64,000 nt of DNA from Candidatus Micrarchaeota archaeon (GTDB lineage Archaea; B1Sed10-29; JAJRYS01). The position numbers and the translations under genes are program-made. The stretch lies in the NCBI GenBank assembly GCA_964643685.1, contig CAZXTN010000003.1:15895-79894 (forward strand), in the 5' to 3' direction. Within the stretch, counting starts at the first letter, position 1; every line of letters starts with the position of its first letter. Below, one piece after another: positions 1 through 64,000 of this stretch. The notes beneath the pieces are model-generated. The model was not told where the DNA came from, searched no databases, and saw only the letters and a list, made by a program, of their open reading frames with translations.

Positions 1-1197
1 ATTACAGCAGCATCAGTAGCTGTTCTTATTGTCAAAGCAGGCGCGCTGTTCCTAATAGGATACTTCCTGAACAAATTCATCTTCCCTAACTTGCTTAAAG
101 CAGCTGAAAAATCCCAAGAACTCCTATTCCTCACAGCAATTTCAACACTATTCTTCTTCATGGGCCTCGCTTACGACTTAGGCTTCTCAATAGCAATAGG
201 AGCACTTGTCGGAGGAATCTCACTTTCATTAATTCAATTTGAAACAGAAATAAACGGAAAAATAAAAACGCTTAGGGATTTCTTTGCAATAATCTTCTTC
301 GTCTCCCTTGGCATGCAAATAACATTGAATTTAAGCCCATGGGCTATTGAACTAATCCTTGCAATCATCCTGCTTACTGTCCTGCTCAAGCCTCTGATAC
401 TATTCCTCCTTCACTTGATATCAGGTTACGGAGGAAGAACTTCTTTAATCACAGGAATAGGGCTTGGTCAAATGAGCGAATTTTCATTCATAATAGCTGT
501 GCAAGGCGTTGCTCTTGGATACTTGACTCAAGAACAATTCACTGCAATGACAATCCCAATAATACTGACAATAGCTGTCTCTCCTTATTTTTTCAAATAC
601 GACAACAGCATATTCAACGCATTGTTGAAAATAAAAAATAAATTAAAATTACCTGACTTGAAGTTCATTAGAAGAAGAGTGCCGAAAACGAGAAAAATCA
701 ACACAAAAGAACTTAAAAACCACACCCTGCTAATAGGAGCTCATAGAATGGGAAGAGAGATAATAAACGAGCTTCATAAAAAACACAAGCTAATTATAAT
801 TGACTACGACCCTGAAGTGATAAAAGAACTTGACTCAAAAGGATACAATTGCATTTACGGAGACGCTTACAACGACTACATCCTTGAAAAAGCAAAAGCA
901 GGTAAAGCAAAACTAGCAGTCATTACAATTCCAGATGATTCAATAATACTTGCAGTGATTTCAAAACTTAGAAAAATGAACCCAAAAATCAAGATATTCA
1001 CAAGAGCAAACTTTGTTGAAGATGCAATTAAATTCTACGAAGCAGGAGCAAATGCAGTGATACTCCCAGAAGTAATAGCTGGACAGAAAATGATTAAAAG
1101 AATAAACTCCCTAGTAAAAGACGAAGTTAAAATAAAAAAAATGAAAGAAAAGCATTTGAAAGAACTTAGAAAAAACTGCAAAAAAAACAAGACTTGA
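1..1197 (+). CDS. Kef-type K+/H+ antiporter (CPA2) with C-terminal TrkA-N/KTN domain; 5' truncated by window edge
   Basis: Frame open from base 1; multiple TM helices, LRDFF..IFFVSLGM and GLGQMSEFSF motifs; Rossmann-like LIGAHRMGR...YGDA...IFTRA. Confidence 0.9.
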   Translation: MTAASVAVLIVKAGALFLIGYFLNKFIFPNLLKAAEKSQELLFLTAISTLFFFMGLAYDLGFSIAIGALVGGISLSLIQFETEINGKIKTLRDFFAIIFFVSLGMQITLNLSPWAIELILAIILLTVLLKPLILFLLHLISGYGGRTSLITGIGLGQMSEFSFIIAVQGVALGYLTQEQFTAMTIPIILTIAVSPYFFKYDNSIFNALLKIKNKLKLPDLKFIRRRVPKTRKINTKELKNHTLLIGAHRMGREIINELHKKHKLIIIDYDPEVIKELDSKGYNCIYGDAYNDYILEKAKAGKAKLAVITIPDDSIILAVISKLRKMNPKIKIFTRANFVEDAIKFYEAGANAVILPEVIAGQKMIKRINSLVKDEVKIKKMKEKHLKELRKNCKKNKT

Positions 1198-1227
1198 AAA
1201 ACAAATAAAACAAAGAGGATATGAAAA

Positions 1228-1656
1228 ATGAACTCGAAAATAAAAGCACTTGCAATACTCATAATAAGCATCATTACCTTCAGCTTAGGCTTTTTATCAG
1301 AAAACCTTGGAATAAAAACACTTCAAATAATACCCCCTGCAACAACAAACATCACATTAGTAGTAATCACCTTCGGATTTGGAATGCTCTTCTTCGGATA
1401 CTTCCCATGGATACTAACTTACTTCATAGGGGAATACCTCGGCTTAATTTTCAAACTTCATCAGCAATCCACAACCCAAATATTACTCCTTACCCTTGCA
1501 ATAATGCTAATTGCCTTCTCAAGCTCATGGCTTGGAATAAGCTTATACAATGACTTAGCTGGAAAACAAAGCGCTTTCTCAAAAGAATTGAAAAAAAACA
1601 CGATAATCATAATAATCTCACTTATTCTAGCAATAGCAAGCCAAGTTATTGCATAA
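1228..1656 (+). CDS. hypothetical membrane protein
   Basis: 142-aa ORF with ~5 hydrophobic segments. Confidence 0.7.
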   Translation: MNSKIKALAILIISIITFSLGFLSENLGIKTLQIIPPATTNITLVVITFGFGMLFFGYFPWILTYFIGEYLGLIFKLHQQSTTQILLLTLAIMLIAFSSSWLGISLYNDLAGKQSAFSKELKKNTIIIIISLILAIASQVIA

Positions 1657-1920
1657 AAGTAGTTACAACAATATTTTTAAATAGAAGTTAAGAGCTTAAC
1701 TATAACTGAACAGACCTTTTTTCCAGAATGCGTCACCGTTGTTTTGGGAGAGTTTTCCGTTCAAAAAACTCTCCTATCTATTTTTACCTGAATCAAAAAG
1801 CAGAATTAGAAGATAATAGAAACAGGAGTTTACAAAACATTTATAAACATGACACGATTACATTCTAACCTGCACACAAGAACTTGGACGAAAAAACGAA
1901 ATTAAAGGAGGGACGAGAAA

Positions 1921-2043
1921 ATGAGCATGGCTAAATTTGCTAAATACAAGCAGCTTGAACAATTAAAAACTTTTTCTGAAAACAACAAAAGATACTTAAA
2001 CATAAGCATAGGCACTGTAATAACAACCCAAATGCCAAACTAA
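1921..2043 (+). CDS. putative small protein (40 aa, MSMAKFAKYKQLEQLK...)
   Basis: GGAGG RBS ~10 nt before ATG, TTTATAAA box near 1840; below ORF-track cutoff. Confidence 0.4.
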   Translation: MSMAKFAKYKQLEQLKTFSENNKRYLNISIGTVITTQMPN

Positions 2044-2056
2044 AAAAAAAATCTCT

Positions 2057-2464
2057 TTAAATCCAAAAAGCAGCTGTCTTCTCCATAGCTGCTTTCAACT
2101 CTTTTTCTTTAACCCTCGGAAACTTCAAAACTTTGAATTCAAACTCTTCTTCAAAATCCCTGTAATTCCTAACCCCCTTCCATGAAACAAACAAGCTCCT
2201 TACACCCGGCTTAGCTTTCTCAACAGCCCTCTTAATCTGCCTCTCACCTAAAAACCGCACAAGAAACTCAAGCTCTTCACTTGAAGCAAAATTACAGCCA
2301 TTCTCAAACGCTTTTTTCATTTCATTAACAGCATGCAAAACCTGCTTTTCACCTACAAAAAAAGAAGCATTCAAAACCTGACAACCTTCATGACTATTAA
2401 GAAAATCCACTACTTTCTGAAAATCAAAGTCCTTAAACTGAACCAATTTAACAACAACCTTCAT
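2057..2464 (-). CDS. cgi121: KEOPS complex subunit Cgi121
   Basis: QVLNA...G..Q...A...F...N.A...E.EFL....G.RQI..A pattern; probable start MKVVVK. Confidence 0.75.
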   Translation of the reverse strand: MKVVVKLVQFKDFDFQKVVDFLNSHEGCQVLNASFFVGEKQVLHAVNEMKKAFENGCNFASSEELEFLVRFLGERQIKRAVEKAKPGVRSLFVSWKGVRNYRDFEEEFEFKVLKFPRVKEKELKAAMEKTAAFWI

Positions 2465-2565
2465 ATAATAAAGTTTAAAAAACAATAAGAATATAAAACA
2501 ATACACTTAAAAATTAAAACAAGCTAATCAAAAAAATGCTTATTTTCAACGGAGGATAGGAAAAC

Positions 2566-2961
2566 ATGGCAAAAACACAATCAAATGAAAACAAGAAAAA
2601 ACCAACAGGTGGAAAAAGAATAAACTACAAGAAAAAGAAGAAGTATGAATTAAGCGGAGTGCAAGCCCTGCCAACTATTTCAAAAAAAGACGAAAGAAAA
2701 AAAGTAAGGGCAATGGGAAACAAGAAAAAAATCAAACTAAAACACGCTTTAAAAGTCAACGTGCTTGACAAAAAAACAGGAAAATACACTGTAACTGAAC
2801 TGCAGACAGCAAGAGAAAACCCTGCAAACAGAAACTTCGCCAGAAGAAACATAATAACAAAAGGAGCAATAATAACAACAAAAATCGGAGACGTGAGAAT
2901 CACAAGCAGGCCAGGACAAGACGGATGCGTAAACGCAGTTCTAATAGAAAAAAAGCAGTAA
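2566..2961 (+). CDS. rps8e: 30S ribosomal protein S8e
   Basis: KPTGG, ENPANRNFARRNIITKGAII.T..G..RITSRPGQDG.VNAVL. Confidence 0.97.
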   Translation: MAKTQSNENKKKPTGGKRINYKKKKKYELSGVQALPTISKKDERKKVRAMGNKKKIKLKHALKVNVLDKKTGKYTVTELQTARENPANRNFARRNIITKGAIITTKIGDVRITSRPGQDGCVNAVLIEKKQ

Positions 2962-3054
2962 ACTGCTTTTTTTAAACCAATTCTTCCTTTTTCTTGGATT
3001 CACTTTTTTAATCAAACCAAACTTTTAAAAGCTAAAAAGCTGTTAAAAAAAACT

Positions 3055-4302
3055 ATGCAAGTATTAAAAGAAAACACACAAGGAATTTTTTACGCTTCTT
3101 TAATGCTATTTCTTGTATTTGGCTTAACATTCATACTAGTAACTACTTTGAATCCATTTGAAACAAATTCATTAAATTTAAAAGCACCAGCACAGCCAGT
3201 AATACTCCCCATAGAATCACCAAGCTGCCCTGTTAACTTAACAACAATAACAAGCAAAGACACTGCAACTTTAAAATGGAACTTATGCAATGAAACAGAT
3301 TTTTACAGGCTAAACAAAAGAGTTTTAAACGGCAGTTGGCAATGGGTAAAAGATTATGAAAAAACAAGAAACAATGCCCTTGTATTAAGACAAGAAGAAG
3401 ATATGGAATACAGGATCATAGCCTTAATAGGAGAGTCACTGCAATTAAATGGAACAGAAAATAACACAATTTTAAACATTTCAAACACGATATTAATCCC
3501 AGCTAAAATACAAGAAGAGAGCAATACAAACACAACCCAAGAACAAGACAACTCAACAAGCCCTGAAAATGAAACAAGTTCAGAGCAGCAATTCACTTGT
3601 GCAATAAGCTTAAATTCACTTCAACAAAACAACAGCAGCCAATATACTTTAAAATGGAACTTGTGCAATGAAACAGATTTTTACAGGCTAAACAAAAGAG
3701 TTTTAAACGGCAGTTGGCAATGGGTAAAAGATTATGAAAAAACAAGAAACAATACAAATGTATCAATGGAAGACAAGGAAATAGAATACAGGATAATAGC
3801 AGCAAAAGGGCAGTCACTGCAGTTAAACGGAACAGAAAACATTACAATCCTAAACATTTCAAACACAGTGCTAATCCCTGCATTAATACAACAAGAAGAA
3901 AACACTACAAACACAACCCAAGAACAAAACACTACAACAGAAAATCCGCAGAATGAAACAAGCACAAGCAATACAACAAGCACGCAACAATGCAGCGACT
4001 CAGATGCAGGAATAAATAAAAACATTCAAGGAACAGCAACTCTTGGAACCACTTCAAAAACAGACTACTGCTCAGGAGGAGGCTTAATAGAATACTACTG
4101 CTTAGACAATCAAATAAAATCAGTTTACATTTCATGCGAAGACACATGCCAGAATGGAAAATGCATAACAAATACAACTCAAAATATCACCTCAACAGAA
4201 GAACCAGAACAAGTTCAACCACAACCAACAGTCAAAACAAACACAAACCCTTCAATAATAGACATTTTTTCAGCAATAATAAAATACTTTTTCAAAGTAT
4301 AA
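3055..4302 (+). CDS. membrane-anchored/secreted surface protein with two FN3-like repeats and a Cys-rich CxDSD.G module
   Basis: N-terminal TM; duplicated TLKWNLCNETDFYRLNKRVLNGSWQWV domain; many N-x-S/T sequons; CSDSDAG...TDYC...LIEYYC. Confidence 0.75.
   Translation: MQVLKENTQGIFYASLMLFLVFGLTFILVTTLNPFETNSLNLKAPAQPVILPIESPSCPVNLTTITSKDTATLKWNLCNETDFYRLNKRVLNGSWQWVKDYEKTRNNALVLRQEEDMEYRIIALIGESLQLNGTENNTILNISNTILIPAKIQEESNTNTTQEQDNSTSPENETSSEQQFTCAISLNSLQQNNSSQYTLKWNLCNETDFYRLNKRVLNGSWQWVKDYEKTRNNTNVSMEDKEIEYRIIAAKGQSLQLNGTENITILNISNTVLIPALIQQEENTTNTTQEQNTTTENPQNETSTSNTTSTQQCSDSDAGINKNIQGTATLGTTSKTDYCSGGGLIEYYCLDNQIKSVYISCEDTCQNGKCITNTTQNITSTEEPEQVQPQPTVKTNTNPSIIDIFSAIIKYFFKV
3268..3753 (+). 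repeat. intragenic direct repeat: 3268-3375 vs 3646-3753 (108 bp, 1 mismatch), weaker similarity continuing ~170 bp
   Basis: Direct comparison, offset 378 bp. Confidence 0.9.
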
Positions 4303-4350
4303 AGAAAAAACAAGATTAACTTTTTATTAACCAAGCACTTAAACACACTT

Positions 4351-6831
4351 ATGCCCAACTTTAAAGGACTAACCACAAAACAAGCCAAACAGCTTCAGGA
4401 AAAATACGGGAAAAACGAGATACAAGAAGGCAAGAAAAAAAGCAAGTTGCAATTGCTTCTTGAACAATTCACTTCCCCAATCATCCTTCTTTTAATCCTC
4501 GCTGCAATTGTCTCACTTTTCGTCAACCACCAGCAGCATCAAAACTACTTCGATTCAATACTAATACTAATAATAGTCCTAGCTTCTGGAATAGCAGGCT
4601 TCATACAAGACTACAAAGCAGAAGAAGCAGTGGAAGCACTTAAAAAACTATCAACGCCAACAGCCAAAGTAATTAGAAACGGAAAAGAAATTGTAATAAG
4701 TTCAAGTGAACTTGTACCAGGGGACATTATCCTGCTTGAAGGAGGAGACGTTGTCCCAGCTGACGCTGTCATCCTAGAAGGAGAACTTGAAGTCGACGAA
4801 TCCGTGCTTACAGGCGAAAGCGGTTCAGTGAAAAAAACAAAAAACCAAAACATTTTCTCAAACTCAAACATCTACGTAGGCAGAGCAGTAGCTCAAGTCA
4901 AAGCAATTGGAATGCAGACAAAAGTCGGCAGAATAGCAGCTAAAATGCAGGAAATACAGCAAGAAAACACTCCATTCCAAAGCCATATGAATTCATTCAC
5001 TAAAAAAATAGTCGCATTTACAATCATTGTAATAATCCTAACTTTCCTAGCAAGCTACGGAAAATTCGGAGTAATGGAAGCATTCATGATAGCAGTTTCC
5101 CTAGCAGTCGCAGCCATACCAGAAGACCTGCCAGCAGTCATAACAATAGCAGTTTCCCTCGGCGCCAAACAAATGGCAAAAAAGAAAGCACTAATCAGAA
5201 GACTAGCTACAGCAGAGTCAATCGGCACAATAGAAGTAATCTGCACAGACAAAACAGGCACACTTACCTTGGGAAAAATGAAACTAGAAAAATACTGGTA
5301 CCCAAACAAAGCAAACAATGAAGAACTATCCCTCCAATGCTCCTACTACTGCAACGACGCTGAAAAAATAATCAAAAACGGAAAACCGCAATGGGTAGGA
5401 GACGAAACAGACATAGCCCTCAAAGAACATTCATTCAACAAAATAAAAGAGATAGGAAAAAGAATACACACAATCCCCTTCAGTTCAAAAAGAGAGATGA
5501 TGACAGTAACCCAGGAACTAAAAAAAGGAATATTCACTTACTCAAAAGGAGCACCTGAAGTCATTCTCGAAAAATGCACGAAAGTAAAAACAAGCAAAGG
5601 AGAAACAAAACTAACTCAAAAAATGAAACAAGAGATACTTGGAAAAAATGAAGAATTTGCCTCGCAAGGATACCGCGTACTAGCACTAGCATACAAAAAA
5701 GGAAGCAAAAAACCAGAACAAGAACTTACATTCATCGGACTAAGCGTGCTGATAGACCCCCCTCACCCAGAAGCAGCAACAGCAGTAAAAGAATGCCAAG
5801 AAGCAGGCATAAGAGTAATCATGATCACAGGAGACAACCCTAAAACAGCTGAAAGCATAGCAAAAAAAGTCGGAATAAAAACAAAACAAGTGGTTATAGG
5901 AAAAGAAATTGATGAAATGACTGACGAAGAACTCGGCATAAAACTAAACCAAGGAGTAAATGTATTTGCACGCACTGACCCTTTCCACAAGCTTAGAATA
6001 CTCCAAGAACTGCAAAGACAAGGCAAAGTCGTGGCAATGACAGGAGACGGAGTAAACGACTCCCTTGCCTTGAAAAAAGCAGACGTCGGCATAGCAATGG
6101 GCTTAAGAGGAACAGAAGTAGCTAAAGAAGCCAGCGACATAATACTACTAGACGACAACTTCACTACAATCAGAGACTCCATCAAAGAAGGCAGAAGAAT
6201 CTTCGACAACATCAGAAAATTCGTCGACTACCTCTTAACATGCAACACAGCAGAAGTAGCAGTAGTGCTACTCTCATCACTCTTCCTTCCTTTCATAAGC
6301 CTATTCCCAGTGCAAATCCTATGGATAAACCTAATCACAGACGGCTTGCCTGCGCTCGCATTATCAGTAGACCCAGCCAGGCCAGATATAATGAAAAGAA
6401 AACCAAGAAAAAAAACAGAAGGAATCATAAACAAAAAACTAGCTTTCCTAATAGGAGGAATAGGAATTAAAAAATCACTTGTAATAATAGCAACTTTCCT
6501 AGCAGTGCTTCCATTCGGAATAGACAAAGCAAGAACAGCTTTATTCACTTCATTCATAATGTACGAATTCGTAAGAATAGCAGTAATAAGATACAACGAG
6601 AAACTAGAGTCAATAAAAGAATGGGTAGCAAACAAGTACCTCACATACTCATTAATAAGCTCGCTTGCGCTTCAAATAGGAATAATATACACTCCAATAG
6701 GAAAATACTTCAAAGTAGTCCCGCTTGGAATACAAGAATGGGCAATCATACTAACAGGAACAATAATAGGCTTCATACTAGGGATACTCATAGCTGAAAT
6801 AATAGACAAAAAAATAAAACAAGAATATTAA
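4351..6831 (+). CDS. P-type cation-transporting ATPase (type IIA, Ca2+-like)
   Basis: LTGES, IPE, DKTGTLT, KGAPE, MITGD, MTGDGVND, QILWINLITDGLPA. Confidence 0.95.
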   Translation: MPNFKGLTTKQAKQLQEKYGKNEIQEGKKKSKLQLLLEQFTSPIILLLILAAIVSLFVNHQQHQNYFDSILILIIVLASGIAGFIQDYKAEEAVEALKKLSTPTAKVIRNGKEIVISSSELVPGDIILLEGGDVVPADAVILEGELEVDESVLTGESGSVKKTKNQNIFSNSNIYVGRAVAQVKAIGMQTKVGRIAAKMQEIQQENTPFQSHMNSFTKKIVAFTIIVIILTFLASYGKFGVMEAFMIAVSLAVAAIPEDLPAVITIAVSLGAKQMAKKKALIRRLATAESIGTIEVICTDKTGTLTLGKMKLEKYWYPNKANNEELSLQCSYYCNDAEKIIKNGKPQWVGDETDIALKEHSFNKIKEIGKRIHTIPFSSKREMMTVTQELKKGIFTYSKGAPEVILEKCTKVKTSKGETKLTQKMKQEILGKNEEFASQGYRVLALAYKKGSKKPEQELTFIGLSVLIDPPHPEAATAVKECQEAGIRVIMITGDNPKTAESIAKKVGIKTKQVVIGKEIDEMTDEELGIKLNQGVNVFARTDPFHKLRILQELQRQGKVVAMTGDGVNDSLALKKADVGIAMGLRGTEVAKEASDIILLDDNFTTIRDSIKEGRRIFDNIRKFVDYLLTCNTAEVAVVLLSSLFLPFISLFPVQILWINLITDGLPALALSVDPARPDIMKRKPRKKTEGIINKKLAFLIGGIGIKKSLVIIATFLAVLPFGIDKARTALFTSFIMYEFVRIAVIRYNEKLESIKEWVANKYLTYSLISSLALQIGIIYTPIGKYFKVVPLGIQEWAIILTGTIIGFILGILIAEIIDKKIKQEY

Positions 6832-6900
6832 AAACAAAAAAAAACAAAATAAAAAAATAGAAAAAAGCAAGTTTTTCTCTTAAAAAGGGGGTTTTAAAAA

Positions 6901-7113
6901 ATGAAAAAACTCGGAAGAATAATCTCAAAAGAAAAAAAACACGTTGTTCTAAAAACAGACAAACTAGTTAAACTAGGAGCAAAAATCTTTGACGAAAAAG
7001 GCATACTCATAGGACACGTAACAGACTACTTCGGACCAGTAGACGGGCCATACCTACTAATAAAACCAACAAAAGACGCTGAACACTTAATAGGCAAAGA
7101 AGTATACGGCTAA
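6901..7113 (+). CDS. gar1: H/ACA RNP protein Gar1
   Basis: 70 aa, MKKLG...IG.V.D.FGPV..PY. Confidence 0.85.
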   Translation: MKKLGRIISKEKKHVVLKTDKLVKLGAKIFDEKGILIGHVTDYFGPVDGPYLLIKPTKDAEHLIGKEVYG

Positions 7114-7121
7114 AAAAGCAA

Positions 7122-7206
7122 GCAGGGGTGCCGGAGCCTGGACAACGGGCAGGGTTGAGGGCCCTGTGACTTAGTGTCCACGCGAGTTCAAATCTCGTCC
7201 CCTGCA
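7122..7206 (+). tRNA. tRNA-Leu(GAG)
   Basis: Acceptor GCAGGGG/CCCCTGC, anticodon arm CAGGG-TTGAGGG-CCCTG, long variable arm, GTTCAAATC T-loop; no encoded CCA. Confidence 0.95.
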
Positions 7207-7208
7207 TC

Positions 7209-7340
7209 CCAACGGCCGTCCGTTGGATCGACAGGCCATCTTTCGGCTTCGCCTTCGATGACCTCTAAAAAAAAGAGGGCTCTCATTTTCTTTTTTAAAA
7301 AACATAAAGAAGAAGTTATCGAGCAAAGCGAAGATAACTT
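7209..7340 (+). repeat. family-B palindromic element copy 1 (hairpin-ATCGA-hairpin) plus related hairpin at 7313-7340
   Basis: CCAACGG/CCGTTGG, ATCGA, GGCCATCTTTCGGCTTCGCCTTCGATGACC resembling the 38878-38988 element; AAGTTATC-GA-GCAAAGC-GAA-GATAACTT. Confidence 0.6.
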
Positions 7341-7418
7341 TAATTTTTCGTCACTTGTCAAAGAGAGGCTTTTAAAAGCAAAACCCTGCTTAGTAAAAAA
7401 ACAGAGGTGAGTTAAAAA

Positions 7419-7664
7419 ATGAAACTCAATGAAAAAAACTTTGCAATAGCATCAGGATTAACCTGGGGACTGTGGTTGTTTGTCCTGACAATAATTTCAA
7501 CAGCAACAGGCTATGCAGCAGCAATTTTAGCTCCACTAAGTTCAATATACATAGGATACACAGTAAGCTATGTTGGAAGCATAATAGGGCTAATCTGGGG
7601 ATTCATAGACGCAGGAATAGGAATGTACATCCTTGCTTGGATTTACAACAAGCTAGGAGAATAA
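7419..7664 (+). CDS. small 2-3 TM membrane protein (family often annotated as putative holin)
   Basis: MKLN.K.F..A.G..WG...Y.GY..S..GS.IG..WGF.D......AW.YNK pattern; GAGGTGA RBS. Confidence 0.7.
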   Translation: MKLNEKNFAIASGLTWGLWLFVLTIISTATGYAAAILAPLSSIYIGYTVSYVGSIIGLIWGFIDAGIGMYILAWIYNKLGE

Positions 7665-7897
7665 AAGACAAGCAATAAAAGCGTCCTTTAAGCTTTGATT
7701 CAAAAAAAGGACGCGTTATTGCTTTTTTCAAAAAAAAATTAATTCAAAAACAAGCTTAACCAAAAAGTTTAAATACTACTTTTATTAGAAGTATATAAAA
7801 CTTACTATTTTTTTGTTTTTTAGTGAAAATAGTGAGTTTAAAAAAAAATTAAATGAAATTGCTAATTCTTTTTTAAAAAAAATTAAAAGGTGTGTAA

Positions 7898-8956
7898 ATG
7901 GTTGTTAAAAAAAAGCAAGTTAAGAAGAAAACAGTCGCTAAGAAATCAGTTAAAAAACATGTAAAAAAAACAACAAAAGCAGCAAAAAAGACATTAAAAA
8001 AAGAAGAACCAGTTGAAGTTAAAAAAACAGAAGCCACTAACCAGAATCATCATCAAATAGTATGCCCTGAATGCGGAAGCACTGACATTACAAAGGATTA
8101 TGCAAGAGCAGAATTAGTATGCAACAAATGCGGGCTTGTTTTAGAAGAAGATATTATTGATACTGGACAGGAATGGAGGGCTTTTGACAGCGAACAGAGG
8201 GCTTCAAGAGCAAGAACAGGAGCTCCAATCAAATTCACTAAGCCAAACAAAGGGCTTTCAACTGAAATAGACCAATACAACAGGGACATAAGAGGAGTTA
8301 AAATTTCAGCTAAGTCAAAAGCGCAGATGACTAGATTAAGAAAATGGCACAAGAGAACCTCCATTTCATCTTCAATGGAAAGAAACCTTGCAATTGCCTT
8401 AAGCGAATTAGAGAGAATCTGCTCTTCTCTTTCGCTTCCTTCAAACATAAGAGAAGCATCTGCCTTACTTTATAGAAAAGCAGTTGAAAAAGGACTTATC
8501 AGAGGCAGGTTGATTGAATCAGTAGTAGCTGCTGTAATTTACACTATCTGCAGGCAATATGGAATTCCAAGAACACTTGATGAAATCTCAGCAGTGTCAG
8601 GAATCAACAAGAAAGAAATTGGAAGAACTTACAGGTTCTTAAAAAAAGACTTAGGAATTAACATGCCTTTAACCAACCCAGTTCATTACATTCCAAGATT
8701 TGCTTCTGAACTAGGTTTAAGCGGTGAAGTTCAGGAAAAAGCAAGAGAAATACTGGAACAGGCAATTGACTCTGGATTGATTTCAGGAAGAGGACCAACA
8801 GGAGTAGCAGCAGCAGCTGTTTACATAGCAGGAGTCCTGATGGGCGAGAGGAAAACACAGAAAGAAGTAGCTGACGTAGCTGGAGTAACTGAAGTCACCA
8901 TTAGGAACAGGTACAGGGAATTGAAAGAAAAATTAGGATTAGACGTGCCTGCTTAA
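7898..8956 (+). CDS. tfb: transcription initiation factor IIB (TFB) with Lys-rich N-terminal extension
   Basis: Zn ribbon CPECGS...C..CG, EWRAF, two cyclin repeats, GVTEVTIRNRY. Confidence 0.97.
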   Translation: MVVKKKQVKKKTVAKKSVKKHVKKTTKAAKKTLKKEEPVEVKKTEATNQNHHQIVCPECGSTDITKDYARAELVCNKCGLVLEEDIIDTGQEWRAFDSEQRASRARTGAPIKFTKPNKGLSTEIDQYNRDIRGVKISAKSKAQMTRLRKWHKRTSISSSMERNLAIALSELERICSSLSLPSNIREASALLYRKAVEKGLIRGRLIESVVAAVIYTICRQYGIPRTLDEISAVSGINKKEIGRTYRFLKKDLGINMPLTNPVHYIPRFASELGLSGEVQEKAREILEQAIDSGLISGRGPTGVAAAAVYIAGVLMGERKTQKEVADVAGVTEVTIRNRYRELKEKLGLDVPA

Positions 8957-9062
8957 AAATTTAAATAAATTATGAGAAAAAAGTTCTTTTTTTCTCTTCT
9001 TTTTCTTTTCTTTGAAAAAACCTTTTATTTTTTATACTGAAACTTCTTTTTTTAAAACTAGT

Positions 9063-10355
9063 ATGGAAGCAAAAAAAGCTCAAGGAAGCTTAGAATACTT
9101 GATAATAATAGCTGCTGTGCTTGCAATAGCAGCAATAGTTATTTTATTTGTTACAGGAAGCTTCGGAGCAAGCAAGTCAAGCGCTGACGTTTCAAAATGC
9201 AAAATAGCTGCTGCTAAATGCAGCAATGAAAAAGCAACAAGCCAAGGAGCTCCATGCGATTACTGTGAAAGAGACTGTCCTGAACCGTTATGGGATGAAT
9301 GCAAAGCAGGTGAACCTGATAAGATTATAGGAGTTGAATGTGAAAAAACAAGCGACTGCAAGCAAAAAGAATGCAATACAGTTACCTGCACTGAAGAAGG
9401 TTACTGTGAATACGAACCAGTTGATGAGGGAATAGAATGCGGTGGAACAGGAGAATGCAAGTCAGGGGCATGTGTTTTTGAACCGAAAATTGAAAGTTTG
9501 TCTTTTCATTCAACTTCTAATCCTATAAATATTTTTGTAAAAGACAACTTGGCTTACGTGGCTGATGGTAGGTTTGGCTGGAAGATTTTCAATGTAACTG
9601 ACAAGCTAGATACCCCAAAACTTTTGTATATCCACAGCAATAATAATAAATTTGTTAGGAAGGTGTTTGTTGATAACAATAAGGGGTATGTTGCAGCAGC
9701 AGAAGAAGGGTGGAAAGTTTTTAATGCAAGCAAACAAGATGAAATTTATTCAAATGAAATAGCAAATAACGGCGTTGTTTATGATGTTTTTGCTGACAAT
9801 GATTACTCCTATGTAATAGCAAATAACAACTTATCTATCTTTAGAATGGATAAGATTCAAAAACCAGAATTAATAGGCTCTCTTGGAAACTCTTTTTCAG
9901 ATCCTTCTTTGTTTGTAAAAGGAAATTTTATTTACGTAACATCAGGCAATTATTTAAAAATTATTAATGCAACTGATAAGAGCAATTTGAAAATAATCTC
10001 TTCAGTTTATTTAAAATACTCAAGAGAAGTTTTTGTACAAGATGACTATGCTTACATTGCTAATGATAAAAATTTATCAATTGTCAGAATAACAGATAAA
10101 ACAAATCCAGTTTTAATAAAATCAATTCAGCTTAATGGATACAAGGCTCAGGGAGTATTTGTATCTGGGCAATATGTTTATATCTCCGATGATAATGGAG
10201 GAGTAAAAGTGATTAACATCGAAGACAAAAATAATCCAAAACAGATAACAGAATGGAGCATAAGCAGCGTCTTGCATAGTTTTGTAAAATACCCTTATAT
10301 TTATTCAATATCAGCAACTAAAGGCCTTCATGTTGGTAAAATTGAAAACTTTTAA
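9063..10355 (+). CDS. class III signal peptide (pilin-like) protein with Cys-rich linker and LVIVD-repeat beta-propeller
   Basis: KKAQGSLEYLIIIAAVLAIAAIV; repeated V.V.G.YAY.A....L.I..I.D..NP. Confidence 0.8.
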   Translation: MEAKKAQGSLEYLIIIAAVLAIAAIVILFVTGSFGASKSSADVSKCKIAAAKCSNEKATSQGAPCDYCERDCPEPLWDECKAGEPDKIIGVECEKTSDCKQKECNTVTCTEEGYCEYEPVDEGIECGGTGECKSGACVFEPKIESLSFHSTSNPINIFVKDNLAYVADGRFGWKIFNVTDKLDTPKLLYIHSNNNKFVRKVFVDNNKGYVAAAEEGWKVFNASKQDEIYSNEIANNGVVYDVFADNDYSYVIANNNLSIFRMDKIQKPELIGSLGNSFSDPSLFVKGNFIYVTSGNYLKIINATDKSNLKIISSVYLKYSREVFVQDDYAYIANDKNLSIVRITDKTNPVLIKSIQLNGYKAQGVFVSGQYVYISDDNGGVKVINIEDKNNPKQITEWSISSVLHSFVKYPYIYSISATKGLHVGKIENF

Positions 10356-10414
10356 TTTTTGAAACCGCTTTTTTACAAATTATTAAAAAGGATTGTTTAC
10401 TTAACTATTTTTTA

Positions 10415-10888
10415 ATGTTGTTTAAAGATGCTTTGAAAAAAAGCAGGGGAGTTGAAGAAGTTAGTGCTTTGAATGAAAGCAGTGACAAGGAATTGACTGC
10501 TGCAATGGCTATTTTAAAGCCAGGAGTTTATGAAGTGCATGAATGGATTTTCATGTATTATAATGGAAAAGAAAATAAAACAACGCAAGTAGTGGTTACT
10601 GAACAAGGCGTTGAAGTGAAGAACCCTGAACAGCCTTTAAAACCAAGCACTGTTGCTCTTGATTTAAGTAAAGTTAAAACAAATTCAGATAATATGATTA
10701 AAAAAGCAGTTGATGAATTTAAAAAATACAAGAAGCCGTTAAGCCAAGTGATTATTAATTTGACACAAGAAGAAAAGCCTGTTTGGAGGTTCAGTTTTAT
10801 TACAAAAAGCTTGGAAGTAGTGACAATCAAAATCAATGCAGAAACAGGCGAAGTTTTAGATAAAAAGATACAAGCGTTAACTAAATAA
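10415..10888 (+). CDS. hypothetical protein with C-terminal PepSY-like segment
   Basis: PVW.F......I.INA.TGEVL. Confidence 0.65.
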   Translation: MLFKDALKKSRGVEEVSALNESSDKELTAAMAILKPGVYEVHEWIFMYYNGKENKTTQVVVTEQGVEVKNPEQPLKPSTVALDLSKVKTNSDNMIKKAVDEFKKYKKPLSQVIINLTQEEKPVWRFSFITKSLEVVTIKINAETGEVLDKKIQALTK

Positions 10889-10889
10889 A

Positions 10890-11013
10890 AGACAGCTAAG
10901 CGAAGCGCATGCTGTCTACAGGGGAATCAGAAACTCCCTAGAAATCAATCGCCTAAAGACTCAAACGTTTTTCCTTAACAGGAAAAACTGAGAGGGGCAG
11001 CCAGCCCCCTGCG
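10890..11013 (+). repeat. family-A palindromic element copy 1
   Basis: AGACAGCTAAGCGAAGCGCATGCTGTCT...AAACTGA..GGGGCAGCCAGCCCCCTGCG; near-identical ends to 63827-63907. Confidence 0.9.
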
Positions 11014-11019
11014 TTTCGG

Positions 11020-11406
11020 TTAGATTTTCTTGTCTTCTCCGAATTTTTCATCCAAGTCCCTTTTGATTGAATTGCAGTCTGCAATAATCACGTCAAGGTG
11101 CTTAGTCATTCTGTCTTTTTCTTTTTCAATTTCTTTTGCTTTCCTGTATGGCTTTGAAGCTTCTTTGAACATCCTGTAGTCAAGCATTGCGTAAGGATAC
11201 TCGTTCATTTTTTTGGTTACGTCATCTACTATTTCAGCAAGAAATTGATTCATTGCAATCTTTACTTCTTTTTTAATCATTTTGCCTGAATCAATGTGTT
11301 TTTTCATTTCCCTTACAATAGTTGCTGTTGGAAAAACCAAGTCAAGCTTGTCATCTTCAACTTCGTCTTCGACAACTTCGTCAATTTTTTCATCTAAATC
11401 AGCCAT
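11020..11406 (-). CDS. histone-fold protein (NF-YB/HAP3-like) with acidic N-terminus
   Basis: LVFPTATIVREMK......MI.KE...A...FL..I...V....., D...A; GGAGTGA RBS. Confidence 0.65.
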   Translation of the reverse strand: MADLDEKIDEVVEDEVEDDKLDLVFPTATIVREMKKHIDSGKMIKKEVKIAMNQFLAEIVDDVTKKMNEYPYAMLDYRMFKEASKPYRKAKEIEKEKDRMTKHLDVIIADCNSIKRDLDEKFGEDKKI

Positions 11407-11539
11407 TCAAATTCACTCCTCCAATTTAATGAAGCTGCTTAAAACTATGCAAGCAACTTTTTTTTAAGCAAAAATCAGCGCGCTTCCACGCTTACTATAA
11501 TTTAAAACAATTGACGTATATAAACCTGATTGCTTTTGC

Positions 11540-12703
11540 TTATGCTGATTCCACTACTTTTTTCAATTCCTCTGCTTTGTTTGTCTTCTCCCAAGTGAAC
11601 TCAGGTTCTTCTCTTCCAAAATGCCCGTAAGCAGCTGTCTTCAAGTAAATCGGGCGAAGCAAGTCAAGTTCTTGAATTATTTCCTTTGGCTTGAGTTTGA
11701 AGACTTTTTTCACTGCTTCAACAAGCCTTTCATCGCTTGCTTTTCCAGTGCCGAAAGTATTAACATAAATGGACACTGGTTCAGCTACTCCGATTGCATA
11801 AGCTAACTGCACTTCGCATTTGTCAGCTAACCCGGAAGCAACAATGTTTTTCGCAATGTATCTTGCCATGTATGAAGCGCTTCTGTCTACTTTTGAAGGG
11901 TCTTTTCCTGAAAAAGCGCCTCCGCCGTGGCTTCCTACCCCTCCGTAAGTGTCTACTATTATTTTTCTTCCAGTGACTCCAGTGTCTCCAGGTGGTCCTC
12001 CTATTACGAATTTTCCAGTTGGGTTAATGTAGTACTTTGTGTTTTCATCAATCCATTCTCCGCAAACAGGCTTGATTAATTTTTCAATCAAAGTTTTTTC
12101 AATTTCATCATGTGAAACTTCAGGGTCATGCTGGGTTGAAACTACAATTGCTTCAACTCTTTTTGGCTTGCCTTCTTCATATTCTACAGTCACTTGTGCT
12201 TTGCCGTCTGGACGAAGCCATTTAATTTCGCCTGTTTTTCTCAGACGTGCAAGGCTGTAAGTTAGCTTGTGAGCTAAGTATATTGGAAGGGGCATTAGAA
12301 CAGGTGTTTCGTTTGATGCATAGCCGAACATGAGCCCTTGGTCCCCTGCTCCTTGTTCTTCAAACAAGCCTTGGCCTTCACTTACTCCTTGTGAAATGTC
12401 AGGGCTTTGCTCGTGCAATGAAACCAGGACGCTGCAGTCATCTGCGTTAAAGCCGTATAATGGGTTGTCGTATCCTATTTTTTTCAAAACTTCTCTGACT
12501 GTTTTTTGAATGTCAACATGCGCTTCTGTAGTGACTTCTCCTGCCACTACGATTAAGCCGGTGGTTGTGAGTGTTTCAACTGCTACTCTTGAATTAATGT
12601 CTTTTTCAAGCAAAGCATCTAAAATAGCATCTGAAATTTGGTCGCATACTTTGTCAGGATGCCCTTCTGTAACAGATTCTGAAGTGAACAAGTAATTAGT
12701 CAC
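11540..12703 (-). CDS. metK: S-adenosylmethionine synthetase, bacterial/eukaryal type
   Basis: [41 protein letters not shown]. Confidence 0.97.
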
Positions 12704-12706
12704 TTT

Positions 12707-12946
12707 TCAGAACACCTCCTTTTCTATTTCGCAGTCATAACCTTCTTCTTTGACAATGTCTCTTATTCTCATTTCAAAAAAGTCAGTTTCCTTATGCTGC
12801 TTAAGGGTAACATAAACTCTTTTATTATCTTCGTTGATTTCAATGTTTTCAATTAAGCCTAGAGCGACAACGCTGTTTCCTTCAATGTCTCTTATTTCTT
12901 GAAACTCGTTCATTAAGTAATCCTTGTTAAGCATGAAAAAAATCAC
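12707..12946 (-). CDS. DUF59/Fe-S assembly-like small protein
   Basis: I.D.....VV.LGLI..I.I......V.V.L pattern. Confidence 0.5.
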   Translation of the reverse strand: MIFFMLNKDYLMNEFQEIRDIEGNSVVALGLIENIEINEDNKRVYVTLKQHKETDFFEMRIRDIVKEEGYDCEIEKEVF

Positions 12947-12954
12947 TTATTAAT

Positions 12955-14886
12955 TTAAAAAATAAACTTGAGGAGAATGACAATCATTACAAGAATAGCA
13001 ACTGCAAGGGCTACAATCATTAAAGCTTCTAAACTGAATTCAGGCACTTCAAATTTTTCCTTGTAGAAATTCACGTCAAACTCGTAAGAGTAATGAGCGT
13101 TGACAAAACCGGTTTCAAAGCCTTGCAAGTCAATCTTGTAAACTCCTTCATCATTAGGATAGAATATTGATTCATAAAGTCCTGTTTGTTCATTTTGACT
13201 GAAGTCCGCTTTAATAGTCCTGCCTGACGGCTCGACAATGCTTCCTATGACAAGGGCTCCTGGTACAGAACGGTTTTCTTCATCAAGCAAGTCAACTTTA
13301 ATTAAAACACCTTTTGACTTGTTCAATTCAATTGACTCGTTTTCATAAGGAGAAACAATTGAAAAATTAAGCACATGAGGGCTTATTTGAAAACTTGTTT
13401 CAGCAACTGCTGTCAAATCCAAGTACTTGGCAACTGCTTTCAAGGAATAGTCACCGCTTGAAAGACGAGGAGTTGAATAAGCATATTCTCCATAAGAGTC
13501 ATAACTCATTTCATGCTTCTCGTCATTCAAGAAAATATAAACAGAGGCATTAGGCAACCTAACGTCGTTGTAAAGAACTAAAGTTCTTATGTTCAAGCTG
13601 CTGTTTTCAACATAAACTTCAGGCAAAGGGCTTAAAATGTTTACAGTGAAATTTTCAACTTCAGCTAATTGAGTTGAATTGCCAACAATCAAGAAAATTG
13701 TTTTGACTGCTTTTTCATTTCCCTTCTCTAAGTGGAATTCAACAGAGTAATCACCTGACTCGTTGAAGAAATAAGAAGCTTCATAAGAGAACCTGCCTGC
13801 AGTCATTTCAACTGAGTCATAATCCTCTCCATAACGCTTGATTTTCATAACTGCGTCAGCGTCGCTGATAAGCAAGCCCCTCTCGTCAAAAAAATTAACT
13901 TCAAAACTGACGCTTGAATTCAAGGAATAATTAAACACACCTGGCTCAACCAAGTAAATACTCGGCCCATTTGAAATGGAATTTTCAGACTGTGTTTCAG
14001 AAACAGAAACAGGCACATCCTTAACCAAGTCAAAATCATTGTATTTGATTTCAACAGCAAGGGAATAATTTCCGCTTGTAACATTCAAAGGAATAAAGCC
14101 CTTAAAAGCACCTGGGTAATACAAGCTAAGCTTCTGCTGGTTGAAGACAAAACCGCTTGAATTAACAAGCTTCACAACCCCTGTTCCGCTTCTAATGTTC
14201 TTGCTTCCATAAACAAAAACTGCTTCTACATAAGCAACAGCATCTTTTTTGAAAACAGTGTTTTCCTGTGGGGAATAAACATTAATGAAAGCAGTTTTTC
14301 CCTCATCAACGCTTAAAGAACAAAAAGCATGCCTGTGTGAATCGCTGAAAACAGCGTCAAAGTCAATGTCATAATCGCCTGCAGGGAGCTTCAAGTACTT
14401 TGAAAAATGGCAGTCAACTCCTTTGTCCATTTTATAAGAACCTCCGTTAAACCTCATGAAAACACTGGCATCCTGGCAAAAGCCGTTGTCATTCGCGCTT
14501 GCTTCAAACTTGTACAAGCCAGTTTCTTCGTCAAAAACAGGTGGCTTGACATTCAAATAAGTTGAAACCAAGCCATTGTCAGTTAAAACTAACTTTTTAA
14601 TAACAGAGTCATTCACGCCGTCAGCATCAGTGACAGTTAAATTAACTATATGCTCACCTGGCTCTGAAAAAACAATCTGAAAATGCTCGTCAGAATGCTG
14701 TTCAATGCCGTCAATGCTCCAGATGTAATCAACAGCATCAATGGAATTGCTTGCATCAAAGTAAATTCTTAAAGGAGCATCGCCTGACACTGGGTTGAAA
14801 GTAAAATCAGCAACTGGCTTAGCTAATACAAAAGAAACTAGAAACAAAAACACTGCTAAAATTTTCAAAAACTTCACTGCAATCAC
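12955..14886 (-). CDS. secreted PKD/Ig-like repeat protein with C-terminal membrane anchor
   Basis: Signal peptide, P.ADFTF.P..G.APL...FDAS.S...Y.W...F..PG...V.LTVTD; C-terminal TM. Confidence 0.8.
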   Translation of the reverse strand: MIAVKFLKILAVFLFLVSFVLAKPVADFTFNPVSGDAPLRIYFDASNSIDAVDYIWSIDGIEQHSDEHFQIVFSEPGEHIVNLTVTDADGVNDSVIKKLVLTDNGLVSTYLNVKPPVFDEETGLYKFEASANDNGFCQDASVFMRFNGGSYKMDKGVDCHFSKYLKLPAGDYDIDFDAVFSDSHRHAFCSLSVDEGKTAFINVYSPQENTVFKKDAVAYVEAVFVYGSKNIRSGTGVVKLVNSSGFVFNQQKLSLYYPGAFKGFIPLNVTSGNYSLAVEIKYNDFDLVKDVPVSVSETQSENSISNGPSIYLVEPGVFNYSLNSSVSFEVNFFDERGLLISDADAVMKIKRYGEDYDSVEMTAGRFSYEASYFFNESGDYSVEFHLEKGNEKAVKTIFLIVGNSTQLAEVENFTVNILSPLPEVYVENSSLNIRTLVLYNDVRLPNASVYIFLNDEKHEMSYDSYGEYAYSTPRLSSGDYSLKAVAKYLDLTAVAETSFQISPHVLNFSIVSPYENESIELNKSKGVLIKVDLLDEENRSVPGALVIGSIVEPSGRTIKADFSQNEQTGLYESIFYPNDEGVYKIDLQGFETGFVNAHYSYEFDVNFYKEKFEVPEFSLEALMIVALAVAILVMIVILLKFIF

Positions 14887-15030
14887 TTTAAATAATTAAG
14901 AAAAAACACTAATAAAAAACTACTTATTTATGAAAAGCCCCATGCAAAAAGCTCTAGAACAGGTTAAAATATGAAGTTTTGAAGCTGTTTCTTTAATGTT
15001 TTTAAACTAATAACTCTAAAAGAAAAAGCA

Positions 15031-16884
15031 ATGAATCAGAAACTCAAAGATGAAAAAATAAAAGTAGTCAAACTAACCAAGTACTTAAGGTCACTGCCTT
15101 CAACAAAACAAGCTTACTTCTTAATCATCTTAACTTCAATAGTAATTGGAATAGCAAGCCACTACATACTTACCAGAAGCATAAGCCCAATAGATTCCCT
15201 AAAAGCAGGCACAATAATAGGACTGATTTTTCTAGGATTGCCTACAATAACAACTGCAATACTGACAACAACAATGACGCTTAAAACAAAAGCAAAAATA
15301 GACTTTAAAGAATCAGTCTACCTAGCAACAGCAGGAATGCTTATCATAACAATACCTTACTTGATTGGAATATGGCTTTCAACTTCAAACACCCTCTACC
15401 TCATTGACTTGCTTATATTCGGCTACTCAGCAATATTCCTAATAAGAGTAATTACAATAATACTAATCACCCCAAACGGGATAATAAAATCAACACCAAT
15501 CGCCTTAATCCAGCCACTCGCAGGATTCCTTTTCATTTCAACAATAACAGCAGTAAACACAGTATACACCCTCATACCAATGCCGCAGATAAACATATTC
15601 ACATTCACTGCAAAATCACTAATAAGCCTGGCAATAATGGTTGGAAGCACAATACTCCTGATAAAAGCAATCGACGCGCCGATGAAAAAAAACTTCGGCA
15701 TAAAATCAACAACACTTACCAGAGCTTTCCTCGCCCACTGGCTGAACAACTCCCTTGACATAGAAGAAAAAATGGCACCTTCAACAGAAAAAATAAACGC
15801 CTTAATAGGAATCATAACATTCAAGGCAAAAAACAAAATAAAAGCAGTGCTGATAACCCCTTACCTGCACCCAGGGCCATTCGCAGAAATAGCAGGAGCA
15901 AAAATAGCAAAAGAACTGACAAAAATAGACAAAGACCTAAACACCACTACCCTCGTGGCACACGGAACAGCAACCCACGACTTAAACCCAATGAGAACAG
16001 AAGACCTGCCTAAAATAAGAAAAACAATAACCCAGAAAATCAAAGCAATGAAATTCAAAAAAGAAAAAATGTCATTTGAAAAAGCAGAGACAAAAAACGC
16101 TGAAATGACAGGCGCGTCATTCGGAGACAACGTGTTCATGGCATCTTCTTTTTACCCGAAAGCAACAGAAGACATTGACTTGTCAATAGGAAAAAACATA
16201 ATGAGCAAAATGGAAAAAAACTTCACAAACGCCATTTACGCAGACGCGCATAATTGCAACAGGGACGGGCACTTCACAGTATTTTCAGGAGACCCTAGAA
16301 CAGCTTACCTTGAAGAAGCAGCAGAACAGCTAAGCAGAAAGCTGCTGAAAGCAAAAAAAGAAAACTTTCAAGTAGGAGTAAGCGCAGTTAAAATCAAAAA
16401 CTACTCAGAAAAAGAAGGCTTGGGGACAGCAGGCATAAGAACCCTTCTTTTCAAAACACAATCAGGAAAAAAATACGCTTTCATAATAATAGACGCTAAC
16501 AATTTGAAAGGCAACTTGAGAAAAACAATCCTCGATGAAGCCAAAAAACAAGGAATAGAAAAAGCAGAGGTAATGACAACAGACTCGCATACAGTAAACA
16601 ACATTCAAGGAGTATACAACCCGTTCGGAGAAAGAATACCATTGAATGAAATCAAAAAAGCAATAAGAAAAGGAATTGAAGAAGCTGAAAAAAACCTGGA
16701 GCAAGCAGAAGTAAGCGTGGAAAAAATAAAAGTCCCTGGAATAAGAGTGCTTGGAATGCAAAGAGCAAGCGAATTAATAGCAACTATAAATTCAATAGTT
16801 TCTTCAATGACAATACTAGGGCCTTTCGTCCTGGCAAGCGGAATACTGCTTTCGCTTCTGTCAATATTAATAATAACATGGTGA
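15031..16884 (+). CDS. DUF2070 family membrane protein
   Basis: N-terminal TMs; HPGPF, HG.ATHDLNP, DAHN, DANN, TTDSH. Confidence 0.85.
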   Translation: MNQKLKDEKIKVVKLTKYLRSLPSTKQAYFLIILTSIVIGIASHYILTRSISPIDSLKAGTIIGLIFLGLPTITTAILTTTMTLKTKAKIDFKESVYLATAGMLIITIPYLIGIWLSTSNTLYLIDLLIFGYSAIFLIRVITIILITPNGIIKSTPIALIQPLAGFLFISTITAVNTVYTLIPMPQINIFTFTAKSLISLAIMVGSTILLIKAIDAPMKKNFGIKSTTLTRAFLAHWLNNSLDIEEKMAPSTEKINALIGIITFKAKNKIKAVLITPYLHPGPFAEIAGAKIAKELTKIDKDLNTTTLVAHGTATHDLNPMRTEDLPKIRKTITQKIKAMKFKKEKMSFEKAETKNAEMTGASFGDNVFMASSFYPKATEDIDLSIGKNIMSKMEKNFTNAIYADAHNCNRDGHFTVFSGDPRTAYLEEAAEQLSRKLLKAKKENFQVGVSAVKIKNYSEKEGLGTAGIRTLLFKTQSGKKYAFIIIDANNLKGNLRKTILDEAKKQGIEKAEVMTTDSHTVNNIQGVYNPFGERIPLNEIKKAIRKGIEEAEKNLEQAEVSVEKIKVPGIRVLGMQRASELIATINSIVSSMTILGPFVLASGILLSLLSILIITW

Positions 16885-16891
16885 AAAAAAA

Positions 16892-18013
16892 ATGAAAATT
16901 GGGTATTTTACTGAAACTTACTTGCCTCAGACAAACGGAGTTGTTGAGTCAATAAACAACCTCGGGCAGGAGCTTGTTAAACGAGGACATGAAGTGCATA
17001 TTTTCGCGCCTAATCCAGGAATAAAAGAATACAAAGGAATGAAAATACACCCTGTTCCAGGCATAAACTTCAAGCCTTACCCTGATTACAAAATAGCAAT
17101 ACCTATAAAAGTAAAAGTGCCTGAACTTGACATCGTGCATACCCACGGGCCTTTTTCAATGGGAGTATACGGGCTTTACATAGCTAAAAAGCAACGCATA
17201 CCAGCAGTGTCAACTTACCATACTCTCTTGTCAGAATACGTTGATTATGTTTCAAGGCACTGGCAGAAAGTAACTAAAAAAATAGCAGAGGAGTACTGCG
17301 AGTATCACTACAGAAGATATGATTCTTTAATTACGCCAAGCAGTTACATGAAACAAAGCCTTTCAAAAAAACTGCAGTTGAAAACAACTGTAATTCCAAC
17401 GCCCATCAAAAACCTGAAGCCAGTGGCAAACGCGAAGAAAAAACTAGGACTGCAGAAATACAAGAGAGTTTACTTGCATTTAGGAAGAATAAGCCCTGAG
17501 AAAAGCATTGACGTCATACTAAAAGCAGTTCCTTTATTCGTGGAAGAAAATGAAATCCTGTTAATTGCAGGCAAAGGGCCTGAACTTCCAAAGCTTAAAA
17601 AACTCGCAAAAGAACTTAAGCTTGGGAAAAAAGTCAAATTCCTCGGCTACGTGCCTGAAGAACTGAAAACAACTTATTACTCAGCAGCTGACTTGTTCAT
17701 AACAGCTTCTAAAAGCGAAACAGAAGGACTTGTAGTCATTGAAGCGCAGGCATGCGGAACTCCTGTAATAGCACCTGAAGCAACAGCAATGCCTGAATTA
17801 ATAACAGAAGGCAAAAACGGGTACTTGTTCACGCCTGACAATTACAAGGAACTGGCAAGAGCAATCAATTTCCACAAGTTTCCTAAGACAATGAAAAAAG
17901 AAGCAGTTAAAAAAGCAAGGCAGTACAGCATTAAAAAATCAGCAGACAAGCTTGAAAAACTATATGAAAAAGCAATCAAGCAAAAGAAAAAGAAAAAATT
18001 TTACTTCTTTTAA
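16892..18013 (+). CDS. GT4 glycosyltransferase
   Basis: FTETYLPQTNGV, GR...EK, ETEGLVVIEAQACG. Confidence 0.92.
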   Translation: MKIGYFTETYLPQTNGVVESINNLGQELVKRGHEVHIFAPNPGIKEYKGMKIHPVPGINFKPYPDYKIAIPIKVKVPELDIVHTHGPFSMGVYGLYIAKKQRIPAVSTYHTLLSEYVDYVSRHWQKVTKKIAEEYCEYHYRRYDSLITPSSYMKQSLSKKLQLKTTVIPTPIKNLKPVANAKKKLGLQKYKRVYLHLGRISPEKSIDVILKAVPLFVEENEILLIAGKGPELPKLKKLAKELKLGKKVKFLGYVPEELKTTYYSAADLFITASKSETEGLVVIEAQACGTPVIAPEATAMPELITEGKNGYLFTPDNYKELARAINFHKFPKTMKKEAVKKARQYSIKKSADKLEKLYEKAIKQKKKKKFYFF

Positions 18014-18028
18014 AAATTAAAAAAAAAA

Positions 18029-19189
18029 TCAATTCAAAAACTGTTCATATACTTCTTCAACTTGCTTTCCTACAACACTCCAATCAAAGTTCTTTTTAAC
18101 TCTTTCATAAGCTTCTTTTGCCTTCTTTTTCCTTAACTTTGAATCAGACAAATATTTTTCAATAGCTTTACGTAGGGCTTCTGAATCCCGGGAAGGAACC
18201 ATTAAAGCAGTATCAGCTAAAACCTCTGGAATGCCCCCTACATTTGTTGAAACAACAGGAGTTTCAGCAGCCATTGCCTGAATCAACACAATTCCAAACG
18301 GCTCATGCAAGCTCGGCAAAACAAACACGTCAGCAGCTGAATACAATTCAACCATCTCCTCTTCAGTCAACCTCTCTGGCTTAAGAGTCACCCTGCCTTT
18401 CAATTCACGCGAAGACATTAACTTCCTTATCTTATTCTCATAATCAAAACCGCTTGCATCAAACCTTCCTTTAATAATTAAATGAAAATCAAAGTCAAGC
18501 CCCTTCACAGCTTCTAATAAGTATTCTATTCCTTTCTGTGGCACGAGACGCGCGTCAGTCAATAACAAAAACTCTGCACCAACTTCATCTTTTAAATTAG
18601 TTTTTCTCCTCTTCCAATTTTTCACATAAATTCCGTTATAAGCAACGCCTGTCTGTTTTTTAGGGTAATTTTTTGGAACAGTCACGTCAAGCGAATACTG
18701 CGAGTTAGCGAAAATGAAATCTGTTCTTCTCATTAAAAAATTGCCAAACAAGTCGTCAAACAAGCCTCCGAAAAAATTCGTCTGCCAGTTAATGTCTTCA
18801 GGACGGGAGTTATGAATTGTTAAAAACAGCTTTTTATGAAGCAGTTTTTTATGAAGCAGTAAGGGGTAATAGCTCAGGAAGTACCTTGAATGCAAGTGAA
18901 TGAAGTCAGGGTTGATTTTTTTCAACAACTTGTAACCAGTGTAGGTATAGCCGATTGGATGAGCGTAAGGAGGAGGAAGCAGGGCAGGCAACTTGTATAA
19001 TATGATGCTGTTGAGGCGGTGTACGTTTATGCCGAACAAGTTCTCTTCTTTTGCTTGTCCTTTTTCACGGGAGCATATGACGTCAACTTCATGTCCTTTG
19101 CTTACGAGGTATTTTGACAAGTCAAGGACGTAATTTTCAGTGCCTCCTCTGAAGGGGTAAAAAAATGGGTTGACCATTGTGATATGCAT
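18029..19189 (-). CDS. GT4 glycosyltransferase
   Basis: FYPFRGGTE, RL..QKG, EPFGIVLIQAMA. Confidence 0.92.
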   Translation of the reverse strand: MHITMVNPFFYPFRGGTENYVLDLSKYLVSKGHEVDVICSREKGQAKEENLFGINVHRLNSIILYKLPALLPPPYAHPIGYTYTGYKLLKKINPDFIHLHSRYFLSYYPLLLHKKLLHKKLFLTIHNSRPEDINWQTNFFGGLFDDLFGNFLMRRTDFIFANSQYSLDVTVPKNYPKKQTGVAYNGIYVKNWKRRKTNLKDEVGAEFLLLTDARLVPQKGIEYLLEAVKGLDFDFHLIIKGRFDASGFDYENKIRKLMSSRELKGRVTLKPERLTEEEMVELYSAADVFVLPSLHEPFGIVLIQAMAAETPVVSTNVGGIPEVLADTALMVPSRDSEALRKAIEKYLSDSKLRKKKAKEAYERVKKNFDWSVVGKQVEEVYEQFLN

Positions 19190-19259
19190 GCTAGAATTAA
19201 AGAAAAAAGAGTTTAATAAAAGTAACTAAAAAGAGATTTAAAAAAAGGAAGGTGTTTTG

Positions 19260-19499
19260 TTAATGCTGTACTACTATTATGTCTTTGACTGACTTTACTC
19301 TCTTGTATAGCACGCTTTTCTTTTGAAGTATTTTAGACGCGTCTGTTTTAGAACTAGCCAAGCTTCTGATCGGCTCAGTGGTTATTCTAATGACTTCTCC
19401 TTTTTCCAAGTCAATTATGAAGTCATTGGCTCTGCCTAAATAAGCTCCATTAGTGTCATAAATTCCTAAGCCGTACATTTTTGAAACAGCGTAACTCAT
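19260..19499 (-). CDS. PRC-barrel protein
   Basis: S.M.G..IY...G.YLG...D.IID...G.V; V.SVKDIIVV. Confidence 0.85.
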   Translation of the reverse strand: MSYAVSKMYGLGIYDTNGAYLGRANDFIIDLEKGEVIRITTEPIRSLASSKTDASKILQKKSVLYKRVKSVKDIIVVQH

Positions 19500-19570
19500 G
19501 ATTTAATTTTAACACGTAATTCATTTAAAAAGTTAATGCTTTATTAATGCTTGATGCGAGGTAAAAAGCA

Positions 19571-20488
19571 ATGGATTTTGAAAAATGCTTCAAGTTGCTG
19601 AATCCTGAAAGCAACAAAAGAGTAATAGTTGCAACTGCAGAGCCTGTTTCAGTTGCTTTGTATTTAGCAGGAAAAGCAAAAGAACAAGGCAAGGTAGTTG
19701 AAGCAACTGCCTTAACAGCGAACCTAGAAGAAGATAAAAGCATAAGAGACAAAGTATATGAAATTGAAGAAAAACACCCTGAATTAAAAGAAGTTATTGA
19801 AAAAGGCTTGCCTAAAACTGTTTTTGAAAAAACAAGTTTTGAGAACTTTCAGACAAAATTAAAATATGATTACTTGGTTTTTGAACAAAATAAAATTGAA
19901 AAAAAGCACTTTGAAAAAATAATAAGTTTAGGCATAAAAAAAGCAGTTGTTTCCCTTCCTTTATCTTATTTCATGCCAATGGAAGCTTATGAAACAAAAT
20001 TCTTCTTGATTAAAAAAAGAGCAATGAAAAGCTTGAAGCAGCTGCTTGAAGAAGCAGGAGCGCATATTAGTTATTACGACGCAGAAGGACAGTCTCTAAT
20101 TGTCGTGTTTGAAAGCATTGAAAAAGCACTTGAATTCAAGCAAGCTGGCTTGGAAAAAGCAAGCGAGGAAATTGTCAAAGAACTTGAAAAGTACTTGAAA
20201 TACGTGAAAGAAAACGCTGAATTTGCAGTGAAAAGCGAAGACGGAGAATACCTTTATTACATAAAAACAATGCAGGGGGAAAAAGGTTTTTTTGAATATG
20301 AATTGATTTACTTCAACGGAATGCATAAAATCTCTGTAAAAGACAAGAAAACAAAAGGAAAGAAGTATGAAATTGCCGTGCTTCCGAACACGCGTGTGTT
20401 TCAGAAAGAGCTTGAAAAAAAAGAAGTGATAATAACAACTAAAACAGAAGCAGTTAAATTATTTCAAGAAACTTACTCTCCTTATTAG
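19571..20488 (+). CDS. hypothetical protein
   Basis: 305-aa ORF, GAGGT RBS; no motif recognised. Confidence 0.7.
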   Translation: MDFEKCFKLLNPESNKRVIVATAEPVSVALYLAGKAKEQGKVVEATALTANLEEDKSIRDKVYEIEEKHPELKEVIEKGLPKTVFEKTSFENFQTKLKYDYLVFEQNKIEKKHFEKIISLGIKKAVVSLPLSYFMPMEAYETKFFLIKKRAMKSLKQLLEEAGAHISYYDAEGQSLIVVFESIEKALEFKQAGLEKASEEIVKELEKYLKYVKENAEFAVKSEDGEYLYYIKTMQGEKGFFEYELIYFNGMHKISVKDKKTKGKKYEIAVLPNTRVFQKELEKKEVIITTKTEAVKLFQETYSPY

Positions 20489-20569
20489 GCATAAGAAGGT
20501 AAAAACTAATTTAAACATGTAATGAGCAAGAAATAATCAGTAAAAAAAGGAGGAATATGAAAAGGAGGC

Positions 20570-21082
20570 GTGGAAATGGATTTTTTTAAAAAAAAGAAGA
20601 AAAAAGAAAATGATTTTTTCAGTGGTTTTTTCGACGATGATTTTAACAAGATTTTCAGCAACATGTTCAGAGACATACAGCAACAAATGGCTGAACTTGA
20701 AAAAAACATGCATGAAATGGAAAACCAGCCAGGAGTTAAGAAAAGAACTTATGGCTTCACTATGAAAATAGGGCCAGACGGGCATGTTAAAATAGAAGAA
20801 TTCGGCAACATTCCAACAGAAAAAACAAGCAAAAAAGCAAAACATCCTTTAAGGCAACCTTTAGTTGACGTAATGGACAGGGAAAAAGAAGTAGCAGTCA
20901 TAGCAGAACTTCCAGGCGTTTCAAAAAAAGACATTAAACTAAAGCTAAGCAAGGACAAGAAAAAACTTACGATAACAGCAGGAGACAAGTACTACAAAGA
21001 ACTTAAACTCCCTGCAAAAGTTAAAAAAATAGAAAAACAAACATACAAAAATGGAATTTTAGACGTAACTTTAAAAAAGTGA
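20570..21082 (+). CDS. hsp20: small heat shock protein Hsp20 (archaeal type)
   Basis: YGF...IGPDG...EEFGN, PLVDV, AELPGV.K.DI, YKNGILDV. Confidence 0.93.
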   Translation: MEMDFFKKKKKKENDFFSGFFDDDFNKIFSNMFRDIQQQMAELEKNMHEMENQPGVKKRTYGFTMKIGPDGHVKIEEFGNIPTEKTSKKAKHPLRQPLVDVMDREKEVAVIAELPGVSKKDIKLKLSKDKKKLTITAGDKYYKELKLPAKVKKIEKQTYKNGILDVTLKK

Positions 21083-21126
21083 AGCAGTACACGCCTTCCT
21101 TTTTTCCTTTTTAAAAAAATTGGTGA

Positions 21127-21603
21127 ATGTACAGAATGCCTGAATGCGAAATATGTGGCAGATACACTGACGACTTGTACACTATTGAAGTTGAAAGAGC
21201 AATCCTGCAAGTATGCAGGCAATGTTCTACAAAAGGCAAGTTCATAGCAAAAGTAAGAGAAGAGAAAAAACCAAAAAAAATAGTAATAGTTAATGAACAG
21301 CCAGTTGAAGAACTAATTGACAACTACGACGAGCTCGTGAAAAAAAAGAGAAAAGAAGCTGGATTCACTCAAGAAGAACTTGCTAAAAAAATAAACGAGC
21401 CGCTGTCAACAATTAAGAAAATAGAAAACGCGCAACTGCATCCAACTGAAAAAACAGCTAAAAAACTTGAAAAATTATTCGGAATAAAGTTGTATCAAAT
21501 TGTAAAAAAACAGGACATAGAACAGCCTTCAGTTAAAAAAACAGAGCAAGGGCATCTTACTCTTGCAGACGTAGTGAGGATAAAAAAGAAAAAAAGAGAG
21601 TGA
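21127..21603 (+). CDS. mbf1: multiprotein bridging factor aMBF1
   Basis: CEICG...VC..C zinc ribbon plus HTH (TQEELAKKINE). Confidence 0.9.
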   Translation: MYRMPECEICGRYTDDLYTIEVERAILQVCRQCSTKGKFIAKVREEKKPKKIVIVNEQPVEELIDNYDELVKKKRKEAGFTQEELAKKINEPLSTIKKIENAQLHPTEKTAKKLEKLFGIKLYQIVKKQDIEQPSVKKTEQGHLTLADVVRIKKKKRE

Positions 21604-21613
21604 ATTAATAAAA

Positions 21614-22894
21614 ATGAGTTACTTTACATGGGCGATAATAATTCTGCTGGCAACTGCCCCTGCCTGGCTTTTTAAAAAGTACTTGAAAATGGACACAGCA
21701 GGGCCAATAGTTCTTTGGAAAACAAAAAAAGGCACTGGAATTGTCAAGAAAATAGCTAAGTTCTCTTTCTTCACTTACTTAGCTGACTTGGGATTGATTT
21801 TTTCATTTGGATTAATAGGAGCTTATTACCTCTTGTTTTCAAAAGAGCACAAATACAAGTTAAAACACGTGCTTGTCATGTACTTTGTTTTTCTCGCTTC
21901 AGCTTTGATATTCACTGAACCAACTGCATTTGCTGGAAAAATAACTCATCTTGACTTCATAATCACTTTGTTCACAACCGGCTTCGGAGGATTCATGTTC
22001 TATTCCCTCCTATGGAGCACGTGGGTAGTTGCTTACCAGTATTACATAGGAACACAACCTGTTCCAATGGTTCAGCCAATAATACCAGGAGTAGACATTC
22101 CAGGAGCGCCTATAAAAGTTCCACTCAGCGCCTTAATTGGAATGGTTATACTTGTAATAGTCCACGAGTTCTCACATGGAGTACTTGCAATAAGAGAAAA
22201 AATAAAACTAAAAACACTTGGAGTAGCTACTCTTGGAATATTTCCAATAGGCGCTTTTGCAGAACCAGATGAAAAACAACTTGAAAAAACCACTCCTAAA
22301 AAAAGAATGAGAGTATACTCAGCTGGCTCAATGGCTAACTTTCTAACAGCAATGATTTTCCTGGCTTTACTAATCCCATCAACAGCATTAATCAACCCTT
22401 CATTAATGAATGATTATAGCACAAGTATAGTAACAGTAACACCTGGCTCGCCAGCTGACTTAGCTGGATTAAAACCAGGAATGAAAATATACGGCACAAG
22501 CTTTATAGAACAACCTAGAATACCTAACACGCCAATCACTTTAAAAACAAGCGAAGGAGAAAAAACTATAATCAGAAATGAGGAAGGAATGATTGGAATA
22601 ACTTACGACACTCATTTCCAGCTTACTTCAAACCAATTAAGCCACTGGATAAAATACTACTACTTGGAAATAATTACCTGGACTTTCCTGCTAAACTTAT
22701 TAGTTGGAATGTTCAACTACTTACCTTTTGCAATATTTGACGGCGCAAAACTATTCGAGGACTTGATAAACTTTTACGACTACAAGCTAAGAAGAAAAAA
22801 AGACAAAACACTAAGCAAAAAACTTCTTAAAGGAATATTTTGGATAATAGTAATTACTTTCATCATAAACTTCCTACCTTACTTCATAAAATAA
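21614..22894 (+). CDS. site-2 protease (M50) with PDZ-like insert
   Basis: HEFSHG, GAFAEPDE, AGS.AN, N.LP...FDG. Confidence 0.93.
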   Translation: MSYFTWAIIILLATAPAWLFKKYLKMDTAGPIVLWKTKKGTGIVKKIAKFSFFTYLADLGLIFSFGLIGAYYLLFSKEHKYKLKHVLVMYFVFLASALIFTEPTAFAGKITHLDFIITLFTTGFGGFMFYSLLWSTWVVAYQYYIGTQPVPMVQPIIPGVDIPGAPIKVPLSALIGMVILVIVHEFSHGVLAIREKIKLKTLGVATLGIFPIGAFAEPDEKQLEKTTPKKRMRVYSAGSMANFLTAMIFLALLIPSTALINPSLMNDYSTSIVTVTPGSPADLAGLKPGMKIYGTSFIEQPRIPNTPITLKTSEGEKTIIRNEEGMIGITYDTHFQLTSNQLSHWIKYYYLEIITWTFLLNLLVGMFNYLPFAIFDGAKLFEDLINFYDYKLRRKKDKTLSKKLLKGIFWIIVITFIINFLPYFIK

Positions 22895-22912
22895 AAAATT
22901 AAATTGCTTTTC

Positions 22913-23251
22913 ATGAACTCAAAACAACTGACAGACATCATTTACAAAGCAGCACGCGAAAAGAAAAATGAGGAAAAAATCAAATTCATTACAAACGCTG
23001 CAATCGGCTACCTCGAAGCAGCTTTAACCATTGCAAAAAAACAAGAAAACCCTTCAAAACAATTGCAGCAGGAAATGAGCAGCCACGCTTCAACAATACA
23101 AATACTTGAAAAGCTTCAAAACAAGTACTTGAAACTAATGAAACAAAACCCCCATAAAAAAAACATGTACGTGAAAGAATACTACGGCAGGGCATCATCA
23201 GTGCTGAAAAAACTGAAATTCACAGAAACAGAAGAACTCATAAAGAAATAA
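22913..23251 (+). CDS. hypothetical protein
   Basis: ORF track; helical, no motif. Confidence 0.6.
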   Translation: MNSKQLTDIIYKAAREKKNEEKIKFITNAAIGYLEAALTIAKKQENPSKQLQQEMSSHASTIQILEKLQNKYLKLMKQNPHKKNMYVKEYYGRASSVLKKLKFTETEELIKK

Positions 23252-23256
23252 TTTTC

Positions 23257-24192
23257 TTAATTTTTTAACTGCTCTTCAATCCTTTTTATTTTTTCAATTA
23301 ATTCTCTTCTTTTACTGCTTAATTCCTTTGCTTTTCCTTCATACTCCTTTAATGCTTTTTCAACTTCTTCCTTGTTTCTTAAAAACCTTTTCGTGCCTTT
23401 TAATGGGAAATGGCTGTTGAAGATTTTATGAAGCTCTTTTATTTTTCCTGAAGTTCTTTTATTCTTTTCAACAATACTCCTCATTAGATTTAAATCTGTT
23501 TCAGCTTGCTTTGCTTTCTCAGTATAATTTTTAGAAGCAATTTGCTTTTCAAGTTCTTTTAATTGAGTTTCCAAAACCTGCTTTTCTTTTATTAATTTTT
23601 CAGCTTGTTCAGGAGACAAAAGTTGCTTAGACCCTATGCCCTGCTTCAATTTCTTGCTTCTTTCTTTTCTGATTTTCTTCTCTTTTCTAATTCCTCTTGA
23701 GACAGAAGGATGAAAACGATGAAAAATAGACTTATCTTCAACTTCTTTTCCTGTCACTTGCTTTTTTGCTTTTTCAAGTTGCTGTTCATTTTTTTCAATT
23801 TCATTTTGAACTTCTTTTTTAAGAGCTTTTACAGCTTCAAGCATGGGGGAATAGCCAATTTTTCTTACTGCTGCTGGATTTTCCTTTGCTCTTTTTTTAA
23901 TTGCTTTAATGTAATTTTCAGAAATCCCTGCTAAACGAGCTTTTAAAACAAGATTGTTAAGTTCTTTATCAGATAAGGGAGAGGAGTCAGCAATATCCTC
24001 TCTTAATTTTTCTTCCTCTTCATTTAAGTATTGCCTTTTCTCCCATGGAAGAAGAGAGTTCATGTCCTCTATTAATTCATTAGAATAATTGTTTAAAATA
24101 AATTTTTTAGTGAGCCTTTCACGCGATTTCAAATTAGAAGAAGCATAACCAGAAGCAGGTCCGGAAGTATATCTCCTTGTTTTTCGCCCCAT
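23257..24192 (-). CDS. orphan K/R/E-rich coiled-coil protein
   Basis: 311-aa ORF, basic N-terminus MGRKTRR. Confidence 0.7.
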   Translation of the reverse strand: MGRKTRRYTSGPASGYASSNLKSRERLTKKFILNNYSNELIEDMNSLLPWEKRQYLNEEEEKLREDIADSSPLSDKELNNLVLKARLAGISENYIKAIKKRAKENPAAVRKIGYSPMLEAVKALKKEVQNEIEKNEQQLEKAKKQVTGKEVEDKSIFHRFHPSVSRGIRKEKKIRKERSKKLKQGIGSKQLLSPEQAEKLIKEKQVLETQLKELEKQIASKNYTEKAKQAETDLNLMRSIVEKNKRTSGKIKELHKIFNSHFPLKGTKRFLRNKEEVEKALKEYEGKAKELSSKRRELIEKIKRIEEQLKN

Positions 24193-24218
24193 AAAAAATC
24201 ACTCTTAATAAAAATTAA

Positions 24219-25073
24219 TTAAATTTCTTCATTTAAAAATCTTTGAATGTCTCTTAACAACCTTGCAGTACCCTTATTTTTAGGGTCCTTCAATGAACGA
24301 TACCTTGTTAAGTTTTTATCTATAAACTCTTCTGAAGTCAAAAACTTTTTAATCTCTTTTGAAGAAGCATTTTTAGGCAAAGCAAAAGTTTCAACAATCA
24401 CATTCTTTATTAACCTATTTTCAACAGCAGTGTCAAGCAAAGGGCTGGCTTTCTTAACCGCTTGCTTTTTTTTCATCTCTGCTTTTGTTAAAGGGTTTTC
24501 AAAACTTCTTTTCTGAACCCCTTGATTTGAATCAGAAGCCTTGCTTCTTTTCATCCACTGCAAGACTTTTTCTTTCCTTGAAGCCAAACGCTCTGTCAGC
24601 CTAGGCTGCAAATCCTCTTCAGAAAGACTACCCTTGACAGGAGTGACTCTTTCAGAAGCTTCAAGAGCCTGTTTTTCAAACCTTATCTGAGAACTGAGAA
24701 AATTACGAAACTTTTCAGCTTCTTCTGCAGCTGCTTTATTGAAAAGCTTAAAAGCTCTTTTCATCTCCTGCTTCTCTTCTCTTGTTGCCCCTTGCATGTC
24801 AGCTTGAAAAAGTCCTCTTAAATCAAAAGCTGTTTTGTAATCCTTTCTTAGTTCTTCAAGCCTTCTCACTCTTTCTTCAACAGGCAAGTTTTCAATTTCC
24901 TTCAAAATCTCATTCTGCAAGTTCTTTCTTTCTTCTTTGGAAACGGCCTTCGATTCCTCATAAAAAGCATTCTTCCCTCTTTTTATAACTTCGCCTGTAA
25001 CAGGATCTCTTTTAACTGGTTTTGGATATTTTTTATGGGTTATTTCTGAAACTCTTACTCCTCTTCTAGTCAT
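24219..25073 (-). CDS. orphan K/R/E-rich protein
   Basis: 284-aa ORF, N-terminus MTRRGVR; TATA-like box ~25 nt upstream. Confidence 0.7.
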   Translation of the reverse strand: MTRRGVRVSEITHKKYPKPVKRDPVTGEVIKRGKNAFYEESKAVSKEERKNLQNEILKEIENLPVEERVRRLEELRKDYKTAFDLRGLFQADMQGATREEKQEMKRAFKLFNKAAAEEAEKFRNFLSSQIRFEKQALEASERVTPVKGSLSEEDLQPRLTERLASRKEKVLQWMKRSKASDSNQGVQKRSFENPLTKAEMKKKQAVKKASPLLDTAVENRLIKNVIVETFALPKNASSKEIKKFLTSEEFIDKNLTRYRSLKDPKNKGTARLLRDIQRFLNEEI

Positions 25074-25188
25074 AAATTAATTATGAAAAAACAGGTATAA
25101 AAAACCAATTCAGTTGCTTGCAAAAAATATGCGTAAAAAGTCATGTTTAAGATAGTTTAATAAACAAAACAGGATATAAGAAAAAATA

Positions 25189-25956
25189 ATGGTAAAAAGA
25201 AGAAAAGATATAACAAGATTTAAAGAAAGTAAAGAACTAGAAAACAAATTCATAAAATTAATTAAAAGAGGAAAAATAACAGAAGAAGACTTGAGTATAA
25301 TAAAAGCAATTTTTGACAAAAGCAAAAATGAAGATTATAAAGCAAGCCAAGAAAGGAGAAGAAGGGCAGTAGATGAAGCAGAATTAAGAGCACAGAAAGA
25401 AGAAGTGCCTCTTGAAACAAGGAGAGTATTACTAGAATCTGCATTCAAAGGTGAAAAAATAATAGAAGCTTCAAGGCAATTAAAAGAAAAGCAGAAAGAG
25501 ATAGCAGAAAGAGTAAAGGAAACACCCGAAGAAAAAAGAGAAGAGCAACTTAGAAGAGAACTAGCAGAAATAAGACAAGCTAAAAAGAAAGCAAGAGAAG
25601 AAGAAGAGTACTTAATATACTCTGAATTAGAAAAGGATGTTGAAAAAGCCTTGAAAATGGCAAAAAGATTAAACAAAGAAGAAAAACAAGTTGAAGTAAA
25701 ACCAGAGCAAAAAGAAGCTGAAAAAATCAGGAAAAGATATTTCAAAACATCAGGTTATTTAGATGATGACATGAGAGCAATAAAAACAATGAATGCAATG
25801 AGAAAAGTAGCTGAAAAAACAAAAAAAATAACACCTGAAATAGCTAAAGTTATTAAAAAAGAAGCTGAGAAAGCAGGAATAAGCACTAATCTTTTATTAG
25901 CAGTAATAAAAGAAAAAAGACAGTTAACTAAAGAAGAAGAGGAGCTTCTAAAATAA
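25189..25956 (+). CDS. orphan K/R/E-rich coiled-coil protein
   Basis: 255-aa ORF, N-terminus MVKRRK. Confidence 0.7.
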   Translation: MVKRRKDITRFKESKELENKFIKLIKRGKITEEDLSIIKAIFDKSKNEDYKASQERRRRAVDEAELRAQKEEVPLETRRVLLESAFKGEKIIEASRQLKEKQKEIAERVKETPEEKREEQLRRELAEIRQAKKKAREEEEYLIYSELEKDVEKALKMAKRLNKEEKQVEVKPEQKEAEKIRKRYFKTSGYLDDDMRAIKTMNAMRKVAEKTKKITPEIAKVIKKEAEKAGISTNLLLAVIKEKRQLTKEEEELLK

Positions 25957-26023
25957 AAAGAAACAAAAACAACTTCGATTTCTTAACCTAAATTTTTATA
26001 TTAAAAAAACGCGTTTGTTTCTT

Positions 26024-27655
26024 ATGCCTCAAAAATTCATTTTCATAACAGGAGGAGTAATGTCAGGACTTGGAAAAGGCATTACAACTAGTTCTATAGG
26101 CAGGCTGTTGATGAGCAAAGGCTACACAGTAACAGCAATGAAAATAGACCCATACATAAACATAGACGCAGGCACAATGCGCCCAACAGAACACGGCGAA
26201 GTCTTCGTAACAAAAGACGGAGGAGAAATAGACCAAGACCTAGGCAACTACGAGCGATTCCTAGGAGTAGAACTTACAAAAGAAAGCAACCTCACAACAG
26301 GAAAAGTATACAAAAAAGTAATTGAAAAAGAAAGAAACGGCGATTACCTTGGAAAAACAGTGCAGCCAATACCACACATAACAAACGAAATAAAAAAAAC
26401 AATCAAAAAAAACGCAGGAAACAAAGACATCCTATTAATTGAAATAGGAGGAACAGTAGGAGACTACGAAAACGTATTATTCCTAGAAGCAGCAAGGCAA
26501 ATGAAACTAGAGCAAGGAAACGAAAACATTGCATACGTGCACGTAACACTGCTGCCAAAACCACCTTCCCTAGGCGAAGCCAAAACAAAGCCAACACAAC
26601 ACTCAGTTAAAATGCTAAACCAAATGGGAATACAGCCAGACTTCCTCGTATGCAGGACAACAAACGGAGGACTGGACGAGATAAGAAAAGAGAAATTATC
26701 GCTGTTCTGCAACATTCCAAAACAAAACATAATAGACAACCCAGACGTAAAAACAATATACGAAGTCCCATTATTATTTGACAAGCAAAACTTCGGGGAA
26801 AAAATACTCGAAAAACTAAACTTAAAGCCGAAAGGAAACGCGCTTTACCCATGGCAAGTGATTGTTGAAAAAATGAAAAAAGCAGACAAAGAAGTAAAAA
26901 TAGGGATGGTTGGCAAATACTTAAAAACAGGAGAAGGGCAATTAATCGACTCCTACATTTCAGTAAACGAGGCAATAAAACACGCGTGCGCTGAATTAAA
27001 CGCAAAGCCGAAAATCGTCTGGATAAGCGCGAAAGAAATAGAAGAAGATGAAAAAAAATTAAGTGAGTTAAAAGAACTTGACGCAGTGATAGTTCCAGGT
27101 GGATTTGGAAAAACAGGCATAGAAGGAAAAATAAAAACAATCCAATACTGCAGAGAAAACAACATCCCTTACCTCGGCTTATGCCTAGGACTGCAACTCG
27201 CAGTCATTGAATACGCTAGAAACAAATGCGGGTTAAAAGAAGCTAATTCAACTGAATTCAATGAAAACACTCCTTACCCAGTAATTGACTTCCTGCCAGA
27301 ACAAAGAAACATAATGAAAAAAGGAGGCACAATGAGGCTCGGTGAATACACTGCAATCCTAAAAGAAAACACAGCTGTAAAAAGGTTATATGAAAAGCTA
27401 GGGAGGATAGAAAACAAAAAAGAAGCTAAAGAAAGACACAGGCACAGGTACGAAGTCAACCCAGAATACCATGAAACTCTCATTGAAAACGGGCTAGTGA
27501 TTTCAGGAACAAGCCCTGATGGAAAATTAGTTGAATTCATAGAACTGCCAAGCCACAAGTACTTCATAGCTACACAAGCTCATCCTGAATTCACATCCAA
27601 GCCAGGCAACCCAAACCCCTTATTTTACGGATTAATAGAAGCAGCGCTTAAATAA
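26024..27655 (+). CDS. pyrG: CTP synthase
   Basis: GGVMSGLGKG, KIDPYIN.DAGTM.P.EHGE, KTKPTQHS, GLCLG, ERHRHRYE, QAHPEF. Confidence 0.98.
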   Translation: MPQKFIFITGGVMSGLGKGITTSSIGRLLMSKGYTVTAMKIDPYINIDAGTMRPTEHGEVFVTKDGGEIDQDLGNYERFLGVELTKESNLTTGKVYKKVIEKERNGDYLGKTVQPIPHITNEIKKTIKKNAGNKDILLIEIGGTVGDYENVLFLEAARQMKLEQGNENIAYVHVTLLPKPPSLGEAKTKPTQHSVKMLNQMGIQPDFLVCRTTNGGLDEIRKEKLSLFCNIPKQNIIDNPDVKTIYEVPLLFDKQNFGEKILEKLNLKPKGNALYPWQVIVEKMKKADKEVKIGMVGKYLKTGEGQLIDSYISVNEAIKHACAELNAKPKIVWISAKEIEEDEKKLSELKELDAVIVPGGFGKTGIEGKIKTIQYCRENNIPYLGLCLGLQLAVIEYARNKCGLKEANSTEFNENTPYPVIDFLPEQRNIMKKGGTMRLGEYTAILKENTAVKRLYEKLGRIENKKEAKERHRHRYEVNPEYHETLIENGLVISGTSPDGKLVEFIELPSHKYFIATQAHPEFTSKPGNPNPLFYGLIEAALK

Positions 27656-27690
27656 AGAACAAAAAACAATAAAAAAAATCAAGTGAGAAA

Positions 27691-28296
27691 ATGGCATTAA
27701 CTGATTTTGAAAAAAAAGAAAAAAAACAAGAAGCTTACGAAGTTATAAAACTGAAAAAAATCGTGAAAGGAATAAAAGCTTCAGAAGAAACAGAAGAAAA
27801 AAGAAACAGCAACGAACTTACCTTAATTTTTAAAAAACCTGATTTTTACCTTGAAACAAAAAAAGAAAATCATTACTCAATATGGCACAAGCCGACAATA
27901 ATACTTCCTTACGAAGAAAAAACAAGAGAAGAAAAACCTGACTTTGTTTTCATTGCTGAAAAAACAAAACACTTGTATACTCTGGAGAATCTTGAAAAAA
28001 AAATAAAAACTCATAAAAAGATGACTGAAAAAATGAAAAAAGAACTCAGCAAAGAACTTTTAAAAAAAATGAAAAAAATAAAACTGCTTTTATACATAAG
28101 AAAAAACTTGACTCAAAAAGAATTGACAAAAATAATCATTACAGCAAGTTACTTGAAACCAGAATACGCGGTAATAATTCTTGAAGAAAGCATGAAACCT
28201 TCAATTAAAATCGCCATGCCTGAGCAGATAAACTGCATTGAAAATACTGGAATAAACCAGCAGAAAGCAAAAAAAGCACTAAGGCAAGTGCTTTGA
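27691..28296 (+). CDS. hypothetical protein
   Basis: 201-aa ORF; KPDFVF faintly recalls a PD-(D/E)xK fold (unverified). Confidence 0.6.
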   Translation: MALTDFEKKEKKQEAYEVIKLKKIVKGIKASEETEEKRNSNELTLIFKKPDFYLETKKENHYSIWHKPTIILPYEEKTREEKPDFVFIAEKTKHLYTLENLEKKIKTHKKMTEKMKKELSKELLKKMKKIKLLLYIRKNLTQKELTKIIITASYLKPEYAVIILEESMKPSIKIAMPEQINCIENTGINQQKAKKALRQVL

Positions 28297-28329
28297 AACT
28301 AAGAAAATAGATTAGGCAACGTTAAAATG

Positions 28330-28577
28330 AAAAATTAGATTATATATTCTTTCATTCTTCTTTTGATCACCGAGCCGCGGGGGACTCACCGCCCCCCTCA
28401 ACTCTAGGTAACTCCTGCTCCCCCTGCTGACCACATGCGCTTCGCTTAGTGCTCATTTTTAGGGAATTCTTGAAAACTTTGAGTTTTCAAGTTTGCGAAG
28501 TTATATTTCGCATAATCTGATCTCCCTCCTTAATAATAAAAAAATTAGATTATATATTCTTTCATTCTTCTTTTGAT
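28330..28577 (-). repeat. perfect 38-bp direct repeat (28330-28367 = 28540-28577) of the regulator 3' end flanking a 172-bp palindromic insert
   Basis: AAAAATTAGATTATATATTCTTTCATTCTTCTTTTGAT present twice. Confidence 0.95.
28375..28455 (-). repeat. family-A palindromic element copy 2
   Basis: Reverse complement TGAGCACTAAGCGAAGCGCATGTGGTCAGCAGGGGGA...GTCCCCCGCGG matches 50490-50570. Confidence 0.9.
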
Positions 28578-29228
28578 TTCGTCAAGAGGAAGAACAGTAG
28601 TTACTAATGGAATTTTTTCAACCTCTGAAATCTTAAGAGCAACCTTGTCAACTTCAGAAATGTTATGAAGCACAACCATGGTAGGCTTCAATTTAGTTAC
28701 ACGGATTGCAATCAAAGGGCTTCTTCCCATTGAAACATTAGTGAAAATCAAAGCCCTTTCAGTAGTGTTGCCGTAAATTTTAATAAATTCATCAGCAGGC
28801 AGTTCAAGAATAGCGCGGATAGAATCAACAATAGTAAAGCCGTAAATTTTGGTTTTTTTCAGAACTGCTTCGTTTGAAATTATTCTCCCTTCAATTGATT
28901 TTACAAAATCCTTTGACTTCATTGACTTGGAAAAATCCTCCACGTCAAAAACTTCACTTGGCTTCTGCAATTGAAGCTTTTTATAAACCCAGCCTCCTTT
29001 CTGCCTGTCAATTTCAATAATGGCATTCACAAACCTTTTAATAATGCTTGCTCCTGGACTCTTTCTCCTATTCCCTTCATAATCAGAGATAGTTGAAGGA
29101 GTTACATTTAAAAAATCAGCTAATTCAGTTTGAGAAATTCCGAAAATTTCACGCCATTTTTTCAAAGAAGAGCCAGGGTTGTCACTTAAGGTAATTTCCC
29201 CTGCAATGTCAAGCAAAATCTTGTCCAT
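28545..29228 (-). CDS. XRE-family HTH transcriptional regulator (archaeal COG1709-like)
   Basis: IAGEITLS..PG..LKKWRE.F...Q, ISDYE..RRKSPG, RALIFTNVS.GRSP.IAIRV. Confidence 0.9.
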   Translation of the reverse strand: MDKILLDIAGEITLSDNPGSSLKKWREIFGISQTELADFLNVTPSTISDYEGNRRKSPGASIIKRFVNAIIEIDRQKGGWVYKKLQLQKPSEVFDVEDFSKSMKSKDFVKSIEGRIISNEAVLKKTKIYGFTIVDSIRAILELPADEFIKIYGNTTERALIFTNVSMGRSPLIAIRVTKLKPTMVVLHNISEVDKVALKISEVEKIPLVTTVLPLDEIKRRMKEYII

Positions 29229-29284
29229 TATCTACAATAAACGTAAAAGGGATTTAAAAAACAGTTAGTTTAAAAAGGGGGGTA

Positions 29285-29681
29285 GGAGAGGGGGAAAAAT
29301 TGGCTCACCCAGCCAAAGAAATCCTCTTTGTATATAAAAGAAGAATTGTTGCTAATCCTCTCCAAAAAATTGGACTATTTAAAAATTTAACAAGTCAAGT
29401 ATATAAAGGTTATGGTTAAATGAGCAGTTGAATTGGACAAATTTTCAATCAAATCTCATAAAATTGAATATTTTTGTATAAGTGAAGAATGTTAAGAAAT
29501 TTTATTGCAAGTTTGTCTATTTTCTAACAATAAGTTTATATATTTATTTAGTGTTGATTTTAATTAAGAACTGGAGGTGGTTTGAAATTAAACTCAAACC
29601 AGTTAGAACAATGTGAGAAGGGTTCAGGGGGAAAGGCTCACCCAGCCAATAGGGATTTTATTTGCTCCTTCCTCCCTTCTC
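29285..29681. repeat. two related structured elements sharing GGCTCACCCAGCCAA (29302-29316, 29635-29649)
   Basis: Exact 15-nt match, each enclosed by purine/pyrimidine outer stems. Confidence 0.7.
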
Positions 29682-29784
29682 CAACTTCACCCTTTTTTTC
29701 AGAATTTCTTGTTTTTTAAGAAAAAGGGATTAGTCTAGGTTTTTCTGCTGGATAGTGTTTTAAAGAAAAAAGAGAGAGAGGGTT

Positions 29785-30030
29785 TTAATAAGGGAAATTG
29801 ACGACTACGTATCTTCCTACTGCTTTTACTTCGCTGAATGGAATGTTCAGCAAGCCGTGCTTGTCAAGGTGGTCTTTTATTTCTTTAAGTTCATGATCTG
29901 GCTTGACAATAAGGTTTGTTAAAGCGCCGTTTATTTCAAAGTAAACATCCATTACTTCCCCTAGTTCTAATCCGCTGTTGGAAACTACTTTTTTTTCAAG
30001 CAAGTGCTTTCCTAATATTGGTTTTGACAT
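29785..30030 (-). CDS. PRC-barrel protein
   Basis: L..K.VV...G..LG.V.D......G....L.V; IPF..VKAVG.YVVV. Confidence 0.88.
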   Translation of the reverse strand: MSKPILGKHLLEKKVVSNSGLELGEVMDVYFEINGALTNLIVKPDHELKEIKDHLDKHGLLNIPFSEVKAVGRYVVVNFPY

Positions 30031-30049
30031 TCAACAAACACCTCTTTTT

Positions 30050-30286
30050 TTAGTCGGTTATGATTATGTCTCCGACTGCTTTTACTTTTTCAAATGGAAT
30101 GAAGTTTTCTTTTATGAATTTTTTAGCTTCTGTTGCTTCTCTTCCAAGTATTGAAGTTGCTTCTGCTTTCAGTAAGAATTTTATTTGTCCTTCTTCTGGT
30201 TCTATTAAAACGTCTTTTGCAACTCCTATGAAACTGCTTTTTTGCGAGTAGATTCTTCTGCCGTAAATATCAGTTAATTTGTTCAT
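30050..30286 (-). CDS. PRC-barrel protein
   Basis: IYG..IY.....IG...DVLI; IPFEKVKAVGDIII. Confidence 0.85.
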   Translation of the reverse strand: MNKLTDIYGRRIYSQKSSFIGVAKDVLIEPEEGQIKFLLKAEATSILGREATEAKKFIKENFIPFEKVKAVGDIIITD

Positions 30287-30421
30287 TTTGCTAATCCCCC
30301 TTTATTTCATTTCTTTTTTTAACTTAAGAAAAATAAAGGAAAGAATTGTTTTTAATTGTTTTGTTTTAAGGAATAGCGCTCAGAGAAATAAAAAAGAAGA
30401 AAGGTGAAAAAAAGTGTTTTT

Positions 30422-30775
30422 TTAATGCATTGATTTTTCAGCTTCTTCTATTGTTTTTTTGGATTCATTCATTCTTGATTGAAGTCTTTCTGCTTGTGTT
30501 TTCAGCACATTTATTCTTGATTTGAGTTCTTCTCTTTTTTTGTTCAGTTCTTCTTTCAACTGCTTTGGCTCTTGCTCTATTAGGATAGTGCCCACTGCTT
30601 TGAATGTTTTTCCTTTTGCTTTTTCAAGTTCCATTAAAGCAACGTCTGTTTGAGCAAGGTCTATTTCAAGTCTTTGCAGTTGAGAGTCAACCATTTGCAA
30701 TTGCCTTTGGTAATTTTGAAATTTAAGCAGTTCTTTTTGCAGTTCCTTGTTTGAAATTTGTTTATTTTCCGTCAT
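30422..30775 (-). CDS. pfdB: prefoldin beta subunit
   Basis: Coiled coil with AL.EL......FKAVGTILI; canonical superoperon position. Confidence 0.88.
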   Translation of the reverse strand: MTENKQISNKELQKELLKFQNYQRQLQMVDSQLQRLEIDLAQTDVALMELEKAKGKTFKAVGTILIEQEPKQLKEELNKKREELKSRINVLKTQAERLQSRMNESKKTIEEAEKSMH

Positions 30776-30783
30776 TTTGTTTC

Positions 30784-31218
30784 TCACTCCTGTAATTTTA
30801 TTTTTACAATTACTTTTTCCTTGTTTTTGAATATTATCTGGTTGTCTTGTTTTAGAATTTTATTTTCAGCTTCTTCGTCTGATGAAGTGTTGAATAGTTT
30901 TTCAAGCTCTTCTGGACAATTGATTGAATTCCATTTTTGCTTTTCTTTTGTCAAATAAACTCCTTTTATTTTTAATTCTTCTGCCCAGTTCCAGTTTTCA
31001 TTGTTTAGTGTTATAAAGCGCATGAGGTGAGGATTTCCTTGCTTGTCTGTGACAATGCATATTTTTGGGTATCCTTTGCTTCTTGCTATTTCAACAAGTT
31101 CTTCTATTCCTTTTTTTCCTCTTGTTAAGTAAATGGAATCAGGAAGCAGGTTGCTTATTTTTTTTGAGAATATTCTTGTGTTTTTCGATGGCTTCCTGCT
31201 TGTTGTAAAAAGCATCAT
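30784..31218 (-). CDS. Brix/Imp4 ribosome biogenesis protein
   Basis: TTSRKPS..TR.F, RGKK...L, GNP. Confidence 0.85.
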   Translation of the reverse strand: MMLFTTSRKPSKNTRIFSKKISNLLPDSIYLTRGKKGIEELVEIARSKGYPKICIVTDKQGNPHLMRFITLNNENWNWAEELKIKGVYLTKEKQKWNSINCPEELEKLFNTSSDEEAENKILKQDNQIIFKNKEKVIVKIKLQE

Positions 31219-31228
31219 TTTAAATCAG

Positions 31229-31357
31229 TTAATCTGTTTTTATTTTTTTAACAACAGGCGGCCTTTCTTTTATAAGTATCCTGTAGCCGCAGTGAGGGCA
31301 TTTTACGACAGAGATGTCATCTATTTCAGCTCCGCATGAAAAACATTTCCAAGCCAT
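31229..31357 (-). CDS. rpo12: RNA polymerase subunit Rpo12 (RpoP)
   Basis: Manual translation MAWKCFSCGAEIDDISVVKCPHCGYRILIKERPPVVKKIKTD; missed by ORF track. Confidence 0.93.
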   Translation of the reverse strand: MAWKCFSCGAEIDDISVVKCPHCGYRILIKERPPVVKKIKTD

Positions 31358-31437
31358 TTTATTAAAAACCTCCATTCATAAGCTTTAAAAAAACCTTTTC
31401 CTAATTTTTTTTAATTAAGAAAAGGGGGTTTTGAGTT

Positions 31438-31713
31438 TTAAGCTACTTGTTTTAAAGTAGTTTTTTTCAAGATTCTTTCAGTCATTTTGCCAACAGCAGT
31501 TTGTGGCTTGTAAGCTCCTCCTGCTATTTCAGCGCCGCATTTTGAGCACACCCAAAGAGAGTAGCCTTTTCTTTTCAAGGCTTTTCTTCCACATTGAGGG
31601 CATTTTTGCTTTGACTTTTGCTCTTTTTCAATGTCTCTTACTATTTGCTTTAATGGAGTGCTGTACCTTGAACCGAACCTGCTTGCTGACTTCAGCTTTG
31701 TTTTCTTAACCAT
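31438..31713 (-). CDS. rpl37ae: 50S ribosomal protein L37Ae (eL43)
   Basis: RFGSRY, CPQCG..KR....W.C.KCG..IAGGAY. Confidence 0.96.
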   Translation of the reverse strand: MVKKTKLKSASRFGSRYSTPLKQIVRDIEKEQKSKQKCPQCGRKALKRKGYSLWVCSKCGAEIAGGAYKPQTAVGKMTERILKKTTLKQVA

Positions 31714-31777
31714 TTTCTTTTTTCACTTCCCTTGATTTTTCTAAGCTTGTATTTTCTTTTTTTGGGTTTTTATTCAT

Positions 31778-32566
31778 TTATATTAGTTTTCTTATCTTTT
31801 TTGTGGCTTTAACTGCTGTTTCAAACATTTGGTTTATTTCTTCAATTGTAAATGAGCCTTTGCCCATTTTCTGAGCTGCTGACAAGTGGCCGTCATCTCT
31901 TATGGACATTACCATCATTGCATCAGAGACTTTTTCTTCTGTCAAGGAAGGGTCTAGTACAATTGAGTCTCCTATTTTTGCGAAAGTGGCTGTCATTGGC
32001 TTGTATTTAACAGGTAATTTTCCCTGCGTTTCTTCTTTAATTAGCCTTTCTTTTTCTTCGTCGTATTTTGGAAGACGAGTGTTCCATAATGCTTTTACTG
32101 CGCCGATTGTAGCTGCGTCGAAGAAGTTTCCGTCAAAATCAAGCACATGCAAGTCAATTAAGGCAGTCCATACTTTTTCGCCTTCAACTATGCACATTTT
32201 TTCAAAGTCTATTGCTCCTGATTCTCTTATTCCCCTGTCAACGACTCTTGCGAATTCAATTGATTCAGGTGAAGGTGGGCCTGAGTAATAAAGGGGTGAT
32301 GCGATTGGAACTAATTCTGAGTTTGTAACCATGTTTCCTTCTTTTTCATGATCTGGATATGGTGTTCCAATGTCCATTTTTACTCCTACAAGCACTTGGG
32401 TTTCCCCTAGTTTGACTAAAGCGCTTCCTTCTGCTTTCGGAACATAACCTTCTATTATTTCAATTTTTCTGTATTCGTCGAATTTTCTTCCATCTTCTCT
32501 TTCGCCTTGTTTTAACATTCTGGTAATTGAATCTTTTTTAAGTTTTAAGATAATATTTTCATCCAT
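31778..32566 (-). CDS. rrp42: exosome complex protein Rrp42
   Basis: R.DGR..DEYR, KAEGSALVKLG.TQV, E.ARVVDRGIRES. Confidence 0.96.
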   Translation of the reverse strand: MDENIILKLKKDSITRMLKQGEREDGRKFDEYRKIEIIEGYVPKAEGSALVKLGETQVLVGVKMDIGTPYPDHEKEGNMVTNSELVPIASPLYYSGPPSPESIEFARVVDRGIRESGAIDFEKMCIVEGEKVWTALIDLHVLDFDGNFFDAATIGAVKALWNTRLPKYDEEKERLIKEETQGKLPVKYKPMTATFAKIGDSIVLDPSLTEEKVSDAMMVMSIRDDGHLSAAQKMGKGSFTIEEINQMFETAVKATKKIRKLI

Positions 32567-32594
32567 TTCAAATCTCTCCTTTTTCTATTTTTTT

Positions 32595-33341
32595 TCACTG
32601 CATTTCTTCTGCTATTTCTTTTTGTTCTTTTTCATATTTTTCTTTAAGAGCCTGCCTTTGTTTTTCGTAAATAACAGGCACTGCTTTTTTAATCAAGTCC
32701 ATTGCCTTGTCAAATTCTTCTTTTGAAAAATCGCCGTCCATTTGCATTAGGACAACTTCTCCTGTTGACGGCACTATTCCCATTGGCATGTCTGCTTGCC
32801 CGAAGTTGTCTTCTTCTTTTCCTAGGTCAAGTATGACTTGGTCTCCTGCTTTTCCAGCAGCTACTCCTACTATTAAGTCTTTCATTGGCACTCCTGCGTC
32901 TGCTACTGCAACTGAAGCTGCTGTTAATGCAGCGCATCTTGTGCCTGCGTCTGCTTGCAGTATTTCTACAAAAATGTCTATTGATGCTTTTGGGAAGTAG
33001 TTTGTAAAGATGACTTTTTCAAATGCTTCTTGTGATATTTTTGATATTTCAGTTGACCTTCTGTCTGGTCCTGGTCTTTTCCTGTCTTCAACTGAGAATG
33101 GAGCCATGTTGTACCTGTATCTGATTCTTGCTTTTAATGGGTCTTGTTCGTGCCTTGGGAGGCATTCTCTTGGCCCGTAAACAGCTGCTAGGACTTTGTT
33201 CTTGCCCCATTCAAGCAAGCATGAACCATCTGCTCTTTTAAGCACTCCTGCTGTTATTTTCAAGTCTCTTAATTCGTCAAATTTTCTTCCGTCTATTCTT
33301 TTTCCGTTTTTAAATAATTCAATTTCTTTGCTTCCGCTCAT
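32595..33341 (-). CDS. rrp41: exosome complex exonuclease Rrp41
   Basis: GVLKRADGS, YNMAPFSV.DRKRPGPDRRS, QADAGTR, KEED..G.ADMP. Confidence 0.97.
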   Translation of the reverse strand: MSGSKEIELFKNGKRIDGRKFDELRDLKITAGVLKRADGSCLLEWGKNKVLAAVYGPRECLPRHEQDPLKARIRYRYNMAPFSVEDRKRPGPDRRSTEISKISQEAFEKVIFTNYFPKASIDIFVEILQADAGTRCAALTAASVAVADAGVPMKDLIVGVAAGKAGDQVILDLGKEEDNFGQADMPMGIVPSTGEVVLMQMDGDFSKEEFDKAMDLIKKAVPVIYEKQRQALKEKYEKEQKEIAEEMQ

Positions 33342-33355
33342 TTTTCATTCACCTT

Positions 33356-33961
33356 TTAGTTTTTGTTTTTCAATTCTTCATCTAGGAATTTAGTTATTTT
33401 GTCAGTTAATCCTGAAGTGTGTGCTTCTTTTTCTATTTTGTAAATTGCTTTCTTCAGAATGTTTGAGTTTTCTCCTTTGATCCATATTCTTCCGTTTCTG
33501 CCTATGAATAGGTTGCATCCTGTCTTATTTTTCAAAAGTTCTATCATGGAATTCTTTTTTCCAATGACTCTTGGTATTCTAACAGGGGAGATTTCTACAA
33601 TTTCTCCTTCATATAATTGTCTTTCGTCTCCGAGTTTTGTGGATTTTACTTCATCAACTTCGAAGATTTTAGCAAAAACCACGTCTCCTTTTTTGTATTC
33701 TCTTCTTGTAGGTAGGAAAGCAGTGTAGGGGGAGTTGATGTCAACAACTGCTCCTCCGAATTTTGCTTCTTCAATGACTCCTACTACAAGGTCTCCTTCT
33801 GAGGGAATGTATTTTCCGCTTAATGGGATTATTTTTTCCCTTCCTTCGTTTTCAGTAAGGACTCCGTAAACGCTTGAATAAAAATCGTTTCCTTTTCTGT
33901 AGGAATACATTCCTCTTGCATTTACTTTGTCTCCTGGTAAAACAATTCTTTTTTCGCTCAT
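33356..33961 (-). CDS. rrp4: exosome RNA-binding protein Rrp4
   Basis: IPL.GKYIP..GD.V.G, S1 + KH (PRVIGK, GRNGRIW). Confidence 0.93.
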   Translation of the reverse strand: MSEKRIVLPGDKVNARGMYSYRKGNDFYSSVYGVLTENEGREKIIPLSGKYIPSEGDLVVGVIEEAKFGGAVVDINSPYTAFLPTRREYKKGDVVFAKIFEVDEVKSTKLGDERQLYEGEIVEISPVRIPRVIGKKNSMIELLKNKTGCNLFIGRNGRIWIKGENSNILKKAIYKIEKEAHTSGLTDKITKFLDEELKNKN

Positions 33962-34005
33962 TTCAAATCACTCTCTTTCAAAACTTTTTTTTAAAAAAAA
34001 TTTGT

Positions 34006-34710
34006 TTATTTTCTTTCAATTACCTTAAATTCTGCTTCTCCGTGTGTTATTTTGTTTATTTTGTCTTCAAAATCAGATTTCATTCCAGCTGGGATTTCAA
34101 TTACGCAGTAGTAACTTCCATCATTCATCCATTGTTCTTTGGTTCTTTTCAAAGTTTTTAGGTAACCTACTGCTTTTCCTGAGTAAGTAGCAGGGACTCT
34201 GACAACTATTTCATCAACTTCCATTTTGATAGGAAGAACTTTTTTCATTTTAGCAAGGACGCTTTCAACTTGTGATTCGGCTGACTTGAAAATGTCAACA
34301 GGGCATTTTGCTTCTTCAAAAGCTTTTTCCAATCTTTTAAGTGTATGTGGCACGTGTGTTCTTGGGTCAACAGCGCTTATTGAAATCAAATGAAGCACTT
34401 GTTTTTTCTTCTCTTCCATCATTCTGTGCCTTTGTTCAGTTGTAAGTTGAATTTCTCCTTTTTTAATAATCACTGGAACAATTTGCTTGTAGTCAGTTGT
34501 TCCAAAAACTTTAATTAAATCCTCTTCAGATGCTTTTTTAGCTTTTGATGAATCAGAGTAAATGTCAGAAGCAGCTATTAAGTCATCAACTTCAATTTCC
34601 TTGCCTTGTTTGAAGTCCCTTGAAAGTTCAGGGTCAACAAGAGCTTCAAAATGCATTTCTCCTTTTTTGTATCTTGCAATTACTGCTTTATCCAAACTAA
34701 TCATTTTCAC
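34006..34710 (-). CDS. ribosome maturation factor SBDS
   Basis: VIARY..G..HFE.LVDP, GEIQLTTEQR, VDPRT..PH. Confidence 0.95.
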   Translation of the reverse strand: MKMISLDKAVIARYKKGEMHFEALVDPELSRDFKQGKEIEVDDLIAASDIYSDSSKAKKASEEDLIKVFGTTDYKQIVPVIIKKGEIQLTTEQRHRMMEEKKKQVLHLISISAVDPRTHVPHTLKRLEKAFEEAKCPVDIFKSAESQVESVLAKMKKVLPIKMEVDEIVVRVPATYSGKAVGYLKTLKRTKEQWMNDGSYYCVIEIPAGMKSDFEDKINKITHGEAEFKVIERK

Positions 34711-34771
34711 AAACCCTCTTTAAATAAAAATAAAAGCAAAGGAAGAGAAGCAAAACAAAAATTTGTTTGCT

Positions 34772-35491
34772 TTACTTCACTTTAGATATGTACTTCTGAA
34801 GAACATCTTTTTCCAATTTAGTGTATTTCCTGGTTTTTTTAGGAATGTAATAAACGTCAACAGTTTCCTTGCTTATTTTCTTATCACCTACTTTTTTAAG
34901 AGTCTTTAAAGCAAGCATTACTGCTTCTTCAAAAGACGCTGCTTCTTTATACTCTTTTTGAAGAAAAGCCTCTGCTTCAGCTTTTCCTCCTCCAATTGCA
35001 GCTGCATACAGTTCATTGAACGCGCCTGAAGGATCTGTTTCAAACAATCTGGCGCCAGTGTCATCAACGCCTGTTATTAAAAGAGATGCTCCGAAAGGAC
35101 GAGCTCCTCCAAATTGAGTATATGCCTGCTTCAAATCACAAACATCTTGAGTGAGAGTTTGAATATCAATTGGTTTTCCGTAAATTAATTTTTCTTCTTG
35201 CGCAACTATCCTTGCATGGTCAACAAGCCTCCTGGCATCTGCAACCAAGCCAGAAGTAGCAACTCCAACATGCTCATCTATTTGGAATATTTTTTCAATA
35301 GACTCTCCTCTAAGCAGTTTTGAATTAATATTTTTGTCAACAGCTAATAAAACGCCATCTTTGTAAATCATTCCAAGAGCAGTTGTTCCTCTTTTAACAG
35401 CTTCTCTTGCATATTCTACTTGAAACAGCCTTCCATCTGGGCTGAAAACAGTTATTGCGCGGTCATAAGCCGACGGCGACGCTGGATACAT
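34772..35491 (-). CDS. psmA: proteasome alpha subunit
   Basis: YDRAITVFSPDGRLFQVEYAREAVKRG, RPFG, TDPSG. Confidence 0.98.
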   Translation of the reverse strand: MYPASPSAYDRAITVFSPDGRLFQVEYAREAVKRGTTALGMIYKDGVLLAVDKNINSKLLRGESIEKIFQIDEHVGVATSGLVADARRLVDHARIVAQEEKLIYGKPIDIQTLTQDVCDLKQAYTQFGGARPFGASLLITGVDDTGARLFETDPSGAFNELYAAAIGGGKAEAEAFLQKEYKEAASFEEAVMLALKTLKKVGDKKISKETVDVYYIPKKTRKYTKLEKDVLQKYISKVK

Positions 35492-35758
35492 AAACAATTA
35501 CCTCCGTTTTTTCAAAAAAGGCAAAAGGCAAAACATTTTTTTAAAGCAAGTTAAAAATGAATCTTCTGGTAAGAAAAAATTCAAATTGCCTTTTTTTCCT
35601 AAAAAAGATAAACACTTTTTATTTATAAATTAGTTTTCCAAGGACTCTATACCTCAGCCAATTACCTCACTAATTTTTAAATTTTTTCACAACTGAGTTT
35701 AACATATGAAATAAATCCTTTTTATAACTTACTTTTCACTGACGTTGGATAGAAAAAA

Positions 35759-36130
35759 TTATTTTTTAATAAAAGAATCTGCTTTTTTAACAGTTCCTGT
35801 TACCCTTATTATTTTAACAACAATTTTTTCATTTTCAATTTTTTCAAAAAAACCAAGAGCAAACAAAACCAGATTTAAATAATCATTATTGACTCTTATA
35901 ATCCCTGCTTTCTGCTTTTCATAATACTTAACAAGCCAAAAACCTGAATTTGAAAATCCAAACAAGCCAAGCGCTTTAAAAATAACATTATTAATTTCTT
36001 TCTCAACTTGCTTTTTTGAAAAAACCTTGCTTGAAGCGATTTCAAAAGCAACATACCTTCTTCTATCTCTTAAAGTAGGGGGAAGTGGTTTCATCAGCAA
36101 TTCAACCTCTTTCAAACTTCTTTTTTTCAA
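35759..36130 (-). CDS. RNase P protein Pop5/Rpp14
   Basis: LPPTLR.R.RY.AF, VTGT.KK. Confidence 0.9.
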   Translation of the reverse strand: MKKRSLKEVELLMKPLPPTLRDRRRYVAFEIASSKVFSKKQVEKEINNVIFKALGLFGFSNSGFWLVKYYEKQKAGIIRVNNDYLNLVLFALGFFEKIENEKIVVKIIRVTGTVKKADSFIKK

Positions 36131-36157
36131 CTCCTATTAAAATTAAATGAATTCAAA

Positions 36158-36628
36158 TCAATGAACATAAGGTTCATATGCTTGGTTTAAACTCCATTTC
36201 GCCTGAGGCTTGCTCATGCCTAAAAACATGCCGAAACCAATAAGCACATTAGCATCTTTTAACCTGCTTTCATCTCGTGCATTTGAACAAATAAGAATAT
36301 TATTCTTCTGCTTCAAGCAAATCTTAACAGCTTCTTTCAAATTCCTTAAATAAAGCACTTGGCTTACTCCTTTTAGGTTCAAAACAGAGTTTAAAGAAAA
36401 AGCAATTGAAACATTGTTATCTTTGGCTATTTGAGCTACTGCAGTGTCAAACTCTTTTGTAAAAGAAACAGGGTCAAGGAGAACCTGAACTCCTTTTGTC
36501 CTGACAATCTTTCTATTAAGCTCAAGGCTTCCTCCTTGCTTGATTTTAACATCTTTTTCAGACAAGTACTTTTTAAAACCCATTTCACTGGCTTTGCTTT
36601 TCAACTCATCTGAAACCAAATCGTACAA
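36158..36628 (-). CDS. RNase P protein Rpp30 (short form)
   Basis: A..AK.NNV.I...L, S.A....L; position between eL15 and Pop5. Confidence 0.75.
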   Translation of the reverse strand: MYDLVSDELKSKASEMGFKKYLSEKDVKIKQGGSLELNRKIVRTKGVQVLLDPVSFTKEFDTAVAQIAKDNNVSIAFSLNSVLNLKGVSQVLYLRNLKEAVKICLKQKNNILICSNARDESRLKDANVLIGFGMFLGMSKPQAKWSLNQAYEPYVH

Positions 36629-36639
36629 CGGTTAACACC

Positions 36640-37203
36640 TTAGTACTTTTTCCTCTGCTTGTTCTTGCTTCCTTTGGCTTTTGTCTTTGGCTTGGATTTC
36701 TTACCAGCGCTTGTCTTGTTCCTATGCACTCTTCTTGTCTCGCTGCAAATCCAATTCAAATCCTTGTCCTTCTTAATGGCAGGATGAGTAGGGTCAACCA
36801 TTATAACTTCAAACCACTTATACTGCCCATCCTCCATAACCAAATAAGAATTTAAAACCTCCAAGTTAGGGAACTTTCTTGCAATCCTCTCTTCAGCAAT
36901 CAACTGAATAGACTTCTGCCTTTTAATTTTCCTAACACCCATTTTAGAGTGTCTTCTTCCAGCCCTCACTCTCTTATGAACACCGCTTCCTCTCCTAACT
37001 CTTATCCTGGCAACAACAACACCTTGCTTTGCCTTATAACCAAGTTCTCTTGCTCTTGGAATATTTGTCGGCTTACCTAGCCTGACAACAACAGGCTCTC
37101 TCCTTAACTCAAGAAGCCTTCCTTTATGCATTTCCTTAGCTCCAGGCTCTTTGCCTTTCCATTCTTTTTGAAACAATTCCTTTATTCTCTTAATTGCACT
37201 CAT
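36640..37203 (-). CDS. rpl15e: 50S ribosomal protein L15e
   Basis: [39 protein letters not shown]. Confidence 0.98.
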
Positions 37204-37224
37204 TTCTCAACACTCCTTTAATTC

Positions 37225-37254
37225 ATCGTTCTCCCTTTAAAGGGAACATTCGAT
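37225..37254 (-). promoter_or_regulatory. candidate eL15 ribosomal-protein leader hairpin
   Basis: AUCG-AAUGU-UCCC(UUUAAA)GGGA-GAA-CGAU just upstream of the RBS. Confidence 0.45.
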
Positions 37255-37501
37255 ACTGCTTAAAAAAACAGTGAATTAATTATTGCATTAATTTATTTTT
37301 AAAGCTTTGGAACAACACAACTTTTTAAATGAAAAGGTTTAAAAACAAAACCATTAATAAATAATAAACACTCCTTCGACTACTTGCTTAACAAGACGTC
37401 CACAGGAGAAAAAAATAAAAAAAGATTCAATTAAAAAAAATGAATCTAATTTTAAAAAAAAAGAAATTTTAATTAAAACTTAAGGACAGGTGGAAAACAA
37501 A

Positions 37502-38092
37502 ATGGCTTCTTTGAAACCAGCAAAAACACAAAGAGAACCAAGAAGAGCTTGGACAAGAACAGCTAAAAGAAAAGTAAAAAAAGCATTCGTACGCGGAGTA
37601 CCTGACTCTCGTTTAAGAAGCTTTGACATGGGCTTTGCAAAACCAAAAGACTGCGAAATAGAACTAGACTTAGTGTCAAGCGAACATTTTCAAATGAGAG
37701 ACAACTCACTTGAATCAGCAAGAGTCATGGCAAACAAAATATTTGAAAAAAAAATAGGAAGAGACTTCTACTACTTCAAAGTAAGAGTATTCCCACACCA
37801 ATGCTTAAGAGAACATTCCATGCTAACAGGAGCAGGAGCAGACCGTTTATCATCTGGAATGAGAAAGCCATTCGGACGCCCAATAGGAAGAGCAGCTGTC
37901 GTGAAAAAAGGCCAGAAAATATTCACAGTATACACAATGAAACAATTTGAAAACCACGCAAAAGAAGGCTTGAAAAGAGCGGCAATGAAACTAAGCGGAA
38001 GCCCAAAAATCGTGATAAAAGACATTAGCAAAAACAAGCCTGAAAAACTAATGCCAGGAAAAAAGAAGAAAAAAAGAGACTTCAAAAAATAA
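37502..38092 (+). CDS. rpl10e: 50S ribosomal protein L10e (uL16)
   Basis: RDN.LE.AR, V.PH..LRE..M..GAGADRLS.GMR..FG.P.G.AA. Confidence 0.96.
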   Translation: MASLKPAKTQREPRRAWTRTAKRKVKKAFVRGVPDSRLRSFDMGFAKPKDCEIELDLVSSEHFQMRDNSLESARVMANKIFEKKIGRDFYYFKVRVFPHQCLREHSMLTGAGADRLSSGMRKPFGRPIGRAAVVKKGQKIFTVYTMKQFENHAKEGLKRAAMKLSGSPKIVIKDISKNKPEKLMPGKKKKKRDFKK

Positions 38093-38236
38093 AACAACAA
38101 AGCAACTTTTCTCATTTTTTTACTTTTTCTTATTTTATTCAATTAACAATTAGACTTAACTCTAAAAAAAGCTTTATTAATTCAAAAAAAGACAACTTAA
38201 AGTAATAGGTAAAACAAATTCTTAAAAAAAAGGCAA

Positions 38237-38824
38237 TTGAGGTTAATTAAAATGAACAGTAGGCAAATACAAGAGATGGTAAAAAGAGAACTTGAAAAAA
38301 GAAAAGGTAACATGACAAGCGCAGCAAGCAATGCAGAAAAATCAAAGAAATCAGAACTGCTTCGTAGGAGAGCAGAATTAAAAGCATCATTGCTTAGAAC
38401 AAACGCTGTTTCTGATAAAATAAATAAGAAATTAGTGGAAGGATTGATTAAAAAAAGCTTAAAAGAGCAGATAAAATACAACAGGGAAAGAGGATTGCCT
38501 ACTGAACAACTGGAATGGGATTTAAGGAGAACAAAGGAGATTGCTAATGAAATTTATGACAACCCTGAAGTGCAGAGGGCTTTGAATGAACAGAGGAGAG
38601 CAATAAGAACAAGCAGCAAAAAACAGCAGAGCAACACAATCATAGACAGTTTGCTTGGAGCAGGAGCTTTAGTAGTGGGATCCCCTGTAAATTTTTTACT
38701 TGCAATGGGTTTAATAGGTAAAAAAACAGGCGAGCATGCCATAAAAAGAAAAAAACTAAAACCACTCCAAGAAGATATAAGAAAAAGGTTAAAAGAAAAC
38801 AAAGAAAAATTGAAAGAAAGTTAA
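38237..38824 (+). CDS. orphan charged protein with a Gly-rich hydrophobic segment
   Basis: 195-aa ORF; start uncertain. Confidence 0.65.
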   Translation: MRLIKMNSRQIQEMVKRELEKRKGNMTSAASNAEKSKKSELLRRRAELKASLLRTNAVSDKINKKLVEGLIKKSLKEQIKYNRERGLPTEQLEWDLRRTKEIANEIYDNPEVQRALNEQRRAIRTSSKKQQSNTIIDSLLGAGALVVGSPVNFLLAMGLIGKKTGEHAIKRKKLKPLQEDIRKRLKENKEKLKES

Positions 38825-38877
38825 ATAATCCTTTTTTTACTTACTTATTTTTTTAAAAGCAAACGTTTTAATGACTT

Positions 38878-38988
38878 GTTTTTTTGCCGTTAGGCAAAAA
38901 ACCTTTTCAAACTTCAAAGAAGTTTGAACTTGGCTATTGAGGCGTAAGCCGAAAATAGCCTTATTGATGCAAACTTTTAAAGTTTGCT
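38878..38988 (-). repeat. family-B palindromic element copy 2 (four hairpins) downstream of tRNA-Ala
   Basis: rc: GCAAACTTTAAAAGTTTGC-ATCAA-hairpin-AGTTCAAA..TTTGAA-TTTGCCTAACGGCAAA; colinear with 55217-55325. Confidence 0.85.
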
Positions 38989-38989
38989 A

Positions 38990-39101
38990 TGGACTCGGCG
39001 GGAGTTGAACCCGCGGCCTCTCCCACGCCAAGGGAGCAATCTGTAGCGAAAACAATCCGTTTGGGGAAGTGGGTTTGTTTTTACCACTGATCTACGAGCC
39101 C
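38990..39101 (-). tRNA. tRNA-Ala(GGC) with ~38-40 nt intron in the D-loop region
   Basis: GGGCTCG/CGAGTCC acceptor with G3:U70, CTCCC-TTGGCGT-GGGAG anticodon arm, GGTTCAACTCC T-arm; extra hairpin between AGTGGT and AGATT. Confidence 0.85.
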
Positions 39102-39239
39102 GGTTGTAAAGAAAGGTTTTTTGCTGGTTAAATTTAGTTTTTTGGTTATTTTTAATTGTTTTTGAAGAATAAGGATTTGATTTAAATTAAGGAGAAGGGA
39201 AGGTGGGGGCTTCCTTTCTTTTGAAGGGTTTTTTGCTGT

Positions 39240-39464
39240 TTAAGGTGAAACGTATAGTATGTTGTCTCCTCTTACTATTACTGTGCCTATTTTTGATTTC
39301 AGTTGCTCGTTTTCAAGTTCTTCTGCTTCGTCAAGCACTAGGTTCATGTGTTGGTCAAATGCTTTTAGTTTTCCTCTTAGTTGCTTGTTGCCTTTTAGTC
39401 TTACTAGTACTTGTTGGTTCATTTCTTTGTTCAGCAAGTCAAATGGTCTTGTTATTGATTCCAT
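39240..39464 (-). CDS. Sm-like archaeal protein (Lsm/SmAP)
   Basis: RPFD.L, V.LK....RG.L.AFDQHMNLVL..AEE, VIVRGDN. Confidence 0.96.
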   Translation of the reverse strand: MESITRPFDLLNKEMNQQVLVRLKGNKQLRGKLKAFDQHMNLVLDEAEELENEQLKSKIGTVIVRGDNILYVSP

Positions 39465-39473
39465 GTTTTTAAT

Positions 39474-40247
39474 TCACCTCTTTTTTAAAAATTTAAATAA
39501 ACTTGAAAACAAGCTTTTTTTTGCTTGTTTTTTTGTATAGGGGATTCCTGTGATTTCAGATGCTGTTTTTATTATTTCTTGGATGGATTCGTTTGATTCG
39601 TTTGTTTTAATGAGTGGTTTTCCTTTTAAAACGCTTTTTTTAAGTTCTTCATCTACTTTTATTCTAGCTAGGATTGGGACGTTTAAGAGGGATGTGATGT
39701 CTTTTTCGCTTAATTCTCCTTTGGTTTTTTTAATCATGTTTAGGATGACTCCTTTGACTTCTGAGCCCATTTTTTCAGCTGTTAGGTAAGTTTTGTAGCC
39801 GTCTGTGGCGCTCATTGGCTCTAGGGTCATTACGAGGATTGTTTCGCTGCATGCTGCAAAGCAGGCGATTGTGTCTCTGCCTATTCCTGCTGGGCAGTCA
39901 ACTAAGACGTAGTCTGCTTTTTTTTTGAATTCTTTGATGATTGTGATTAGTTTGTCTGGGTCTATTCTTTTGAATTGCTGTGGTGAGATTCCTGCTGGCA
40001 CGAACCAGGCGTTTTTGTCAACTTCGTAGAGTACGTCGTTTATTTCAGCTTCTCCGCTTATTACTTCTTTTAAGGTGATTGGTCTGCCTTCCATTCCGAG
40101 AACTAGTTCAAGGTTAGCCATGTCTAAGTCAGCGTCGACCATTATTACTTTTTTTCCTAGTTTAGATAAAGCTAGTCCTAAGTTTGCTGTGATTGTTGTT
40201 TTGCCTACTCCTCCTTTTCCAGAGGCTATTGCAATTGCTTTGCTCAT
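39474..40247 (-). CDS. minD: MinD-family ATPase
   Basis: SGKGGVGKTT, DADL.MANL, D.PAG, C-terminal amphipathic SLFSSLFKFL. Confidence 0.93.
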   Translation of the reverse strand: MSKAIAIASGKGGVGKTTITANLGLALSKLGKKVIMVDADLDMANLELVLGMEGRPITLKEVISGEAEINDVLYEVDKNAWFVPAGISPQQFKRIDPDKLITIIKEFKKKADYVLVDCPAGIGRDTIACFAACSETILVMTLEPMSATDGYKTYLTAEKMGSEVKGVILNMIKKTKGELSEKDITSLLNVPILARIKVDEELKKSVLKGKPLIKTNESNESIQEIIKTASEITGIPYTKKQAKKSLFSSLFKFLKKR

Positions 40248-40288
40248 TTTTTTTCTCTCCTCTTAATAACTTGCTGTTGGAATTTTTT

Positions 40289-40747
40289 TCACTTCAAGTT
40301 GAAATTTTGGATTCCTTTGTTTATTTTTTTGACAATTTGTCTTGTTTCAATTGCTGAAATGTCACCTGATGTTCTGAATATGTATGTTAAGTCATCTTCT
40401 GTATATAAAACATTATAATGTTCTTTGTCTTTCACTATTAAGAGGTTTGCGTTTGGAAATTCTGTTTTAATGAATTCCTGTAAGGAAGTTGATTTTATTG
40501 CTTTTTCAAATGCTTGTTCTTTTTCAGTTGACATTAAAACGCTGCCGTCTTTTTTTGAAACAATTACTGAGTCAAGCGCGTAGTCTTCAACTACATTTTT
40601 AACATAGCCATCTGGTTCTTTTGCTTCTTCTCTTTTTTTCTGTTCAATTAATTCAAGGAGGATTTGGATTCTTTTTTCAAGTTTTTCTTCTTTGGTTTTC
40701 TTGTTTAAAATTTTATAAGCTATTTTTTTAAAAAAACTCATTTTCAA
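40289..40747 (-). CDS. hypothetical protein (possible roadblock/profilin-like fold)
   Basis: S.IVS..DG.VL.ST pattern. Confidence 0.55.
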   Translation of the reverse strand: MKMSFFKKIAYKILNKKTKEEKLEKRIQILLELIEQKKREEAKEPDGYVKNVVEDYALDSVIVSKKDGSVLMSTEKEQAFEKAIKSTSLQEFIKTEFPNANLLIVKDKEHYNVLYTEDDLTYIFRTSGDISAIETRQIVKKINKGIQNFNLK

Positions 40748-40802
40748 GCGTCACCTTTTTTTTAGTTGATTTCTAGTTACTCAGAAGTAGTTAATTAACA
40801 TT

Positions 40803-41444
40803 TCATCTTTTTTTCAGAAGCTTAGCTAGTTTTGAAAACCTGTCGCTTGCATCTTCTTTTTTTGTCTTCTCCTGTTTTTCTTGGTTTTTTGAAAGTGTTT
40901 TTTTAATTTCATCATTTTCTGATTTTGCCTTGTTTAAAAGCTGAGCCATTGAAGAATCTTTTGCAATTGTTTTAGTTAACCCGAATTTTTTAAACAAGTC
41001 TTCTTTTTGAATGCCTTCTCCTGATTCTTCAGCAAGCTGTTTTTCATAATCTTCTTTGAAGTAATTCAGTATTTTTAAATTTTCTTTGTCTACTGCTTGT
41101 TTCAGGTTGTTCTCTTCATTTAAAGTGAGAATCAACTGCACTTGATAAGAATTGAGTGAAAACAAGTCAATCACACCTATTTTTGCATTCAAGGCATTCA
41201 AGCTTCTTTCAAGAGCTTCTTCTGCTAAAAAGCTTTTGTTAAACTTGTAATAATCATAGTTAGAGGAGACAATTTTGCCGTTGCTGAATACGACTATTCC
41301 TTCTTCTAAACCTTGTTTTCCATGAATGGTTATGCAGAAATACCCGTTGAAGCTTTCATCCATTAATTTTTTCACGTACTGCGCAGGCACAATGCTTGCC
41401 AATTCTTTTCCTGTTTCAACAGGGCTTCCAGCAGACAATTTCAT
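40803..41444 (-). CDS. DUF2226-like protein
   Basis: F.GY...T..G..G.EEG...F..G.IV. Confidence 0.65.
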   Translation of the reverse strand: MKLSAGSPVETGKELASIVPAQYVKKLMDESFNGYFCITIHGKQGLEEGIVVFSNGKIVSSNYDYYKFNKSFLAEEALERSLNALNAKIGVIDLFSLNSYQVQLILTLNEENNLKQAVDKENLKILNYFKEDYEKQLAEESGEGIQKEDLFKKFGLTKTIAKDSSMAQLLNKAKSENDEIKKTLSKNQEKQEKTKKEDASDRFSKLAKLLKKR

Positions 41445-41480
41445 TTTAAAAAAAACAACTCCCTTAAATTTTCTTTTAAT

Positions 41481-41954
41481 TTACTTCAATTTAGTGATTG
41501 TTTTCTTGTTGAACACGAGGATGTGGTCAGCTGTGTTTTTCAAAGCAGCTGCAATCGGCTCGCTTCCAACGACAATTGTTTCCTTACCATGCTCCTTTGC
41601 CTTGGACACAACAGGATGAAAGTCAGAATCGCGTGTCATCAAGGCAATCACATCAATGTGTTCATTGAAAACATACTCCATTGCCTCAGCAGCCATAGGT
41701 GCATCCACGTCATCACTAGTGACTATTACAGGCTCAAAACCTTGATTGACAACAGCTTCAATTAACTTATCAGGCGCAAACTGGTTTAAGAAAATTTTAG
41801 ATACTGTCAAGTTGCCGAATTTCTCCAGCTCGTTCCTAATAATGTTTAAGTCAACGTCAAACTCTTTCCTAAGCATGTTAGGACCGTCAACGAAAAAAGC
41901 AATTTTCTTAACTTCATTTTTTCTTTTTCCAAAACCAAACATTTCAAAAACCAA
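41481..41954 (-). CDS. NYN-domain protein (TIGR00288-like)
   Basis: VDGPNMLRKEF, LIEAV.NQGF, DVD, TRD.DF. Confidence 0.9.
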   Translation of the reverse strand: MVFEMFGFGKRKNEVKKIAFFVDGPNMLRKEFDVDLNIIRNELEKFGNLTVSKIFLNQFAPDKLIEAVVNQGFEPVIVTSDDVDAPMAAEAMEYVFNEHIDVIALMTRDSDFHPVVSKAKEHGKETIVVGSEPIAAALKNTADHILVFNKKTITKLK

Positions 41955-41966
41955 ACTCCTTCTTGC

Positions 41967-42719
41967 TTAAATTTTCAAATCAAATGCCTTGACTGTATTT
42001 TTTTCAGTTGCCTTGCTTGCTTCTTCAAAAGTTATTCCCAGTTCAGATGCAATTAAAGCAATTAATTCGCTTACATTAACAGGCTCGTTCCTCTCCTTTC
42101 TGTTGAAAGGGTTCAAGTAAGGCGAATCAGTTTCAGTAAGCAAGTAATCTAACTCAATTTCCTTAATTAAATCTTTGGTTTTTCTTGAATACAACGCTTT
42201 CGTAGTTACACCTATGAAAAACCCGTTGTCAACAGCTCTTTTAATCAAATCGCTTGAAGCTTCAAATGAATGCATTATCACTTGCGTAGCTGCCCCCCTT
42301 TCAGCCATTTTCAAAGCATCTTCCTCTGCATTTCTAGAATGAATTACAAGGGGCTTGTTCAAATCATTAGCCAATTCAATGAACTTCGTGAAATTTTCTT
42401 TTTGCCTGCCATGATTTTCCTTGTCCCAGTAATAATCCAGCCCAACTTCTCCGACAGCAACCATCTTTTCATGATTCTCTTCAATGAAAGAAATCACTTG
42501 ACTTAACTTGCTTTCTCTCAAAGTAGTAATAGGTCCTAAGCCGAAGCAGGGAAATACAAAACCAAGGAACTCTTCGCTTATTCTTAAATTCTTTTCATTT
42601 GAAGCAAGAGAATCAGACAAGGTAATTACTGCCGAGAGTTTCTGCTTGGCTCTCTCAATAACTTCAATTAAGTCACTGTTGAAACTTGAGTCATCTAAAT
42701 GTGAATGCGAGTCAATCAT
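41967..42719 (-). CDS. tatD: TatD family DNase
   Basis: DSHSHL, GEVGLDY, HSR.A, HSF, ETDSPY. Confidence 0.93.
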   Translation of the reverse strand: MIDSHSHLDDSSFNSDLIEVIERAKQKLSAVITLSDSLASNEKNLRISEEFLGFVFPCFGLGPITTLRESKLSQVISFIEENHEKMVAVGEVGLDYYWDKENHGRQKENFTKFIELANDLNKPLVIHSRNAEEDALKMAERGAATQVIMHSFEASSDLIKRAVDNGFFIGVTTKALYSRKTKDLIKEIELDYLLTETDSPYLNPFNRKERNEPVNVSELIALIASELGITFEEASKATEKNTVKAFDLKI

Positions 42720-42777
42720 TAATTTAAATTAAAACAGTTTAAGTATTTATAAAGGATTTAAGAGTAATTGATTAACT

Positions 42778-43812
42778 ATGAATATTAAAAAACTTACAAT
42801 CACAAGCTTGCTGATAGGAGTGCTTGCTTATGCCTTGATTGGATTTGGCGTGGGCTTACCTGAAGTCATAAAAGCGCTTAAGAACGTCAAGTACGAGTAC
42901 CTATTCTTAGCAGTGTTTGCTTATGCTTTCAGCTTGCTTATGATTACTCTCAGATGGAAGGAAATTACAAACAATGCTGGAATTAAAATAAGCACCTGGA
43001 AGCTTTACTTAATGACTTTAGCTGGAGTGACTTTCAGCAACATTACACCAAGCTCCAGAATGGGAGGAGAGCCAATTAAAGCTTACTTTTTAAACAAGCA
43101 TTCAGGAACTAAAATGAAAACAAGCTTTGCAACAATAGTAAGCGCCAGAATATTCGACGCAATAATCTTCATGCTTGTATCAATAATCGTTCTAAGCTAC
43201 TCAGTAATAAACTTGACTCTTCCAAAATACGTCAGCATACTGCTAATAATTTCCCTTGCAATATCAGTTGGAATAATATGGTTCATTGTATACGTGTCAG
43301 TTCAGCCAAAAGCAGCTGAGTCAATAGCAATATGGTTCATCAGAAAATTCAAAAGATTTTCAAAAACACTAAGGACAGAAGGATTTGAAAACAAGATAAA
43401 GAAAGAAATAAAAGAATACTCAGAGAACATGAACAAATTCCTTAAAACAAAAAAACTTTGGATAACCTGCTCAACTTACACTATCCTAATGTGGTTTTTT
43501 GACGTGCTTAGAATGTACTTGATTTTCTTCGGATTAGGATTGAACACCAACCCAATGATGCTTTTAATGGTCCTTGTACTATCCGGACTGGTTGGAGGAA
43601 TACCTGTTTTCCCAGGAGGCATAGCAGTTACTGAATCAACAATGATAGTGGCATACAACGCCTTTCAAATACCATTAGCAGTAGCAGGAATAGCAACAAT
43701 ACTAGACAGAATGGTTTACTTCTGGCTTTATACTTTCCTCGGACTCATCGCAGCTTACAAACTCGGAATAAAAAAATACGAAAAAGAACAATCAAAAAAC
43801 AAAGAGTTTTAA
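42778..43812 (+). CDS. flippase-like membrane protein (lysylphosphatidylglycerol synthase TM family)
   Basis: RW, NITP..R.GGEP.K, PGG....E, DR. Confidence 0.85.
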   Translation: MNIKKLTITSLLIGVLAYALIGFGVGLPEVIKALKNVKYEYLFLAVFAYAFSLLMITLRWKEITNNAGIKISTWKLYLMTLAGVTFSNITPSSRMGGEPIKAYFLNKHSGTKMKTSFATIVSARIFDAIIFMLVSIIVLSYSVINLTLPKYVSILLIISLAISVGIIWFIVYVSVQPKAAESIAIWFIRKFKRFSKTLRTEGFENKIKKEIKEYSENMNKFLKTKKLWITCSTYTILMWFFDVLRMYLIFFGLGLNTNPMMLLMVLVLSGLVGGIPVFPGGIAVTESTMIVAYNAFQIPLAVAGIATILDRMVYFWLYTFLGLIAAYKLGIKKYEKEQSKNKEF

Positions 43813-43903
43813 ATAATCAAAACAATTATAAAAAAAGACCAAGTTAATAAAAAACAAGGAAACATCAAAAAAAAATTAAAAACAGCAATCGGAGGATGTT
43901 TAA

Positions 43904-44299
43904 ATGTCAGTTACAGTTGGACAAGTAAAAGACTTGAAAGAAGGAAGGTACGTCGTAATAGATGGAGAACCATGCAAAATAACTTCTATTCAAAAATCAA
44001 AGCCAGGTAAACACGGCTCAGCAAAAGCAAGAGTCGAAGGAGTATCCTTATTCAGCGGAAGCAAAAAAACACTTTTGAAAAGCGTTGACTCCTCATGCGA
44101 AATACCAGAACTCCTAAGAAAAAAAGCACAAGTAATAGCAAACCTTGGGGGAAACAGGCTTCAATTAATGGACTTGGAAACCTACGAAACATACGAAATT
44201 GACGTGGACCCAGAATACGCTGACTTGCAATCAGGCAGAGAAGTAGAAGTCCAAGAAATCATGGGAAGAAGATTCTTGACTCATGCCAAAAAGGAATAA
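43904..44299 (+). CDS. eif5a: translation factor aIF5A
   Basis: SKPGKHGSAK hypusination motif, QLMDLETYET. Confidence 0.97.
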   Translation: MSVTVGQVKDLKEGRYVVIDGEPCKITSIQKSKPGKHGSAKARVEGVSLFSGSKKTLLKSVDSSCEIPELLRKKAQVIANLGGNRLQLMDLETYETYEIDVDPEYADLQSGREVEVQEIMGRRFLTHAKKE

Positions 44300-44436
44300 T
44301 AGCTCTTCAAAATTATTTTTTCTTTTAGGGCGTGTTTTTCTTTTCCACAGGGTACACAGAAAAAGAAAAAGCGCGACGGAGGTTCCTAACACACGCAAAG
44401 AAAGAATAAGACTTTCTTCAAACTTACTTTTTTCTT
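44267..44436 (+). repeat. synonymously recoded duplicate of the aIF5A 3' end (44267-44299 vs 44377-44409) flanking a hairpin insert
   Basis: Both translate RRFLTHAKKE*; downstream UTRs also align. Confidence 0.9.
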
Positions 44437-44719
44437 ATTTTTTCAAAACCAGCTCCTTTTTTACTTGAACAAACACCCTATTAGCTTTATTCGTGTATTC
44501 AGGGCTTTTGACACCCCCTTACTTCCAGTATTCGGCGCTGAGAGATTTTTTCAGGAAATAAAAGCTTCTCCGGGCTTTTCGCTTCAAAAAAAGCTGGTAA
44601 AACAGGTTTTTTGATTGAATTTTCCTTTTTCTAGCTTTGTTTAAACTGGTTTTAACTTGCTAGTGTTTGAAAATTATTAAATTAAAATAAAATTTCAACA
44701 AAACTAAAACAAGCAAGTT

Positions 44720-44747
44720 AGTTAACATTATAAGTTAACTTTATATA
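44720..44747 (+). promoter_or_regulatory. palindromic operator abutting the TATA box of a TA-like operon
   Basis: AGTTAAC-ATTATAA-GTTAACT followed by TTATATA, ~20 nt before ATG 44764. Confidence 0.6.
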
Positions 44748-44763
44748 GTTTGGAACTTATAAT

Positions 44764-45081
44764 ATGAAAAAAATTGAATTAATAAAAGAACTTTCATTGC
44801 CTGAAAGTACAAGCAACAAAATAAAACTAAGAAAAAAGATATTTATTGAAAAATCAAAAGTGAAGCAGTTTGCTGTCCAACTTGAAATTGAACAAGATAA
44901 TAAATTCAAGCCAATAATAAGATTTGACGCTTATCATGGCTTTGTTCACAAAGATGAATTTTTCAAAAACAGGCCTAAGAAAAAAACAAAAATTGCTATA
45001 GAAAATTTGAAGGAAGCAGTGGATTTGGCTGAAAAAGATTTGTTAGAAAATCTTGAAATGTATGTGAGGAGATTTGAATGA
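44764..45081 (+). CDS. putative toxin of a type II TA-like pair (R.D..HG..H.D family)
   Basis: F.VQLE.......IIRFDAYHGFVHKD; ATGA overlap with HTH gene. Confidence 0.65.
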   Translation: MKKIELIKELSLPESTSNKIKLRKKIFIEKSKVKQFAVQLEIEQDNKFKPIIRFDAYHGFVHKDEFFKNRPKKKTKIAIENLKEAVDLAEKDLLENLEMYVRRFE

Positions 45082-45422
45082 AAAAAGCGAAAGAAGAGAT
45101 AAAGGATTTTTTCAAACTCGGCAGAAAAATAATAGAAAACCCTGAACTTGCTGAAACAATGCCAAGTGAAATTTTCATTCCCTCGGGAGTCAAAATTTCT
45201 GAAATACTCTCAGAGAAAAGAATAGAACTACTTAGTTTAATTGCCAAACAGCCAAACAAAACAATTAATGAACTTTCAAAAGCGACAAAAAGAAAAAAAG
45301 AAGCAATTAGCAGAGACATTAAATTTCTTAAAAAACACAACTTAGTTGAAACAAAAAAAAGAGGAAGGGAAAAACAAGTTAAAACAAGCATTAAATATGT
45401 ATTAATTCCGATTTCAAACTAA
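45078..45422 (+). CDS. winged-HTH putative antitoxin (HVO_A0114-like)
   Basis: LS.KR.ELL..I......I.EL.....R....ISRD...L....LV......GR.K. Confidence 0.75.
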   Translation: MKKAKEEIKDFFKLGRKIIENPELAETMPSEIFIPSGVKISEILSEKRIELLSLIAKQPNKTINELSKATKRKKEAISRDIKFLKKHNLVETKKRGREKQVKTSIKYVLIPISN

Positions 45423-45429
45423 AAAGAAA

Positions 45430-45864
45430 TCAATTCCCCCCTTTTCTTTTCTTAAGCTTTGGAGTAACATAAGGCAATTTTTTCATTTGAAGGTTTTTCA
45501 GCACAAAAACAGTTGGTGCTTCTTCATCAAAACCGTATTTCTCAAACAATTTCCTTGCAGCTGGCGAAACAGAATTTAAAAAAACAGTTTCAACTCCTTT
45601 CTTTTTCAAGTCATCCAAAACCTTCACTAAATTAACTTCAGCTATTTTCTGTCCTCTGAATTCTTCTAGTGTTTCAACATTTTCCAAATAAGCAGTTTTC
45701 TGCTCCTTTGGATAAATGTAATACCTTAAAAAACCAGCTTCTTTCCTTCCTCCCTGCGTGTTAAGGTAAAGAGTCCTTTTCTTCTCCACATAACCATCTT
45801 TAGTTTTCCTTGATTTAACACTAAAACCAAACAACTTTCTCTTACGCATTGACTCACTAGCCAT
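45430..45864 (-). CDS. GNAT-family acetyltransferase
   Basis: AYLENVET..EFRGQKIA, L.S...A..LFEKYGF. Confidence 0.8.
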   Translation of the reverse strand: MASESMRKRKLFGFSVKSRKTKDGYVEKKRTLYLNTQGGRKEAGFLRYYIYPKEQKTAYLENVETLEEFRGQKIAEVNLVKVLDDLKKKGVETVFLNSVSPAARKLFEKYGFDEEAPTVFVLKNLQMKKLPYVTPKLKKRKGGN

Positions 45865-45925
45865 TACTTTCAATTAAGCAAAAGAAGTTATTTAAAACTA
45901 ATTAAAACTCCTCAAAAAAAGCTTT

Positions 45926-46393
45926 TTACTGTTGCTTTTTCTTAACTCTTAAAACAAGAGGGATCTTCTTCTCCTGCAAGTTTTCAATAACCAAAGGGCC
46001 TCCTCTTTTTGATTTTCTTGTAAAGCCAAAATCTTCATACATTTTTTTAGCCATGTCAGTTGGATACAAAGCAACAAAATTAACCCCCTTAGCTTTCAAA
46101 TCAACAAGAGTCTTATACAAATTAAAAGAAGCTACTTTCCTCCTCCTCTCGCTTGGAAAAGTATCCACGTGAATAATATAAGAAGTATTATCAGGATTAA
46201 TAACATACTCAATCGAACCAATTACCCTACCATTTTCCTTAATCTGCCTTTTTTTAACAACAGAACCATCTTCAACTTCATACTTTCTAACACTCTGCCT
46301 AAACATCTTGCTTTTTCCAGCTTGTTTTGAATACTTAACAGCATCAGCAGCTGAATTCTTCCTAACCCTTCCAGGAACCTTTTTATTAACCAT
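45926..46393 (-). CDS. GNAT-family acetyltransferase
   Basis: YI.HVDT.P.ERRRKVA, L.PT..AK.MYE.FGF; paralog of the neighbour. Confidence 0.8.
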   Translation of the reverse strand: MVNKKVPGRVRKNSAADAVKYSKQAGKSKMFRQSVRKYEVEDGSVVKKRQIKENGRVIGSIEYVINPDNTSYIIHVDTFPSERRRKVASFNLYKTLVDLKAKGVNFVALYPTDMAKKMYEDFGFTRKSKRGGPLVIENLQEKKIPLVLRVKKKQQ

Positions 46394-46462
46394 AATACTT
46401 TTTAATAAGCAAAAATAACTATTTAAAATTAATTAAAAAAAAGCATGCAGAGTTTGAAAAAA

Positions 46463-47926
46463 ATGGCTGACGACATAAAATTCAACAAGAAAAAAAACAA
46501 AGACTTCTCAGAATGGTACTTTGAACTCTTAAAAGCAGCTGACGTCATAGACCAAAGATACCCAGCAAAAGGATTCATAGTCCACAAAGAAATAGCTGCA
46601 ATAGCAGAAAGAGAAATGTACAAATTATTTGAAAAAGAACTAGACAAAACAGGACACAAAATGATGAGATTCCCAGCAGTCATACCAGAATCAGTATTTG
46701 CAAAAGAAGTGGAACACATTGAAGGATTCACACCAGAAGTGTTCTGGATAGAAAAAGGAGGCAACGACGAACTCCCTGAAAAAATGGGACTACGTCCAAC
46801 CTCAGAAACAGCCATGTACACAATGTACTCAAAATGGATAAGAAGCTACAGAGACCTCCCACTCAAAGTTTACCAAGAAGCGCAAGTATGGAGATACGAA
46901 ACCAAACACACCCGTCCTTTACTCAGAGACAGGGAATTCTACTGGATAGAAGCGCACAACGTCTTCGCTTCAAGAGAAGAAGCTGAAAAACAAGTAACAG
47001 AAGACATGAACATCACAGAAAAAGTGCTACATGAACAACTAGGCATACCCTTCCTATTCTTCAAGCGCCCTGAATGGGACAAATTCAACGGAGCAGAATA
47101 CACTTACGGCGCAGACGTGCTAATGCCAAACGGCTTAGTAATACAACAGCCATCAACCCACTTCCTAGGGCAAAATTTCTCAAAAGCATATGACATAAAA
47201 TTCCTAGATGAAGACGAAAAAGAAAAATACGCGTGGCAAACATGCTACGGCCCGGCAATATCAAGAATACTCTCATCAGTAATCGCACTGCACGGCGACG
47301 ACAAAGGACTAATCTTCCCATGGAACATCGCGCCATACCAAGCAGTAATCATACCAATCTACAAAAAAGACACAGACAAAGAAGCAATAGAAAACAACTG
47401 CAAAGAACTGCAAAAACAATTGATTGAAAAAGGAGTTAGAGCAGAAATTGATTTAAGCGAAAAACGCCCAGGAGCAAAGTACTACTATTGGGAATTAAGA
47501 GGAGCATGCATAAGAATAGAAATCGGCGCAAGAGAAGTAGAAAACAAAGAACTTACAATCGCAAGAAGAGACACAGGAGAAAAAATAAAAATAAAACAAG
47601 AAGAACTAGACGCTTACCTTGAAAAACTCCCAAAAGAAATAATTAAAAATTTGAAAACAAAAAGAGACGAAGAATTCAAAAACGCGTTGCACGAAGCAAA
47701 CTCACTTGAAGAATTGAAAAAAGAGTTGGACAAAGGAGGATTCGTTAAAATCAACATTTGTTCAAGAGACACTGACGGAGAACAATGCGCCGATGTCATA
47801 AAAGCAGAAACCAACGGCGGAGAAGTAAGAGGAACACTCCACGGCAAAGAAGAAAAGCCAACAGGAAACTGCATAATATGCGGCAAAAAAGCAAACGCAG
47901 TAGTATACGTAGCAAAATCATATTAG
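46463..47926 (+). CDS. proS: prolyl-tRNA synthetase (archaeal/eukaryal type)
   Basis: FSEWY, LRPTSET, RYETK.T.PL.R.REF.W, HGDDKGL, C-terminal AKSY. Confidence 0.97.
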   Translation: MADDIKFNKKKNKDFSEWYFELLKAADVIDQRYPAKGFIVHKEIAAIAEREMYKLFEKELDKTGHKMMRFPAVIPESVFAKEVEHIEGFTPEVFWIEKGGNDELPEKMGLRPTSETAMYTMYSKWIRSYRDLPLKVYQEAQVWRYETKHTRPLLRDREFYWIEAHNVFASREEAEKQVTEDMNITEKVLHEQLGIPFLFFKRPEWDKFNGAEYTYGADVLMPNGLVIQQPSTHFLGQNFSKAYDIKFLDEDEKEKYAWQTCYGPAISRILSSVIALHGDDKGLIFPWNIAPYQAVIIPIYKKDTDKEAIENNCKELQKQLIEKGVRAEIDLSEKRPGAKYYYWELRGACIRIEIGAREVENKELTIARRDTGEKIKIKQEELDAYLEKLPKEIIKNLKTKRDEEFKNALHEANSLEELKKELDKGGFVKINICSRDTDGEQCADVIKAETNGGEVRGTLHGKEEKPTGNCIICGKKANAVVYVAKSY

Positions 47927-48044
47927 AAAAACCTTTAAAAACAATTAAAAGCATTAATTGAAAACAGAAGAGGGTTTTAACGCGACCATGCAACCAAAAC
48001 AGCCTCTTTCTGAAAAAAACAAATATTGATTAGAGTTGATTATC

Positions 48045-48210
48045 AAATGGACTTTAAGTTAAAAGAAAAACGCTGGAACACGGCTTTTCTTTTAAAAAAA
48101 GAAAACACCGGGAAAAGAAAACTAACCACATTCGACTACGTCGAAGTGCTTAGAAAAAAAGAGTGGTGAAGAAATGGACTTTAAGTTAAAAGAAAAACGC
48201 TGGAATACTG
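48045..48210 (+). repeat. duplicate of the valS 5' end (48047-48083 vs 48174-48210) flanking a hairpin insert
   Basis: Both encode MDFKLKEKRWNT; only AAC/AAT and ACG/ACT differ. Confidence 0.92.
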
Positions 48211-50483
48211 ATATTGAAAACGAGATAAACGAAAAATGGAAGCAGGAAAAATTATACAAATTCAACAAAAACACAGAAAAAGAGATAATTACAATTGACA
48301 ACCCACCAGCATACCCAAGCGGACACTGGCACCCCGGCTCAGCAACAGGATACTCATACATAGACATGATAGCACGCTACGAAAGAATGAACGGAAAAGA
48401 AATCAACTTCCCATACTGCCTTGACAGAAACGGCTTGCCAATTGAAATGGCAGTTGAAAAAAAATACAAAAAAAGCGCACACGACTATGACAGGGAAAAA
48501 TTCCTAAAACTCTGCGAACAAACAATCTCAGAATTCGGAGAAGAAATCAGAACCGGCTACGAAAAACTAGGAATATCAGTAGATTACGAAAACTACTACT
48601 ACACAGACATGGAAGAATACAGAAAACTAACACAAGCAACTTTCATAGAACTATACAAAAAAGGTTTAATCTATGAAGACGACAGGCCAACAAACTGGTG
48701 CACTGGATGCAAAACAACAATAGCAGATTCAGAAATAGAATACAACGAAGGCACAATAAAACTAAACAAGTTAAAATTCAAAGTAAAAGAAACAGGAGAA
48801 GAAATAGAAATAGCAACAACCCGTCCTGAACTATTATGCGCTTGTGAAACCGTAATATACAATCCAAAAGATAGCAGGTACAAGCACTTGAACGGAAAAC
48901 ATGCAATCACTCCAATATACGAAAAAGAAGTTTTAATACAACCGCACCCAGCAGCTTCAATGGAATACGGCTCAGGCTTAGTAATGATATGCTCATACGG
49001 GGACTCAACAGACGTGCAGTTATTCATTGAACTCGGTTTAAAGCCAACAAAGGCAATTGACAAGCATAGGAAAATGACAGAAGCAGCTGGAAAATACGCG
49101 GGATTAACAGTGCCAGAAGCAAGGGAAAAAATAATCAAAGAACTGGAAGAAACAGGCGTGTTAATAGGACAAGAAGACACGCCGCACAGGTACCCAATAT
49201 GCGAAAGATGCCACTCCCCAGTTGAAATCATAGCAATAAAAGAATTCTACTTAAAACAAATAGAGTTCCTAGACAAAGTAAAAGAGATGGCTGACAAGAC
49301 AAAATTCTATCCAGCAAAACACAAGCAAATACTCTTCGACTGGATAGACAGCGTGAAAATCGACTGGCCAATAAGCAGAAGAAGGTACTACGCAACAGAG
49401 ATACCATTATGGTACTGTGAAAAATGCGGAGAACTCCTCCTCCCAGAACCAGGAGAATATTACCAGCCATGGAAAAATAACCCGCCTGAAGGAAGCAAGT
49501 GTTCAAAATGCGGAGGAACAGAATTCAAAGGAGAAACAAGAGTATTCGACACTTGGATGGACTCCTCAATATCAAACTTATACGTAAGCGGATACAAAAG
49601 AGACGAAGAATTATTTAACAAAACATTTGGAAAAATCATACGCCCACAGGGAAGAGACATTGTAAGAACATGGCTCTATTACACAATGCTAAGAAATTAC
49701 CAGTTGCTTGAACAGCCTGCTTTTGAAAAAGTAATGATACACGGCATGGGCTTAGACGAGCATGGTAAGAAGATGAGCAAAAGCAAAGGCAACTTTATCT
49801 CACCAGAAGAAATGCTTTCAAAATACGGAGCAGACGCTTGGAGATTATGGGCAGCTTCAGAAACAAACATGGGAGAAGATTTCAGGATATCAGAAGAAAG
49901 AATAAAAGGAGCGTCAAAATTCCTGACAAAACTATGGAACCTAAGCAGGTTCATCTCCACATTTGAAATAAAAGAAACAGGAGAATTAAAAAACACGGAC
50001 CACTGGATACTCGCAGAATTAAACCAATTAATAAAACAAAGTAAAGAAGGATACGAAGAATACAACTTCTACATCCCAGCTACAAGAATCAAAGAATTTA
50101 TTTGGAACACTTTCTCATCAAACTATGTTGAAATGGTAAAACCAAGAGCATATGAAGGGGACACAGGAGCACTATACACCCTGCACACCTGTTTAAAGAC
50201 AATTTTGAAATTATTAGCTCCAATCACTCCGTTCATAACAGACAAGGTATATAGAGAAGTATATGGAAAAACAGTACACTTAGAGGCATTCCCAGAGGAG
50301 AATGAGAATTGGAACAGCAACTTCAAGGAGTTAACAGAAAAAATAATTGAATTCAATTCAATGGTATGGAAGACAAAAAAAGAACAAGGATTATCACTAA
50401 ACAGCGAAATAGAAGGAATAAAAATACCAAGCGAATTAAAACCATTTGAAGACGACTTAATCAAAATGCACAAGTTGAAATAA
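48174..50483 (+). CDS. valS: valyl-tRNA synthetase (archaeal type)
   Basis: TTRPELL, DWPISRRR, DTWMDSS, RPQG.DI.RTW, KMSKS. Confidence 0.95.
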   Translation: MDFKLKEKRWNTDIENEINEKWKQEKLYKFNKNTEKEIITIDNPPAYPSGHWHPGSATGYSYIDMIARYERMNGKEINFPYCLDRNGLPIEMAVEKKYKKSAHDYDREKFLKLCEQTISEFGEEIRTGYEKLGISVDYENYYYTDMEEYRKLTQATFIELYKKGLIYEDDRPTNWCTGCKTTIADSEIEYNEGTIKLNKLKFKVKETGEEIEIATTRPELLCACETVIYNPKDSRYKHLNGKHAITPIYEKEVLIQPHPAASMEYGSGLVMICSYGDSTDVQLFIELGLKPTKAIDKHRKMTEAAGKYAGLTVPEAREKIIKELEETGVLIGQEDTPHRYPICERCHSPVEIIAIKEFYLKQIEFLDKVKEMADKTKFYPAKHKQILFDWIDSVKIDWPISRRRYYATEIPLWYCEKCGELLLPEPGEYYQPWKNNPPEGSKCSKCGGTEFKGETRVFDTWMDSSISNLYVSGYKRDEELFNKTFGKIIRPQGRDIVRTWLYYTMLRNYQLLEQPAFEKVMIHGMGLDEHGKKMSKSKGNFISPEEMLSKYGADAWRLWAASETNMGEDFRISEERIKGASKFLTKLWNLSRFISTFEIKETGELKNTDHWILAELNQLIKQSKEGYEEYNFYIPATRIKEFIWNTFSSNYVEMVKPRAYEGDTGALYTLHTCLKTILKLLAPITPFITDKVYREVYGKTVHLEAFPEENENWNSNFKELTEKIIEFNSMVWKTKKEQGLSLNSEIEGIKIPSELKPFEDDLIKMHKLK

Positions 50484-50608
50484 AAAAAATGAGCACTAAG
50501 CGAAGCGCATGTGGTCAGCAGGGGGATCAGGATATCCCTAAAACTGAGGGGGACGGCAAGTCCCCCGCGGTTTGGATTGGAAAAAATGCACAAGTTAAAA
50601 TGAAAAAA
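50463..50608 (+). repeat. family-A element copy 3 (50490-50570) flanked by a duplicated valS 3' end (50463-50488 vs 50583-50608)
   Basis: AAAATGCACAAGTTGAAATAA vs AAAATGCACAAGTTAAAATGA. Confidence 0.88.
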
Positions 50609-50637
50609 GTGAAAACCAAAAGTGGTGAATAGATAAA

Positions 50638-53421
50638 ATGTATGACTTTAAAAAAGTAGAAGAGGAAATGCTGAAGCACTGGGAGGAAAACAAAATCTTC
50701 CAAAAGTTAATGGAACAAAACAAGGGAAAAGAAAAATACAGGTTCATAGACGGGCCAATCACTGCAAACAATCCAATGGGAGTTCACCACGCTTACTCAA
50801 GGACATTAAAAGACGCTTATCAAAGGCTAAAAGCAATGCAAGGATACAATCAAAGATTTCAAAACGGATTCGACTGCCACGGCTTGCCAGTGGAAGTGGT
50901 GGTAGAAAAAGATTTAGGCATAAGCACAAAAAAAGAATTAGAACAATATGGCATTGAAAAATTCATTGAGAAATGCAAGCAAAGAGTAGCAAAAATGAGC
51001 GAAATACAAAAACAGCAATCAATACGCTTAGGGCAATGGATGGACTGGGACAACAGTTATTACACAATGAGTGATGAGAACATTGAAACAATATGGGCTT
51101 TCCTTAAAAAAACACATGAAAAAAACATGCTTTACAAGGGGCACAAGGTAGTTCCGTGGTGCTGGAGATGCGGAACATCCCTTTCACAACACGAGTTAGC
51201 AGACGGCTACAAAGAACTGACACACGACACTGTTTACCTGCAATTCAAAATCAAAGGAAGAGACAATGAATACTTGTTAGTTTGGACTACAACGCCATGG
51301 ACTCTTTCTTCAAACGTAGCCTGCGCAGTCGGCTTAGATATTGTTTACTTGAAAGCAAAAAAAGACGGCAAAATTTACTATGTTTCTAAAAAAGTAGCTG
51401 AAGAAGTTTTAGGAAGTGATTATGAAGAACTTGGAGAAGTAAGCGGAGCGCAGTTGATTGGCTTGGAATACGAGGGGCCATACGACAACTTGCCTGCTCA
51501 AAAAGGAGTTGTTCACAAAGTAGTTGACTGGGAAGAAGTAGGAGAAGAAGATGGAACAGGAATAGTTCACATTGCGCCAGGCTGCGGAGCAGAGGACTTC
51601 GAACTAGGAAAAGAAAGAAACCTACCAGCAATAGCCCCAATAGATGAAAACGGCGAATATGTAGAGGGCTTCGGGTGGCTGACAGGAAAACACGTCAAAG
51701 AAGTCAAGCCATTAATCATCAAAGACCTGGAAGAAAGAGGAATCTTGTTCAAAGTTGGAAAAATCACGCACAGGTACCCAACTTGCTGGAGATGCAAAGA
51801 AGAACTCGTGTTCAGAAAAACAGATTCATGGTTCATAAAAGCAGATGAAGTAAGGGACAAAATGAAAGAATTAAACGAAAAAATTTACTGGTACCCTGAC
51901 TTCGGCGGAAAAATAATGAACAACTGGCTAGACAACTTGAAGGACTGGAATTTTTCAAGAAAAAGATACTGGGGAGCGCCTCTTCCATTCTGGGTATGTG
52001 AAAAATGCGGACACCTCCACGTAATAGGCTCGAGAAAAGAACTAGAAGAAAAAGCAATTAAGGGAATTGAGCAATTGAATGATCTTCACCGCCCTAACAT
52101 TGACAAGGTTGTAATTAAATGCGAAGAATGTGGAGCAGATGCAAAAAGAGTTGAGGAAGTCGCAGATGCCTGGCTTGACTCAGGAGTCGTGCCATACTCC
52201 ACTTTGCATTACTTAAAAGACAAGAACTACTGGGAAGAATGGTTCCCAAGCGAATTCATTTCAGAAATGAGAGAACAGATACGCCTATGGTTCTATTCAA
52301 TGCTGTTCATAAGCACGGTAATGGAAGAAAAAACTCCATTCGAGAAAGCGCTTATTTTTGAAAAAGTATACGATGAAAAAGGAAGAGAAATGCACAAGTC
52401 AGGTAAAAACGTCATATGGTTCGATGAAGGCATTGAAAAAATAGGAGCAGATGTAATGAGATGGATGTACGTCAAGACAAACCCGACTCAAAACGTGCTA
52501 TTCGGATACACCATAGGAAGAGAAGTGAACAACAAACTAAGTTACTTAGTAAACATAGGAAACTACTTGGAAAAATTCCTTGAAGAAAAACCAGAGGAAG
52601 TGAAAGCAGTTAAGCCAGAAGACAAGTGGCTGTTGTCAAGGCTTGAGAAGACAAAAAAAGAAGCCACGCAACACCTTGAAAAACTTGAAATACATTTGGC
52701 AACTAGAAAAATAGAAGACTTCCTTGAAAACACCCTGTCAAAAGAATACATCAAATACACAAGAAACAGGATGAAAACAGAGAAAAAAGAAGTAACAGGT
52801 TTGATTTACAAAGCACTCTTAGATACAGCTAAAATGATGGCTCCATTCACGCCATTCATAACAGACTACATTTACCAAAAGCACTTCAAGAAATACGAAG
52901 AAAAAGAAAGCATTCATTTGATGCAATGGCCTTCATACAACGAGCATTTAATTGATGAAAATCTTGAAGAAGAAATGAATGAAGTCAAAAAAACAATAGA
53001 AGAAGGACTAGCTAAAAGAAACGAGCTAAAAATTAATTTAAGGCAGCCTCTTCAAAAAATGACAATAACAGCAAAAAAACTAGACAAGTGGTTTGACTTA
53101 ATAAAAGAACAAGTAAACGTAAAAGAAATAGAAGAAGGAGAAGAGATAGGATTAGACACGAATATTACCCCTGAACTTGCAAAAGAGGGACTAACAAGAG
53201 AGATAACCAGAAGAATACAACAAATGAGAAAAGAATTGAAACTAATAGAATCAGATGAAATACTATTAAATATCAACCCAAAGCCAGACATCAACTACGA
53301 AGAACTTCAAAAAACAACAAACGCAGAAAAAGCAGGAGAATTAAGCGAAGCTGACTTGACTAAAAAATTCAAAGTAAAAGAAACTGAATATGAAATTAAG
53401 CTGAAAAAAAAGAAAAATTAA
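50638..53421 (+). CDS. ileS: isoleucyl-tRNA synthetase (IleRS2 type)
   Basis: DGP.TAN, GFDCHGLPVE, WTTTPWTL, GTG.VHIAP, SR.RYWG; GVHH and EMHKS signature variants. Confidence 0.96.
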   Translation: MYDFKKVEEEMLKHWEENKIFQKLMEQNKGKEKYRFIDGPITANNPMGVHHAYSRTLKDAYQRLKAMQGYNQRFQNGFDCHGLPVEVVVEKDLGISTKKELEQYGIEKFIEKCKQRVAKMSEIQKQQSIRLGQWMDWDNSYYTMSDENIETIWAFLKKTHEKNMLYKGHKVVPWCWRCGTSLSQHELADGYKELTHDTVYLQFKIKGRDNEYLLVWTTTPWTLSSNVACAVGLDIVYLKAKKDGKIYYVSKKVAEEVLGSDYEELGEVSGAQLIGLEYEGPYDNLPAQKGVVHKVVDWEEVGEEDGTGIVHIAPGCGAEDFELGKERNLPAIAPIDENGEYVEGFGWLTGKHVKEVKPLIIKDLEERGILFKVGKITHRYPTCWRCKEELVFRKTDSWFIKADEVRDKMKELNEKIYWYPDFGGKIMNNWLDNLKDWNFSRKRYWGAPLPFWVCEKCGHLHVIGSRKELEEKAIKGIEQLNDLHRPNIDKVVIKCEECGADAKRVEEVADAWLDSGVVPYSTLHYLKDKNYWEEWFPSEFISEMREQIRLWFYSMLFISTVMEEKTPFEKALIFEKVYDEKGREMHKSGKNVIWFDEGIEKIGADVMRWMYVKTNPTQNVLFGYTIGREVNNKLSYLVNIGNYLEKFLEEKPEEVKAVKPEDKWLLSRLEKTKKEATQHLEKLEIHLATRKIEDFLENTLSKEYIKYTRNRMKTEKKEVTGLIYKALLDTAKMMAPFTPFITDYIYQKHFKKYEEKESIHLMQWPSYNEHLIDENLEEEMNEVKKTIEEGLAKRNELKINLRQPLQKMTITAKKLDKWFDLIKEQVNVKEIEEGEEIGLDTNITPELAKEGLTREITRRIQQMRKELKLIESDEILLNINPKPDINYEELQKTTNAEKAGELSEADLTKKFKVKETEYEIKLKKKKN

Positions 53422-53567
53422 TTAAAACATACTCAGACAAAAAAGTATTTATAAAAAGACAATTACAATAATAAGCACCTGTTTTTAACTAAACAATAAT
53501 AAAGGATAAAACAAGTGAGATATAGAATTTTTGTTTCAAATTTTTCAGAAAACGGAGGGATGGAGAA

Positions 53568-55214
53568 ATGACTCAATTATCAGGACAACCTGTAATAGTG
53601 CTTCCAGAAGGAAGCAACAGAATACTCGGAAGAGACGCTCAAAAGACAAACATCATGGTGGCAAAAGCAGTTGCAAACGCAATACGCTCAACACTAGGGC
53701 CAAAAGGAATGGACAAAATGCTCGTAGACGACTTAGGCGACATTACAATAACAAACGACGGAGCGACAATACTAAGTGAAATGAACATAGAGCACCCAGC
53801 TGGAAAAATGCTGGTGGAAGTAGCTAAAACGCAAGACAATGAAACAGGAGATGGAACAACAACAGCAGTAGTCCTATCAGGAGAACTGTTGAAAAAAGCA
53901 GACGGGTTGCTTGACCAGGAAATCCACCCTTCAGTAATAATCAAAGGATATAAAGTAGCAGAAGAAAAAGCAATTGAATTGCTTGAACAAAGCTCTGAAA
54001 AAATAACAGTAGACGACGCTGAAAAGCTAATCAAAGTATGCAACACCACAATGAGTTCAAAAGGCTCAGTTGGAAAATCAAAAGGCAAGCTTTCAAAAAT
54101 GATAGTTGAAGCAGTCAAGCAAGTAGCTGAACAAACAGAAGAAGGAACATACATTAACAAAGACTACATAAAAGTCGAGAAAAAAGAAGGAGGAGACGTC
54201 GACGAATCAGAGCTCATAAAAGGAGTTGTAATAGACAAGGAAAGAGTCCACGCTTCAATGCCAAGGCAAGTGGACAACGCAAAAATAGCATTAATTGACT
54301 CTGCAATTGAAATAAAAGAAACAGAAACAAACGCTGAAATCAGAATAACATCACCAGACCAACTGCAAGCATTCATTGAACAAGAAGAACAAATGCTCAA
54401 GGAAATGGTTGAAAGAATCAAGAACTCAGGAGCAAACGTCGTATTCTGCCAGAAAGGAATCGACGACATGGCACAACACTACTTGTCAAAAGAAGGAATC
54501 TTCGCAGTAAGAAGAGTCAAAAAAAGCGACATGGAAAAACTATCCAGGGCAACGGGAGGCAAGATAGTATCCAACTTAAAAGAGTTAACAGAAAAAGACC
54601 TCGGATACGCTGACAAAGTCACTGAAAAGAAAGTAAGCGGAGAAGCGATGACCTTCGTAGAAGGATGCAAAGAACCAAAAGCAGTGACAATGCTCATAAG
54701 AGGAGGAACAGAACACGTCGTCAACGAAGCAGAAAGAGCAGTTGAAGACGGCATAGGAGCAGTAACCTCAGCAATTGAAATGGGCAAAGTAGTGACAGGA
54801 GGAGGAGCAATAGAAACAGAAATAGCAGTCAAGTTAAGAGACTACGCTCCAACAATCGGCGGAAGAGAACAACTTGCAATAGAAGCATTCGCAGACGCGC
54901 TTGAAATCATTCCAAGAACACTAGCAGAATCAGCTGGGATGGACCCAATAGACACACTAGTAAAACTAAGAACAGAGCATAAAAACGGAAACAAAAACGC
55001 AGGAGTGCATGTTTACAAGGCACAAATAGAAAACATGGAAAACGAAGACGTCATAGAACCAACAAAAGTCAAAAGACAAGCACTCGCAAGCGCAGCAGAA
55101 GCAGCTGAAATGATTTTAAAAATAGATGACATCATAGCAGCTGGCAAGCCAAAAGCACCTGAAATGCCTCCAGGAGGAGGCATGGGCGGCGGTGGAATGC
55201 CTCCTATGATGTAA
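53568..55214 (+). CDS. ths: thermosome (group II chaperonin) subunit
   Basis: [29 protein letters not shown]-rich tail. Confidence 0.98.
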
Positions 55215-55216
55215 GC

Positions 55217-55325
55217 GCAAACTTTTGAAAAGTTTGCATCAAACAAGGCACCTGCACTTCGTTTGGTGCCTTAGTTCAAAAACCAAAGGTTTTTGAAAAT
55301 GTTTGCCTCTAACGAGGCAAAAAAA
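55217..55325 (+). repeat. family-B palindromic element copy 3
   Basis: GCAAACTTTTGAAAAGTTTGC-ATCAA-AAGGCACC..GGTGCCTT-AGTTCAAAAACC..GGTTTTTGAA-TTTGCCTCTAACGAGGCAAA. Confidence 0.85.
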
Positions 55326-55362
55326 GTAAATTGCAATTCAGTTGCTCAAACATTTTCTTTTT

Positions 55363-58176
55363 TTATTTTTTCTCTTGTTCATCACGTTTTTTCAGCTTGC
55401 GTTTAACTTCATCAATAAGCATTTTATTAATTCTCTCTTCTAATTCTGCTGAACCTCCTTTAATTCCAGCTTTTTTCAATTTTTCTTCAAATTCAGGATC
55501 AGATTCAGCAAGCAAAGTATTCCCATAAAAGAAAGAGTTGCTGTTTTTTTCAACAGGCTCATTTGCTTTTCCTTCAGGTTCTTTTTTTGCTTTTTTTGTT
55601 TTATTAGCAATCGCTTTTGCAACTTGCTCAACTTGACTTATTGTCAAGTCTTCAAATCCCTTGACATTGCTTTTCTGTTCTTTTTCAGAAATAGTTTCAG
55701 TTGCTTTCATCGTTTTTTTAACATTTTTATTCTTCTTTTCTTCTTCTAAATCTCCTTCATTAAACTCATTAGAATCAATAGGTATTGAATTAATCAAACT
55801 ATCCAGCCTGTCATCAATGCGACGTTCTTCACCCTCCTCTTCAATTGAATCTTCTAAAATTTCATCAATTAAATCATCAAGCTCGTCTTTTTCAATTGAA
55901 TCTTCTAAAAATTCATCAATCCAAGCATCAGAATCCTCCTCTTTCTCTCCTTCTTCAGCTCCTTCACTTACTCCTTTATCATATTCATCAATTTCATCTT
56001 CTAATTTTTCATCCCAATCAAAACCCCTATCTTCTTCCTTGTGCTCAGTTTCTTCACTTTCTCCAAAAATTTCATGATTCAGATTTTCAATATCCTCAAG
56101 ACTATAATCTTCAGCTTCCACCTCTTTTTCTTCTTTGACACCAACTGCCTCCTTCTTTGGTTCTTCACTTTCTGTCTTTTTTTTCTCTTCTCCTTTTTCA
56201 GCTTCTTCATTTATTATATCCTCATAATTACCAAACTCTTCTTCTTGTTCAACTTCTTCCTTTTCTTCTTTTAAAATTATCCCTTTTCTTGCTGCTACAT
56301 CATCAAAAACAGAATTCACAGCTTGGGACAATTCCCTTGCTTCTTCTTCTGTCAACAAAGGCGCTTTCTCTTTTAGATAACTTTTCATACTCTCCTTAGA
56401 TATTGTACCATCTGCTACTTCCCTAATAAAAGCTAAAGGAAGAAAACACCTATAAATAGTCTCATCCATCTCCTTTTGAGAAATTTTCCCATTTAAACGC
56501 TTTGAAATTTTTATAAGATGAGGAACTACTTTACTAATCTCTGCAGATGAAAAAACAACACCTGACATTCCCTCACTAAACTGTAAAACACCCTTAATTA
56601 TCTCTTTATAAGCTTCTTTGCCAATTTTATCTGAAGCAGAAGAAATCTTATCAAAAATCTTAACAAAACCTCTTATTTCATCAGCATCTTTTTCCCTCAA
56701 AACCTTCTGCATTTTCCAAAAAACATAGTCAACATCCTTTAATTCAAAACCCATGCTAGTTAGTTTGCTAACTGGCTTAAGAACACTCATAACCTCTTTT
56801 TTTGACAAATTCTTCTCACTTAAATCAATTGAAAAACCAGAAACCTGCTTAATAAAAGATTCAGTTTCCTCAGCAGAAGCGCCTGACTTAACCAAAGACT
56901 TATCCAACTTCTGTAAAAACTTCAAATAATCCCTCTGCAACAAAAAAGAACCTTCTTCACCAGCACTCACCTCAGGAACTTTGCTTAACACCCTCTCCTT
57001 AACTTCCTGCAACTTTCTTGAAACCCTTTTACCAAGCTTAGGTTTTTCTTCAATTTCTTCAGTTCGTTTCTTAAAAATTGAAAACCTCTTTTCATTTTGT
57101 TGTTGCCTTCCTCCCCCTTCCTGCTCTATCAAATCTTCTGCTACAGGTAATAAACCCTGCTCTTCTTCTTCATTTAATAACCTTTCTTCTTGTTCAATCT
57201 CTTCATTAACTTCATTTTCAACTTCTCTTGCTTCAAGCTCATTCATCTGTTCATCTAACCAAGCATTACCTAACTTCTCTTCCTCTTTTCCCTCCTCTGC
57301 TCTTTCTTCTTGAATCCTTACCTTCTCTTCTCTTGCTTCGCGATCAAGCCACCTGCGCTTCTCAGGCACTTCCCTAACAGGCTCTGCTTGTTCCTGTTCA
57401 AACTGCTCCCTTTCTCTTCTCTCTTGCTCTTCCCTTACCTGCTCTGCTTTTCTTTCAGCAACTTTTTCTCCCGTTAAACGAGCCAGCCTCTCCCTAAGCT
57501 CCCTTAACTTCTTTTCTTTACCAAAAACAAAACCCCTATTCTCTAATCTTTTTATCTCCTTTTCCAAAGATTCAATTAAATATCCTTTCCTTATATCTTC
57601 TCTTGATTTTTCTAATTCTCTTTCATCAGCTTTCCTGCCTAACTGCCTTGCTCTCTCTGCATCACTTACTTGACTTATTCCTACTCGTGGAGCTTCTATC
57701 CTTCCAATTTCAGGACCTTCCCTCCTTCTCTTGGAAACTCTTCTTTCTTCCCTTTGAACAGGAACCTGCTGTTTTTCCCTATACTCTCTTACAAATTCAT
57801 CAACAGCCTCTTGACTCCCTCCAAATAACTTAAACAATTCATTATAAGCAGCATTAAGAACATCACCCTTAGTTTCAGTTTCCAACACTCTTATTAAATT
57901 CTCTGCTTGTTTCCTTGTTTTCTCATCTAAAACTTGCTTAGCTCTAATTCCCTGTTCACGAGCAGTTCTTGAACCGCGTTTTATCAAAGGCCTAGCATCC
58001 ACTCTCCTACCTTCAACTACCCTCGCATTTCTAAGGTTTTCAATAACCTTCTTTTTCATTTCAATGCTAGCCTGCTGATTAGATTTAGAAACAGTTCCAG
58101 AAGTAGAACTAGCACCCCATTTACGAGGATGCTTACCTCCTCTTCCTCTTAATTGCCTTGCAGCTCTGCTAACCAC
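55363..58176 (-). CDS. large orphan protein: basic N-terminus, central helical domain, acidic low-complexity regions
   Basis: 937-aa ORF, GTG start with AGGTG upstream. Confidence 0.75.
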   Translation of the reverse strand: MVSRAARQLRGRGGKHPRKWGASSTSGTVSKSNQQASIEMKKKVIENLRNARVVEGRRVDARPLIKRGSRTAREQGIRAKQVLDEKTRKQAENLIRVLETETKGDVLNAAYNELFKLFGGSQEAVDEFVREYREKQQVPVQREERRVSKRRREGPEIGRIEAPRVGISQVSDAERARQLGRKADERELEKSREDIRKGYLIESLEKEIKRLENRGFVFGKEKKLRELRERLARLTGEKVAERKAEQVREEQERREREQFEQEQAEPVREVPEKRRWLDREAREEKVRIQEERAEEGKEEEKLGNAWLDEQMNELEAREVENEVNEEIEQEERLLNEEEEQGLLPVAEDLIEQEGGGRQQQNEKRFSIFKKRTEEIEEKPKLGKRVSRKLQEVKERVLSKVPEVSAGEEGSFLLQRDYLKFLQKLDKSLVKSGASAEETESFIKQVSGFSIDLSEKNLSKKEVMSVLKPVSKLTSMGFELKDVDYVFWKMQKVLREKDADEIRGFVKIFDKISSASDKIGKEAYKEIIKGVLQFSEGMSGVVFSSAEISKVVPHLIKISKRLNGKISQKEMDETIYRCFLPLAFIREVADGTISKESMKSYLKEKAPLLTEEEARELSQAVNSVFDDVAARKGIILKEEKEEVEQEEEFGNYEDIINEEAEKGEEKKKTESEEPKKEAVGVKEEKEVEAEDYSLEDIENLNHEIFGESEETEHKEEDRGFDWDEKLEDEIDEYDKGVSEGAEEGEKEEDSDAWIDEFLEDSIEKDELDDLIDEILEDSIEEEGEERRIDDRLDSLINSIPIDSNEFNEGDLEEEKKNKNVKKTMKATETISEKEQKSNVKGFEDLTISQVEQVAKAIANKTKKAKKEPEGKANEPVEKNSNSFFYGNTLLAESDPEFEEKLKKAGIKGGSAELEERINKMLIDEVKRKLKKRDEQEKK

Positions 58177-58270
58177 ACAAACACCTTGTAACTACTAATA
58201 AGTAGTTATATGTTTTATTGTTTAAATATTTAACTAGACAGTAGAAAGAGAACTAAATTTAAAAAACTTC

Positions 58271-58810
58271 TCATCTTCTCTGTTTCAAAAGACGCTTGTT
58301 AATTATCTTCAACTGCTTTTCTTTTTCTTTAATATCTTTAACTAATTTTTTTCTTTGCTTTTCAGGAACATGATTCAACAGAGAATACATTAAATCAACT
58401 TCTTCAATTAACTCGCTTCTCATCTGCTCAAGATCCTCATAAACTTTTTGTTTCAAGCTTCTTTTAGTTATTTTATGCTGTTCAGATAAATTCCCTTTTA
58501 TCAAGAATTCATCTAAGGCACTTGATTCTCGTTTTTCAGAAGAAACAGTCTTATCTTCTTTTTTTATCTTCCTAGTTTCAGATTCAACTGACTTTGAATT
58601 AGTTTCAGAAAGCAAGACAAGGTCAAAGCCTTTAAAAAGGTTGTAATTTTTTTCAAAAAAAAGCCTTTCTTCTGGTGAAAGCTTTTCCCCTTTCTTAAGT
58701 TTTTTTGAAATAATCTTAACTGCTTTATCTGCTCTTTTCAAACCAGAGGAAGTGAGTAAAAACTGGGTTTCACTTGGCTTTCGCTTTTTTCTTTTCAAAA
58801 AATTAATCAT
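58271..58810 (-). CDS. orphan K-rich protein
   Basis: 179-aa ORF, MINFLKRKKRK. Confidence 0.65.
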   Translation of the reverse strand: MINFLKRKKRKPSETQFLLTSSGLKRADKAVKIISKKLKKGEKLSPEERLFFEKNYNLFKGFDLVLLSETNSKSVESETRKIKKEDKTVSSEKRESSALDEFLIKGNLSEQHKITKRSLKQKVYEDLEQMRSELIEEVDLMYSLLNHVPEKQRKKLVKDIKEKEKQLKIINKRLLKQRR

Positions 58811-58909
58811 TAAAATAGAGTAAAGCAGTGAAAATTAATAAAACAATAGCTTAAGCAAGGCGAAAAAACCTCTTATTTTTTATTGTTGTTTTCCTTTTAC
58901 TTTTAACAT

Positions 58910-59326
58910 ATGATTATAGGAGTAATTGAAGAAACAACTGACAGGAACTTAAGCGACTTCCTGGAAAGATTCGTGCACAGCAGAGTAGAACAGACAGTAT
59001 TTAAGAAATTCAAAGCAGTTGACGAATTCGACGCCCTTGCCCTGCTGAACAAAACAAAAGAAATGCACCAACGCATACTGATTGCTGAACTTGACAGGGA
59101 AGAGCCTGAAAAAGAAACTGCTTTCTACGAAGCACTTGCAAACTGGGAAGCGCAAACAGGCTTGACTGTATTCAAAGCAATTTTTTACAACGACGAAGAA
59201 TCAGAACCAATAGTAAAAGAAACAGCAGTGAAATTCATTGAAAAAGTTTACAAAATAAAAATAAAAGAAGAAAAACCAGAACAAGACGACGAAGAAGTAG
59301 AAGGATTCGAACTACCAGGAGCTTAA
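58910..59326 (+). CDS. hypothetical protein, possibly a diverged archaeal riboflavin synthase/lumazine-synthase-fold homolog
   Basis: Residue pattern and length resemble archaeal RibC (by eye only). Confidence 0.55.
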   Translation: MIIGVIEETTDRNLSDFLERFVHSRVEQTVFKKFKAVDEFDALALLNKTKEMHQRILIAELDREEPEKETAFYEALANWEAQTGLTVFKAIFYNDEESEPIVKETAVKFIEKVYKIKIKEEKPEQDDEEVEGFELPGA

Positions 59327-59336
59327 GGGAGGAGAT

Positions 59337-60656
59337 TTAAGTTTCCAAAAGGTTCTGGATAAAACCCTTCTTCTTTAGTTTTAGATGATAAATGTCCTCC
59401 CAATACCTGTCTTTAATTTCTTTGAAATTTTTCTCAAAATCCTCAACTCCCTGAGTAGTTACAAGTTTAGCAACTTCCTTTTTAGGTATAACTCCAGCAG
59501 CGCTTAACAAACCAATGGCTTTAATATCCTGTAATCTTTCAGAATTTTCTTTTTCTTCAAACAAGTCATTCAATTCACTTCTCAAATAAACCCTTTTCGT
59601 TTCATCCTTTATTTCTTTCAAAACATCTGGTAGTATATACGTTTCTGCCAACTTAGCTTGCAATTCCCTCTGCTCTTTAGTCAACAAAGTTTTAGTTTTA
59701 GTCTTCTTTCTTAAAAAATTATTAACTTCTTCATCCCTCTTATCTGCTATTTCATTTCTTTTTTCAATTAATTTACTTATTTTTCTTGGATTAACCTCTT
59801 TTTGCCTTAATTTATAAATTTTCATATCCACTTTTTGAATTTCTTCATCATATTTTTTTCTAATTGAATTAACTTCTCTTTGCAAATTAACATTTAAATT
59901 TCTTTCAAGTTTGTTTCTAATCCTCTCTTGAGCTTCATGAGTCTTCTCATGGACAAAAACACTAAGAGTCCCCCTAGAACTTTCACCAAAAACATTTGGA
60001 TAAGGTTCAACAGTAACTTTTTGAACAGGGGCATACTTAGACATTTGAGCTAAAGTTCTATTACTATGAAACTCAGCAATTTTAGGCCCTTCAAAACCCC
60101 TTTCAGCTAGTTCTTCATAAGTGCTTCTTTGCATTTCGCCACGGGCAACCATTTCATCAGCAGTTTTTTTAATTAAATTTTTATCCCAAGCACGAGGATC
60201 CCTTGGATTAACCCCTGCTTTATTAACCATTGATCTAATTTCATTCAAAGAACGCGAATAATCCCTCTCAGGCATCAAACCCACAGTAACTGTCAAATCA
60301 GGATGAACACGAGAAGCTTCACTTGGAATAAAATGCTTTCCAGGAGTCAATTTAACTTCTTGCCCCGACTCCTTAAACAAATCTTCCAATTTCCTAGTAA
60401 AAACAGGACCCATCTCACTCAAAAGCCTCTGTCCCTTAATTTCAGCTCGTCTAGTTTCATCTTCAACTCTGCGATCAATCTCTGACTGCATTTTTTCTAA
60501 AAAACCACTAACCCTTTCTCTCTTCTCAGCTAAAGAAATTCCATCCCTTCTCCTCTCCTCTATAGCTCTTTTATTATTAACACTAGGAGCAGAAGCATTA
60601 GCTGCAACCTTCGGGGGCTGCTGAGGCTTCGTTTTTCTCTTTCCAAAAAAAGGCAT
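59337..60656 (-). CDS. orphan protein with HExxH zincin-like motif
   Basis: VFVHEKTHEAQ followed later by ELQA. Confidence 0.65.
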   Translation of the reverse strand: MPFFGKRKTKPQQPPKVAANASAPSVNNKRAIEERRRDGISLAEKRERVSGFLEKMQSEIDRRVEDETRRAEIKGQRLLSEMGPVFTRKLEDLFKESGQEVKLTPGKHFIPSEASRVHPDLTVTVGLMPERDYSRSLNEIRSMVNKAGVNPRDPRAWDKNLIKKTADEMVARGEMQRSTYEELAERGFEGPKIAEFHSNRTLAQMSKYAPVQKVTVEPYPNVFGESSRGTLSVFVHEKTHEAQERIRNKLERNLNVNLQREVNSIRKKYDEEIQKVDMKIYKLRQKEVNPRKISKLIEKRNEIADKRDEEVNNFLRKKTKTKTLLTKEQRELQAKLAETYILPDVLKEIKDETKRVYLRSELNDLFEEKENSERLQDIKAIGLLSAAGVIPKKEVAKLVTTQGVEDFEKNFKEIKDRYWEDIYHLKLKKKGFIQNLLET

Positions 60657-60809
60657 AATAGATATATAAATAAAGGAATATAAAAGTATACAGGAAATTA
60701 ATCAACCTTTACCTAAATTATTCAAATCCCCTTCATTTTCTTTAAAAACAGATAGATTGAAAAAATTAAAGAAATAACCTTCAATTCTTACAATATGAAG
60801 TAAAAAAAA

Positions 60810-60935
60810 CTACTTCTCCTTGATTTTCAAAACAGTATAATCAAAAACAATTTCTTCGTGCTTTAACTGCAACTGCTTCTTGTTCTTGTAAACTTGCTCC
60901 CAATCAAAATATTCTAACACCCCTTTACACCCCAT
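60810..60935 (-). CDS. putative small protein (~36-41 aa)
   Basis: (MGCKG)VLEYFDWEQVYKNKKQLQLKHEEIVFDYTVLKIKEK*, coupled to the rnhB stop. Confidence 0.35.
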   Translation of the reverse strand: MGCKGVLEYFDWEQVYKNKKQLQLKHEEIVFDYTVLKIKEK

Positions 60936-61582
60936 TAAAAATCACTTAAACTGCTTTGCTTCTTCTCTTTCTTCAAACGACGCGCGGTTTCCCACGAGTA
61001 TCTAATGAAAGGCAGTTCCTTGTTCACGTTTTCAATCATGAACTTTTTCGTCTTAGGGTCAGCTGGATAACCACTTCCTAAATCACCGTAAGTTTGTTTT
61101 AATTTTTCAATTTCCCTATCCCTAATCACCTTAGCAATAATGGAAGCACTTGAAACAGCTGGGTACTTCGCATCAGCCTTATGCTCAGCCCTCACTTCTG
61201 CTTTGATGTCAACGTACTTTGAAATCCTCCTGATAAAACCATAACCAGTTGGGTCAGGCAAGTCAATCAAAATCAAATCAGGTTCAGTCTTAAACTTCTT
61301 AATCAACTCAGCTATTTTCAAAGCTTCCAGTTCATTCAAGCTCATTTTCTTGCGTTGCCTGTCAATCTCAGAAGCTGAAATTTTAACATAATGAGTTTCA
61401 ACTGCAAACTCCTTAACCTTGTCAAACAAAAACTCTCTTCTCTTAGGAGAAATAAGCTTAGAATCGCGGATGTTCAATTCCTTAGCTATTGCTTCCTCTT
61501 CTTCACGCATCAAAACGCCTGCTAAAACCATCGGCCCGATTACTGGACCTCTGCCCGCCTCATCTATGCCTAAAACCAACAT
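60935..61582 (-). CDS. rnhB: ribonuclease HII
   Basis: GIDEAGRGPVIGP, DSK, HKAD, AASI.AKV.RD-like, GSGYP.DP.T. Confidence 0.97.
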   Translation of the reverse strand: MLVLGIDEAGRGPVIGPMVLAGVLMREEEEAIAKELNIRDSKLISPKRREFLFDKVKEFAVETHYVKISASEIDRQRKKMSLNELEALKIAELIKKFKTEPDLILIDLPDPTGYGFIRRISKYVDIKAEVRAEHKADAKYPAVSSASIIAKVIRDREIEKLKQTYGDLGSGYPADPKTKKFMIENVNKELPFIRYSWETARRLKKEKKQSSLSDF

Positions 61583-61681
61583 TCAAAACAAACCTTTATT
61601 AAATTCAACAATAACTTTAATAAACGCGCAGGAATAAAAACAATAAGGTAAGAGCAAAACACTAAAAGGAGGAGAAAAAAC

Positions 61682-61939
61682 ATGCAGGGAATAATAGTAA
61701 GTTTCAGAAGAGGAAGAAGAACAGTGCAGCCAAACCATGCTTTAATAGAAGCCAAGGAAGTGAAAACAAGAGTAGATGTCACTAAATTAATTGGAAAAAA
61801 AGTAGAGCTTCCAATCAAAAACGGTAAAATCACTGGAAAAATCGCTTCAGCTCACGGCAATAAAGGAGTAATGAGAGCAGTTTTCAAAAAAGCAATTACA
61901 AACGACATGATTGGAAAAAAAGTCACAATAAGCGAGTGA
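61682..61939 (+). CDS. rpl35ae: 50S ribosomal protein L35Ae (eL33)
   Basis: G.I..FRRG, LIGKKV, GKI...HGNKG..RA.F. Confidence 0.92.
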   Translation: MQGIIVSFRRGRRTVQPNHALIEAKEVKTRVDVTKLIGKKVELPIKNGKITGKIASAHGNKGVMRAVFKKAITNDMIGKKVTISE

Positions 61940-61949
61940 GTGAGTTTAA

Positions 61950-63029
61950 TTGCTTAAAACCAAAACAATCAAAGAAGGTGAAATTGAATTAATTGTTCCA
62001 GAGCTTGGTGAAAACCAAGTGCCGGAACAAGGACTAGTTTTTTACAACCCAAAAATGGGATTTAACAGGACAAACTCAGTTGAAGTTCTAAACACTTATT
62101 TTAAAAAACCAGGCGAAGAAGTGAAAGTATTGGATTTGCTAAGCGCTACTGGAGCAAGGGCAGTTCGCTACGCAAAAGAAGCAAAAGTGCCTGTGAAAGT
62201 GTTTGCTAATGACGTGCAACCATCAGCAGTAAAATTAATTAAAAAAAATGCTGAATTAAACAAGGTTAAAATTAACATAAGCAACTTGGAAGGCAACAAG
62301 TTTTTAATTGACAACAAGCTGGAGTACTTTGATTTCATTGACATTGACCCTTTCGGCAGTCCAATTAATTTCATTTCAAATGCGCTGCAGGCAATCAAAG
62401 CCAAAGGAGGCTTGGTTGGCTTAACTGCAACTGACACTGGGACTCTTGCTGGAATTTATGAAAAAGCCTGCTTTAAGAGATACGGAATCATAAGCAGGAG
62501 AAGCAGTTTCAAGCACGAGCTTGGATTAAGGAACTTGATTGCTAGTTTTGTTAAAATCGCTTACCAGCATGACTTAACTGCACGCCCTTATTTTTCTTAT
62601 CACTCAATTCACTACAACCGCGTGTTTATGGAAACTCTCGGAGGAGGGAAAGAAATGCGCAGGCAATTGAAAAACCTTGGCTTCATCAAGTACTGTCCTA
62701 AATGCGAGAGAAGAGAATTGATTCCTTATAATAAAGAATTTGAAAGGAAATGCGAATGCGGAGATAATGCCTTGATTTTTGGAATTACTTGGATCGGCAA
62801 ATTAGCTGAACAGCCTTTCTTTTTAGAAAAAGAAGAAATTGAAATCAAACAACCTTATTACAACATAAGCGCTTTGACTAAGATTTACAAGAAGCAAAGC
62901 AATAAGAAAAAAAGCATAATTGAATCTTTGCAGGAAATTGGTTACAAGGCAAGCTCAACTCATTTTGAAGGGCATGGTTTGAAAACCAACGCGCCTTATG
63001 AAAAACTAGTTGAAAAGATAATCAAATAA
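61950..63029 (+). CDS. trm1: tRNA (guanine-26-N2)-dimethyltransferase Trm1
   Basis: VFYNP.M..NR, LSATG.R..RY, DIDPFGSP, TATD, HELGLR. Confidence 0.93.
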   Translation: MLKTKTIKEGEIELIVPELGENQVPEQGLVFYNPKMGFNRTNSVEVLNTYFKKPGEEVKVLDLLSATGARAVRYAKEAKVPVKVFANDVQPSAVKLIKKNAELNKVKINISNLEGNKFLIDNKLEYFDFIDIDPFGSPINFISNALQAIKAKGGLVGLTATDTGTLAGIYEKACFKRYGIISRRSSFKHELGLRNLIASFVKIAYQHDLTARPYFSYHSIHYNRVFMETLGGGKEMRRQLKNLGFIKYCPKCERRELIPYNKEFERKCECGDNALIFGITWIGKLAEQPFFLEKEEIEIKQPYYNISALTKIYKKQSNKKKSIIESLQEIGYKASSTHFEGHGLKTNAPYEKLVEKIIK

Positions 63030-63041
63030 TTAATTTGATTT

Positions 63042-63581
63042 TCAGTCAAACAAAGAGTAAACTGCTGCAATCAAAGCAAAGAACAAAAGCAATATAAGCA
63101 ATGCTTTGATTAAATCTTCTTCATTTAATGTTTTGAAAGGAGAAGAATTTGACTTGCGTGTTTTTGAATAATTGGATTTTAGCTTTTTTTCAATGAATTT
63201 TTTAATTTCTTCAGGAGCAGCTCCTTCTGCTCTGAGTTCTTCAATTTTTTCAATAATTTCATCTATTTTTTTCAAGGAAGTCAAACGCTTTACTTTCATT
63301 TCCACCCCATACTGATTCAAGTAAGCTTCAAGCGTGATTCTCTTTTCAGTTTTACCTAGCCTTTCAGCAAAGCGTCTTCTATTCAATATCTCTTCTTGTT
63401 CTGCTTTTGAAGCAGGATTATTACTTACCTCTTCTTTTATTTTTTTAAGAGTTTTTTTCCTTGCTGTAATTGGAATTCTTTTTGTTAAACTAAGATTTTG
63501 CTTCAATTCTGCTCTTAATTTCCCTTTTTCAGTTAAAGTTGATAATTTTTTTAATGCTCTTTTAGTTCTCTCTAATGCCAT
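63042..63581 (-). CDS. orphan basic protein with C-terminal TM anchor
   Basis: 179-aa ORF ending in a hydrophobic helix. Confidence 0.65.
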   Translation of the reverse strand: MALERTKRALKKLSTLTEKGKLRAELKQNLSLTKRIPITARKKTLKKIKEEVSNNPASKAEQEEILNRRRFAERLGKTEKRITLEAYLNQYGVEMKVKRLTSLKKIDEIIEKIEELRAEGAAPEEIKKFIEKKLKSNYSKTRKSNSSPFKTLNEEDLIKALLILLLFFALIAAVYSLFD

Positions 63582-63682
63582 TATAATTCATAATTAAACA
63601 AAGTAATGTTTATAAATCATTAGCATTACAATAAAAAAGCAGCTGCTACTCTCTTTTTTAAAAAAAAAGCAACTGCAGAAAA

Positions 63683-63757
63683 GGGCCGCTAGCTTAGTCT
63701 GGTTGGAGCATTCGACTGATAATCGAAAGGTCGGGAGTTCAAATCTCCTGCGGCCCA
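63683..63757 (+). tRNA. tRNA-Ile(GAT)
   Basis: GGGCCGC/GCGGCCC acceptor, TTCGA-CTGATAA-TCGAA anticodon arm, GTTCAAATC. Confidence 0.95.
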
Positions 63758-63977
63758 CTTAACAAAACCAAAAAAAACAAAAACAAATTTTTTCTTTTAG
63801 GGCGTGTTTTTCTCTTTATCAAAAAAAGACAGCTAAGCGAAGCGCATGCTGTCTGCAGGGGAATCAGGAAGAACTTGAAACTGAAGGGGGCAGCCAGCCC
63901 CCTGCGGTTAAGTGAGGATCTCCTGCGGCCCACTTAACAAAACCAAAAAAAAACAAAAACAAATTTTTTCTTTAGGG
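63743..63977 (+). repeat. 60-bp direct repeat (63743-63802 vs 63918-63977) of the tRNA-Ile 3' end plus trailer, flanking family-A element copy 4 (63827-63907)
   Basis: ATCTCCTGCGGCCCACTTAACAAAACC...TTTAGGG twice, differing only in homopolymer lengths. Confidence 0.93.
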
Positions 63978-64000
63978 AGAATTAAAAAAAAGGATTAAAT

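Follow-up and report, generated by a model that had tools for sequence, protein, structure and literature searches.

Hairpin elements between working and stranded copies of gene ends in the genome of a Candidatus Micrarchaeota archaeon

The window analysed here is the whole 64,000-nt stretch of contig CAZXTN010000003.1 in assembly GCA_964643685.1, a 695-kb metagenome-assembled genome (MAG) of a Candidatus Micrarchaeota archaeon that is 92% complete and about 90% coding. At five of five sites in this window, a working gene end is separated by a hairpin insert of 64-172 nt from a stranded second copy of the same end. These sites had been proposed in an original prediction made by reading the DNA without database searches, and all were recovered where it had placed them or close by. 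The inserts are built from hairpin modules, including those of family A (A1, A2 and A3) and a T/A-rich bulged hairpin element, E_TA. The features are as follows.

10880..11021 (+): family-A copy interrupted by a 42-nt insertion, flanked by two convergent genes
28330..28367 (-): HTH stranded 3' end, 10 codons, stop and 5 nt, matching the working copy at 38/38 nt
28368..28539 (-): HTH insert, a 172-nt composite between the two HTH 3' end copies
28540..28577 (-): HTH working 3' end, the end of the HTH_3 regulator gene 28545..29228
44270..44315 (+): aIF5A working tail RFLTHAKKE with stop (44270-44299) and 16 nt of trailer; gene 43904..44299
44316..44379 (+): E_TA, the aIF5A insert
44380..44437 (+): aIF5A stranded tail and diverged trailer; RFLTHAKKE with stop re-encoded at 44380-44409
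48045..48078 (+): ValS stranded 5' end, 2 nt, ATG and 10 codons, 34/34 identical
48079..48171 (+): ValS 5' insert of 93 nt, T/A hairpin and A1-variant hairpin
48172..48205 (+): ValS working 5' end, ATG at 48174; ValS-like class-I aaRS gene 48174..50483
50463..50483 (+): ValS working tail KMHKLK with stop, 3' end of gene 48174..50483
50484..50575 (+): ValS 3' insert, a 92-nt family-A element of three hairpins
50583..50603 (+): ValS stranded tail KMHKLK with stop, differing from the working copy by ttg/tta and taa/tga
63743..63802 (+): tRNA-Ile working 3' end (from the T loop) and 43-nt trailer; tRNA 63683-63758
63803..63917 (+): tRNA-Ile insert of 115 nt, an E_TA fragment and a family-A element ending GTGAGGAT
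63918..63977 (+): tRNA-Ile stranded 3' end and trailer, a repeat of 63743..63802

The repeats largely agree with their original description. The HTH repeat of 38 bp is identical throughout, the 60-nt tRNA-Ile repeat (17 nt of tRNA and 43 nt of trailer) has one 1-nt indel, and the ValS 5' repeat, put at 37 bp, is present but identical over 34 nt. The recoded aIF5A repeat of about 60 bp consists of a 30-nt tail with 8 nucleotide differences across 7 codons, none of them non-synonymous, and of a likeness that runs about 28 nt beyond the stop (by eye). At the ValS 3' end, where a repeat of about 26 bp had been claimed, the core is about 21-30 nt because the three codons to its left differ non-synonymously (DLI versus GLE). 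The diverged protein sites of the window number two, rather than the three originally stated. Read in gene orientation, the HTH insert begins with an A2-like hairpin that two nested hairpins interrupt and continues as a full family-A element (A1-A2-A3-GCGGCTCGGTG), the 3' end of which adjoins the stranded copy. The ValS 5' insert ends with a GGTGA Shine-Dalgarno-like motif ahead of the working ATG, and the GTGAGGAT end of the tRNA-Ile insert can form 4/4 pairs with the UUCA T loop of the same tRNA.

The inserts form a lineage-specific mosaic in which the hairpin modules of some families are rich in GC and those of others in T/A, and the proposal that they draw on shared hairpin families holds up. 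Family A has 14 matches in its own genome, one weak match each in relatives G004 and G005, and none in the other 38 of 40 relatives. The copy at the ValS 3' end folds into its three hairpins with a minimum free energy (MFE) of -38.6 kcal/mol in the sense strand (z -4.3) versus -32.7 in the other. The 3' module, ...GCGKTTYGG(TGA), is kept in 13/13 aligned copies; in 11 of these 13, more than by chance, the sequence directly after it is duplicated upstream, and the copy at 10880..11021 is the sole one without a flanking duplication of 12 nt or more. The fixed polarity, with the stranded copy after the last hairpin of the element, likewise stands. An element at a 5' site (C6:36094) carries an A1-variant hairpin in antisense. 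Further E_TA copies lie at C8:56-117, between two 55-nt identical repeats, and, as a partial copy, at 63787-63816. Since family A is built as a mosaic and A1 hairpins can stand by themselves as well, apparent 5' truncation is not clean evidence of copying from the 3' end. Terminal inverted repeats are absent, and the duplications have no fixed length.

A genome-wide scan confirmed that the hairpin-insert layout at gene ends is real and wider than first noted. About 40 such sites occur in the genome, at both the 3' and the 5' ends of tRNA and protein genes. Short-range direct-repeat pairs number 133 versus 6-12 in three shuffled genomes; 68 of the 133 lie neither within one ORF nor at N gaps, and the 40 pairs listed are mostly tRNA 3'/5' and protein 3'/5' ends flanking hairpin inserts. 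A re-encoded tail (at least 6/9 residues and a stop) follows 7 of 755 ORF ends versus none in a reversed-sequence control. The range of targets originally described was correct for the five gene ends of the window but missed the gene 5' ends and tRNA D-loops targeted across the genome. Two 55-nt identical pairs outside the window, both bordering 100-N scaffold gaps, were rejected as assembler artefacts.

Empty and filled sites can be compared in a relative, contig L011, whose ValS is 86% identical to that of the window in amino acids and about 84% in nucleotides. L011 is empty at the ValS 5', ValS 3' and tRNA-Ile sites; at the ValS 3' end it has one tail, then 19 nt, then the IleS start. The contig itself holds a 57-nt identical duplication. 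The same layout is present in four other Woese-/Nanoarchaeota MAGs (G041-G044), where flanking repeats scoring at least 46 accompany 11 of 23 A1-like hairpins versus 0 of 23 reversed controls. The duplicated stretch is 14-63 nt long in the genome under study and up to about 100 nt in another.

Differences between working and stranded copies are enriched at third codon positions (11/10/31 at positions 1/2/3 in this genome, 14/8/29 in the four other MAGs), but 12 of 42 changed codons in this genome and 18 of 39 in the others are non-synonymous. The original prediction was right that there is a coding-type signal, but not that simple duplication is unable to produce it: part of the bias is expected from plain duplication, because the working copy can change only synonymously, and the excess over a duplication-plus-decay null, pooled over this genome and the four MAGs, is modest (p about 0.02, hand chi-square). 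One reading of these data is a plain MITE-like element that makes a long, variable target-site duplication and imports no end, the stranded copies decaying and purifying selection giving the bias. Identical duplications of 34-60 nt are common, as this reading would have it, and those of 38, 34 and 60 nt here and 57 nt in L011 cannot derive from a divergent allele and thus need de novo target duplication. Compared with an outgroup, the ValS 3' copies have mixed changes in both, fitting simple duplication, and non-synonymous or decay-type changes occur at C1:114066 (in the T stem of the stranded tRNA end), C2:1491, C2:71304, L236 and L243. At C6:736, lineage-specific residues are common to the stranded and working copies, and the bias of the 9 changes towards third positions is no more than marginal (p about 0.04, estimated by hand). 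The aIF5A copies cannot be polarised because the tails of relatives are too different.

Against plain duplication and decay stand the aIF5A tail, with 7 changed codons, and site L182, where an identical 21-aa tail carries 9 synonymous nucleotide differences in 21 sense codons (7 changed) and the stop codons differ as well (taa/tag, by eye); neither has a non-synonymous change. The gene at C1:194047-195948 weighs in the same direction. Its tail, APRNLDSIRLK with stop, is conserved in four relatives (G001-G004). The stranded copy matches G004 DNA at 18/18 core nucleotides, whereas the divergent copy is the working one, which differs from G004 at 11 of 30 nucleotides, all synonymous against the four relatives. 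A switch from native-like to foreign-like sequence lies just upstream in the gene, and 79 inserted nucleotides stand in place of about 11 native ones. These comparisons show the stranded copy to be the native end and the working copy to be a foreign, synonymously recoded one that arrived with the hairpin. The idea that an element brings a replacement gene end is thus borne out at this site, the only one where the foreign-end route is demonstrated, but not for the identical duplications or the ValS 3' end. Given also the lack of terminal inverted repeats, of a fixed duplication length and of a transposase, the plain MITE-like reading is unlikely.

The elements are also linked to tRNA T-loop introns, a connection that the original prediction had missed. 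One family-A copy sits in an obligatory T-loop intron: the insert at C1:166 ends in a family-A copy, and ARAGORN needed the T-loop insert to be removed before it called the tRNA-Gln at C1:166 or a tRNA at C6:36. In 21 T arms with obligatory inserts, hand-picked from 266 noisy rows with two tRNAs validated, the final 4+3 nt of the insert make a helix with UUCR and leave a 3-nt bulge (13 arms with 4/4 pairs, 8 with 3/4). The same pattern, with 4/4 UUCR pairs, a 3-nt bulge and the T-stem 3' strand, recurs at 8 of 15 element/stranded-copy junctions, which were picked by hand from the same rows. Element 3' ends thus look like intron 3' splice sites, and the genome encodes the splicing endonuclease EndA. 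It might then be asked whether both copies function, the element and upstream copy being an optional bulge-helix-bulge intron and the downstream copy an alternative 3' exon, with both under purifying selection. Every alternative downstream copy yields a valid tRNA in silico, the sole change in the stranded copy at C1:112619 turns a U-G into a U-A pair (by eye), and long stranded tails keep open frames (L156, L182). MFE folds of eight sites, three of them protein genes (aIF5A, ValS 3' and an endonuclease-III-like gene), nevertheless place neither boundary in an obvious bulge-helix-bulge (HTH judged by eye). Moreover, the stranded copy at C1:194047 breaks the conserved peptide (R>K, K>G), the stranded tRNA end at C1:114066 has a T-stem mismatch, and identical fresh duplications and a foreign working copy are left unexplained. 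We regard an optional intron of this kind as improbable.

Searches for a mobilising enzyme gave no match to RVT_1, Phage_integrase, Y1_Tnp, Cas1, rve or DDE_Tnp_1 in the 92% complete genome, in line with the earlier remark that no HUH/Y1 enzyme is recognisable in the window; a TnpB search of the genome returned only a sub-threshold zinc-ribbon match. The 21-mer of A1 was in none of the viral contigs searched. These results bear on a third reading, in which the sites are attL-scar-attR remnants of integrase-driven plasmids or viruses whose attP contained a gene end and whose interior was subsequently lost. There are precedents in the available excerpts of two sources: SSV1-/pNOB8-type integration yields direct repeats of tRNA ends (PMC3293823), and prophage e14 supplies the icd 3' end and leaves a 163-bp pseudo-icd' (PMC6379469). 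No tyrosine integrase was found in the genome, however, the A1 21-mer lacks a viral match, about 40 targets with the same small modules would each need the same precise internal deletion, and the repeats (14 to 63 nt) reach into non-conserved trailers. Such remnants are very improbable. Chimeric joining of co-occurring strains around palindromes is scarcely credible: two N gaps of the MAG do show overlap artefacts with k=55, a 25.5-kb contig is present in a near-identical duplicate whose flanks differ, and elements are often at contig ends (the window end, the C8 start), but most repeats have a length (14-63 nt) other than k, the copies are direct rather than inverted and up to 47% diverged, so that junctions share no 55-mers, the layout recurs in L011, an independent contig from a metagenome, and in four MAGs of separate records, and independent contigs of one run (possibly the source sample) hold all (1.00) of the sampled 31-mers of 43800-53700.

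The explanation we favour, at about an even chance, is that these are non-autonomous, intron-related elements that insert with polarity and a long, variable target duplication, and that some bring the gene end of another lineage by one-sided recombination; the same even chance covers the proposal that the same sequences serve as the non-canonical tRNA T-loop introns of this organism. The anatomy, the polarity, the empty sites in a relative, the intron membership and the foreign working end at one gene are observed, whereas the joining chemistry, the order of events and the frequency of the foreign-end route are inferred. A lineage-specific superfamily of short elements (about 25-190 nt) would be assembled from hairpin modules. 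Their conserved 3' module would join a point inside the target, in the T loop or D loop of a tRNA or 10-20 codons from a protein-gene end, so that the stretch from the joining point outward would end up on either side of the element, which would lie in sense at 3' ends and in antisense at 5' ends. With about 90% of the genome coding, an insertion spares the gene only if its duplicated stretch extends past the gene terminus, hence elements are seen at gene ends; where a tRNA duplication is too short, the insert would survive solely as a spliceable intron. Two routes are envisaged. In route (a), insertion would be de novo with target duplication, and the copies would be identical at birth. In route (b), a patch of upstream gene end and element would be transferred from a related lineage, with homology in the gene as its anchor on one side and an illegitimate joint at the element 3' end on the other, leaving the native end stranded and a foreign, synonymously different end at work. 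Joining might be done by host recombination and repair or by an enzyme supplied in trans. Such sites may reveal the way in which tRNA introns of archaea, and small inserts akin to them, enter genes without killing them.

Several known systems share part of this behaviour. Like REP/BIME, REPIN and MITE families, the elements are short, multi-copy, non-autonomous hairpin mosaics just after genes, but they have no terminal inverted repeats, fixed short target-site duplication, or RAYT/Y1 or DDE partner. Neither gene-end replacement nor long target duplication is known as a feature of those families. As in target-primed insertion of non-LTR/SINE elements, the target duplication is of variable length, a fixed element 3' end lies at one junction, and the 5' side is variable, sometimes with upstream flanking sequence; unlike there, the genome search gave no reverse transcriptase, the elements lack a tail, and an RNA intermediate is without support. 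SSV1-/pNOB8-type integration, which the available excerpts of PMC3293823 propose to deliver introns and strand tRNA fragments, and e14 resemble the present case in that a gene-end direct repeat flanks the insert, the incoming end works, the native one is stranded, and the supplied end may differ in nucleotides while the product is kept (PMC3293823; PMC6379469, as excerpted). The inserts here differ in being geneless and of 25-190 nt with no integrase found in the genome, in hitting dozens of unrelated targets, 5' ends among them, with repeats of variable length, and in that many repeats are identical, including non-conserved trailer. Homology-facilitated illegitimate recombination, in which homology anchors the incoming DNA at one side only and the other side is joined illegitimately (PMC3240628, excerpt), has the one-sided anchor proposed here, and T6SS/Rhs/CDI arrays, in which the resident gene end is displaced downstream as an orphan (PMC5361080, excerpt), have the same downstream displacement. 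Unlike in both, the patch here spans no more than about 80 nt, the displaced end codes for the same peptide as the incoming one, and it is always at the 3' module of the hairpin element that the illegitimate joint lies. Thermoproteales tRNA introns transpose, and related sequences recur across tRNA genes and sites within the limits set by bulge-helix-bulge splicing (Fujishima et al. 2010, as relayed in part of a 2026 preprint). Family A and the 'AAGCGAAAAT' class likewise recur in several T loops; unlike those introns as so described, the present elements also lie at protein-gene ends, with long flanking duplications. The long flanking duplications described here are a DNA-level footprint of element arrival, and according to the available portion of the same preprint no such footprint has been found in Asgard archaea.

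The genome that carries the window is small and compact (695 kb in 12 contigs, ~36% GC, 92% complete and 0.6% contaminated), with ~90% of its sequence coding. It encodes aIF5A, archaeal-type aminoacyl-tRNA synthetases and a thermosome, which, together with a hairpin in common with Woesearchaeota and Nanoarchaeota loci, marks the source as a small DPANN-type archaeon. The sequencing runs that contain this stretch are hydrothermal-vent metagenomes. The original prediction described five sites of one layout, in which the working gene end (the gene's own current end) is followed by a hairpin insert and then by a stranded, non-functional second copy of that end. This description proved accurate, and repeats around inserts were located at all five sites:

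HTH regulator gene, 28545..29228 (-), 3' end: 38 identical nt at 28330-28367 and 28540-28577 (10 codons, stop and 5 nt), with an insert of 172 nt.
aIF5A gene, 43904..44299, 3' end: tail RFLTHAKKE* at 44270-44299, re-encoded at 44380-44409 with 8 nucleotide differences in 7 codons, none of them non-synonymous.
ValS-like gene, 48174..50483, 5' end: a repeat of 34 identical nt that takes in the start codon, at 48045-48078 and 48172-48205, with a 93-nt insert.
The same ValS-like gene, 3' end: KMHKLK* at 50463-50483 and again at 50583-50603 (ttg/tta, taa/tga), with a 92-nt element between them.
tRNA-Ile, 63683-63758, 3' end: 60-nt repeat (17 nt of tRNA, 43 nt of trailer) at 63743-63802 and 63918-63977, with an insert of 115 nt.

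Weaker similarity between the aIF5A copies extends ~28 nt beyond the stop. The accompanying claim that three diverged protein cases differ only synonymously holds for aIF5A, but only two protein sites in the window are diverged, and the ValS 3' copies differ non-synonymously to the left of the repeat core. By eye and uncontrolled, the HTH, aIF5A and ValS insertion points seem to fall within hairpin loops that resemble a T arm, which gives a lead to the target. An Rfam search of the window returned just the two tRNAs above gathering thresholds, and nothing meaningful at E<=10 within 28300-28600. Downstream of aIF5A, at 44500-44530, there is a conserved motif (CCCCCTTACTTCCAGTATTC) that also occurs in three family relatives (L002, L003 and L004), twice in one of them. 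A 21-nt direct repeat (39111-39131 and 39223-39243, 19 matches, 91-nt spacer) adjoins the 5' side of an intron-containing tRNA-Gly (38990-39101(-)) and may be another 5'-end site.

The inserts are built from a small set of modules. Family A, the best defined, is ~90 nt long and consists of three hairpins, A1 (with a GCGAAGC core), A2 and A3, followed by GCGKTTCGGTGA; its fold z-score is -4.3 and the gene-sense strand is the more stable. It matches 14 times in its own genome; of 40 related genomes, 38 have no match and two, G004 and G005, have a single weak one each. Other modules include the T/A-rich bulged hairpin element E_TA, a GGGCTTTATGCCC + GATGCAAC...GTTGCTGAGG module and variants of A1. 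These modules form mosaics and insert into one another's loops, as in the split A2 hairpin of the HTH insert and in three copies whose A2 and A3 are separated by a 42-nt insertion. The alignment has 13 family-A copies that extend to the 3' end; all of them retain the 3' module, and 11 of the 13 are directly followed by sequence that is also present 50-250 nt upstream; of the remaining two, one (window 10880-11021) has no duplication and one lies inside a tRNA intron. At one tRNA 5' site the A1-variant hairpin is antisense, so the order in the element's own orientation is again working copy, element, stranded copy. The predicted polarity, with the stranded copy after the element's last hairpin, is therefore upheld by these 11 copies and by the 5' site. 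Truncation at the 5' end had been considered as a sign of target-primed copying, an argument weakened because the modules occur independently.

Two observations concern neighboring modules and copies elsewhere in the genome. A GATGC-hairpin-GCTGA module, which we take to resemble box C/D or kink-turn motifs, adjoins stranded tRNA ends at C2:16640-16702, C1:112642-112695 and similar places (C1, C2 and so on being contigs of this genome). In addition, C8:90-25585 is 99.95% identical to C1:75876-101373 with differing flanks: at one end the C8 copy has a full E_TA between two 55-nt repeats and the C1 copy a partial element with a single copy, and at the other end there is an intron-less tRNA-Gly(CCC) on the plus strand versus an oppositely oriented, T-loop-interrupted tRNA-Gly. 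This 25-kb pair is either a real duplication or two strain haplotypes binned together.

Duplications of this kind are enriched across the whole genome, at both the nucleotide and the peptide level, in the kind of scan that the original prediction had called for. A seed-and-extend search found 133 direct-repeat pairs with a spacing of 30-700 nt, compared with 6, 8 and 12 in three block-shuffled genomes. Among them, 63 lie within one ORF (protein-internal repeats), 2 lie at 100-N gaps and 68 are left over; these classes were used only to recognize pairs inside one ORF or at an N gap, since the ORF set is crude and the automated terminus class consequently under-called. The 40 pairs viewed with their inserts are mostly at tRNA 3' ends, tRNA 5' ends, protein 3' ends and protein 5' ends. 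At tRNA 3'-end sites the left boundary falls in or beside the T loop and the right boundary 0-46 nt beyond the tRNA, while at tRNA 5'-end sites the inner boundary falls in the D loop; several boundary and pairing statements here and below were made by eye. A peptide scan (at least 6 of 9 residues plus stop) found the tail re-encoded within 450 nt downstream in 7 of 755 crude ORFs, compared with none when the downstream sequence was reversed. In ~100 kb from more distant relatives (loci L013-L018 and L020) there is no re-encoded tail, and the two nearest contigs have one each. Two candidate sites, C1:199881-200090 and C4:40522-40731, were rejected, as their exact 55-nt repeats flank 100-N scaffold gaps and represent assembler k-mer overlap.

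The same association extends to other genomes. Loci with the hairpin in other genomes bear the titles Woesearchaeota or Nanoarchaeota. A 16-mer scan of genome contigs gave 118 stretches, of which 80 were listed; most matches were in bacteria with no relation to this genome, the GCGAAGC hairpin being a generic one, and use was made only of the 8 archaeal loci examined. Of 23 A1-like hairpins in four other Woese-/Nanoarchaeota MAGs, 11 lie between direct repeats scoring at least 46, compared with 0 of 23 reversed controls. For example, locus L156 keeps a 100-nt ferredoxin-type tail in frame, and L176 and L107 have identical repeats of 30-60 nt.

A comparison of empty and filled sites is provided by L011, a metagenome contig from a close relative that is collinear with window 45445-63759 and whose ValS is 86% identical in protein and ~84% in DNA. 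In L011 the ValS gene has one start only, its tail TKMHKLK* occurs once, with the IleS start 19 nt further on, and no insert follows the tRNA-Ile. The insertions at ValS 5', ValS 3' and tRNA-Ile are thus derived. L011 carries a duplication too: 57 identical nt enclose another hairpin, of 27 nt, where the orthologue of C6:736-1260 ends. In the source genome this gene has a family-A insert with diverged copies at the same point, which must therefore have been struck at least twice. Taken together, the layout of the sites and its polarity, the lineage-specific copy number, the sites that are empty in L011 and the nesting of inserts show that this non-autonomous insertion element is active or was so until recently. 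In L011 itself, the tRNA-Ile (13395-13440) has a 22-nt hairpin insertion in the D-arm region that is missing from the source tRNA-Ile, with a partial copy of the tRNA 5' end, seen by eye, just upstream. Window segments 55184-58872 and 59337-60656 are missing from L011; their products are a 937-aa repeat-rich protein (with strong negative GC skew and a sub-threshold tape-measure match) and proteins of 179 and 439 aa without any Pfam match. The lineage-specific genes by the sites (55363-58176, 58271-58810, 58910-59326 and 59337-60656) gave no informative Pfam match.

How did the two gene ends arise? One route is de novo insertion with duplication of the target, and the other is import of a patch, consisting of the upstream gene end and the element, from a related lineage. 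The original prediction favored import and argued that synonymous-only differences speak against a decaying duplication. Nine diverged protein pairs in this genome differ at codon positions 1/2/3 in the ratio 11/10/31, with 30 synonymous and 12 non-synonymous changed codons, and eight pairs from the four other MAGs (eight of nine targets, one being without an ORF) give 14/8/29, with 21 synonymous and 18 non-synonymous codons. Plain duplication would itself produce some of this bias, as only synonymous change is open to the working copy; against a hand-estimated duplication null of 0.28/0.27/0.45, the pooled 25/18/60 still shows a modest third-position excess (chi-square 7.9, p about 0.02, calculated by hand). 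The argument thus survives in part, weakened by the non-synonymous codons here and elsewhere. Individual cases are far stronger than the pooled signal: all 7 changed codons are synonymous in aIF5A; locus L182 has an identical 21-aa tail with 9 synonymous nucleotide differences in 21 sense codons (7 changed) plus a taa/tag difference, seen by eye, at the stop; and locus L233 has 3 synonymous versus 1 non-synonymous.

The clearest case of import is the gene at C1:194047-195948, whose tail APRNLDSIRLK* is conserved in all four family relatives. Its stranded copy (aac ctt gac tca ata agg) equals G004 at 18 of 18 nt, with decay-type changes at the edges (R>K, K>G), whereas the working copy, which reads cgt aac ctc gat tcc atc cgt tta aaa tga, departs from G004 at 11 of 30 nt, always synonymously, with codons that the source genome seldom uses. 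Upstream of this tail, the gene matches G004 base for base up to and including tac aag ttc aaa gta gaa gca, where it changes over. The 79 inserted nt (13 codons including the stop, and a 40-nt hairpin) stand in place of about 11 native nt; the patch has no second copy in the genome. This is the event that the original prediction put forward, in which the hairpin comes in with a substitute gene end of another lineage. The foreign working end beside a native-like stranded copy fits a recombination in which homology would have held the gene side while the 3' end of the element was joined illegitimately, a concept described in PMC3240628. At ValS 3', instead, the outgroup shows scattered changes in both copies. 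The family relatives' aIF5A tails are too divergent to tell which copy is native, and at the endonuclease-III-like (Nth) gene at C3:6596 the relatives show that the downstream copy has the native C-terminus, with 5 differences that they do not polarize. In this gene (C3:6596-6753, upstream of the window) the duplicated 56 nt stop short of the stop codon; the working copy runs into the element and ends ...KRGLSEANAV*, and the stranded copy retains the relative-like ...KKGVEKK*. Since identical duplications of 34-60 nt require de novo target duplication and C1:194047 requires import of a gene end, two routes to one layout are favored.

The sites at tRNA genes link the elements to introns. Standard tools find just 21 tRNAs in the genome, and many T arms have no contiguous 3' strand. 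Among 266 rows we hand-picked 21 GC-rich, tRNA-like T arms with a 32-139-nt insert between T-loop positions 59 and 60, and in all 21 a 4-nt stretch that stops 3 nt short of the T-stem 3' strand pairs with the T-loop UUCR (4 of 4 pairs in 13, 3 of 4 in 8); the 3 nt in between form a bulge, as they would in half of a bulge-helix-bulge motif. This 4+3-nt arrangement recurs at 8 of 15 junctions between element and stranded copy, including tRNA-Ile. In two cases, tRNA-Gln at C1:166 and a tRNA at C6:36, ARAGORN called the tRNA only after the T-loop insert was removed in silico; the C1:166 insert has a family-A copy at its 3' end, so that, judged from sequence, family A would be part of an obligatory intron. 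Every downstream copy gives a valid tRNA in silico, and the genome has a gene for the splicing endonuclease, an EndA homologue at C1:21078-21338. For the outer helix h', two cases were inspected by eye, and minimum-free-energy folds of eight sites gave no clean bulge-helix-bulge motif; at protein sites none was found in the folds of aIF5A, ValS 3' and the endonuclease-III-like gene, or by eye at HTH. A T-loop intron family in several tRNAs (for example, C9:5930-6050 and C6:36296-36375) starts with a stretch like another tRNA's 3' end (ATCCGGCTGGCGGGCT), which by eye may be the fossil of an upstream flank carried with the element.

Among known classes of mobile elements, integrative elements leave direct attL/attR repeats that take in the gene end; such repeats flank the insert at every site, and the element supplies the working end at C1:194047. 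A tyrosine integrase profile (PF00589, Phage_integrase) gave no candidate in the genome, with its control positive in 14 of 14 genomes. For IS91/Helitron-like elements, PF04986 (Y2_Tnp) had no match, yet its control was also silent in 14 of 14 genomes. The original prediction had pointed to HUH/Y1 processing, as in REP/REPIN-RAYT or IS200/IS605-type elements, and this finds no support: PF01797 (Y1_Tnp) has no match in the genome, and these elements insert without target duplication, whereas 11 of 13 family-A copies are flanked by duplications of at least 17 nt. Six-frame profile searches of the 92%-complete genome gave only a sub-threshold zinc-ribbon match for TnpB and none for rve or DDE_Tnp_1, the transposases of a possible autonomous MITE partner. 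Nor does the anatomy resemble that of MITEs: in an alignment of 15 family-A pieces the 5' end (an A-run and GAGCAC...) and the 3' end (...GCGKTTCGGTGA) are not complementary, the hairpins are internal to the element, and the duplications are 14-63 nt (~100 nt in L156) rather than short and fixed. Casposons are disfavored by variable duplication lengths, as opposed to a 14-15-nt TSD, and by the lack of a Cas1 (PF01867) match in the genome. Retroelements (SINE-like, group II, DGR) are disfavored as well, with no RVT_1 (PF00078) match in the genome and aIF5A differences (A>G, T>C, G>A, T>A, C>A, by eye) not confined to adenine as in DGRs. Viral contigs gave no match to the A1 21-mer.

The joining might be the work of the host, by repair or template switching at hairpin loops, or of an enzyme provided in trans; selection in a ~90% coding genome would explain why the surviving insertions are at gene termini or spliceable. 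One joint reading, which we offer tentatively and consider rather unlikely as a whole, is that these are mobile, enzyme-less, intron-like elements whose 3' module would be a ready-made splice acceptor for the universal UUCR of T loops, which would enter gene hairpin loops through host repair or recombination with long target duplications, and which would carry short cassettes with a replacement gene end from one related DPANN lineage to another. In that case the duplications would be the long-sought DNA footprint of archaeal tRNA intron arrival, and the stranded copies usable alternative exons. Here, sequences of the intron family are flanked by duplications that are long and fresh, a near relative has empty sites, and the same elements occur at protein-gene ends, which makes intron arrival testable by population metagenomics and RNA-seq. 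Furthermore, a very compact genome can tolerate insertions in essential genes (aIF5A, ValRS, tRNAs) when the gene end is duplicated or replaced. For annotation, at least 21 further T arms are interrupted beside the 21 tRNAs that standard tools report, and stranded gene ends and recoded tails are a possible source of error in annotation and in analyses at strain level.

In the library of papers that we searched, we came across no miniature, enzyme-less hairpin elements that duplicate gene ends in DPANN archaea. For Asgard tRNA introns, a 2026 preprint describes the route of arrival as still open. Integrative elements at tRNA genes have been proposed, in PMC3293823, to deliver introns and strand tRNA fragments in Caldiarchaeum, and their repeat-insert-repeat layout as described there is that of the hairpin-insert sites. 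Similarly, according to PMC6379469, prophage e14 brings in a 3' end for icd, and a pseudo-icd' is left behind. These elements are kilobases long and carry integrases, whereas the inserts described here are miniature and enzyme-less.

Follow-up and report, generated by a model that had tools for sequence, protein, structure and literature searches.

How does a gene come to have its end written twice, in largely different codons and with the same peptide? The question is raised by the aIF5A gene in the window analysed here, a stretch of 64,000 nt to which all coordinates refer unless another contig is named. The host is a very small archaeon of hydrothermal vents. The genome has one match only to aIF5A, at 43904-44299, and within it the IF5A-like_N match is clear (Pfam, E 2.3e-15). 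The 3′ end of this gene is present twice, in direct orientation, flanking an insert, while the gene itself stays intact. The components of the locus are:

43904-44299, + strand: aIF5A gene, 131 aa, intact, ending with copy 1 (open reading frame; Pfam IF5A-like_N and EFP_N)
44267-44299, + strand: copy 1, the last ten codons and TAA, RRFLTHAKKE*; the translated copy, tentatively read as incoming
44300-44326, + strand: trailer 1, which ends in a T-tract (TTATTTTTTCTTTT) and aligns with trailer 2
44316-44374, + strand: hp, a 59-nt stretch made up of T-tract, AGGGCG and hairpin, recurring in contig C8 with one mismatch
44330-44374, + strand: hairpin of 45 nt with arms GCGTGTTTTTCTTTT and AAAAAGAAAAAGCGC and a 15-nt loop (from sequence and fold)
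44377-44409, + strand: copy 2, RRFLTHAKKE* in other codons, tentatively read as the displaced resident end
44410-44437, + strand: trailer 2 with its T-tract, running into sequence orthologous to the intergenic region of the closest relative, locus L033

The two encodings and the insert

Copy 1 reads AGA AGA TTC TTG ACT CAT GCC AAA AAG GAA TAA, and copy 2 reads CGG AGG TTC CTA ACA CAC GCA AAG AAA GAA TAA. The earlier note had claimed that RRFLTHAKKE* is encoded twice with eight of ten codons changed and no change of residue. On recomputation this holds; 10 of 33 bases differ, 8 of the 10 sense codons are changed, and all residues are the same. The alignment of the trailers that it described is likewise borne out, with 89% identity over 18 nt (44304-44321 against 44415-44432; repeat family D4), and the hairpin that it placed between the copies is present at 44330-44374. 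The left arm occupies 44330-44344, the loop 44345-44359 and the right arm 44360-44374. Shuffled versions of the hairpin fold equally well (z = -0.06), and so we make no claim for its thermodynamic stability.

The 77 nt between the copies contain no open reading frame of note. Copy 2 is offset from copy 1 by 110 nt, and is thus out of the aIF5A frame; it is probably not translated. The T-tract of trailer 1 is likely to be an archaeal termination signal. The part that recurs comprises ~60 nt of the 110-nt period, its components being 70-89% alike, and there is no second hairpin behind copy 2. A simple tandem duplication can therefore be rejected, as the whole period would be repeated head to tail and only ~60 of 110 nt recur.

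Could the arrangement have been created by the assembly, with the contig ends of two strains chained together? The assembly does contain artefacts: there are N-gaps at C1:199881 and C4:40522 that are flanked by identical 55-nt ends, and contig C8 is redundant. Yet a contig of 309 nt from run X3, with other sample and study codes and built by another assembler, bridges both copies (44268-44576) without a single difference or gap at a depth of 2.5, and a contig of 151 nt from run X4 covers 44209-44359 with 0 differences at a depth of 2, both sequences being contigs and not raw reads. Moreover, there is no long word common to both copies, so that a de Bruijn graph would have no reason to chain them, and the hairpin between them is real extra sequence. 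An artefact of assembly or strain mixing is thus extremely improbable. In run X1, which may be the source run, there is no near-identical contig over the aIF5A site; such holes in contig cover carry no weight.

Origin and polarity of the two copies

Might the peptide have survived by luck? If the gene end had simply been duplicated locally and had then drifted neutrally, the synonymous pattern would be fortuitous. The synonymous fraction of single substitutions is 21/90, which raised to the tenth power gives ~5e-7, and 0 of 300,000 trials of ten random substitutions kept the peptide. Because only 21/90 substitutions are synonymous, duplication in place would be expected to leave mostly non-synonymous changes in the untranslated copy. 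The same bias is found at two further genes, aCPSF1 (7 synonymous against 2 non-synonymous changed codons) and a ScpB-like gene (5 against 1), though both loci came from a scan that selects on residue identity. In favour of drift it may be said that many short local duplications with small inserts exist in the genome, and that the trailers are still 89% alike. Taken together, this explanation appears very improbable.

The reading that we prefer, tentatively and at a little below an even chance, is that two independently evolved aIF5A ends have been juxtaposed by a small insertion, in which an incoming end and a small element displaced the resident end. A piece of ~110 nt, comprising copy 1, its T-rich trailer and a palindromic element of ~60 nt, would have inserted directly upstream of the resident last ten codons. 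The aIF5A frame would now enter the incoming end and stop there, and copy 2 with its own trailer would persist 110 nt downstream as an untranslated relic. The differences between the copies would all be synonymous because selection had acted on each of them as a real gene end prior to the joining. Site-specific recombination, microhomology-mediated joining and template switching at the 3′ end of the element are candidates for the formation of the joint. Some observations count against this reading. As the aIF5A C-terminus varies among relatives, a donor diverged enough to have 8 of 10 codons changed should show residue differences as well, and the trailers, which are non-coding, retain 89% identity, against near saturation at the synonymous sites. 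In addition no donor was found in the genome collection, and the two copies are identical at two related loci, in contig C8 and at the gene of an HTH protein. Because of these identical copies, a fresh insertion can evidently duplicate the target itself, with no need of a foreign end.

Which of the copies is the resident one? The closest relative is L033, a locus on a metagenome contig, with the same upstream genes and an aIF5A that is 88% identical in protein and 82% in DNA. L033 has one gene end only, with the codons of copy 2 and without the hairpin. Over the last nine codons (27 bases), L033 is separated from copy 2 by a single difference and from copy 1 by six. The earlier note had taken copy 2 as the displaced original and copy 1 as the incomer, and had envisaged an alignment of 3′ ends with relatives. 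That alignment supports it in part, copy 2 matching L033 at 26 of 27 bases, and the aCPSF1 locus has the same polarity. No donor lineage with the codons of copy 1 was found, the search being of the genome collection only. Because of the missing donor we can only infer that copy 1 is the incomer, and that it came from another lineage.

The divergence from L033 along the gene provides a scale for these numbers. With 7 differences from L033 in 33 bases, copy 1 is about as divergent as the gene body usually is (3-9 per 33), and 36 of 113 gene-body windows of 27 nt have at least 6 differences. Only 2 of the 113 are as close to L033 as copy 2. On sequence comparison, then, copy 2 lies nearer L033 than 98% of the gene body, which is more than simple vertical descent predicts and counts against our preferred reading. 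There is no step in the divergence from L033 that would mark a breakpoint within aIF5A, where it remains at 3-9 differences per 33 nt. Behind the stop of copy 2 nothing aligns to L033 at first; orthology resumes near 44468, in a conserved block that is ~75% identical and includes a conserved motif at 44510-44533. A second copy is absent from every one of the 103 further aIF5A loci for which 150 nt or more of downstream sequence is available.

These data bear directly on the reverse polarity, whereby copy 1 and trailer 1 would be resident and a unit of hairpin, copy 2 and trailer 2 would have come from a related lineage into the T-tract. The unusual closeness of copy 2 to L033 (2/113) would be expected from an L033-like donor, and both the codon usage of copy 1 and its distance from L033 are normal. 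The left joint would lie within TTTTTTCTT, a stretch that both trailers share with the beginning of the hairpin unit. Codon usage has been argued the other way, the earlier note having held that copy 2 fits the codons of the gene body better. We find no such preference: scored on the gene body the copies are alike (-10.6 versus -10.2), and genome usage favours copy 1 (-9.8, with copy 2 at -12.9). Copy 1 is typical, 17 of 112 gene-body windows scoring as low or lower, while copy 2 scores lower than all 112, mainly due to CGG, which makes up 1% of Arg codons. The CGG and the low score of copy 2 thus fit the reverse polarity, and count against our preferred reading. As a test of polarity, codon usage was rejected, being contradictory between the aIF5A and aCPSF1 loci. 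Opposing the reverse polarity, trailer 2 and the sequence beyond it are not L033-like, and a copy that was never translated would have no reason to stay a perfect frame unless the import were very recent. With two further points from the sister loci, given below, we consider it unlikely.

Sister loci and their small elements

Is aIF5A a single case? The earlier note treated it as such; instead it proves to be one instance of a recurrent process. In a genome-wide scan of stop-to-stop open reading frame ends, a second encoding of the last 7 aa and stop within 400 nt downstream was found for 11 of 2,921 ends. In a control region 2.0-2.4 kb downstream the same scan gave 0 re-encoded ends. The protein scan is blind to repeats of fewer than 7 codons. 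At least eight loci in the genome have the arrangement of end, insert and end, including aCPSF1, the ScpB-like gene, a ValRS-like gene and tRNA genes, and many of these contain a structured element of 87 nt with three hairpins that we term E. At such loci a small structured element, hp or E, separates the 3′ end of a protein or tRNA gene from its duplicate. Three such loci lie in the window:

28330-28577, - strand: end of the HTH-protein gene present twice and identical (28540-28577 and 28330-28367)
50463-50618, + strand: end of a class I aminoacyl-tRNA synthetase gene (48174-50483), KMHKLK*, present twice around E (50489-50575)
63683-63976, + strand: tRNA-Ile locus (tRNA at 63683-63758), with E (63826-63912) between two copies of the 3′ part

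In the HTH-protein gene (28545-29228) the last ten codons, the stop and TTTTT are duplicated as a repeat of 38 nt, and the insert consists of E (28370-28456) with a partial E ahead of it. The copies of KMHKLK* differ in TTG to TTA and TAA to TGA. At tRNA-Ile the 3′ part with its trailer is found at 63743-63802 and 63918-63976, and the insert opens with the same 26 nt as that of aIF5A. The repeat at tRNA loci is 17-59 nt long and starts in the T-loop. Overall the repeats range from 17 to ~75 nt, with 37-170 nt between the copies at the sister loci. A rule that ten codons are repeated was considered and is not claimed; the repeat starts 30-32 nt before the stop at five loci and ~18-26 nt before it at others. 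The genome is in general rich in short local duplications with small inserts.

The aCPSF1 gene (C1:194077-195948) has the same pattern. Its end RNLDSIRLK* is re-encoded 70 nt downstream as KNLDSIRLG*, with a hairpin insert of 37 nt between, and 14 of 30 bases differ. The core of the downstream copy has 0/18 differences from the relative G004 and 1/18 from G001, which are of two other genera, while the in-gene core has 6/18 from both. The in-gene copy, which uses CGT, CTC, TCC and ATC, has rare codons, and just 1 of 604 gene-body windows attains its codon-usage score. The foreign-looking copy is thus the in-gene one, contrary to the reverse polarity. Two residues that most relatives have in common are altered in the downstream copy: R has become K, and in place of the last K, which 16 of 19 relatives have, there is G; this is the pattern of a decaying copy.

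E has 18 matches in the genome with a covariance model (R1), and ten of its base pairs show compensatory changes. Its orientation is always that of the target gene. At tRNA genes as well as protein genes it lies directly beside the repeated target end, and it does likewise in another genus (G004). The 3′ terminus is sharp and the 5′ side is variable, which fits a unit of gene end, linker and element that was joined to its target by the 3′ terminus. A sharp 3′ end beside the second copy fits a terminus and not an internal joint, the second point against the reverse polarity. E itself is absent from the aIF5A insert, as 0 of the 18 matches fall within 44300-44380; the insert shares only the first 26 nt of hp with the linker beside the E copy downstream of tRNA-Ile. 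The E model found no match in 20 aIF5A loci of relatives. No Rfam family matched the hairpin or E, either across the window at gathering thresholds or in 40000-48000, 50300-50800 and 63600-64000 at E values up to 1-10.

The hp element is a palindrome with arms of 14-15 nt, and E lacks terminal inverted repeats. A second hp is found in contig C8, where C8:59-117 is 98.3% identical over 59 nt to C3:60210-60268, the hp of aIF5A. It sits between two identical 55-nt copies of the end of another gene, the repeat being at least 55 nt. Over 25.5 kb C8 matches C1:75876-101373 at 99.95% identity, and in C1 neither hp nor the second gene end is present. The insertion in C8 is therefore polymorphic. The hp element is mobile or recombinogenic. 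Among 18 genomes of the order, the hairpin pattern is found in one, which is the present genome. No bulge-helix-bulge (BHB) motif that would bring the boundaries together is evident by eye in the sequence or the predicted fold.

The polymorphism at C8 is relevant to a further possibility, that the end was duplicated in place and both copies were kept by selection, either through cycling of a 110-nt cassette in the manner of prophage e14 or through use of copy 2 at the RNA level. The purely synonymous divergence would follow from this, filled and empty forms of the sister hairpin locus do coexist at 99.95% identity, and the identical copies at young loci show that self-duplication of the target occurs. 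Much speaks against it nevertheless. Copies with 70% identity can hardly recombine, and no insert-free aIF5A allele exists among the contigs of any run, a weak point as coverage is sparse. Copy 2 is out of frame, is preceded by two stops in succession (TAA TAG) and a T-tract, and has a GTG within the hairpin as its only start context. The aIF5A and C8 loci do not have the same reading frames across the hairpin, and the downstream copy of aCPSF1 has the pattern of a decaying copy. Selected duplication in place thus seems distinctly unlikely.

What might move such elements? We searched the genome, which is 91.75% complete, for three enzyme families. Neither integrase (PF00589) nor reverse transcriptase (PF00078, RVT_1) was found, and the TnpB-type family Cas12f1-like_TNB / OrfB zinc-ribbon (PF07282) gave only a sub-threshold zinc-ribbon match of 23.6 bits in a frame of 94 aa. 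This outcome counts against our preferred reading. Patterns for copy 1, copy 2, the hairpin and hairpin 1 of E, exact or degenerate, have 0 matches in the genome collection, from which very near records may be left out, and those for the hairpin and E hairpin 1 have 0 matches in the viral collection. A bolder proposal, which we think possible if doubtful, is that hp and E belong to an undescribed class of enzyme-less miniature elements (60-170 nt) that replace gene ends. These would home in on tRNA T-loops and on the final 20-40 nt of essential genes, carry a recoded target end, and pass from one related lineage to another with no resident integrase or reverse transcriptase, perhaps by way of RNA or with a helper that a virus or the host cell provides. 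If this were so, decay of the upstream copy at tRNA loci would lead to non-canonical T-loop introns.

Known systems and significance

According to the published account, prophage e14 provides icd with a 3′ end, icdC being left downstream, and its excision yields parallel synonymous changes in icd (PMC13626634). The likeness to that account is that an incomer brings its own gene end, leaving the resident end downstream in the same orientation with differences that are largely synonymous. There are clear differences too. Here 77 nt separate the copies, where e14 has 15 kb; the insert encodes no integrase; and many targets are involved, each with its own repeat. Phage 21 at E. coli icd also supplies a surrogate 3′ end, and islands that target tRNA or tmRNA have attL and attR repeating the 3′ part of the RNA gene. 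Williams is said to have identified the T-loop in 2002 as an integrase sublocation, and it is in the T-loop that the repeats at the tRNA loci here begin.

Miniature inverted-repeat and other non-autonomous transposons (MITEs) are similarly small, multi-copy, non-coding and structured or palindromic, with direct repeats of the target and polymorphic presence. In contrast, the direct repeats here are long and variable and always include a functional 3′ end, E has a fixed 3′ end, a ragged 5′ side and an orientation that matches the target, and at three loci the repeats differ synonymously, which target-site duplication does not explain. Nor do they have the fixed short length of a target-site duplication of MITEs or insertion sequences, being ~60 nt at aIF5A, at least 55 at C8, 38 at the HTH gene and 17-59 at tRNAs. 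A diversity-generating retroelement does not fit, as only 4 of 10 differences are on A whichever copy is the template, and there is no RVT_1 in the genome.

Archaeal tRNA loci have been described that vary within a natural population by an inserted element flanked by a tRNA fragment, and the authors propose that tRNA introns and split tRNAs could arise from such insertion (Sugahara et al. 2012; PMC3293823). The element described there is 1.8 kb with a recombinase, whereas those here are 60-170 nt and carry no gene, and protein-coding genes are targeted as well. Foreign DNA is also reported, by de Vries and Wackernagel in 2002, to enter by homology-facilitated illegitimate recombination. The likeness is that one side would use homology in a shared gene and the other microhomology, introducing a diverged allele with donor flank; the occurrence of the same element with the same 3′ terminus at many joints is not explained in this way. 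We found no previously described element of this kind in the literature.

If our preferred reading is true, essential translation and RNA-processing genes of an ultra-small archaeon would be edited at their 3′ ends by tiny structured elements, in a miniature integrase-less counterpart of prophage integration into icd. E would represent a new family of structured elements, of 87 nt with compensatory changes and without an Rfam match. For annotation, a silent second gene end downstream of a gene would be the mark of such an event. The loci would constitute a sequence record of DNA exchange among diverged lineages of DPANN-like archaea that is otherwise hard to study, and would suggest, in a form open to test, how the unusual T-loop introns and the fragmented tRNA genes of these archaea could have arisen.

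The doubly encoded end of the aIF5A gene

The C-terminus of aIF5A is encoded twice in different codons, as the earlier note had read, with trailers that align and a hairpin between the copies. The double end is real and highly non-random. It comprises the following features:

43904-44299 (+): aIF5A gene, 131 aa
44267-44299 (+): copy 1, the last ten codons and stop of aIF5A, RRFLTHAKKE-stop
44330-44374: 45-nt hairpin between trailer 1 and copy 2
44377-44409 (+): copy 2, RRFLTHAKKE-stop encoded again

The copies differ at 10 of 33 bases, changing 8 of the 10 sense codons and no residue. Because they are offset by 110 nt, copy 2 lies out of frame with aIF5A. The T-rich trailers following both stops align at 89% over 18 nt, and the predicted energy of the hairpin does not stand out from shuffled sequence (z = -0.06). 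The synonymous pattern is not due to chance: the peptide was kept in none of 300,000 simulations of ten random substitutions, and 21 of the 90 single substitutions are synonymous, giving ~5e-7 for ten consecutive ones.

Sequencing runs in which this stretch occurs carry the label of hydrothermal vent metagenomes. The genome comprises 695 kb in 12 contigs (36% G+C, estimated completeness 91.75%), and its assembly contains artefacts. Identical 55-nt ends flank two N-gaps (C1:199881-200090 and C4:40522-40730). Contig C8 (25.8 kb) is redundant, duplicating C1:75876-101373 (25.5 kb) at 99.95% identity, and is probably a second strain's version of that stretch. The start of contig C6 has the sequence of the end of C3, the contig of the window. 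Despite these artefacts the double end is independently supported. A 309-nt contig from another run, X3, bridges both copies, matching 44268-44576 with no differences and no gaps, and a 151-nt contig from run X4 covers 44209-44359; both are low-depth contigs rather than raw reads. Copies 1 and 2 have no long word in common that could misdirect a graph assembler.

Duplicated gene ends and the E element

How general are such double ends in this genome? We scanned all 2,921 stop-to-stop ORF ends for the last seven residues and stop re-encoded, with at most one mismatch, within 400 nt downstream. Eleven were positive, against none in a control window 2.0-2.4 kb downstream; three of the eleven have a trivial explanation (one an N-gap, one low-complexity sequence next to an N-gap, one a gene repeated in tandem), and the other eight are listed here.

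Loci with a gene end, an insert and a second gene end
aIF5A: RRFLTHAKKE-stop twice, 10/33 bases differ; insert, 59-nt hairpin element
aCPSF1 (C1:194077-195948): RNLDSIRLK-stop and KNLDSIRLG-stop, 14/30 bases differ; insert, 37 nt with its own hairpin
ScpB-like gene (C6): STKAYQTVL-stop and STKVYQTVL-stop; insert, E element
Class I aminoacyl-tRNA synthetase gene (window 48174-50483): KMHKLK-stop twice, TTG to TTA, TAA to TGA; insert, E element
HTH-protein gene (window 28545-29228): copies identical; insert, E element
C2:71304, C2:27380 and C7:11395: smaller cases; short inserts

Pooled over six loci, 55 codons comprise 25 unchanged, 25 synonymous and 5 non-synonymous. The scan picks loci by their matching residues, which inflates this ratio. 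At the class I aminoacyl-tRNA synthetase gene the first 11 codons (ATGGACTTTAAG...) are duplicated as well, 127 nt upstream (48045-48078 and 48172-48205), and the two 5′ copies are separated by 93 nt of inserted sequence that includes a T/A-rich palindrome. It is a duplication of the same type as those at the 3′ ends.

Common to many inserts is E, a G+C-rich element of ~87 nt with three hairpins, the first of which has the loop TAAGCGAAGCGCA. A covariance model was built from an alignment of eight copies. Of the 25 pairs in the consensus fold, 10 show compensatory changes (AAACTG...CGGTT, for example, alternates with AAATG...CGTTT). The model has 18 hits in this genome (E up to 0.1) and hits in 5 of the 31 genomes of the class, this one included; outside it, most are in genus G004 (9 hits). 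No Rfam family matches E, and E is a new family of structured elements. Its copies include:

10889-11019 (+): copy with an extra internal hairpin of ~40 nt; the end of the upstream gene is not detectably duplicated
28370-28456 (-)
50489-50575 (+)
63826-63912 (+)
others on C1, C2, C4, C6 and C9

In every case E has the same orientation as the gene upstream of it. The second copy of that gene's end follows immediately on the 3′ end of E (GCGGTTCGG plus 0-6 nt), and a variable A-rich linker runs between the first copy and the 5′ side of E. At tRNA loci, in this genome and in G004, the repeat begins in or beside the T-loop. Tandem arrays of the form end-E-end-E-end are also present. One (C6:36150-36620, locus L116) has a tRNA gene with a long insert in its T-loop, ending GGCAGTG, similar to the E 3′ tail; two different E copies follow, each succeeded by another copy of the tRNA 3′ end. 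The arrangement fits old insertions turning into T-loop introns. A 112-nt tRNA match at window 38990-39101 (-), found with Rfam (50.5 bits) and not reported by ARAGORN, presumably contains an intron.

The hairpin 1 loop and the following GCAGGG of E also occur in a candidate structured RNA of ~250 nt at C2:3290-3560 (L148:1421-1691). Pairing joins its two ends (GCGCTGGCGGCAG...CTGCCACGCCAGC) and is possible between an internal GAGTCC and GGACTC; homologous stretches are found in G001 and G004. There is no Rfam match; our guess would be a reduced RNase P RNA.

The aIF5A insert has no hits to the E model and is thus ruled out as an E copy. Its first 26 nt alone are shared, recurring behind the tRNA-Ile gene at the window end, in the linker of the E copy there. 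The 59 nt of 44316-44374 recur with one mismatch at the start of C8, where they immediately follow the T-rich trailer belonging to a gene for a 47-aa membrane-type protein. After them come the last ten codons, stop and trailer of this gene once more, identical to the first copy over the 55 nt left before the contig ends. In the C1 counterpart the gene end is single and the hairpin is absent. Two near-identical versions of this locus, with and without the insert, therefore coexist, and that insertion is recent. The hairpin was not found in the remaining 17 genomes of the order.

Proposed resident and incoming ends

After duplication in place, the untranslated copy should decay, chiefly by non-synonymous changes. 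Purely synonymous divergence implies either that both copies were real gene ends before joining, or that both are still under selection. We favour the first of these as the simpler, with an incoming end displacing the resident one. The earlier note had proposed copy 2 as the displaced original and copy 1 as the incomer; this polarity is favoured by comparison with relatives and by aCPSF1, though not proven.

The aIF5A gene is present in 40 of the 41 genomes searched. The closest available sequence, metagenome contig locus L033 (88% protein and 82% DNA identity, with the same two upstream genes), has one gene end only, MGRKFLTHAKKE-stop, and no hairpin; orthology with the window picks up again ~60 nt past copy 2. 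Of 104 loci with 150 nt or more of sequence downstream, ours alone has a second end (0 of the 103 others). The last nine codons of L033 are 1/27 bases off copy 2 and 6/27 off copy 1. Among 113 gene-body windows of 27 nt, 2 match L033 as closely as copy 2 does and 36 are as far from it as copy 1.

Further downstream, the motif GACACCCCCTTACTTCCAGTATTC (44510-44533), which occurs once in this genome, is also found in L033 and in L002, L003 and L004, from three other genera of the family. It is retained although the gene that follows differs among relatives, and in L002 and L003 it pairs as an inverted repeat with GAATACTGGAA. In L004 prolyl-tRNA synthetase directly follows aIF5A; here ~2 kb separates the two. 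Window 44764-46393, with a DUF7718 gene and an HVO_A0114-type HTH gene as a pair and two GNAT acetyltransferase genes on the opposite strand, is possibly an inserted block.

At aCPSF1, whose C-terminus is conserved throughout the order, the downstream copy (AAC CTT GAC TCA ATA AGG) is 0/18 bases off G004 and 1/18 off G001, and the in-gene copy 6/18 off both. The in-gene codons CGT (twice), CTC, TCC and ATC make up 6%, 6%, 6% and 13% of their families, and the codon-usage score is reached in 1 of 604 windows of the gene. The downstream copy deviates at two residues common to most relatives, as expected of a relic. At this locus too, then, the downstream copy has the appearance of the resident end, with the translated copy resembling an incomer. 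The insert is:

C1:195949-195985: 37 nt, unique in the genome, containing a perfect hairpin CAATTAATC-TCT-GATTAATTG

A rare-codon stretch, GCGCCTCG, just 5′ of the in-gene copy is able to base-pair with GAGGCG immediately after the stop of that copy.

Other observations stand against displacement of copy 2 by copy 1. A donor with copy-1 codons was not found. Codon usage, taken in the earlier note to mark copy 2 as the original, points the opposite way at aIF5A, and that argument is not supported: the first codon of copy 2 is CGG, which is very rare, and none of the 112 gene-body windows scores as low as this copy, while copy 1 is ordinary. The closeness of copy 2 to L033 exceeds what vertical descent alone predicts. 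Relatives differ in their aIF5A C-terminus, so two diverged lineages would not be expected to share all ten residues when synonymous change is nearly saturated. Conservation of the trailers exceeds that of the synonymous sites, and identical copies at two young loci indicate that the process can duplicate the target itself. Thus reverse polarity at aIF5A, and a cycling cassette exposing both ends to selection, stay alive.

A small element between gene ends

On the favoured reading of displacement, the incoming gene end would have come with a small element and pushed the resident end aside. This fits the architecture of the E loci, where the element meets the target at a sharp 3′ terminus and the 5′ side is ragged and takes in a gene end. 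Microhomology between the E 3′ tail and T-loop-like targets suggests that the joint may be made by annealing or template switching.

The closest known case is prophage e14, which provides icd with its end, icdC being left behind downstream; excision of e14 alters icd through a set of synonymous substitutions (PMC13626634). The loci here differ greatly from e14. Their inserts are 37-170 nt and gene-free, many targets are hit, and searches of this 91.75% complete genome found neither an integrase nor a reverse transcriptase nor a TnpB-type protein. Literature searches found no description of such a small element. The recurrent small element between duplicated gene ends in this lineage is apparently of an undescribed kind.

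Follow-up and report, generated by a model that had tools for sequence, protein, structure and literature searches.

Stranded, recoded copies of gene ends around small hairpin inserts at valS and other gene boundaries of a Micrarchaeota archaeon

The valine--tRNA ligase gene valS of this vent archaeon is bracketed at both ends by additional copies of its own termini. The locus raises the question of whether the present gene replaced an older valS as one cassette, with the tips of the latter left outside, or whether its two ends were altered in separate events; the initial annotation had kept both possibilities.

Duplicated termini and inserts at valS

In the window (the whole stretch of 64,000 nt analysed), the locus comprises the following features.

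46445..47926, + strand: proS, the upstream neighbour (NCBIfam TIGR00408, proline--tRNA ligase, 490.9 bits, above cut-off)
48045..48082, + strand: stranded copy of the valS start, with the native upstream region in front (34 nt exact, then two third-position differences)
48047..48169, + strand: 40-codon reading frame, in frame within the ORF 48026..48169
48083..48171, + strand: non-coding 5' insert of 89 nt, which folds and contains a recurrent palindrome
48174..50483, + strand: valS, intact, 769 aa (NCBIfam NF009687, valine--tRNA ligase, 918.4 bits)
50463..50492, + strand: working valS end (KMHKLK* and a further 9 nt), which forms the left member of the 3' direct repeat
50484..50582, + strand: family-A element between the 3' copies (covariance model match at 50484-50575, 111.1 bits)
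50583..50612, + strand: stranded valS end KMHKLK* (with TTA and TGA) and a further 9 nt; behind it lies the native ileS spacer
50638..53421, + strand: ileS, the downstream neighbour (TIGR00392, isoleucine--tRNA ligase, 744.4 bits)

At the start of the gene, 34 nt are identical between 48045-48078 and 48172-48205 (two matches, with no match at all in any of 100 shuffles), and the true ATG of valS (48174) lies 127 nt from the stranded one (48047). Extended through 48079-48082, the copy reaches 38 nt, consisting of two leader bases and 12 codons that read MDFKLKEKRWNT in both versions, the sole differences being AAC/AAT and ACG/ACT, both at third positions. At the end of the gene, 27 of 30 nt are identical between 50463-50492 and 50583-50612, at a spacing of 120 (0 of 100 shuffles), and KMHKLK* is read in both copies, the stranded one being recoded (TTG>TTA and TAA>TGA). 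The sequence beyond this stranded end resembles the ileS spacer of an insert-free relative, L025. The initial annotation had taken the outer fragments for stranded, synonymously varied copies of the valS termini, and this was borne out: both repeats are absent from the shuffles, the codon changes preserve function, and all four valS junctions are found in contigs of public runs.

The 5' insert folds on either strand (-21.3 kcal/mol, z -3.35, on the plus strand; -23.9 kcal/mol, z -4.13, on the minus strand). An A/T palindrome hairpin at about 48085-48105 adjoins the stranded copy, and a second hairpin, at about 48122-48153, resembles in its minus-strand reading the H1-variant hairpins of other inserts. 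The hairpin noted earlier, GGCTTTTCTTTT-AAAAAAA-GAAAACACC, is indeed present and folds. The palindrome was seen again at other inserts and in tRNA regions; the insert itself is a composite distinct from family A, and its sole full-length match in the genome is itself. Rfam gave nothing at or above the gathering score for it, with two sub-threshold matches of 17-20 bits (E 0.07-0.1). The 40-codon frame opens at the stranded ATG, crosses the insert and closes with a TGA 4 nt ahead of the valS ATG, and the insert supplies a GGTGA 4 nt upstream of that ATG. Expression of valS might run from the native promoter through this frame to the gene, beside the GGTGA; a role in translational coupling or as a Shine-Dalgarno sequence is inference only.

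The 3' insert is about 90 nt long, its A-rich 5' edge overlapping the repeat, and the covariance match confirmed the family-A element that had been placed between the two end copies. The element consists of the hairpins H1 (GAGCAC-TAAGCGAAGCGCATG-TGGTC, in which TAAGCGAAGCGCATG is the conserved H1 loop), H2 (GGGGGAT..ATCCCT) and H3 (AACTGAGGGGGAC..GTCCCCCGCGGTT), with a fold of -38.6 kcal/mol (z -3.70) and no Rfam match up to E = 1. Its ends are not complementary, and no pair of inverted arms spans either valS insert. In a bacterial-type scan, all six terminator-like sites found lay on the minus strand, and three of them were hairpins H3 and H1 of the element. Promoter-like sites numbered 5 against 5.8 expected in a scan that, being of bacterial type, is uninformative for an archaeon.

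Junction support was drawn from Logan contigs, which are not raw reads, over 47900-50700. In run X1, which may be the source sample and is the one run among X1 and X3-X5 that covers the 5' insert, one contig bridges this entire insert (48049-48201), another extends from valS into the element (48176-50514), and a third passes from the element via the stranded end copy into ileS (50509-50700), all with 0 differences. Contigs of X3 (50418-50570) and X5 (50404-50568) likewise span the passage from the valS end into the element, again with 0 differences. In X1, the depth of the 5'-insert contig was 52.5, compared with 75.4 and 92.1 for its flanks, contig depth not being the share of cells that carry the insert; the 34-nt repeat exceeds the contig word size, so that no word is specific to an empty allele. 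Junctions at aIF5A and at all other loci are those of the assembly.

The valS model was matched in all 31 genomes searched, including the present one. L025 is a syntenic relative (86% aa identity) with the same proS-valS-ileS order and no insert at either valS end, an emptiness that belongs to a relative at 83.8% nt identity and for which loss there is formally possible. Both sites were likewise empty in the six distant relatives inspected (loci of 11 relatives were fetched). The protein scan of the species genome collection yielded distant valS relatives only (at most 55%). Within a single species, no site was seen in both an empty and a filled state. The comparison proposed in the initial annotation, of valS with its neighbours, gave concordant divergence from L025: identities were 85.6% (aa) and 83.8% (nt) for valS, 84.5% and 83.3% for proS, and 89.6% and 83.3% for ileS, and 29.6%, 31.0% and 34.7%, respectively, of the codons for identical amino acids differed. 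Neither the whole of valS nor any window along it stood out as discordant.

The same layout at other gene boundaries

The succession of terminus repeat, insert and repeat was found at about 30 gene boundaries genome-wide, with direct repeats of 18-60 nt and inserts of 12-190 nt, at starts and ends of both tRNA and protein genes; outside valS, the events are one-ended. The figure of about 30 results from manual sorting (2 N-gap artefacts, about 7 protein-internal or unclear cases, and several rows belonging to the same array); short-range repeats numbered 58, 46 of them with a spacing of at most 260 nt. Four further features of the window are relevant here.

10884..11019, + strand: long-form family-A copy with no recognisable flanking repeat (60.5 bits; best flank match, 8 nt)
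28330..28577, - strand: duplicated end of the unnamed ORF 29228-28545 (model match, 101.9 bits)
44300..44409, + strand: 80-nt insert (44300-44379) and stranded end RFLTHAKKE* (44380-44409) of aIF5A (gene, 43904-44299)
63743..63978, + strand: event at tRNA-Ile (63683-63758), with a 60-nt repeat from the T-loop to past the 3' end

At aIF5A, the two ends differ at 8 nt, and all 8 differences are synonymous; the core of the insert is identical at 58 of 59 positions to a copy on contig C8. In the unnamed ORF, the working end (28540-28577) and the stranded end (28330-28367) enclose a composite insert that includes family A (28370-28460), and the repeat is 100% identical over 38 nt, or, if two 1-nt gaps and one mismatch are allowed, 48 nt long; its stranded end, KRRMKEYII*, was also found at the protein level. 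The repeats at tRNA-Ile (63743-63802 and about 63918-63978) enclose an aIF5A-type piece together with family A (63822-63912). An FeS-cluster protein at C3:6596, which we take to be endonuclease-III-like, now terminates inside the insert, and its repeat is entirely coding.

Breakpoints in tRNA genes follow a pattern. At the nine clear tRNA 3' ends, the repeat, long or short, begins at the T-loop or T-stem, and at five tRNA 5' ends it finishes in the D-arm. With an archaeal bulge-helix-bulge intron in mind, the boundaries at tRNA-Gln and tRNA-Ile were inspected by eye and showed no complementary intron ends, the gene being complete without splicing. The youngest events have identical repeats (55/55, 28/28 and 26/26). 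Tandem arrays of the form repeat-element-repeat-element-repeat occur at C6:36369 and C1:110404, a later insertion targeted a stranded fragment, and nested insertions into the loops of other elements were observed. The junction microhomology GGTTCG fits family A and does not fit the hairpin-B inserts.

The inserts fall into dispersed families with defined cores. Family A, a covarying family of three hairpins, gave 13 covariance-model matches in this 0.7-Mb genome (G000) and more in three related genera. Among nine aligned copies, 97.1% of the cells pair, compared with 87.6% in shuffles (0 of 500 reached this value), and compensatory changes occur in 11 pairs versus 4.5 in shuffles and at most 2 in slid controls; the G-U pairs (18 cells) occur on the strand that carries the upstream gene. 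Of 14 copies of family A or H1 type that were examined, 7 have flanking repeats, of 19-60 nt. In genus g5 (G004), repeats of 20-67 nt accompany five of seven copies, three of them behind recognisable tRNA 3' ends, where the repeat again begins in the T-loop. Across the window and eight loci, the Rfam gathering score was reached by tRNAs only, and a 27-base degenerate H1 pattern had no match in the species genome collection. In viral contigs, two H2-H3 patterns gave 0 matches each, and the 16-base H1 loop gave three, in phage contigs of 43-54% G+C that lacked the rest of the element; we take these three as chance matches.

Recoding like that at valS was also seen at other gene ends. In 12 coding pairs, 38 codon differences preserve function and 12 change it, whereas random placement would give 40.9 changing differences (0 of 5,000 simulations had 12 or fewer). 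The nine pairs obtained from nucleotide seeds alone showed 19 preserving versus 9 changing differences, with 23.3 changing expected (0 of 5,000). A scan at the protein level found eight stranded C-termini (one an N-gap artefact), compared with two in a 20-fold control. At valS, the differences are few (2 and 3), and simple drift following a duplication could also account for them; the outgroup match at the differing sites is split, three siding with the stranded copy and two with the working copy. The idea of an earlier valS survives in a weaker, unproven form, in which the two copies of a terminus may stem from different lineages.

Explanations for the inserts

We consider it very probable that valS is a vertically inherited gene that was struck twice, independently, by small non-coding hairpin elements, each of which duplicated its target. 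One copy of the target would have remained joined to the gene, which stayed intact, and the other would have been stranded beyond the insert; at the valS end, the duplicated piece would be 30 nt (six codons, the stop and 9 nt). Of the two possibilities kept in the initial annotation, that of two separate end events agrees with the evidence and that of cassette replacement is not supported. An incoming valS with outward-facing hairpins that displaced an older gene and left its tips outside would account for the duplication of both tips and for the hairpin end of each insert facing the stranded copy, but it is highly improbable given that the two inserts differ, that about 30 other genes are struck at a single end, that L025, which shares the gene order, has no insert at either end, and that valS, proS and ileS are equally diverged. 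A still more remote explanation is that strain variants or a repeat-graph path were wrongly strung together during assembly. The genome is a metagenome bin, with two 55-nt duplications around 100-N runs and a redundant contig of which 25,448 nt are identical to part of another; nevertheless, independent Logan contigs carry each valS junction without differences and at similar depth (92.1 and 93), the junction between valS and the element is present in two other runs, the repeats are diverged instead of identical, and another genus shows the pattern as well.

Mobile elements of known kinds have more in their favour. We judge it unlikely that the inserts are MITE-like non-autonomous transposons, mobilised by a transposase whose target duplications are long and variable, and recoded by later, ordinary allelic recombination. 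The repeats of variable length (18-60 nt in G000, as long as 67 nt in G004), which are without differences in the youngest events, the dispersed families with defined cores and the nested insertions would suit such elements, and IS1634 and IS1549 offer a precedent, with target duplications of 8-514 bp in a family described as occurring preferentially among Euryarchaeota (PMC2266710). On the other hand, the duplications are not of the fixed short length of MITEs and insertion sequences, the element ends are not inverted repeats, the breakpoints within tRNA genes are non-random, and no cognate transposase was recognised. In the genome, which is 91.75% complete, DDE_Tnp_1, rve, DEDD_Tnp_IS110, Y1_Tnp, RVT_1 and Cas1 gave 0 matches each, so that neither an IS1634-like transposase, nor the partner of REP-type palindromes (such palindromes being present), nor that of a SINE-like retroelement was found; a TnpB-type model gave a single zinc-ribbon match of 23.6 bits, below the 26.3-bit cut-off. 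Somewhat less credit is given to miniature integrative elements, the remnants or trans-mobilised mini-versions of a plasmid or virus that would integrate site-specifically into gene ends, bringing their own terminus (attP), with attL rebuilding the gene and attR being the stranded native end. Repeats that start at the T-loop or T-stem and, irrespective of length, extend past the tRNA 3' end, at nine clear events in G000 and three in G004, have the classical att layout, for which 44-bp repeats around a 21.4-kb island are one example (PMC9897764). The tandem arrays, the later insertion into a stranded fragment and the mostly synonymous differences between working and stranded protein termini, comparable to those of e14 at icd and icdC (PMC13626634), point the same way. 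Against these elements, Phage_integrase (PF00589) and Resolvase (PF00239) had 0 matches in the same 91.75% complete genome, and G004, with seven element copies, had none for a tyrosine or serine recombinase. Such a recombinase is present in 7 of the 18 genomes of the order and absent from the two richest in family A, G000 (13 copies) and G004 (7), so that no association exists. Furthermore, the inserts are nowhere kilobase-sized and carry no genes, their patterns are absent from viral contigs (0, 0 and 3 partial matches), and one family occupies valS, two other protein genes and several ends of tRNAs or tRNA-like sequences, a range of unrelated targets that would not be open to a site-specific enzyme.

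A reading in which the repeat edges mark transcript ends was tried and rejected. Some 5' events agree with it, as do the terminators of aIF5A and tRNA-Ile; it fails for the valS 3' repeat, which has no T-run, and for the coding repeat at C3:6596.

Proposed course of events and known systems

How target duplication and recoding came together can be proposed only tentatively, and the likeliest mechanism, given here, falls somewhat short of probable: target-duplicating insertion, after which diverged lineages would exchange gene ends that carry the element. In a first step, an element would be copied into a break or stalled fork, duplicating 18-67 nt of target, either by filling in of widely staggered nicks or by template switching at hairpin-prone gene ends, and the enzymes could be those of host repair or one so far unrecognised. 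We propose that the survivors sit at termini because the genome is 87% coding and its spacers are tiny, so that only boundary-spanning duplications leave both neighbours intact. In a second step, homologous or homeologous recombination would pass element-bearing ends between diverged co-resident lineages; alternatively, a looped-out circle of element plus repeat might re-enter the same terminus. The synonymous recoding would then reflect the descent of the working copy and the stranded copy from two separate lineages, each copy having been selected as a gene end. Several facts weigh against this mechanism: random insertion plus selection leaves the fixed T-loop and D-arm breakpoints unexplained, recoding requires a second process that was itself not observed, and homologous recombination is hard at identities of 73% (aIF5A) or 53% (C1:194047). 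The explanation as a whole, in which the firmly held reading of two events is blended with this more doubtful mechanism, is in our judgement reasonably probable.

A bolder and rather doubtful possibility is that the elements represent an undescribed mobile kind of small-genome archaea, structured modules of about 50-150 nt that travel with a copy of a host terminus, the travelling form perhaps being a small circle or an intermediate derived from RNA, and re-enter the same terminus in other lineages. The host would always gain a working, recoded end while its native end is stranded, tRNA D- and T-loops would set the breakpoints, and no classical recombinase would be needed. Searches of the openly accessible literature gave no description of terminus-duplicating mini-elements in archaea.

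Several known systems share part of this picture. REP/BIME, ERIC, Correia and Rickettsia palindromic elements are short, structured, multi-copy extragenic hairpins that lie mostly just after genes, and the present elements resemble them by this description; to our knowledge, none of them duplicates tens of target bases. REPs accompany RAYT (Y1) transposases, unlike here, where Y1 is absent from the genome. Hybrid genes of fungal mitochondria acquire a foreign end by horizontal transfer while the native C-terminus persists as a pseudogene. They are made by endonuclease-mediated transfer (PMC3787672). These hybrids, and the double-hairpin elements, resemble the present case in the foreign gene end and in the presence of small mobile hairpins in compact, A+T-rich genomes, but the hybrids involve homing-endonuclease ORFs and the inserts described here are without an ORF. 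The E. coli gene icd is a further point of comparison, and phage 21 reportedly enters it as e14 does. As at valS, the e14 insert supplies a replacement 3' end and strands the native one (icdC), the two differing largely synonymously according to the account in PMC13626634. The prophage e14 is 15 kb long, encodes its integrase and has a single fixed site; by contrast, the inserts are of 12-190 nt, at about 30 sites, and at 5' as well as 3' ends. The islands and viruses integrated at archaeal tRNA genes have in common with our events a repeat of the tRNA 3' part and one full plus one partial gene, as described in PMC9897764; unlike these integrase-mediated islands of 9-23 kb, the elements are of about 100 nt and also occupy 5' ends and protein genes. 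IS1634 and IS1549 share the long, variable duplications, for which a mechanism has yet to be accepted (PMC2266710), and differ in being 1.5-2 kb long with a DDE transposase, neither such a gene nor terminal inverted repeats being found here.

If the explanation is true, a gene-dense genome of 0.7 Mb tolerates about 30 selfish inserts with no gene lost, and end duplication would be a way for mobile DNA to persist with almost no spacer. Recoded stranded ends would record exchange between diverged lineages at essential genes (aminoacyl-tRNA synthetases, aIF5A, nth and tRNAs), and could be used to trace it. The apparent absence of a recombinase would then point to an unrecognised hairpin-reading enzyme or to host repair alone. 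For annotation, stranded fragments yield false partial tRNAs and small ORFs, and inserts alter 5' leaders and C-termini.

Contigs C8 and C1 were considered as a before/after pair and discarded, since both flanks of their 25,448-nt identical block differ. An element may be younger than its repeats, which is suggestive only, as one copy could be the source of the other. The aIF5A insert, so close to its other copy (58/59), lies between repeats that are 73% identical, and the element at C6:1260 is identical to another copy at 94 of 100 positions, with repeats identical at 23 of 30 (22 of 30 by eye).

Duplicated ends of valS

The initial annotation held that valS is bracketed by stranded copies of its own termini (duplicated gene ends on the far side of an insert, as opposed to the working copies joined to the gene). 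This was confirmed, since the repeats were absent from shuffles and assembled contigs carry the junctions.

46445-47926, proS, upstream neighbour of valS
48174-50483, valS, open reading frame (NCBIfam valine--tRNA ligase, 918.4 bits)
50638-53421, ileS, downstream neighbour of valS

The start of valS is duplicated upstream, 48045-48078 being identical to 48172-48205 over 34 nt; in the next 4 bases the copies differ (AAC/AAT and ACG/ACT), and both translate as MDFKLKEKRWNT. The end is duplicated downstream (50463-50492 versus 50583-50612, 27/30 positions identical), both copies encoding KMHKLK* with TTG>TTA and TAA>TGA between them. In 100 dinucleotide-preserving shuffles of the window, neither repeat occurred. 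Junction support came from assembled Logan contigs rather than raw reads: those of public run X1, possibly the source sample of the genome under study (G000), matched with 0 differences at 48049-48201 (the entire 5' insert), 48176-50514 (valS into the 3' element) and 50509-50700 (element, stranded valS end and ileS). The junction between valS end and element was also present in runs X3 and X5, while the 5' insert was covered in X1 only.

The same annotation had named replacement of valS as a whole-gene cassette as one of two alternatives, the other being two independent end-replacement events; the cassette was not borne out. Judged by sequence, the valS region is most unlikely to be such a cassette, given an insert-free close relative (syntenic metagenome contig L025) from which valS diverges like proS and ileS. 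In L025, whose valS is 86% identical and whose gene order proS-valS-ileS is kept, there is no upstream copy of the valS start and 19 nt separate the valS stop from the ileS ATG; the sequence 3' of the stranded valS end (AAAAAGTGA...) is similar to this spacer. The inserts were also absent from 6 more distant relatives inspected, among 11 relatives' loci fetched. The comparison of valS with its neighbours, put forward as a check in the annotation, revealed no discordance, and none of the 60-codon windows along valS was exceptional. Fourfold divergence was somewhat lower in valS than in its neighbours, the gap between proS and ileS being equally large.

Divergence of valS and its neighbours from L025 (gene; aa identity; nt identity; identical-aa codons that differ; fourfold sites that differ)
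proS; 84.5%; 83.3%; 113/365; 43/118
valS; 85.6%; 83.8%; 195/658; 56/191
ileS; 89.6%; 83.3%; 153/441; 62/137

Structure and distribution of the inserts

The valS 3' insert belongs to family A, a three-hairpin non-coding element with H1 (loop TAAGCGAAGCGCATG), H2 and an extended H3 ending GCGGTTCGG. Its fold energy is -38.6 kcal/mol (z -3.7), and no Rfam family matched it. A covariance model built on 9 copies located family A at 13 places in G000, 7 in related genus g5 and 1 each in g3 and g6, corresponding to 4/18 genomes of the order; at the stricter E ≤ 1e-4, 4/31 genomes of the class carried it (12, 5, 1 and 1 copies). The structure covaries, with 97.1% of cells paired versus 87.6% in shuffles and 11 pairs with double changes versus 4.5 in shuffles and ≤2 in slid controls; the G-U pairs, 18 cells in all, are on the same strand as the upstream gene. 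The conserved H1 loop (50496-50510 and all H1 copies) includes GCGAAGC, an unusually stable DNA mini-hairpin motif, and two unrelated phage contigs (L215 and L217) carry the same H1 16-mer within hairpins.

The valS 5' insert is a composite distinct from family A, with fold z values of -3.35 (+ strand) and -4.13 (- strand). Its A/T palindrome adjoins the stranded copy, and on the opposite strand a hairpin resembles H1 variants of other inserts. At both valS termini, the stranded copy is faced by the insert's hairpin end. A like palindrome begins inserts at two tRNA 5' ends (C1:112422 and C1:166242; C-numbers denote G000 contigs). The tRNA-Met gene (C1:112400-112640) has a 38-nt intron in its D-loop, and the repeat of the 5' insert there stops exactly on the exon-intron border; in the adjacent tRNA-Leu(CAG) region (C1:112165-112400) the same palindrome lies in a 375-nt intron called by ARAGORN. 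The whole genome yielded just 21 tRNA genes, and introns interrupt 12 of these.

A seed-and-extend search over all 12 G000 contigs yielded 58 short-range direct repeats, 46 of them with spacing ≤260 nt. On manual sorting, two were rejected as scaffolding artefacts, and one N-run duplication gave a false "stranded C-terminus" match.

C1:199881-200090, 55-nt perfect duplication around 100 N, not an insertion
C4:40522-40731, 55-nt perfect duplication around 100 N, not an insertion

About 7 repeats were protein-internal or unclear, and several entries represented one and the same array. About 30 gene-boundary events were left, each a small insert between two copies of a repeat: 9 at clear tRNA 3' ends, 5 at tRNA 5' ends, 4-5 at the starts of protein genes and ~10 at their ends (including three detected at the protein level alone). 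Repeats measured 18-60 nt and inserts 12-190 nt. Irrespective of its length (18 or 60 nt), the repeat at a tRNA 3' end always began at the T-loop or T-stem; at tRNA 5' ends it ended in the D-arm. Arrays occur at C6:36369 and C1:110404, and in one array an already stranded fragment served as the target of a second insertion. Inserts are modular and nested (H1 within an H3 loop; a hairpin within an H2 loop). The reading frame is not always preserved on insertion: at C3:6596 an FeS-cluster protein runs 7 codons into the insert, its native final 4 codons being stranded. In g5, 3 family-A copies follow recognisable tRNA 3' ends, and 5/7 have repeats of 20-67 nt.

Recoding between stranded and working ends

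43904-44299, aIF5A, gene end RFLTHAKKE*

The last ten codons of aIF5A recur 80 bases downstream with 8 base differences, all synonymous. The duplicate was absent from five relatives of other genera, and is thus not an old conserved feature. Function-preserving changes (synonymous, stop-to-stop or start-to-start) affected 7/10 codon positions at C1:194047, including CGT>AGG and stop-to-stop, and outnumbered amino-acid changes 5 to 1 at C6:1260. Over 12 coding pairs there were 38 function-preserving versus 12 changing codon differences, whereas random placement of equal numbers of base changes gave 40.9 changing codons (≤12 in 0/5000 simulations). The 9 pairs found from nucleotide seeds alone, and therefore free of amino-acid ascertainment, showed 19 versus 9 (23.3 changing expected; 0/5000). 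C4:52766 was excluded, as a plausible reading frame of 30 aa begins at its upstream copy, and so was C5:42138, as its sole difference lies upstream of the ATG. The valS copies have only 2 (5') and 3 (3') differences, too few to judge recoding; outgroups share the base of the stranded copy at 3 sites and that of the working copy at 2.

Across the coding pairs, free drift of the stranded copy after a duplication would not be expected to give such an excess of function-preserving changes. The two copies either descend from lineages where each served as a functional gene end, or are both held under some form of selection.

The frame at C4:52766-52900 has 30 codons (MADYKMQNQGTLEELYELIDALMEKIKKEF*), and a gene 118 nt downstream has the same first five (one changed); the match reflects either a stranded start now opening a small protein or a coincidence. 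A motif 3' of aIF5A, CCCCCTTACTTCCAGTATTC (44505-44540), also follows aIF5A in three further genera of the family (L106, L107 and L108; twice in genome G001), and has the look of a small RNA or signal under conservation.

Movement of the inserts, known systems and larger repeats

Layout, families, structure, spread and recoding of the inserts are established; their route of movement we infer. We favour a two-step account, at somewhat short of an even chance. Elements would be copied in at gene ends with target duplication, via widely staggered nicks or template switching, survivors being the insertions that damage neither neighbour in a genome that is 87% coding; recombination would then pass element-bearing ends between diverged lineages, placing a foreign working end beside a native stranded one. 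The fixed loop breakpoints remain unexplained by these steps. Integration of the integrase type at gene ends gives the best account of the T-loop rule, but no enzyme was found for it and the many unrelated targets suit it poorly; we consider it improbable. Searches of G000 (91.75% complete) found no integrase, serine recombinase, Cas1 or reverse transcriptase and no DDE/rve/IS110/Y1 transposase, the sole match being a zinc ribbon below cut-off. Tyrosine recombinases occur in 7/18 genomes of the order and are absent from the two richest in family A. Searches of viral contigs did not recover the elements. A Phage_integrase-type protein is absent from 4/5 genomes of the family (G000, G001, G003 and G004); a XerA-like dimer resolvase would fall under this absence.

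Long variable target duplications have precedent in IS1634 and IS1549 (PMC2266710), and replacement gene ends in e14 at icd (PMC13626634). The G000 inserts share an att-like layout with tRNA-integrating islands (PMC9897764) and recoded replacement ends with e14/icd; size and structure they share with extragenic palindromes. The defining enzyme of each system is missing in G000. The literature searched, which included few subscription journals, yielded no account of comparable elements in archaea, and an earlier one is possible. We rate the inserts as small non-autonomous repeats with target duplication, a known kind in a new form; that they are something more distinct seems rather unlikely.

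Contig C8 contains 25,448 nt 100% identical to C1:75901-101348, with both flanks different. At the left edge of the block, C8 carries an aIF5A-type element between two copies of a 55-nt repeat, and C1 has there an 18-20-nt piece of the element only; the duplication is either bin redundancy or two strain arrangements. A 251-nt direct repeat in the window (3268-3518 versus 3646-3896, 85% identity, spacing 378 nt), whose core of 108 nt is near-identical, looks like a repeat within a coding region and does not belong to the insert type.
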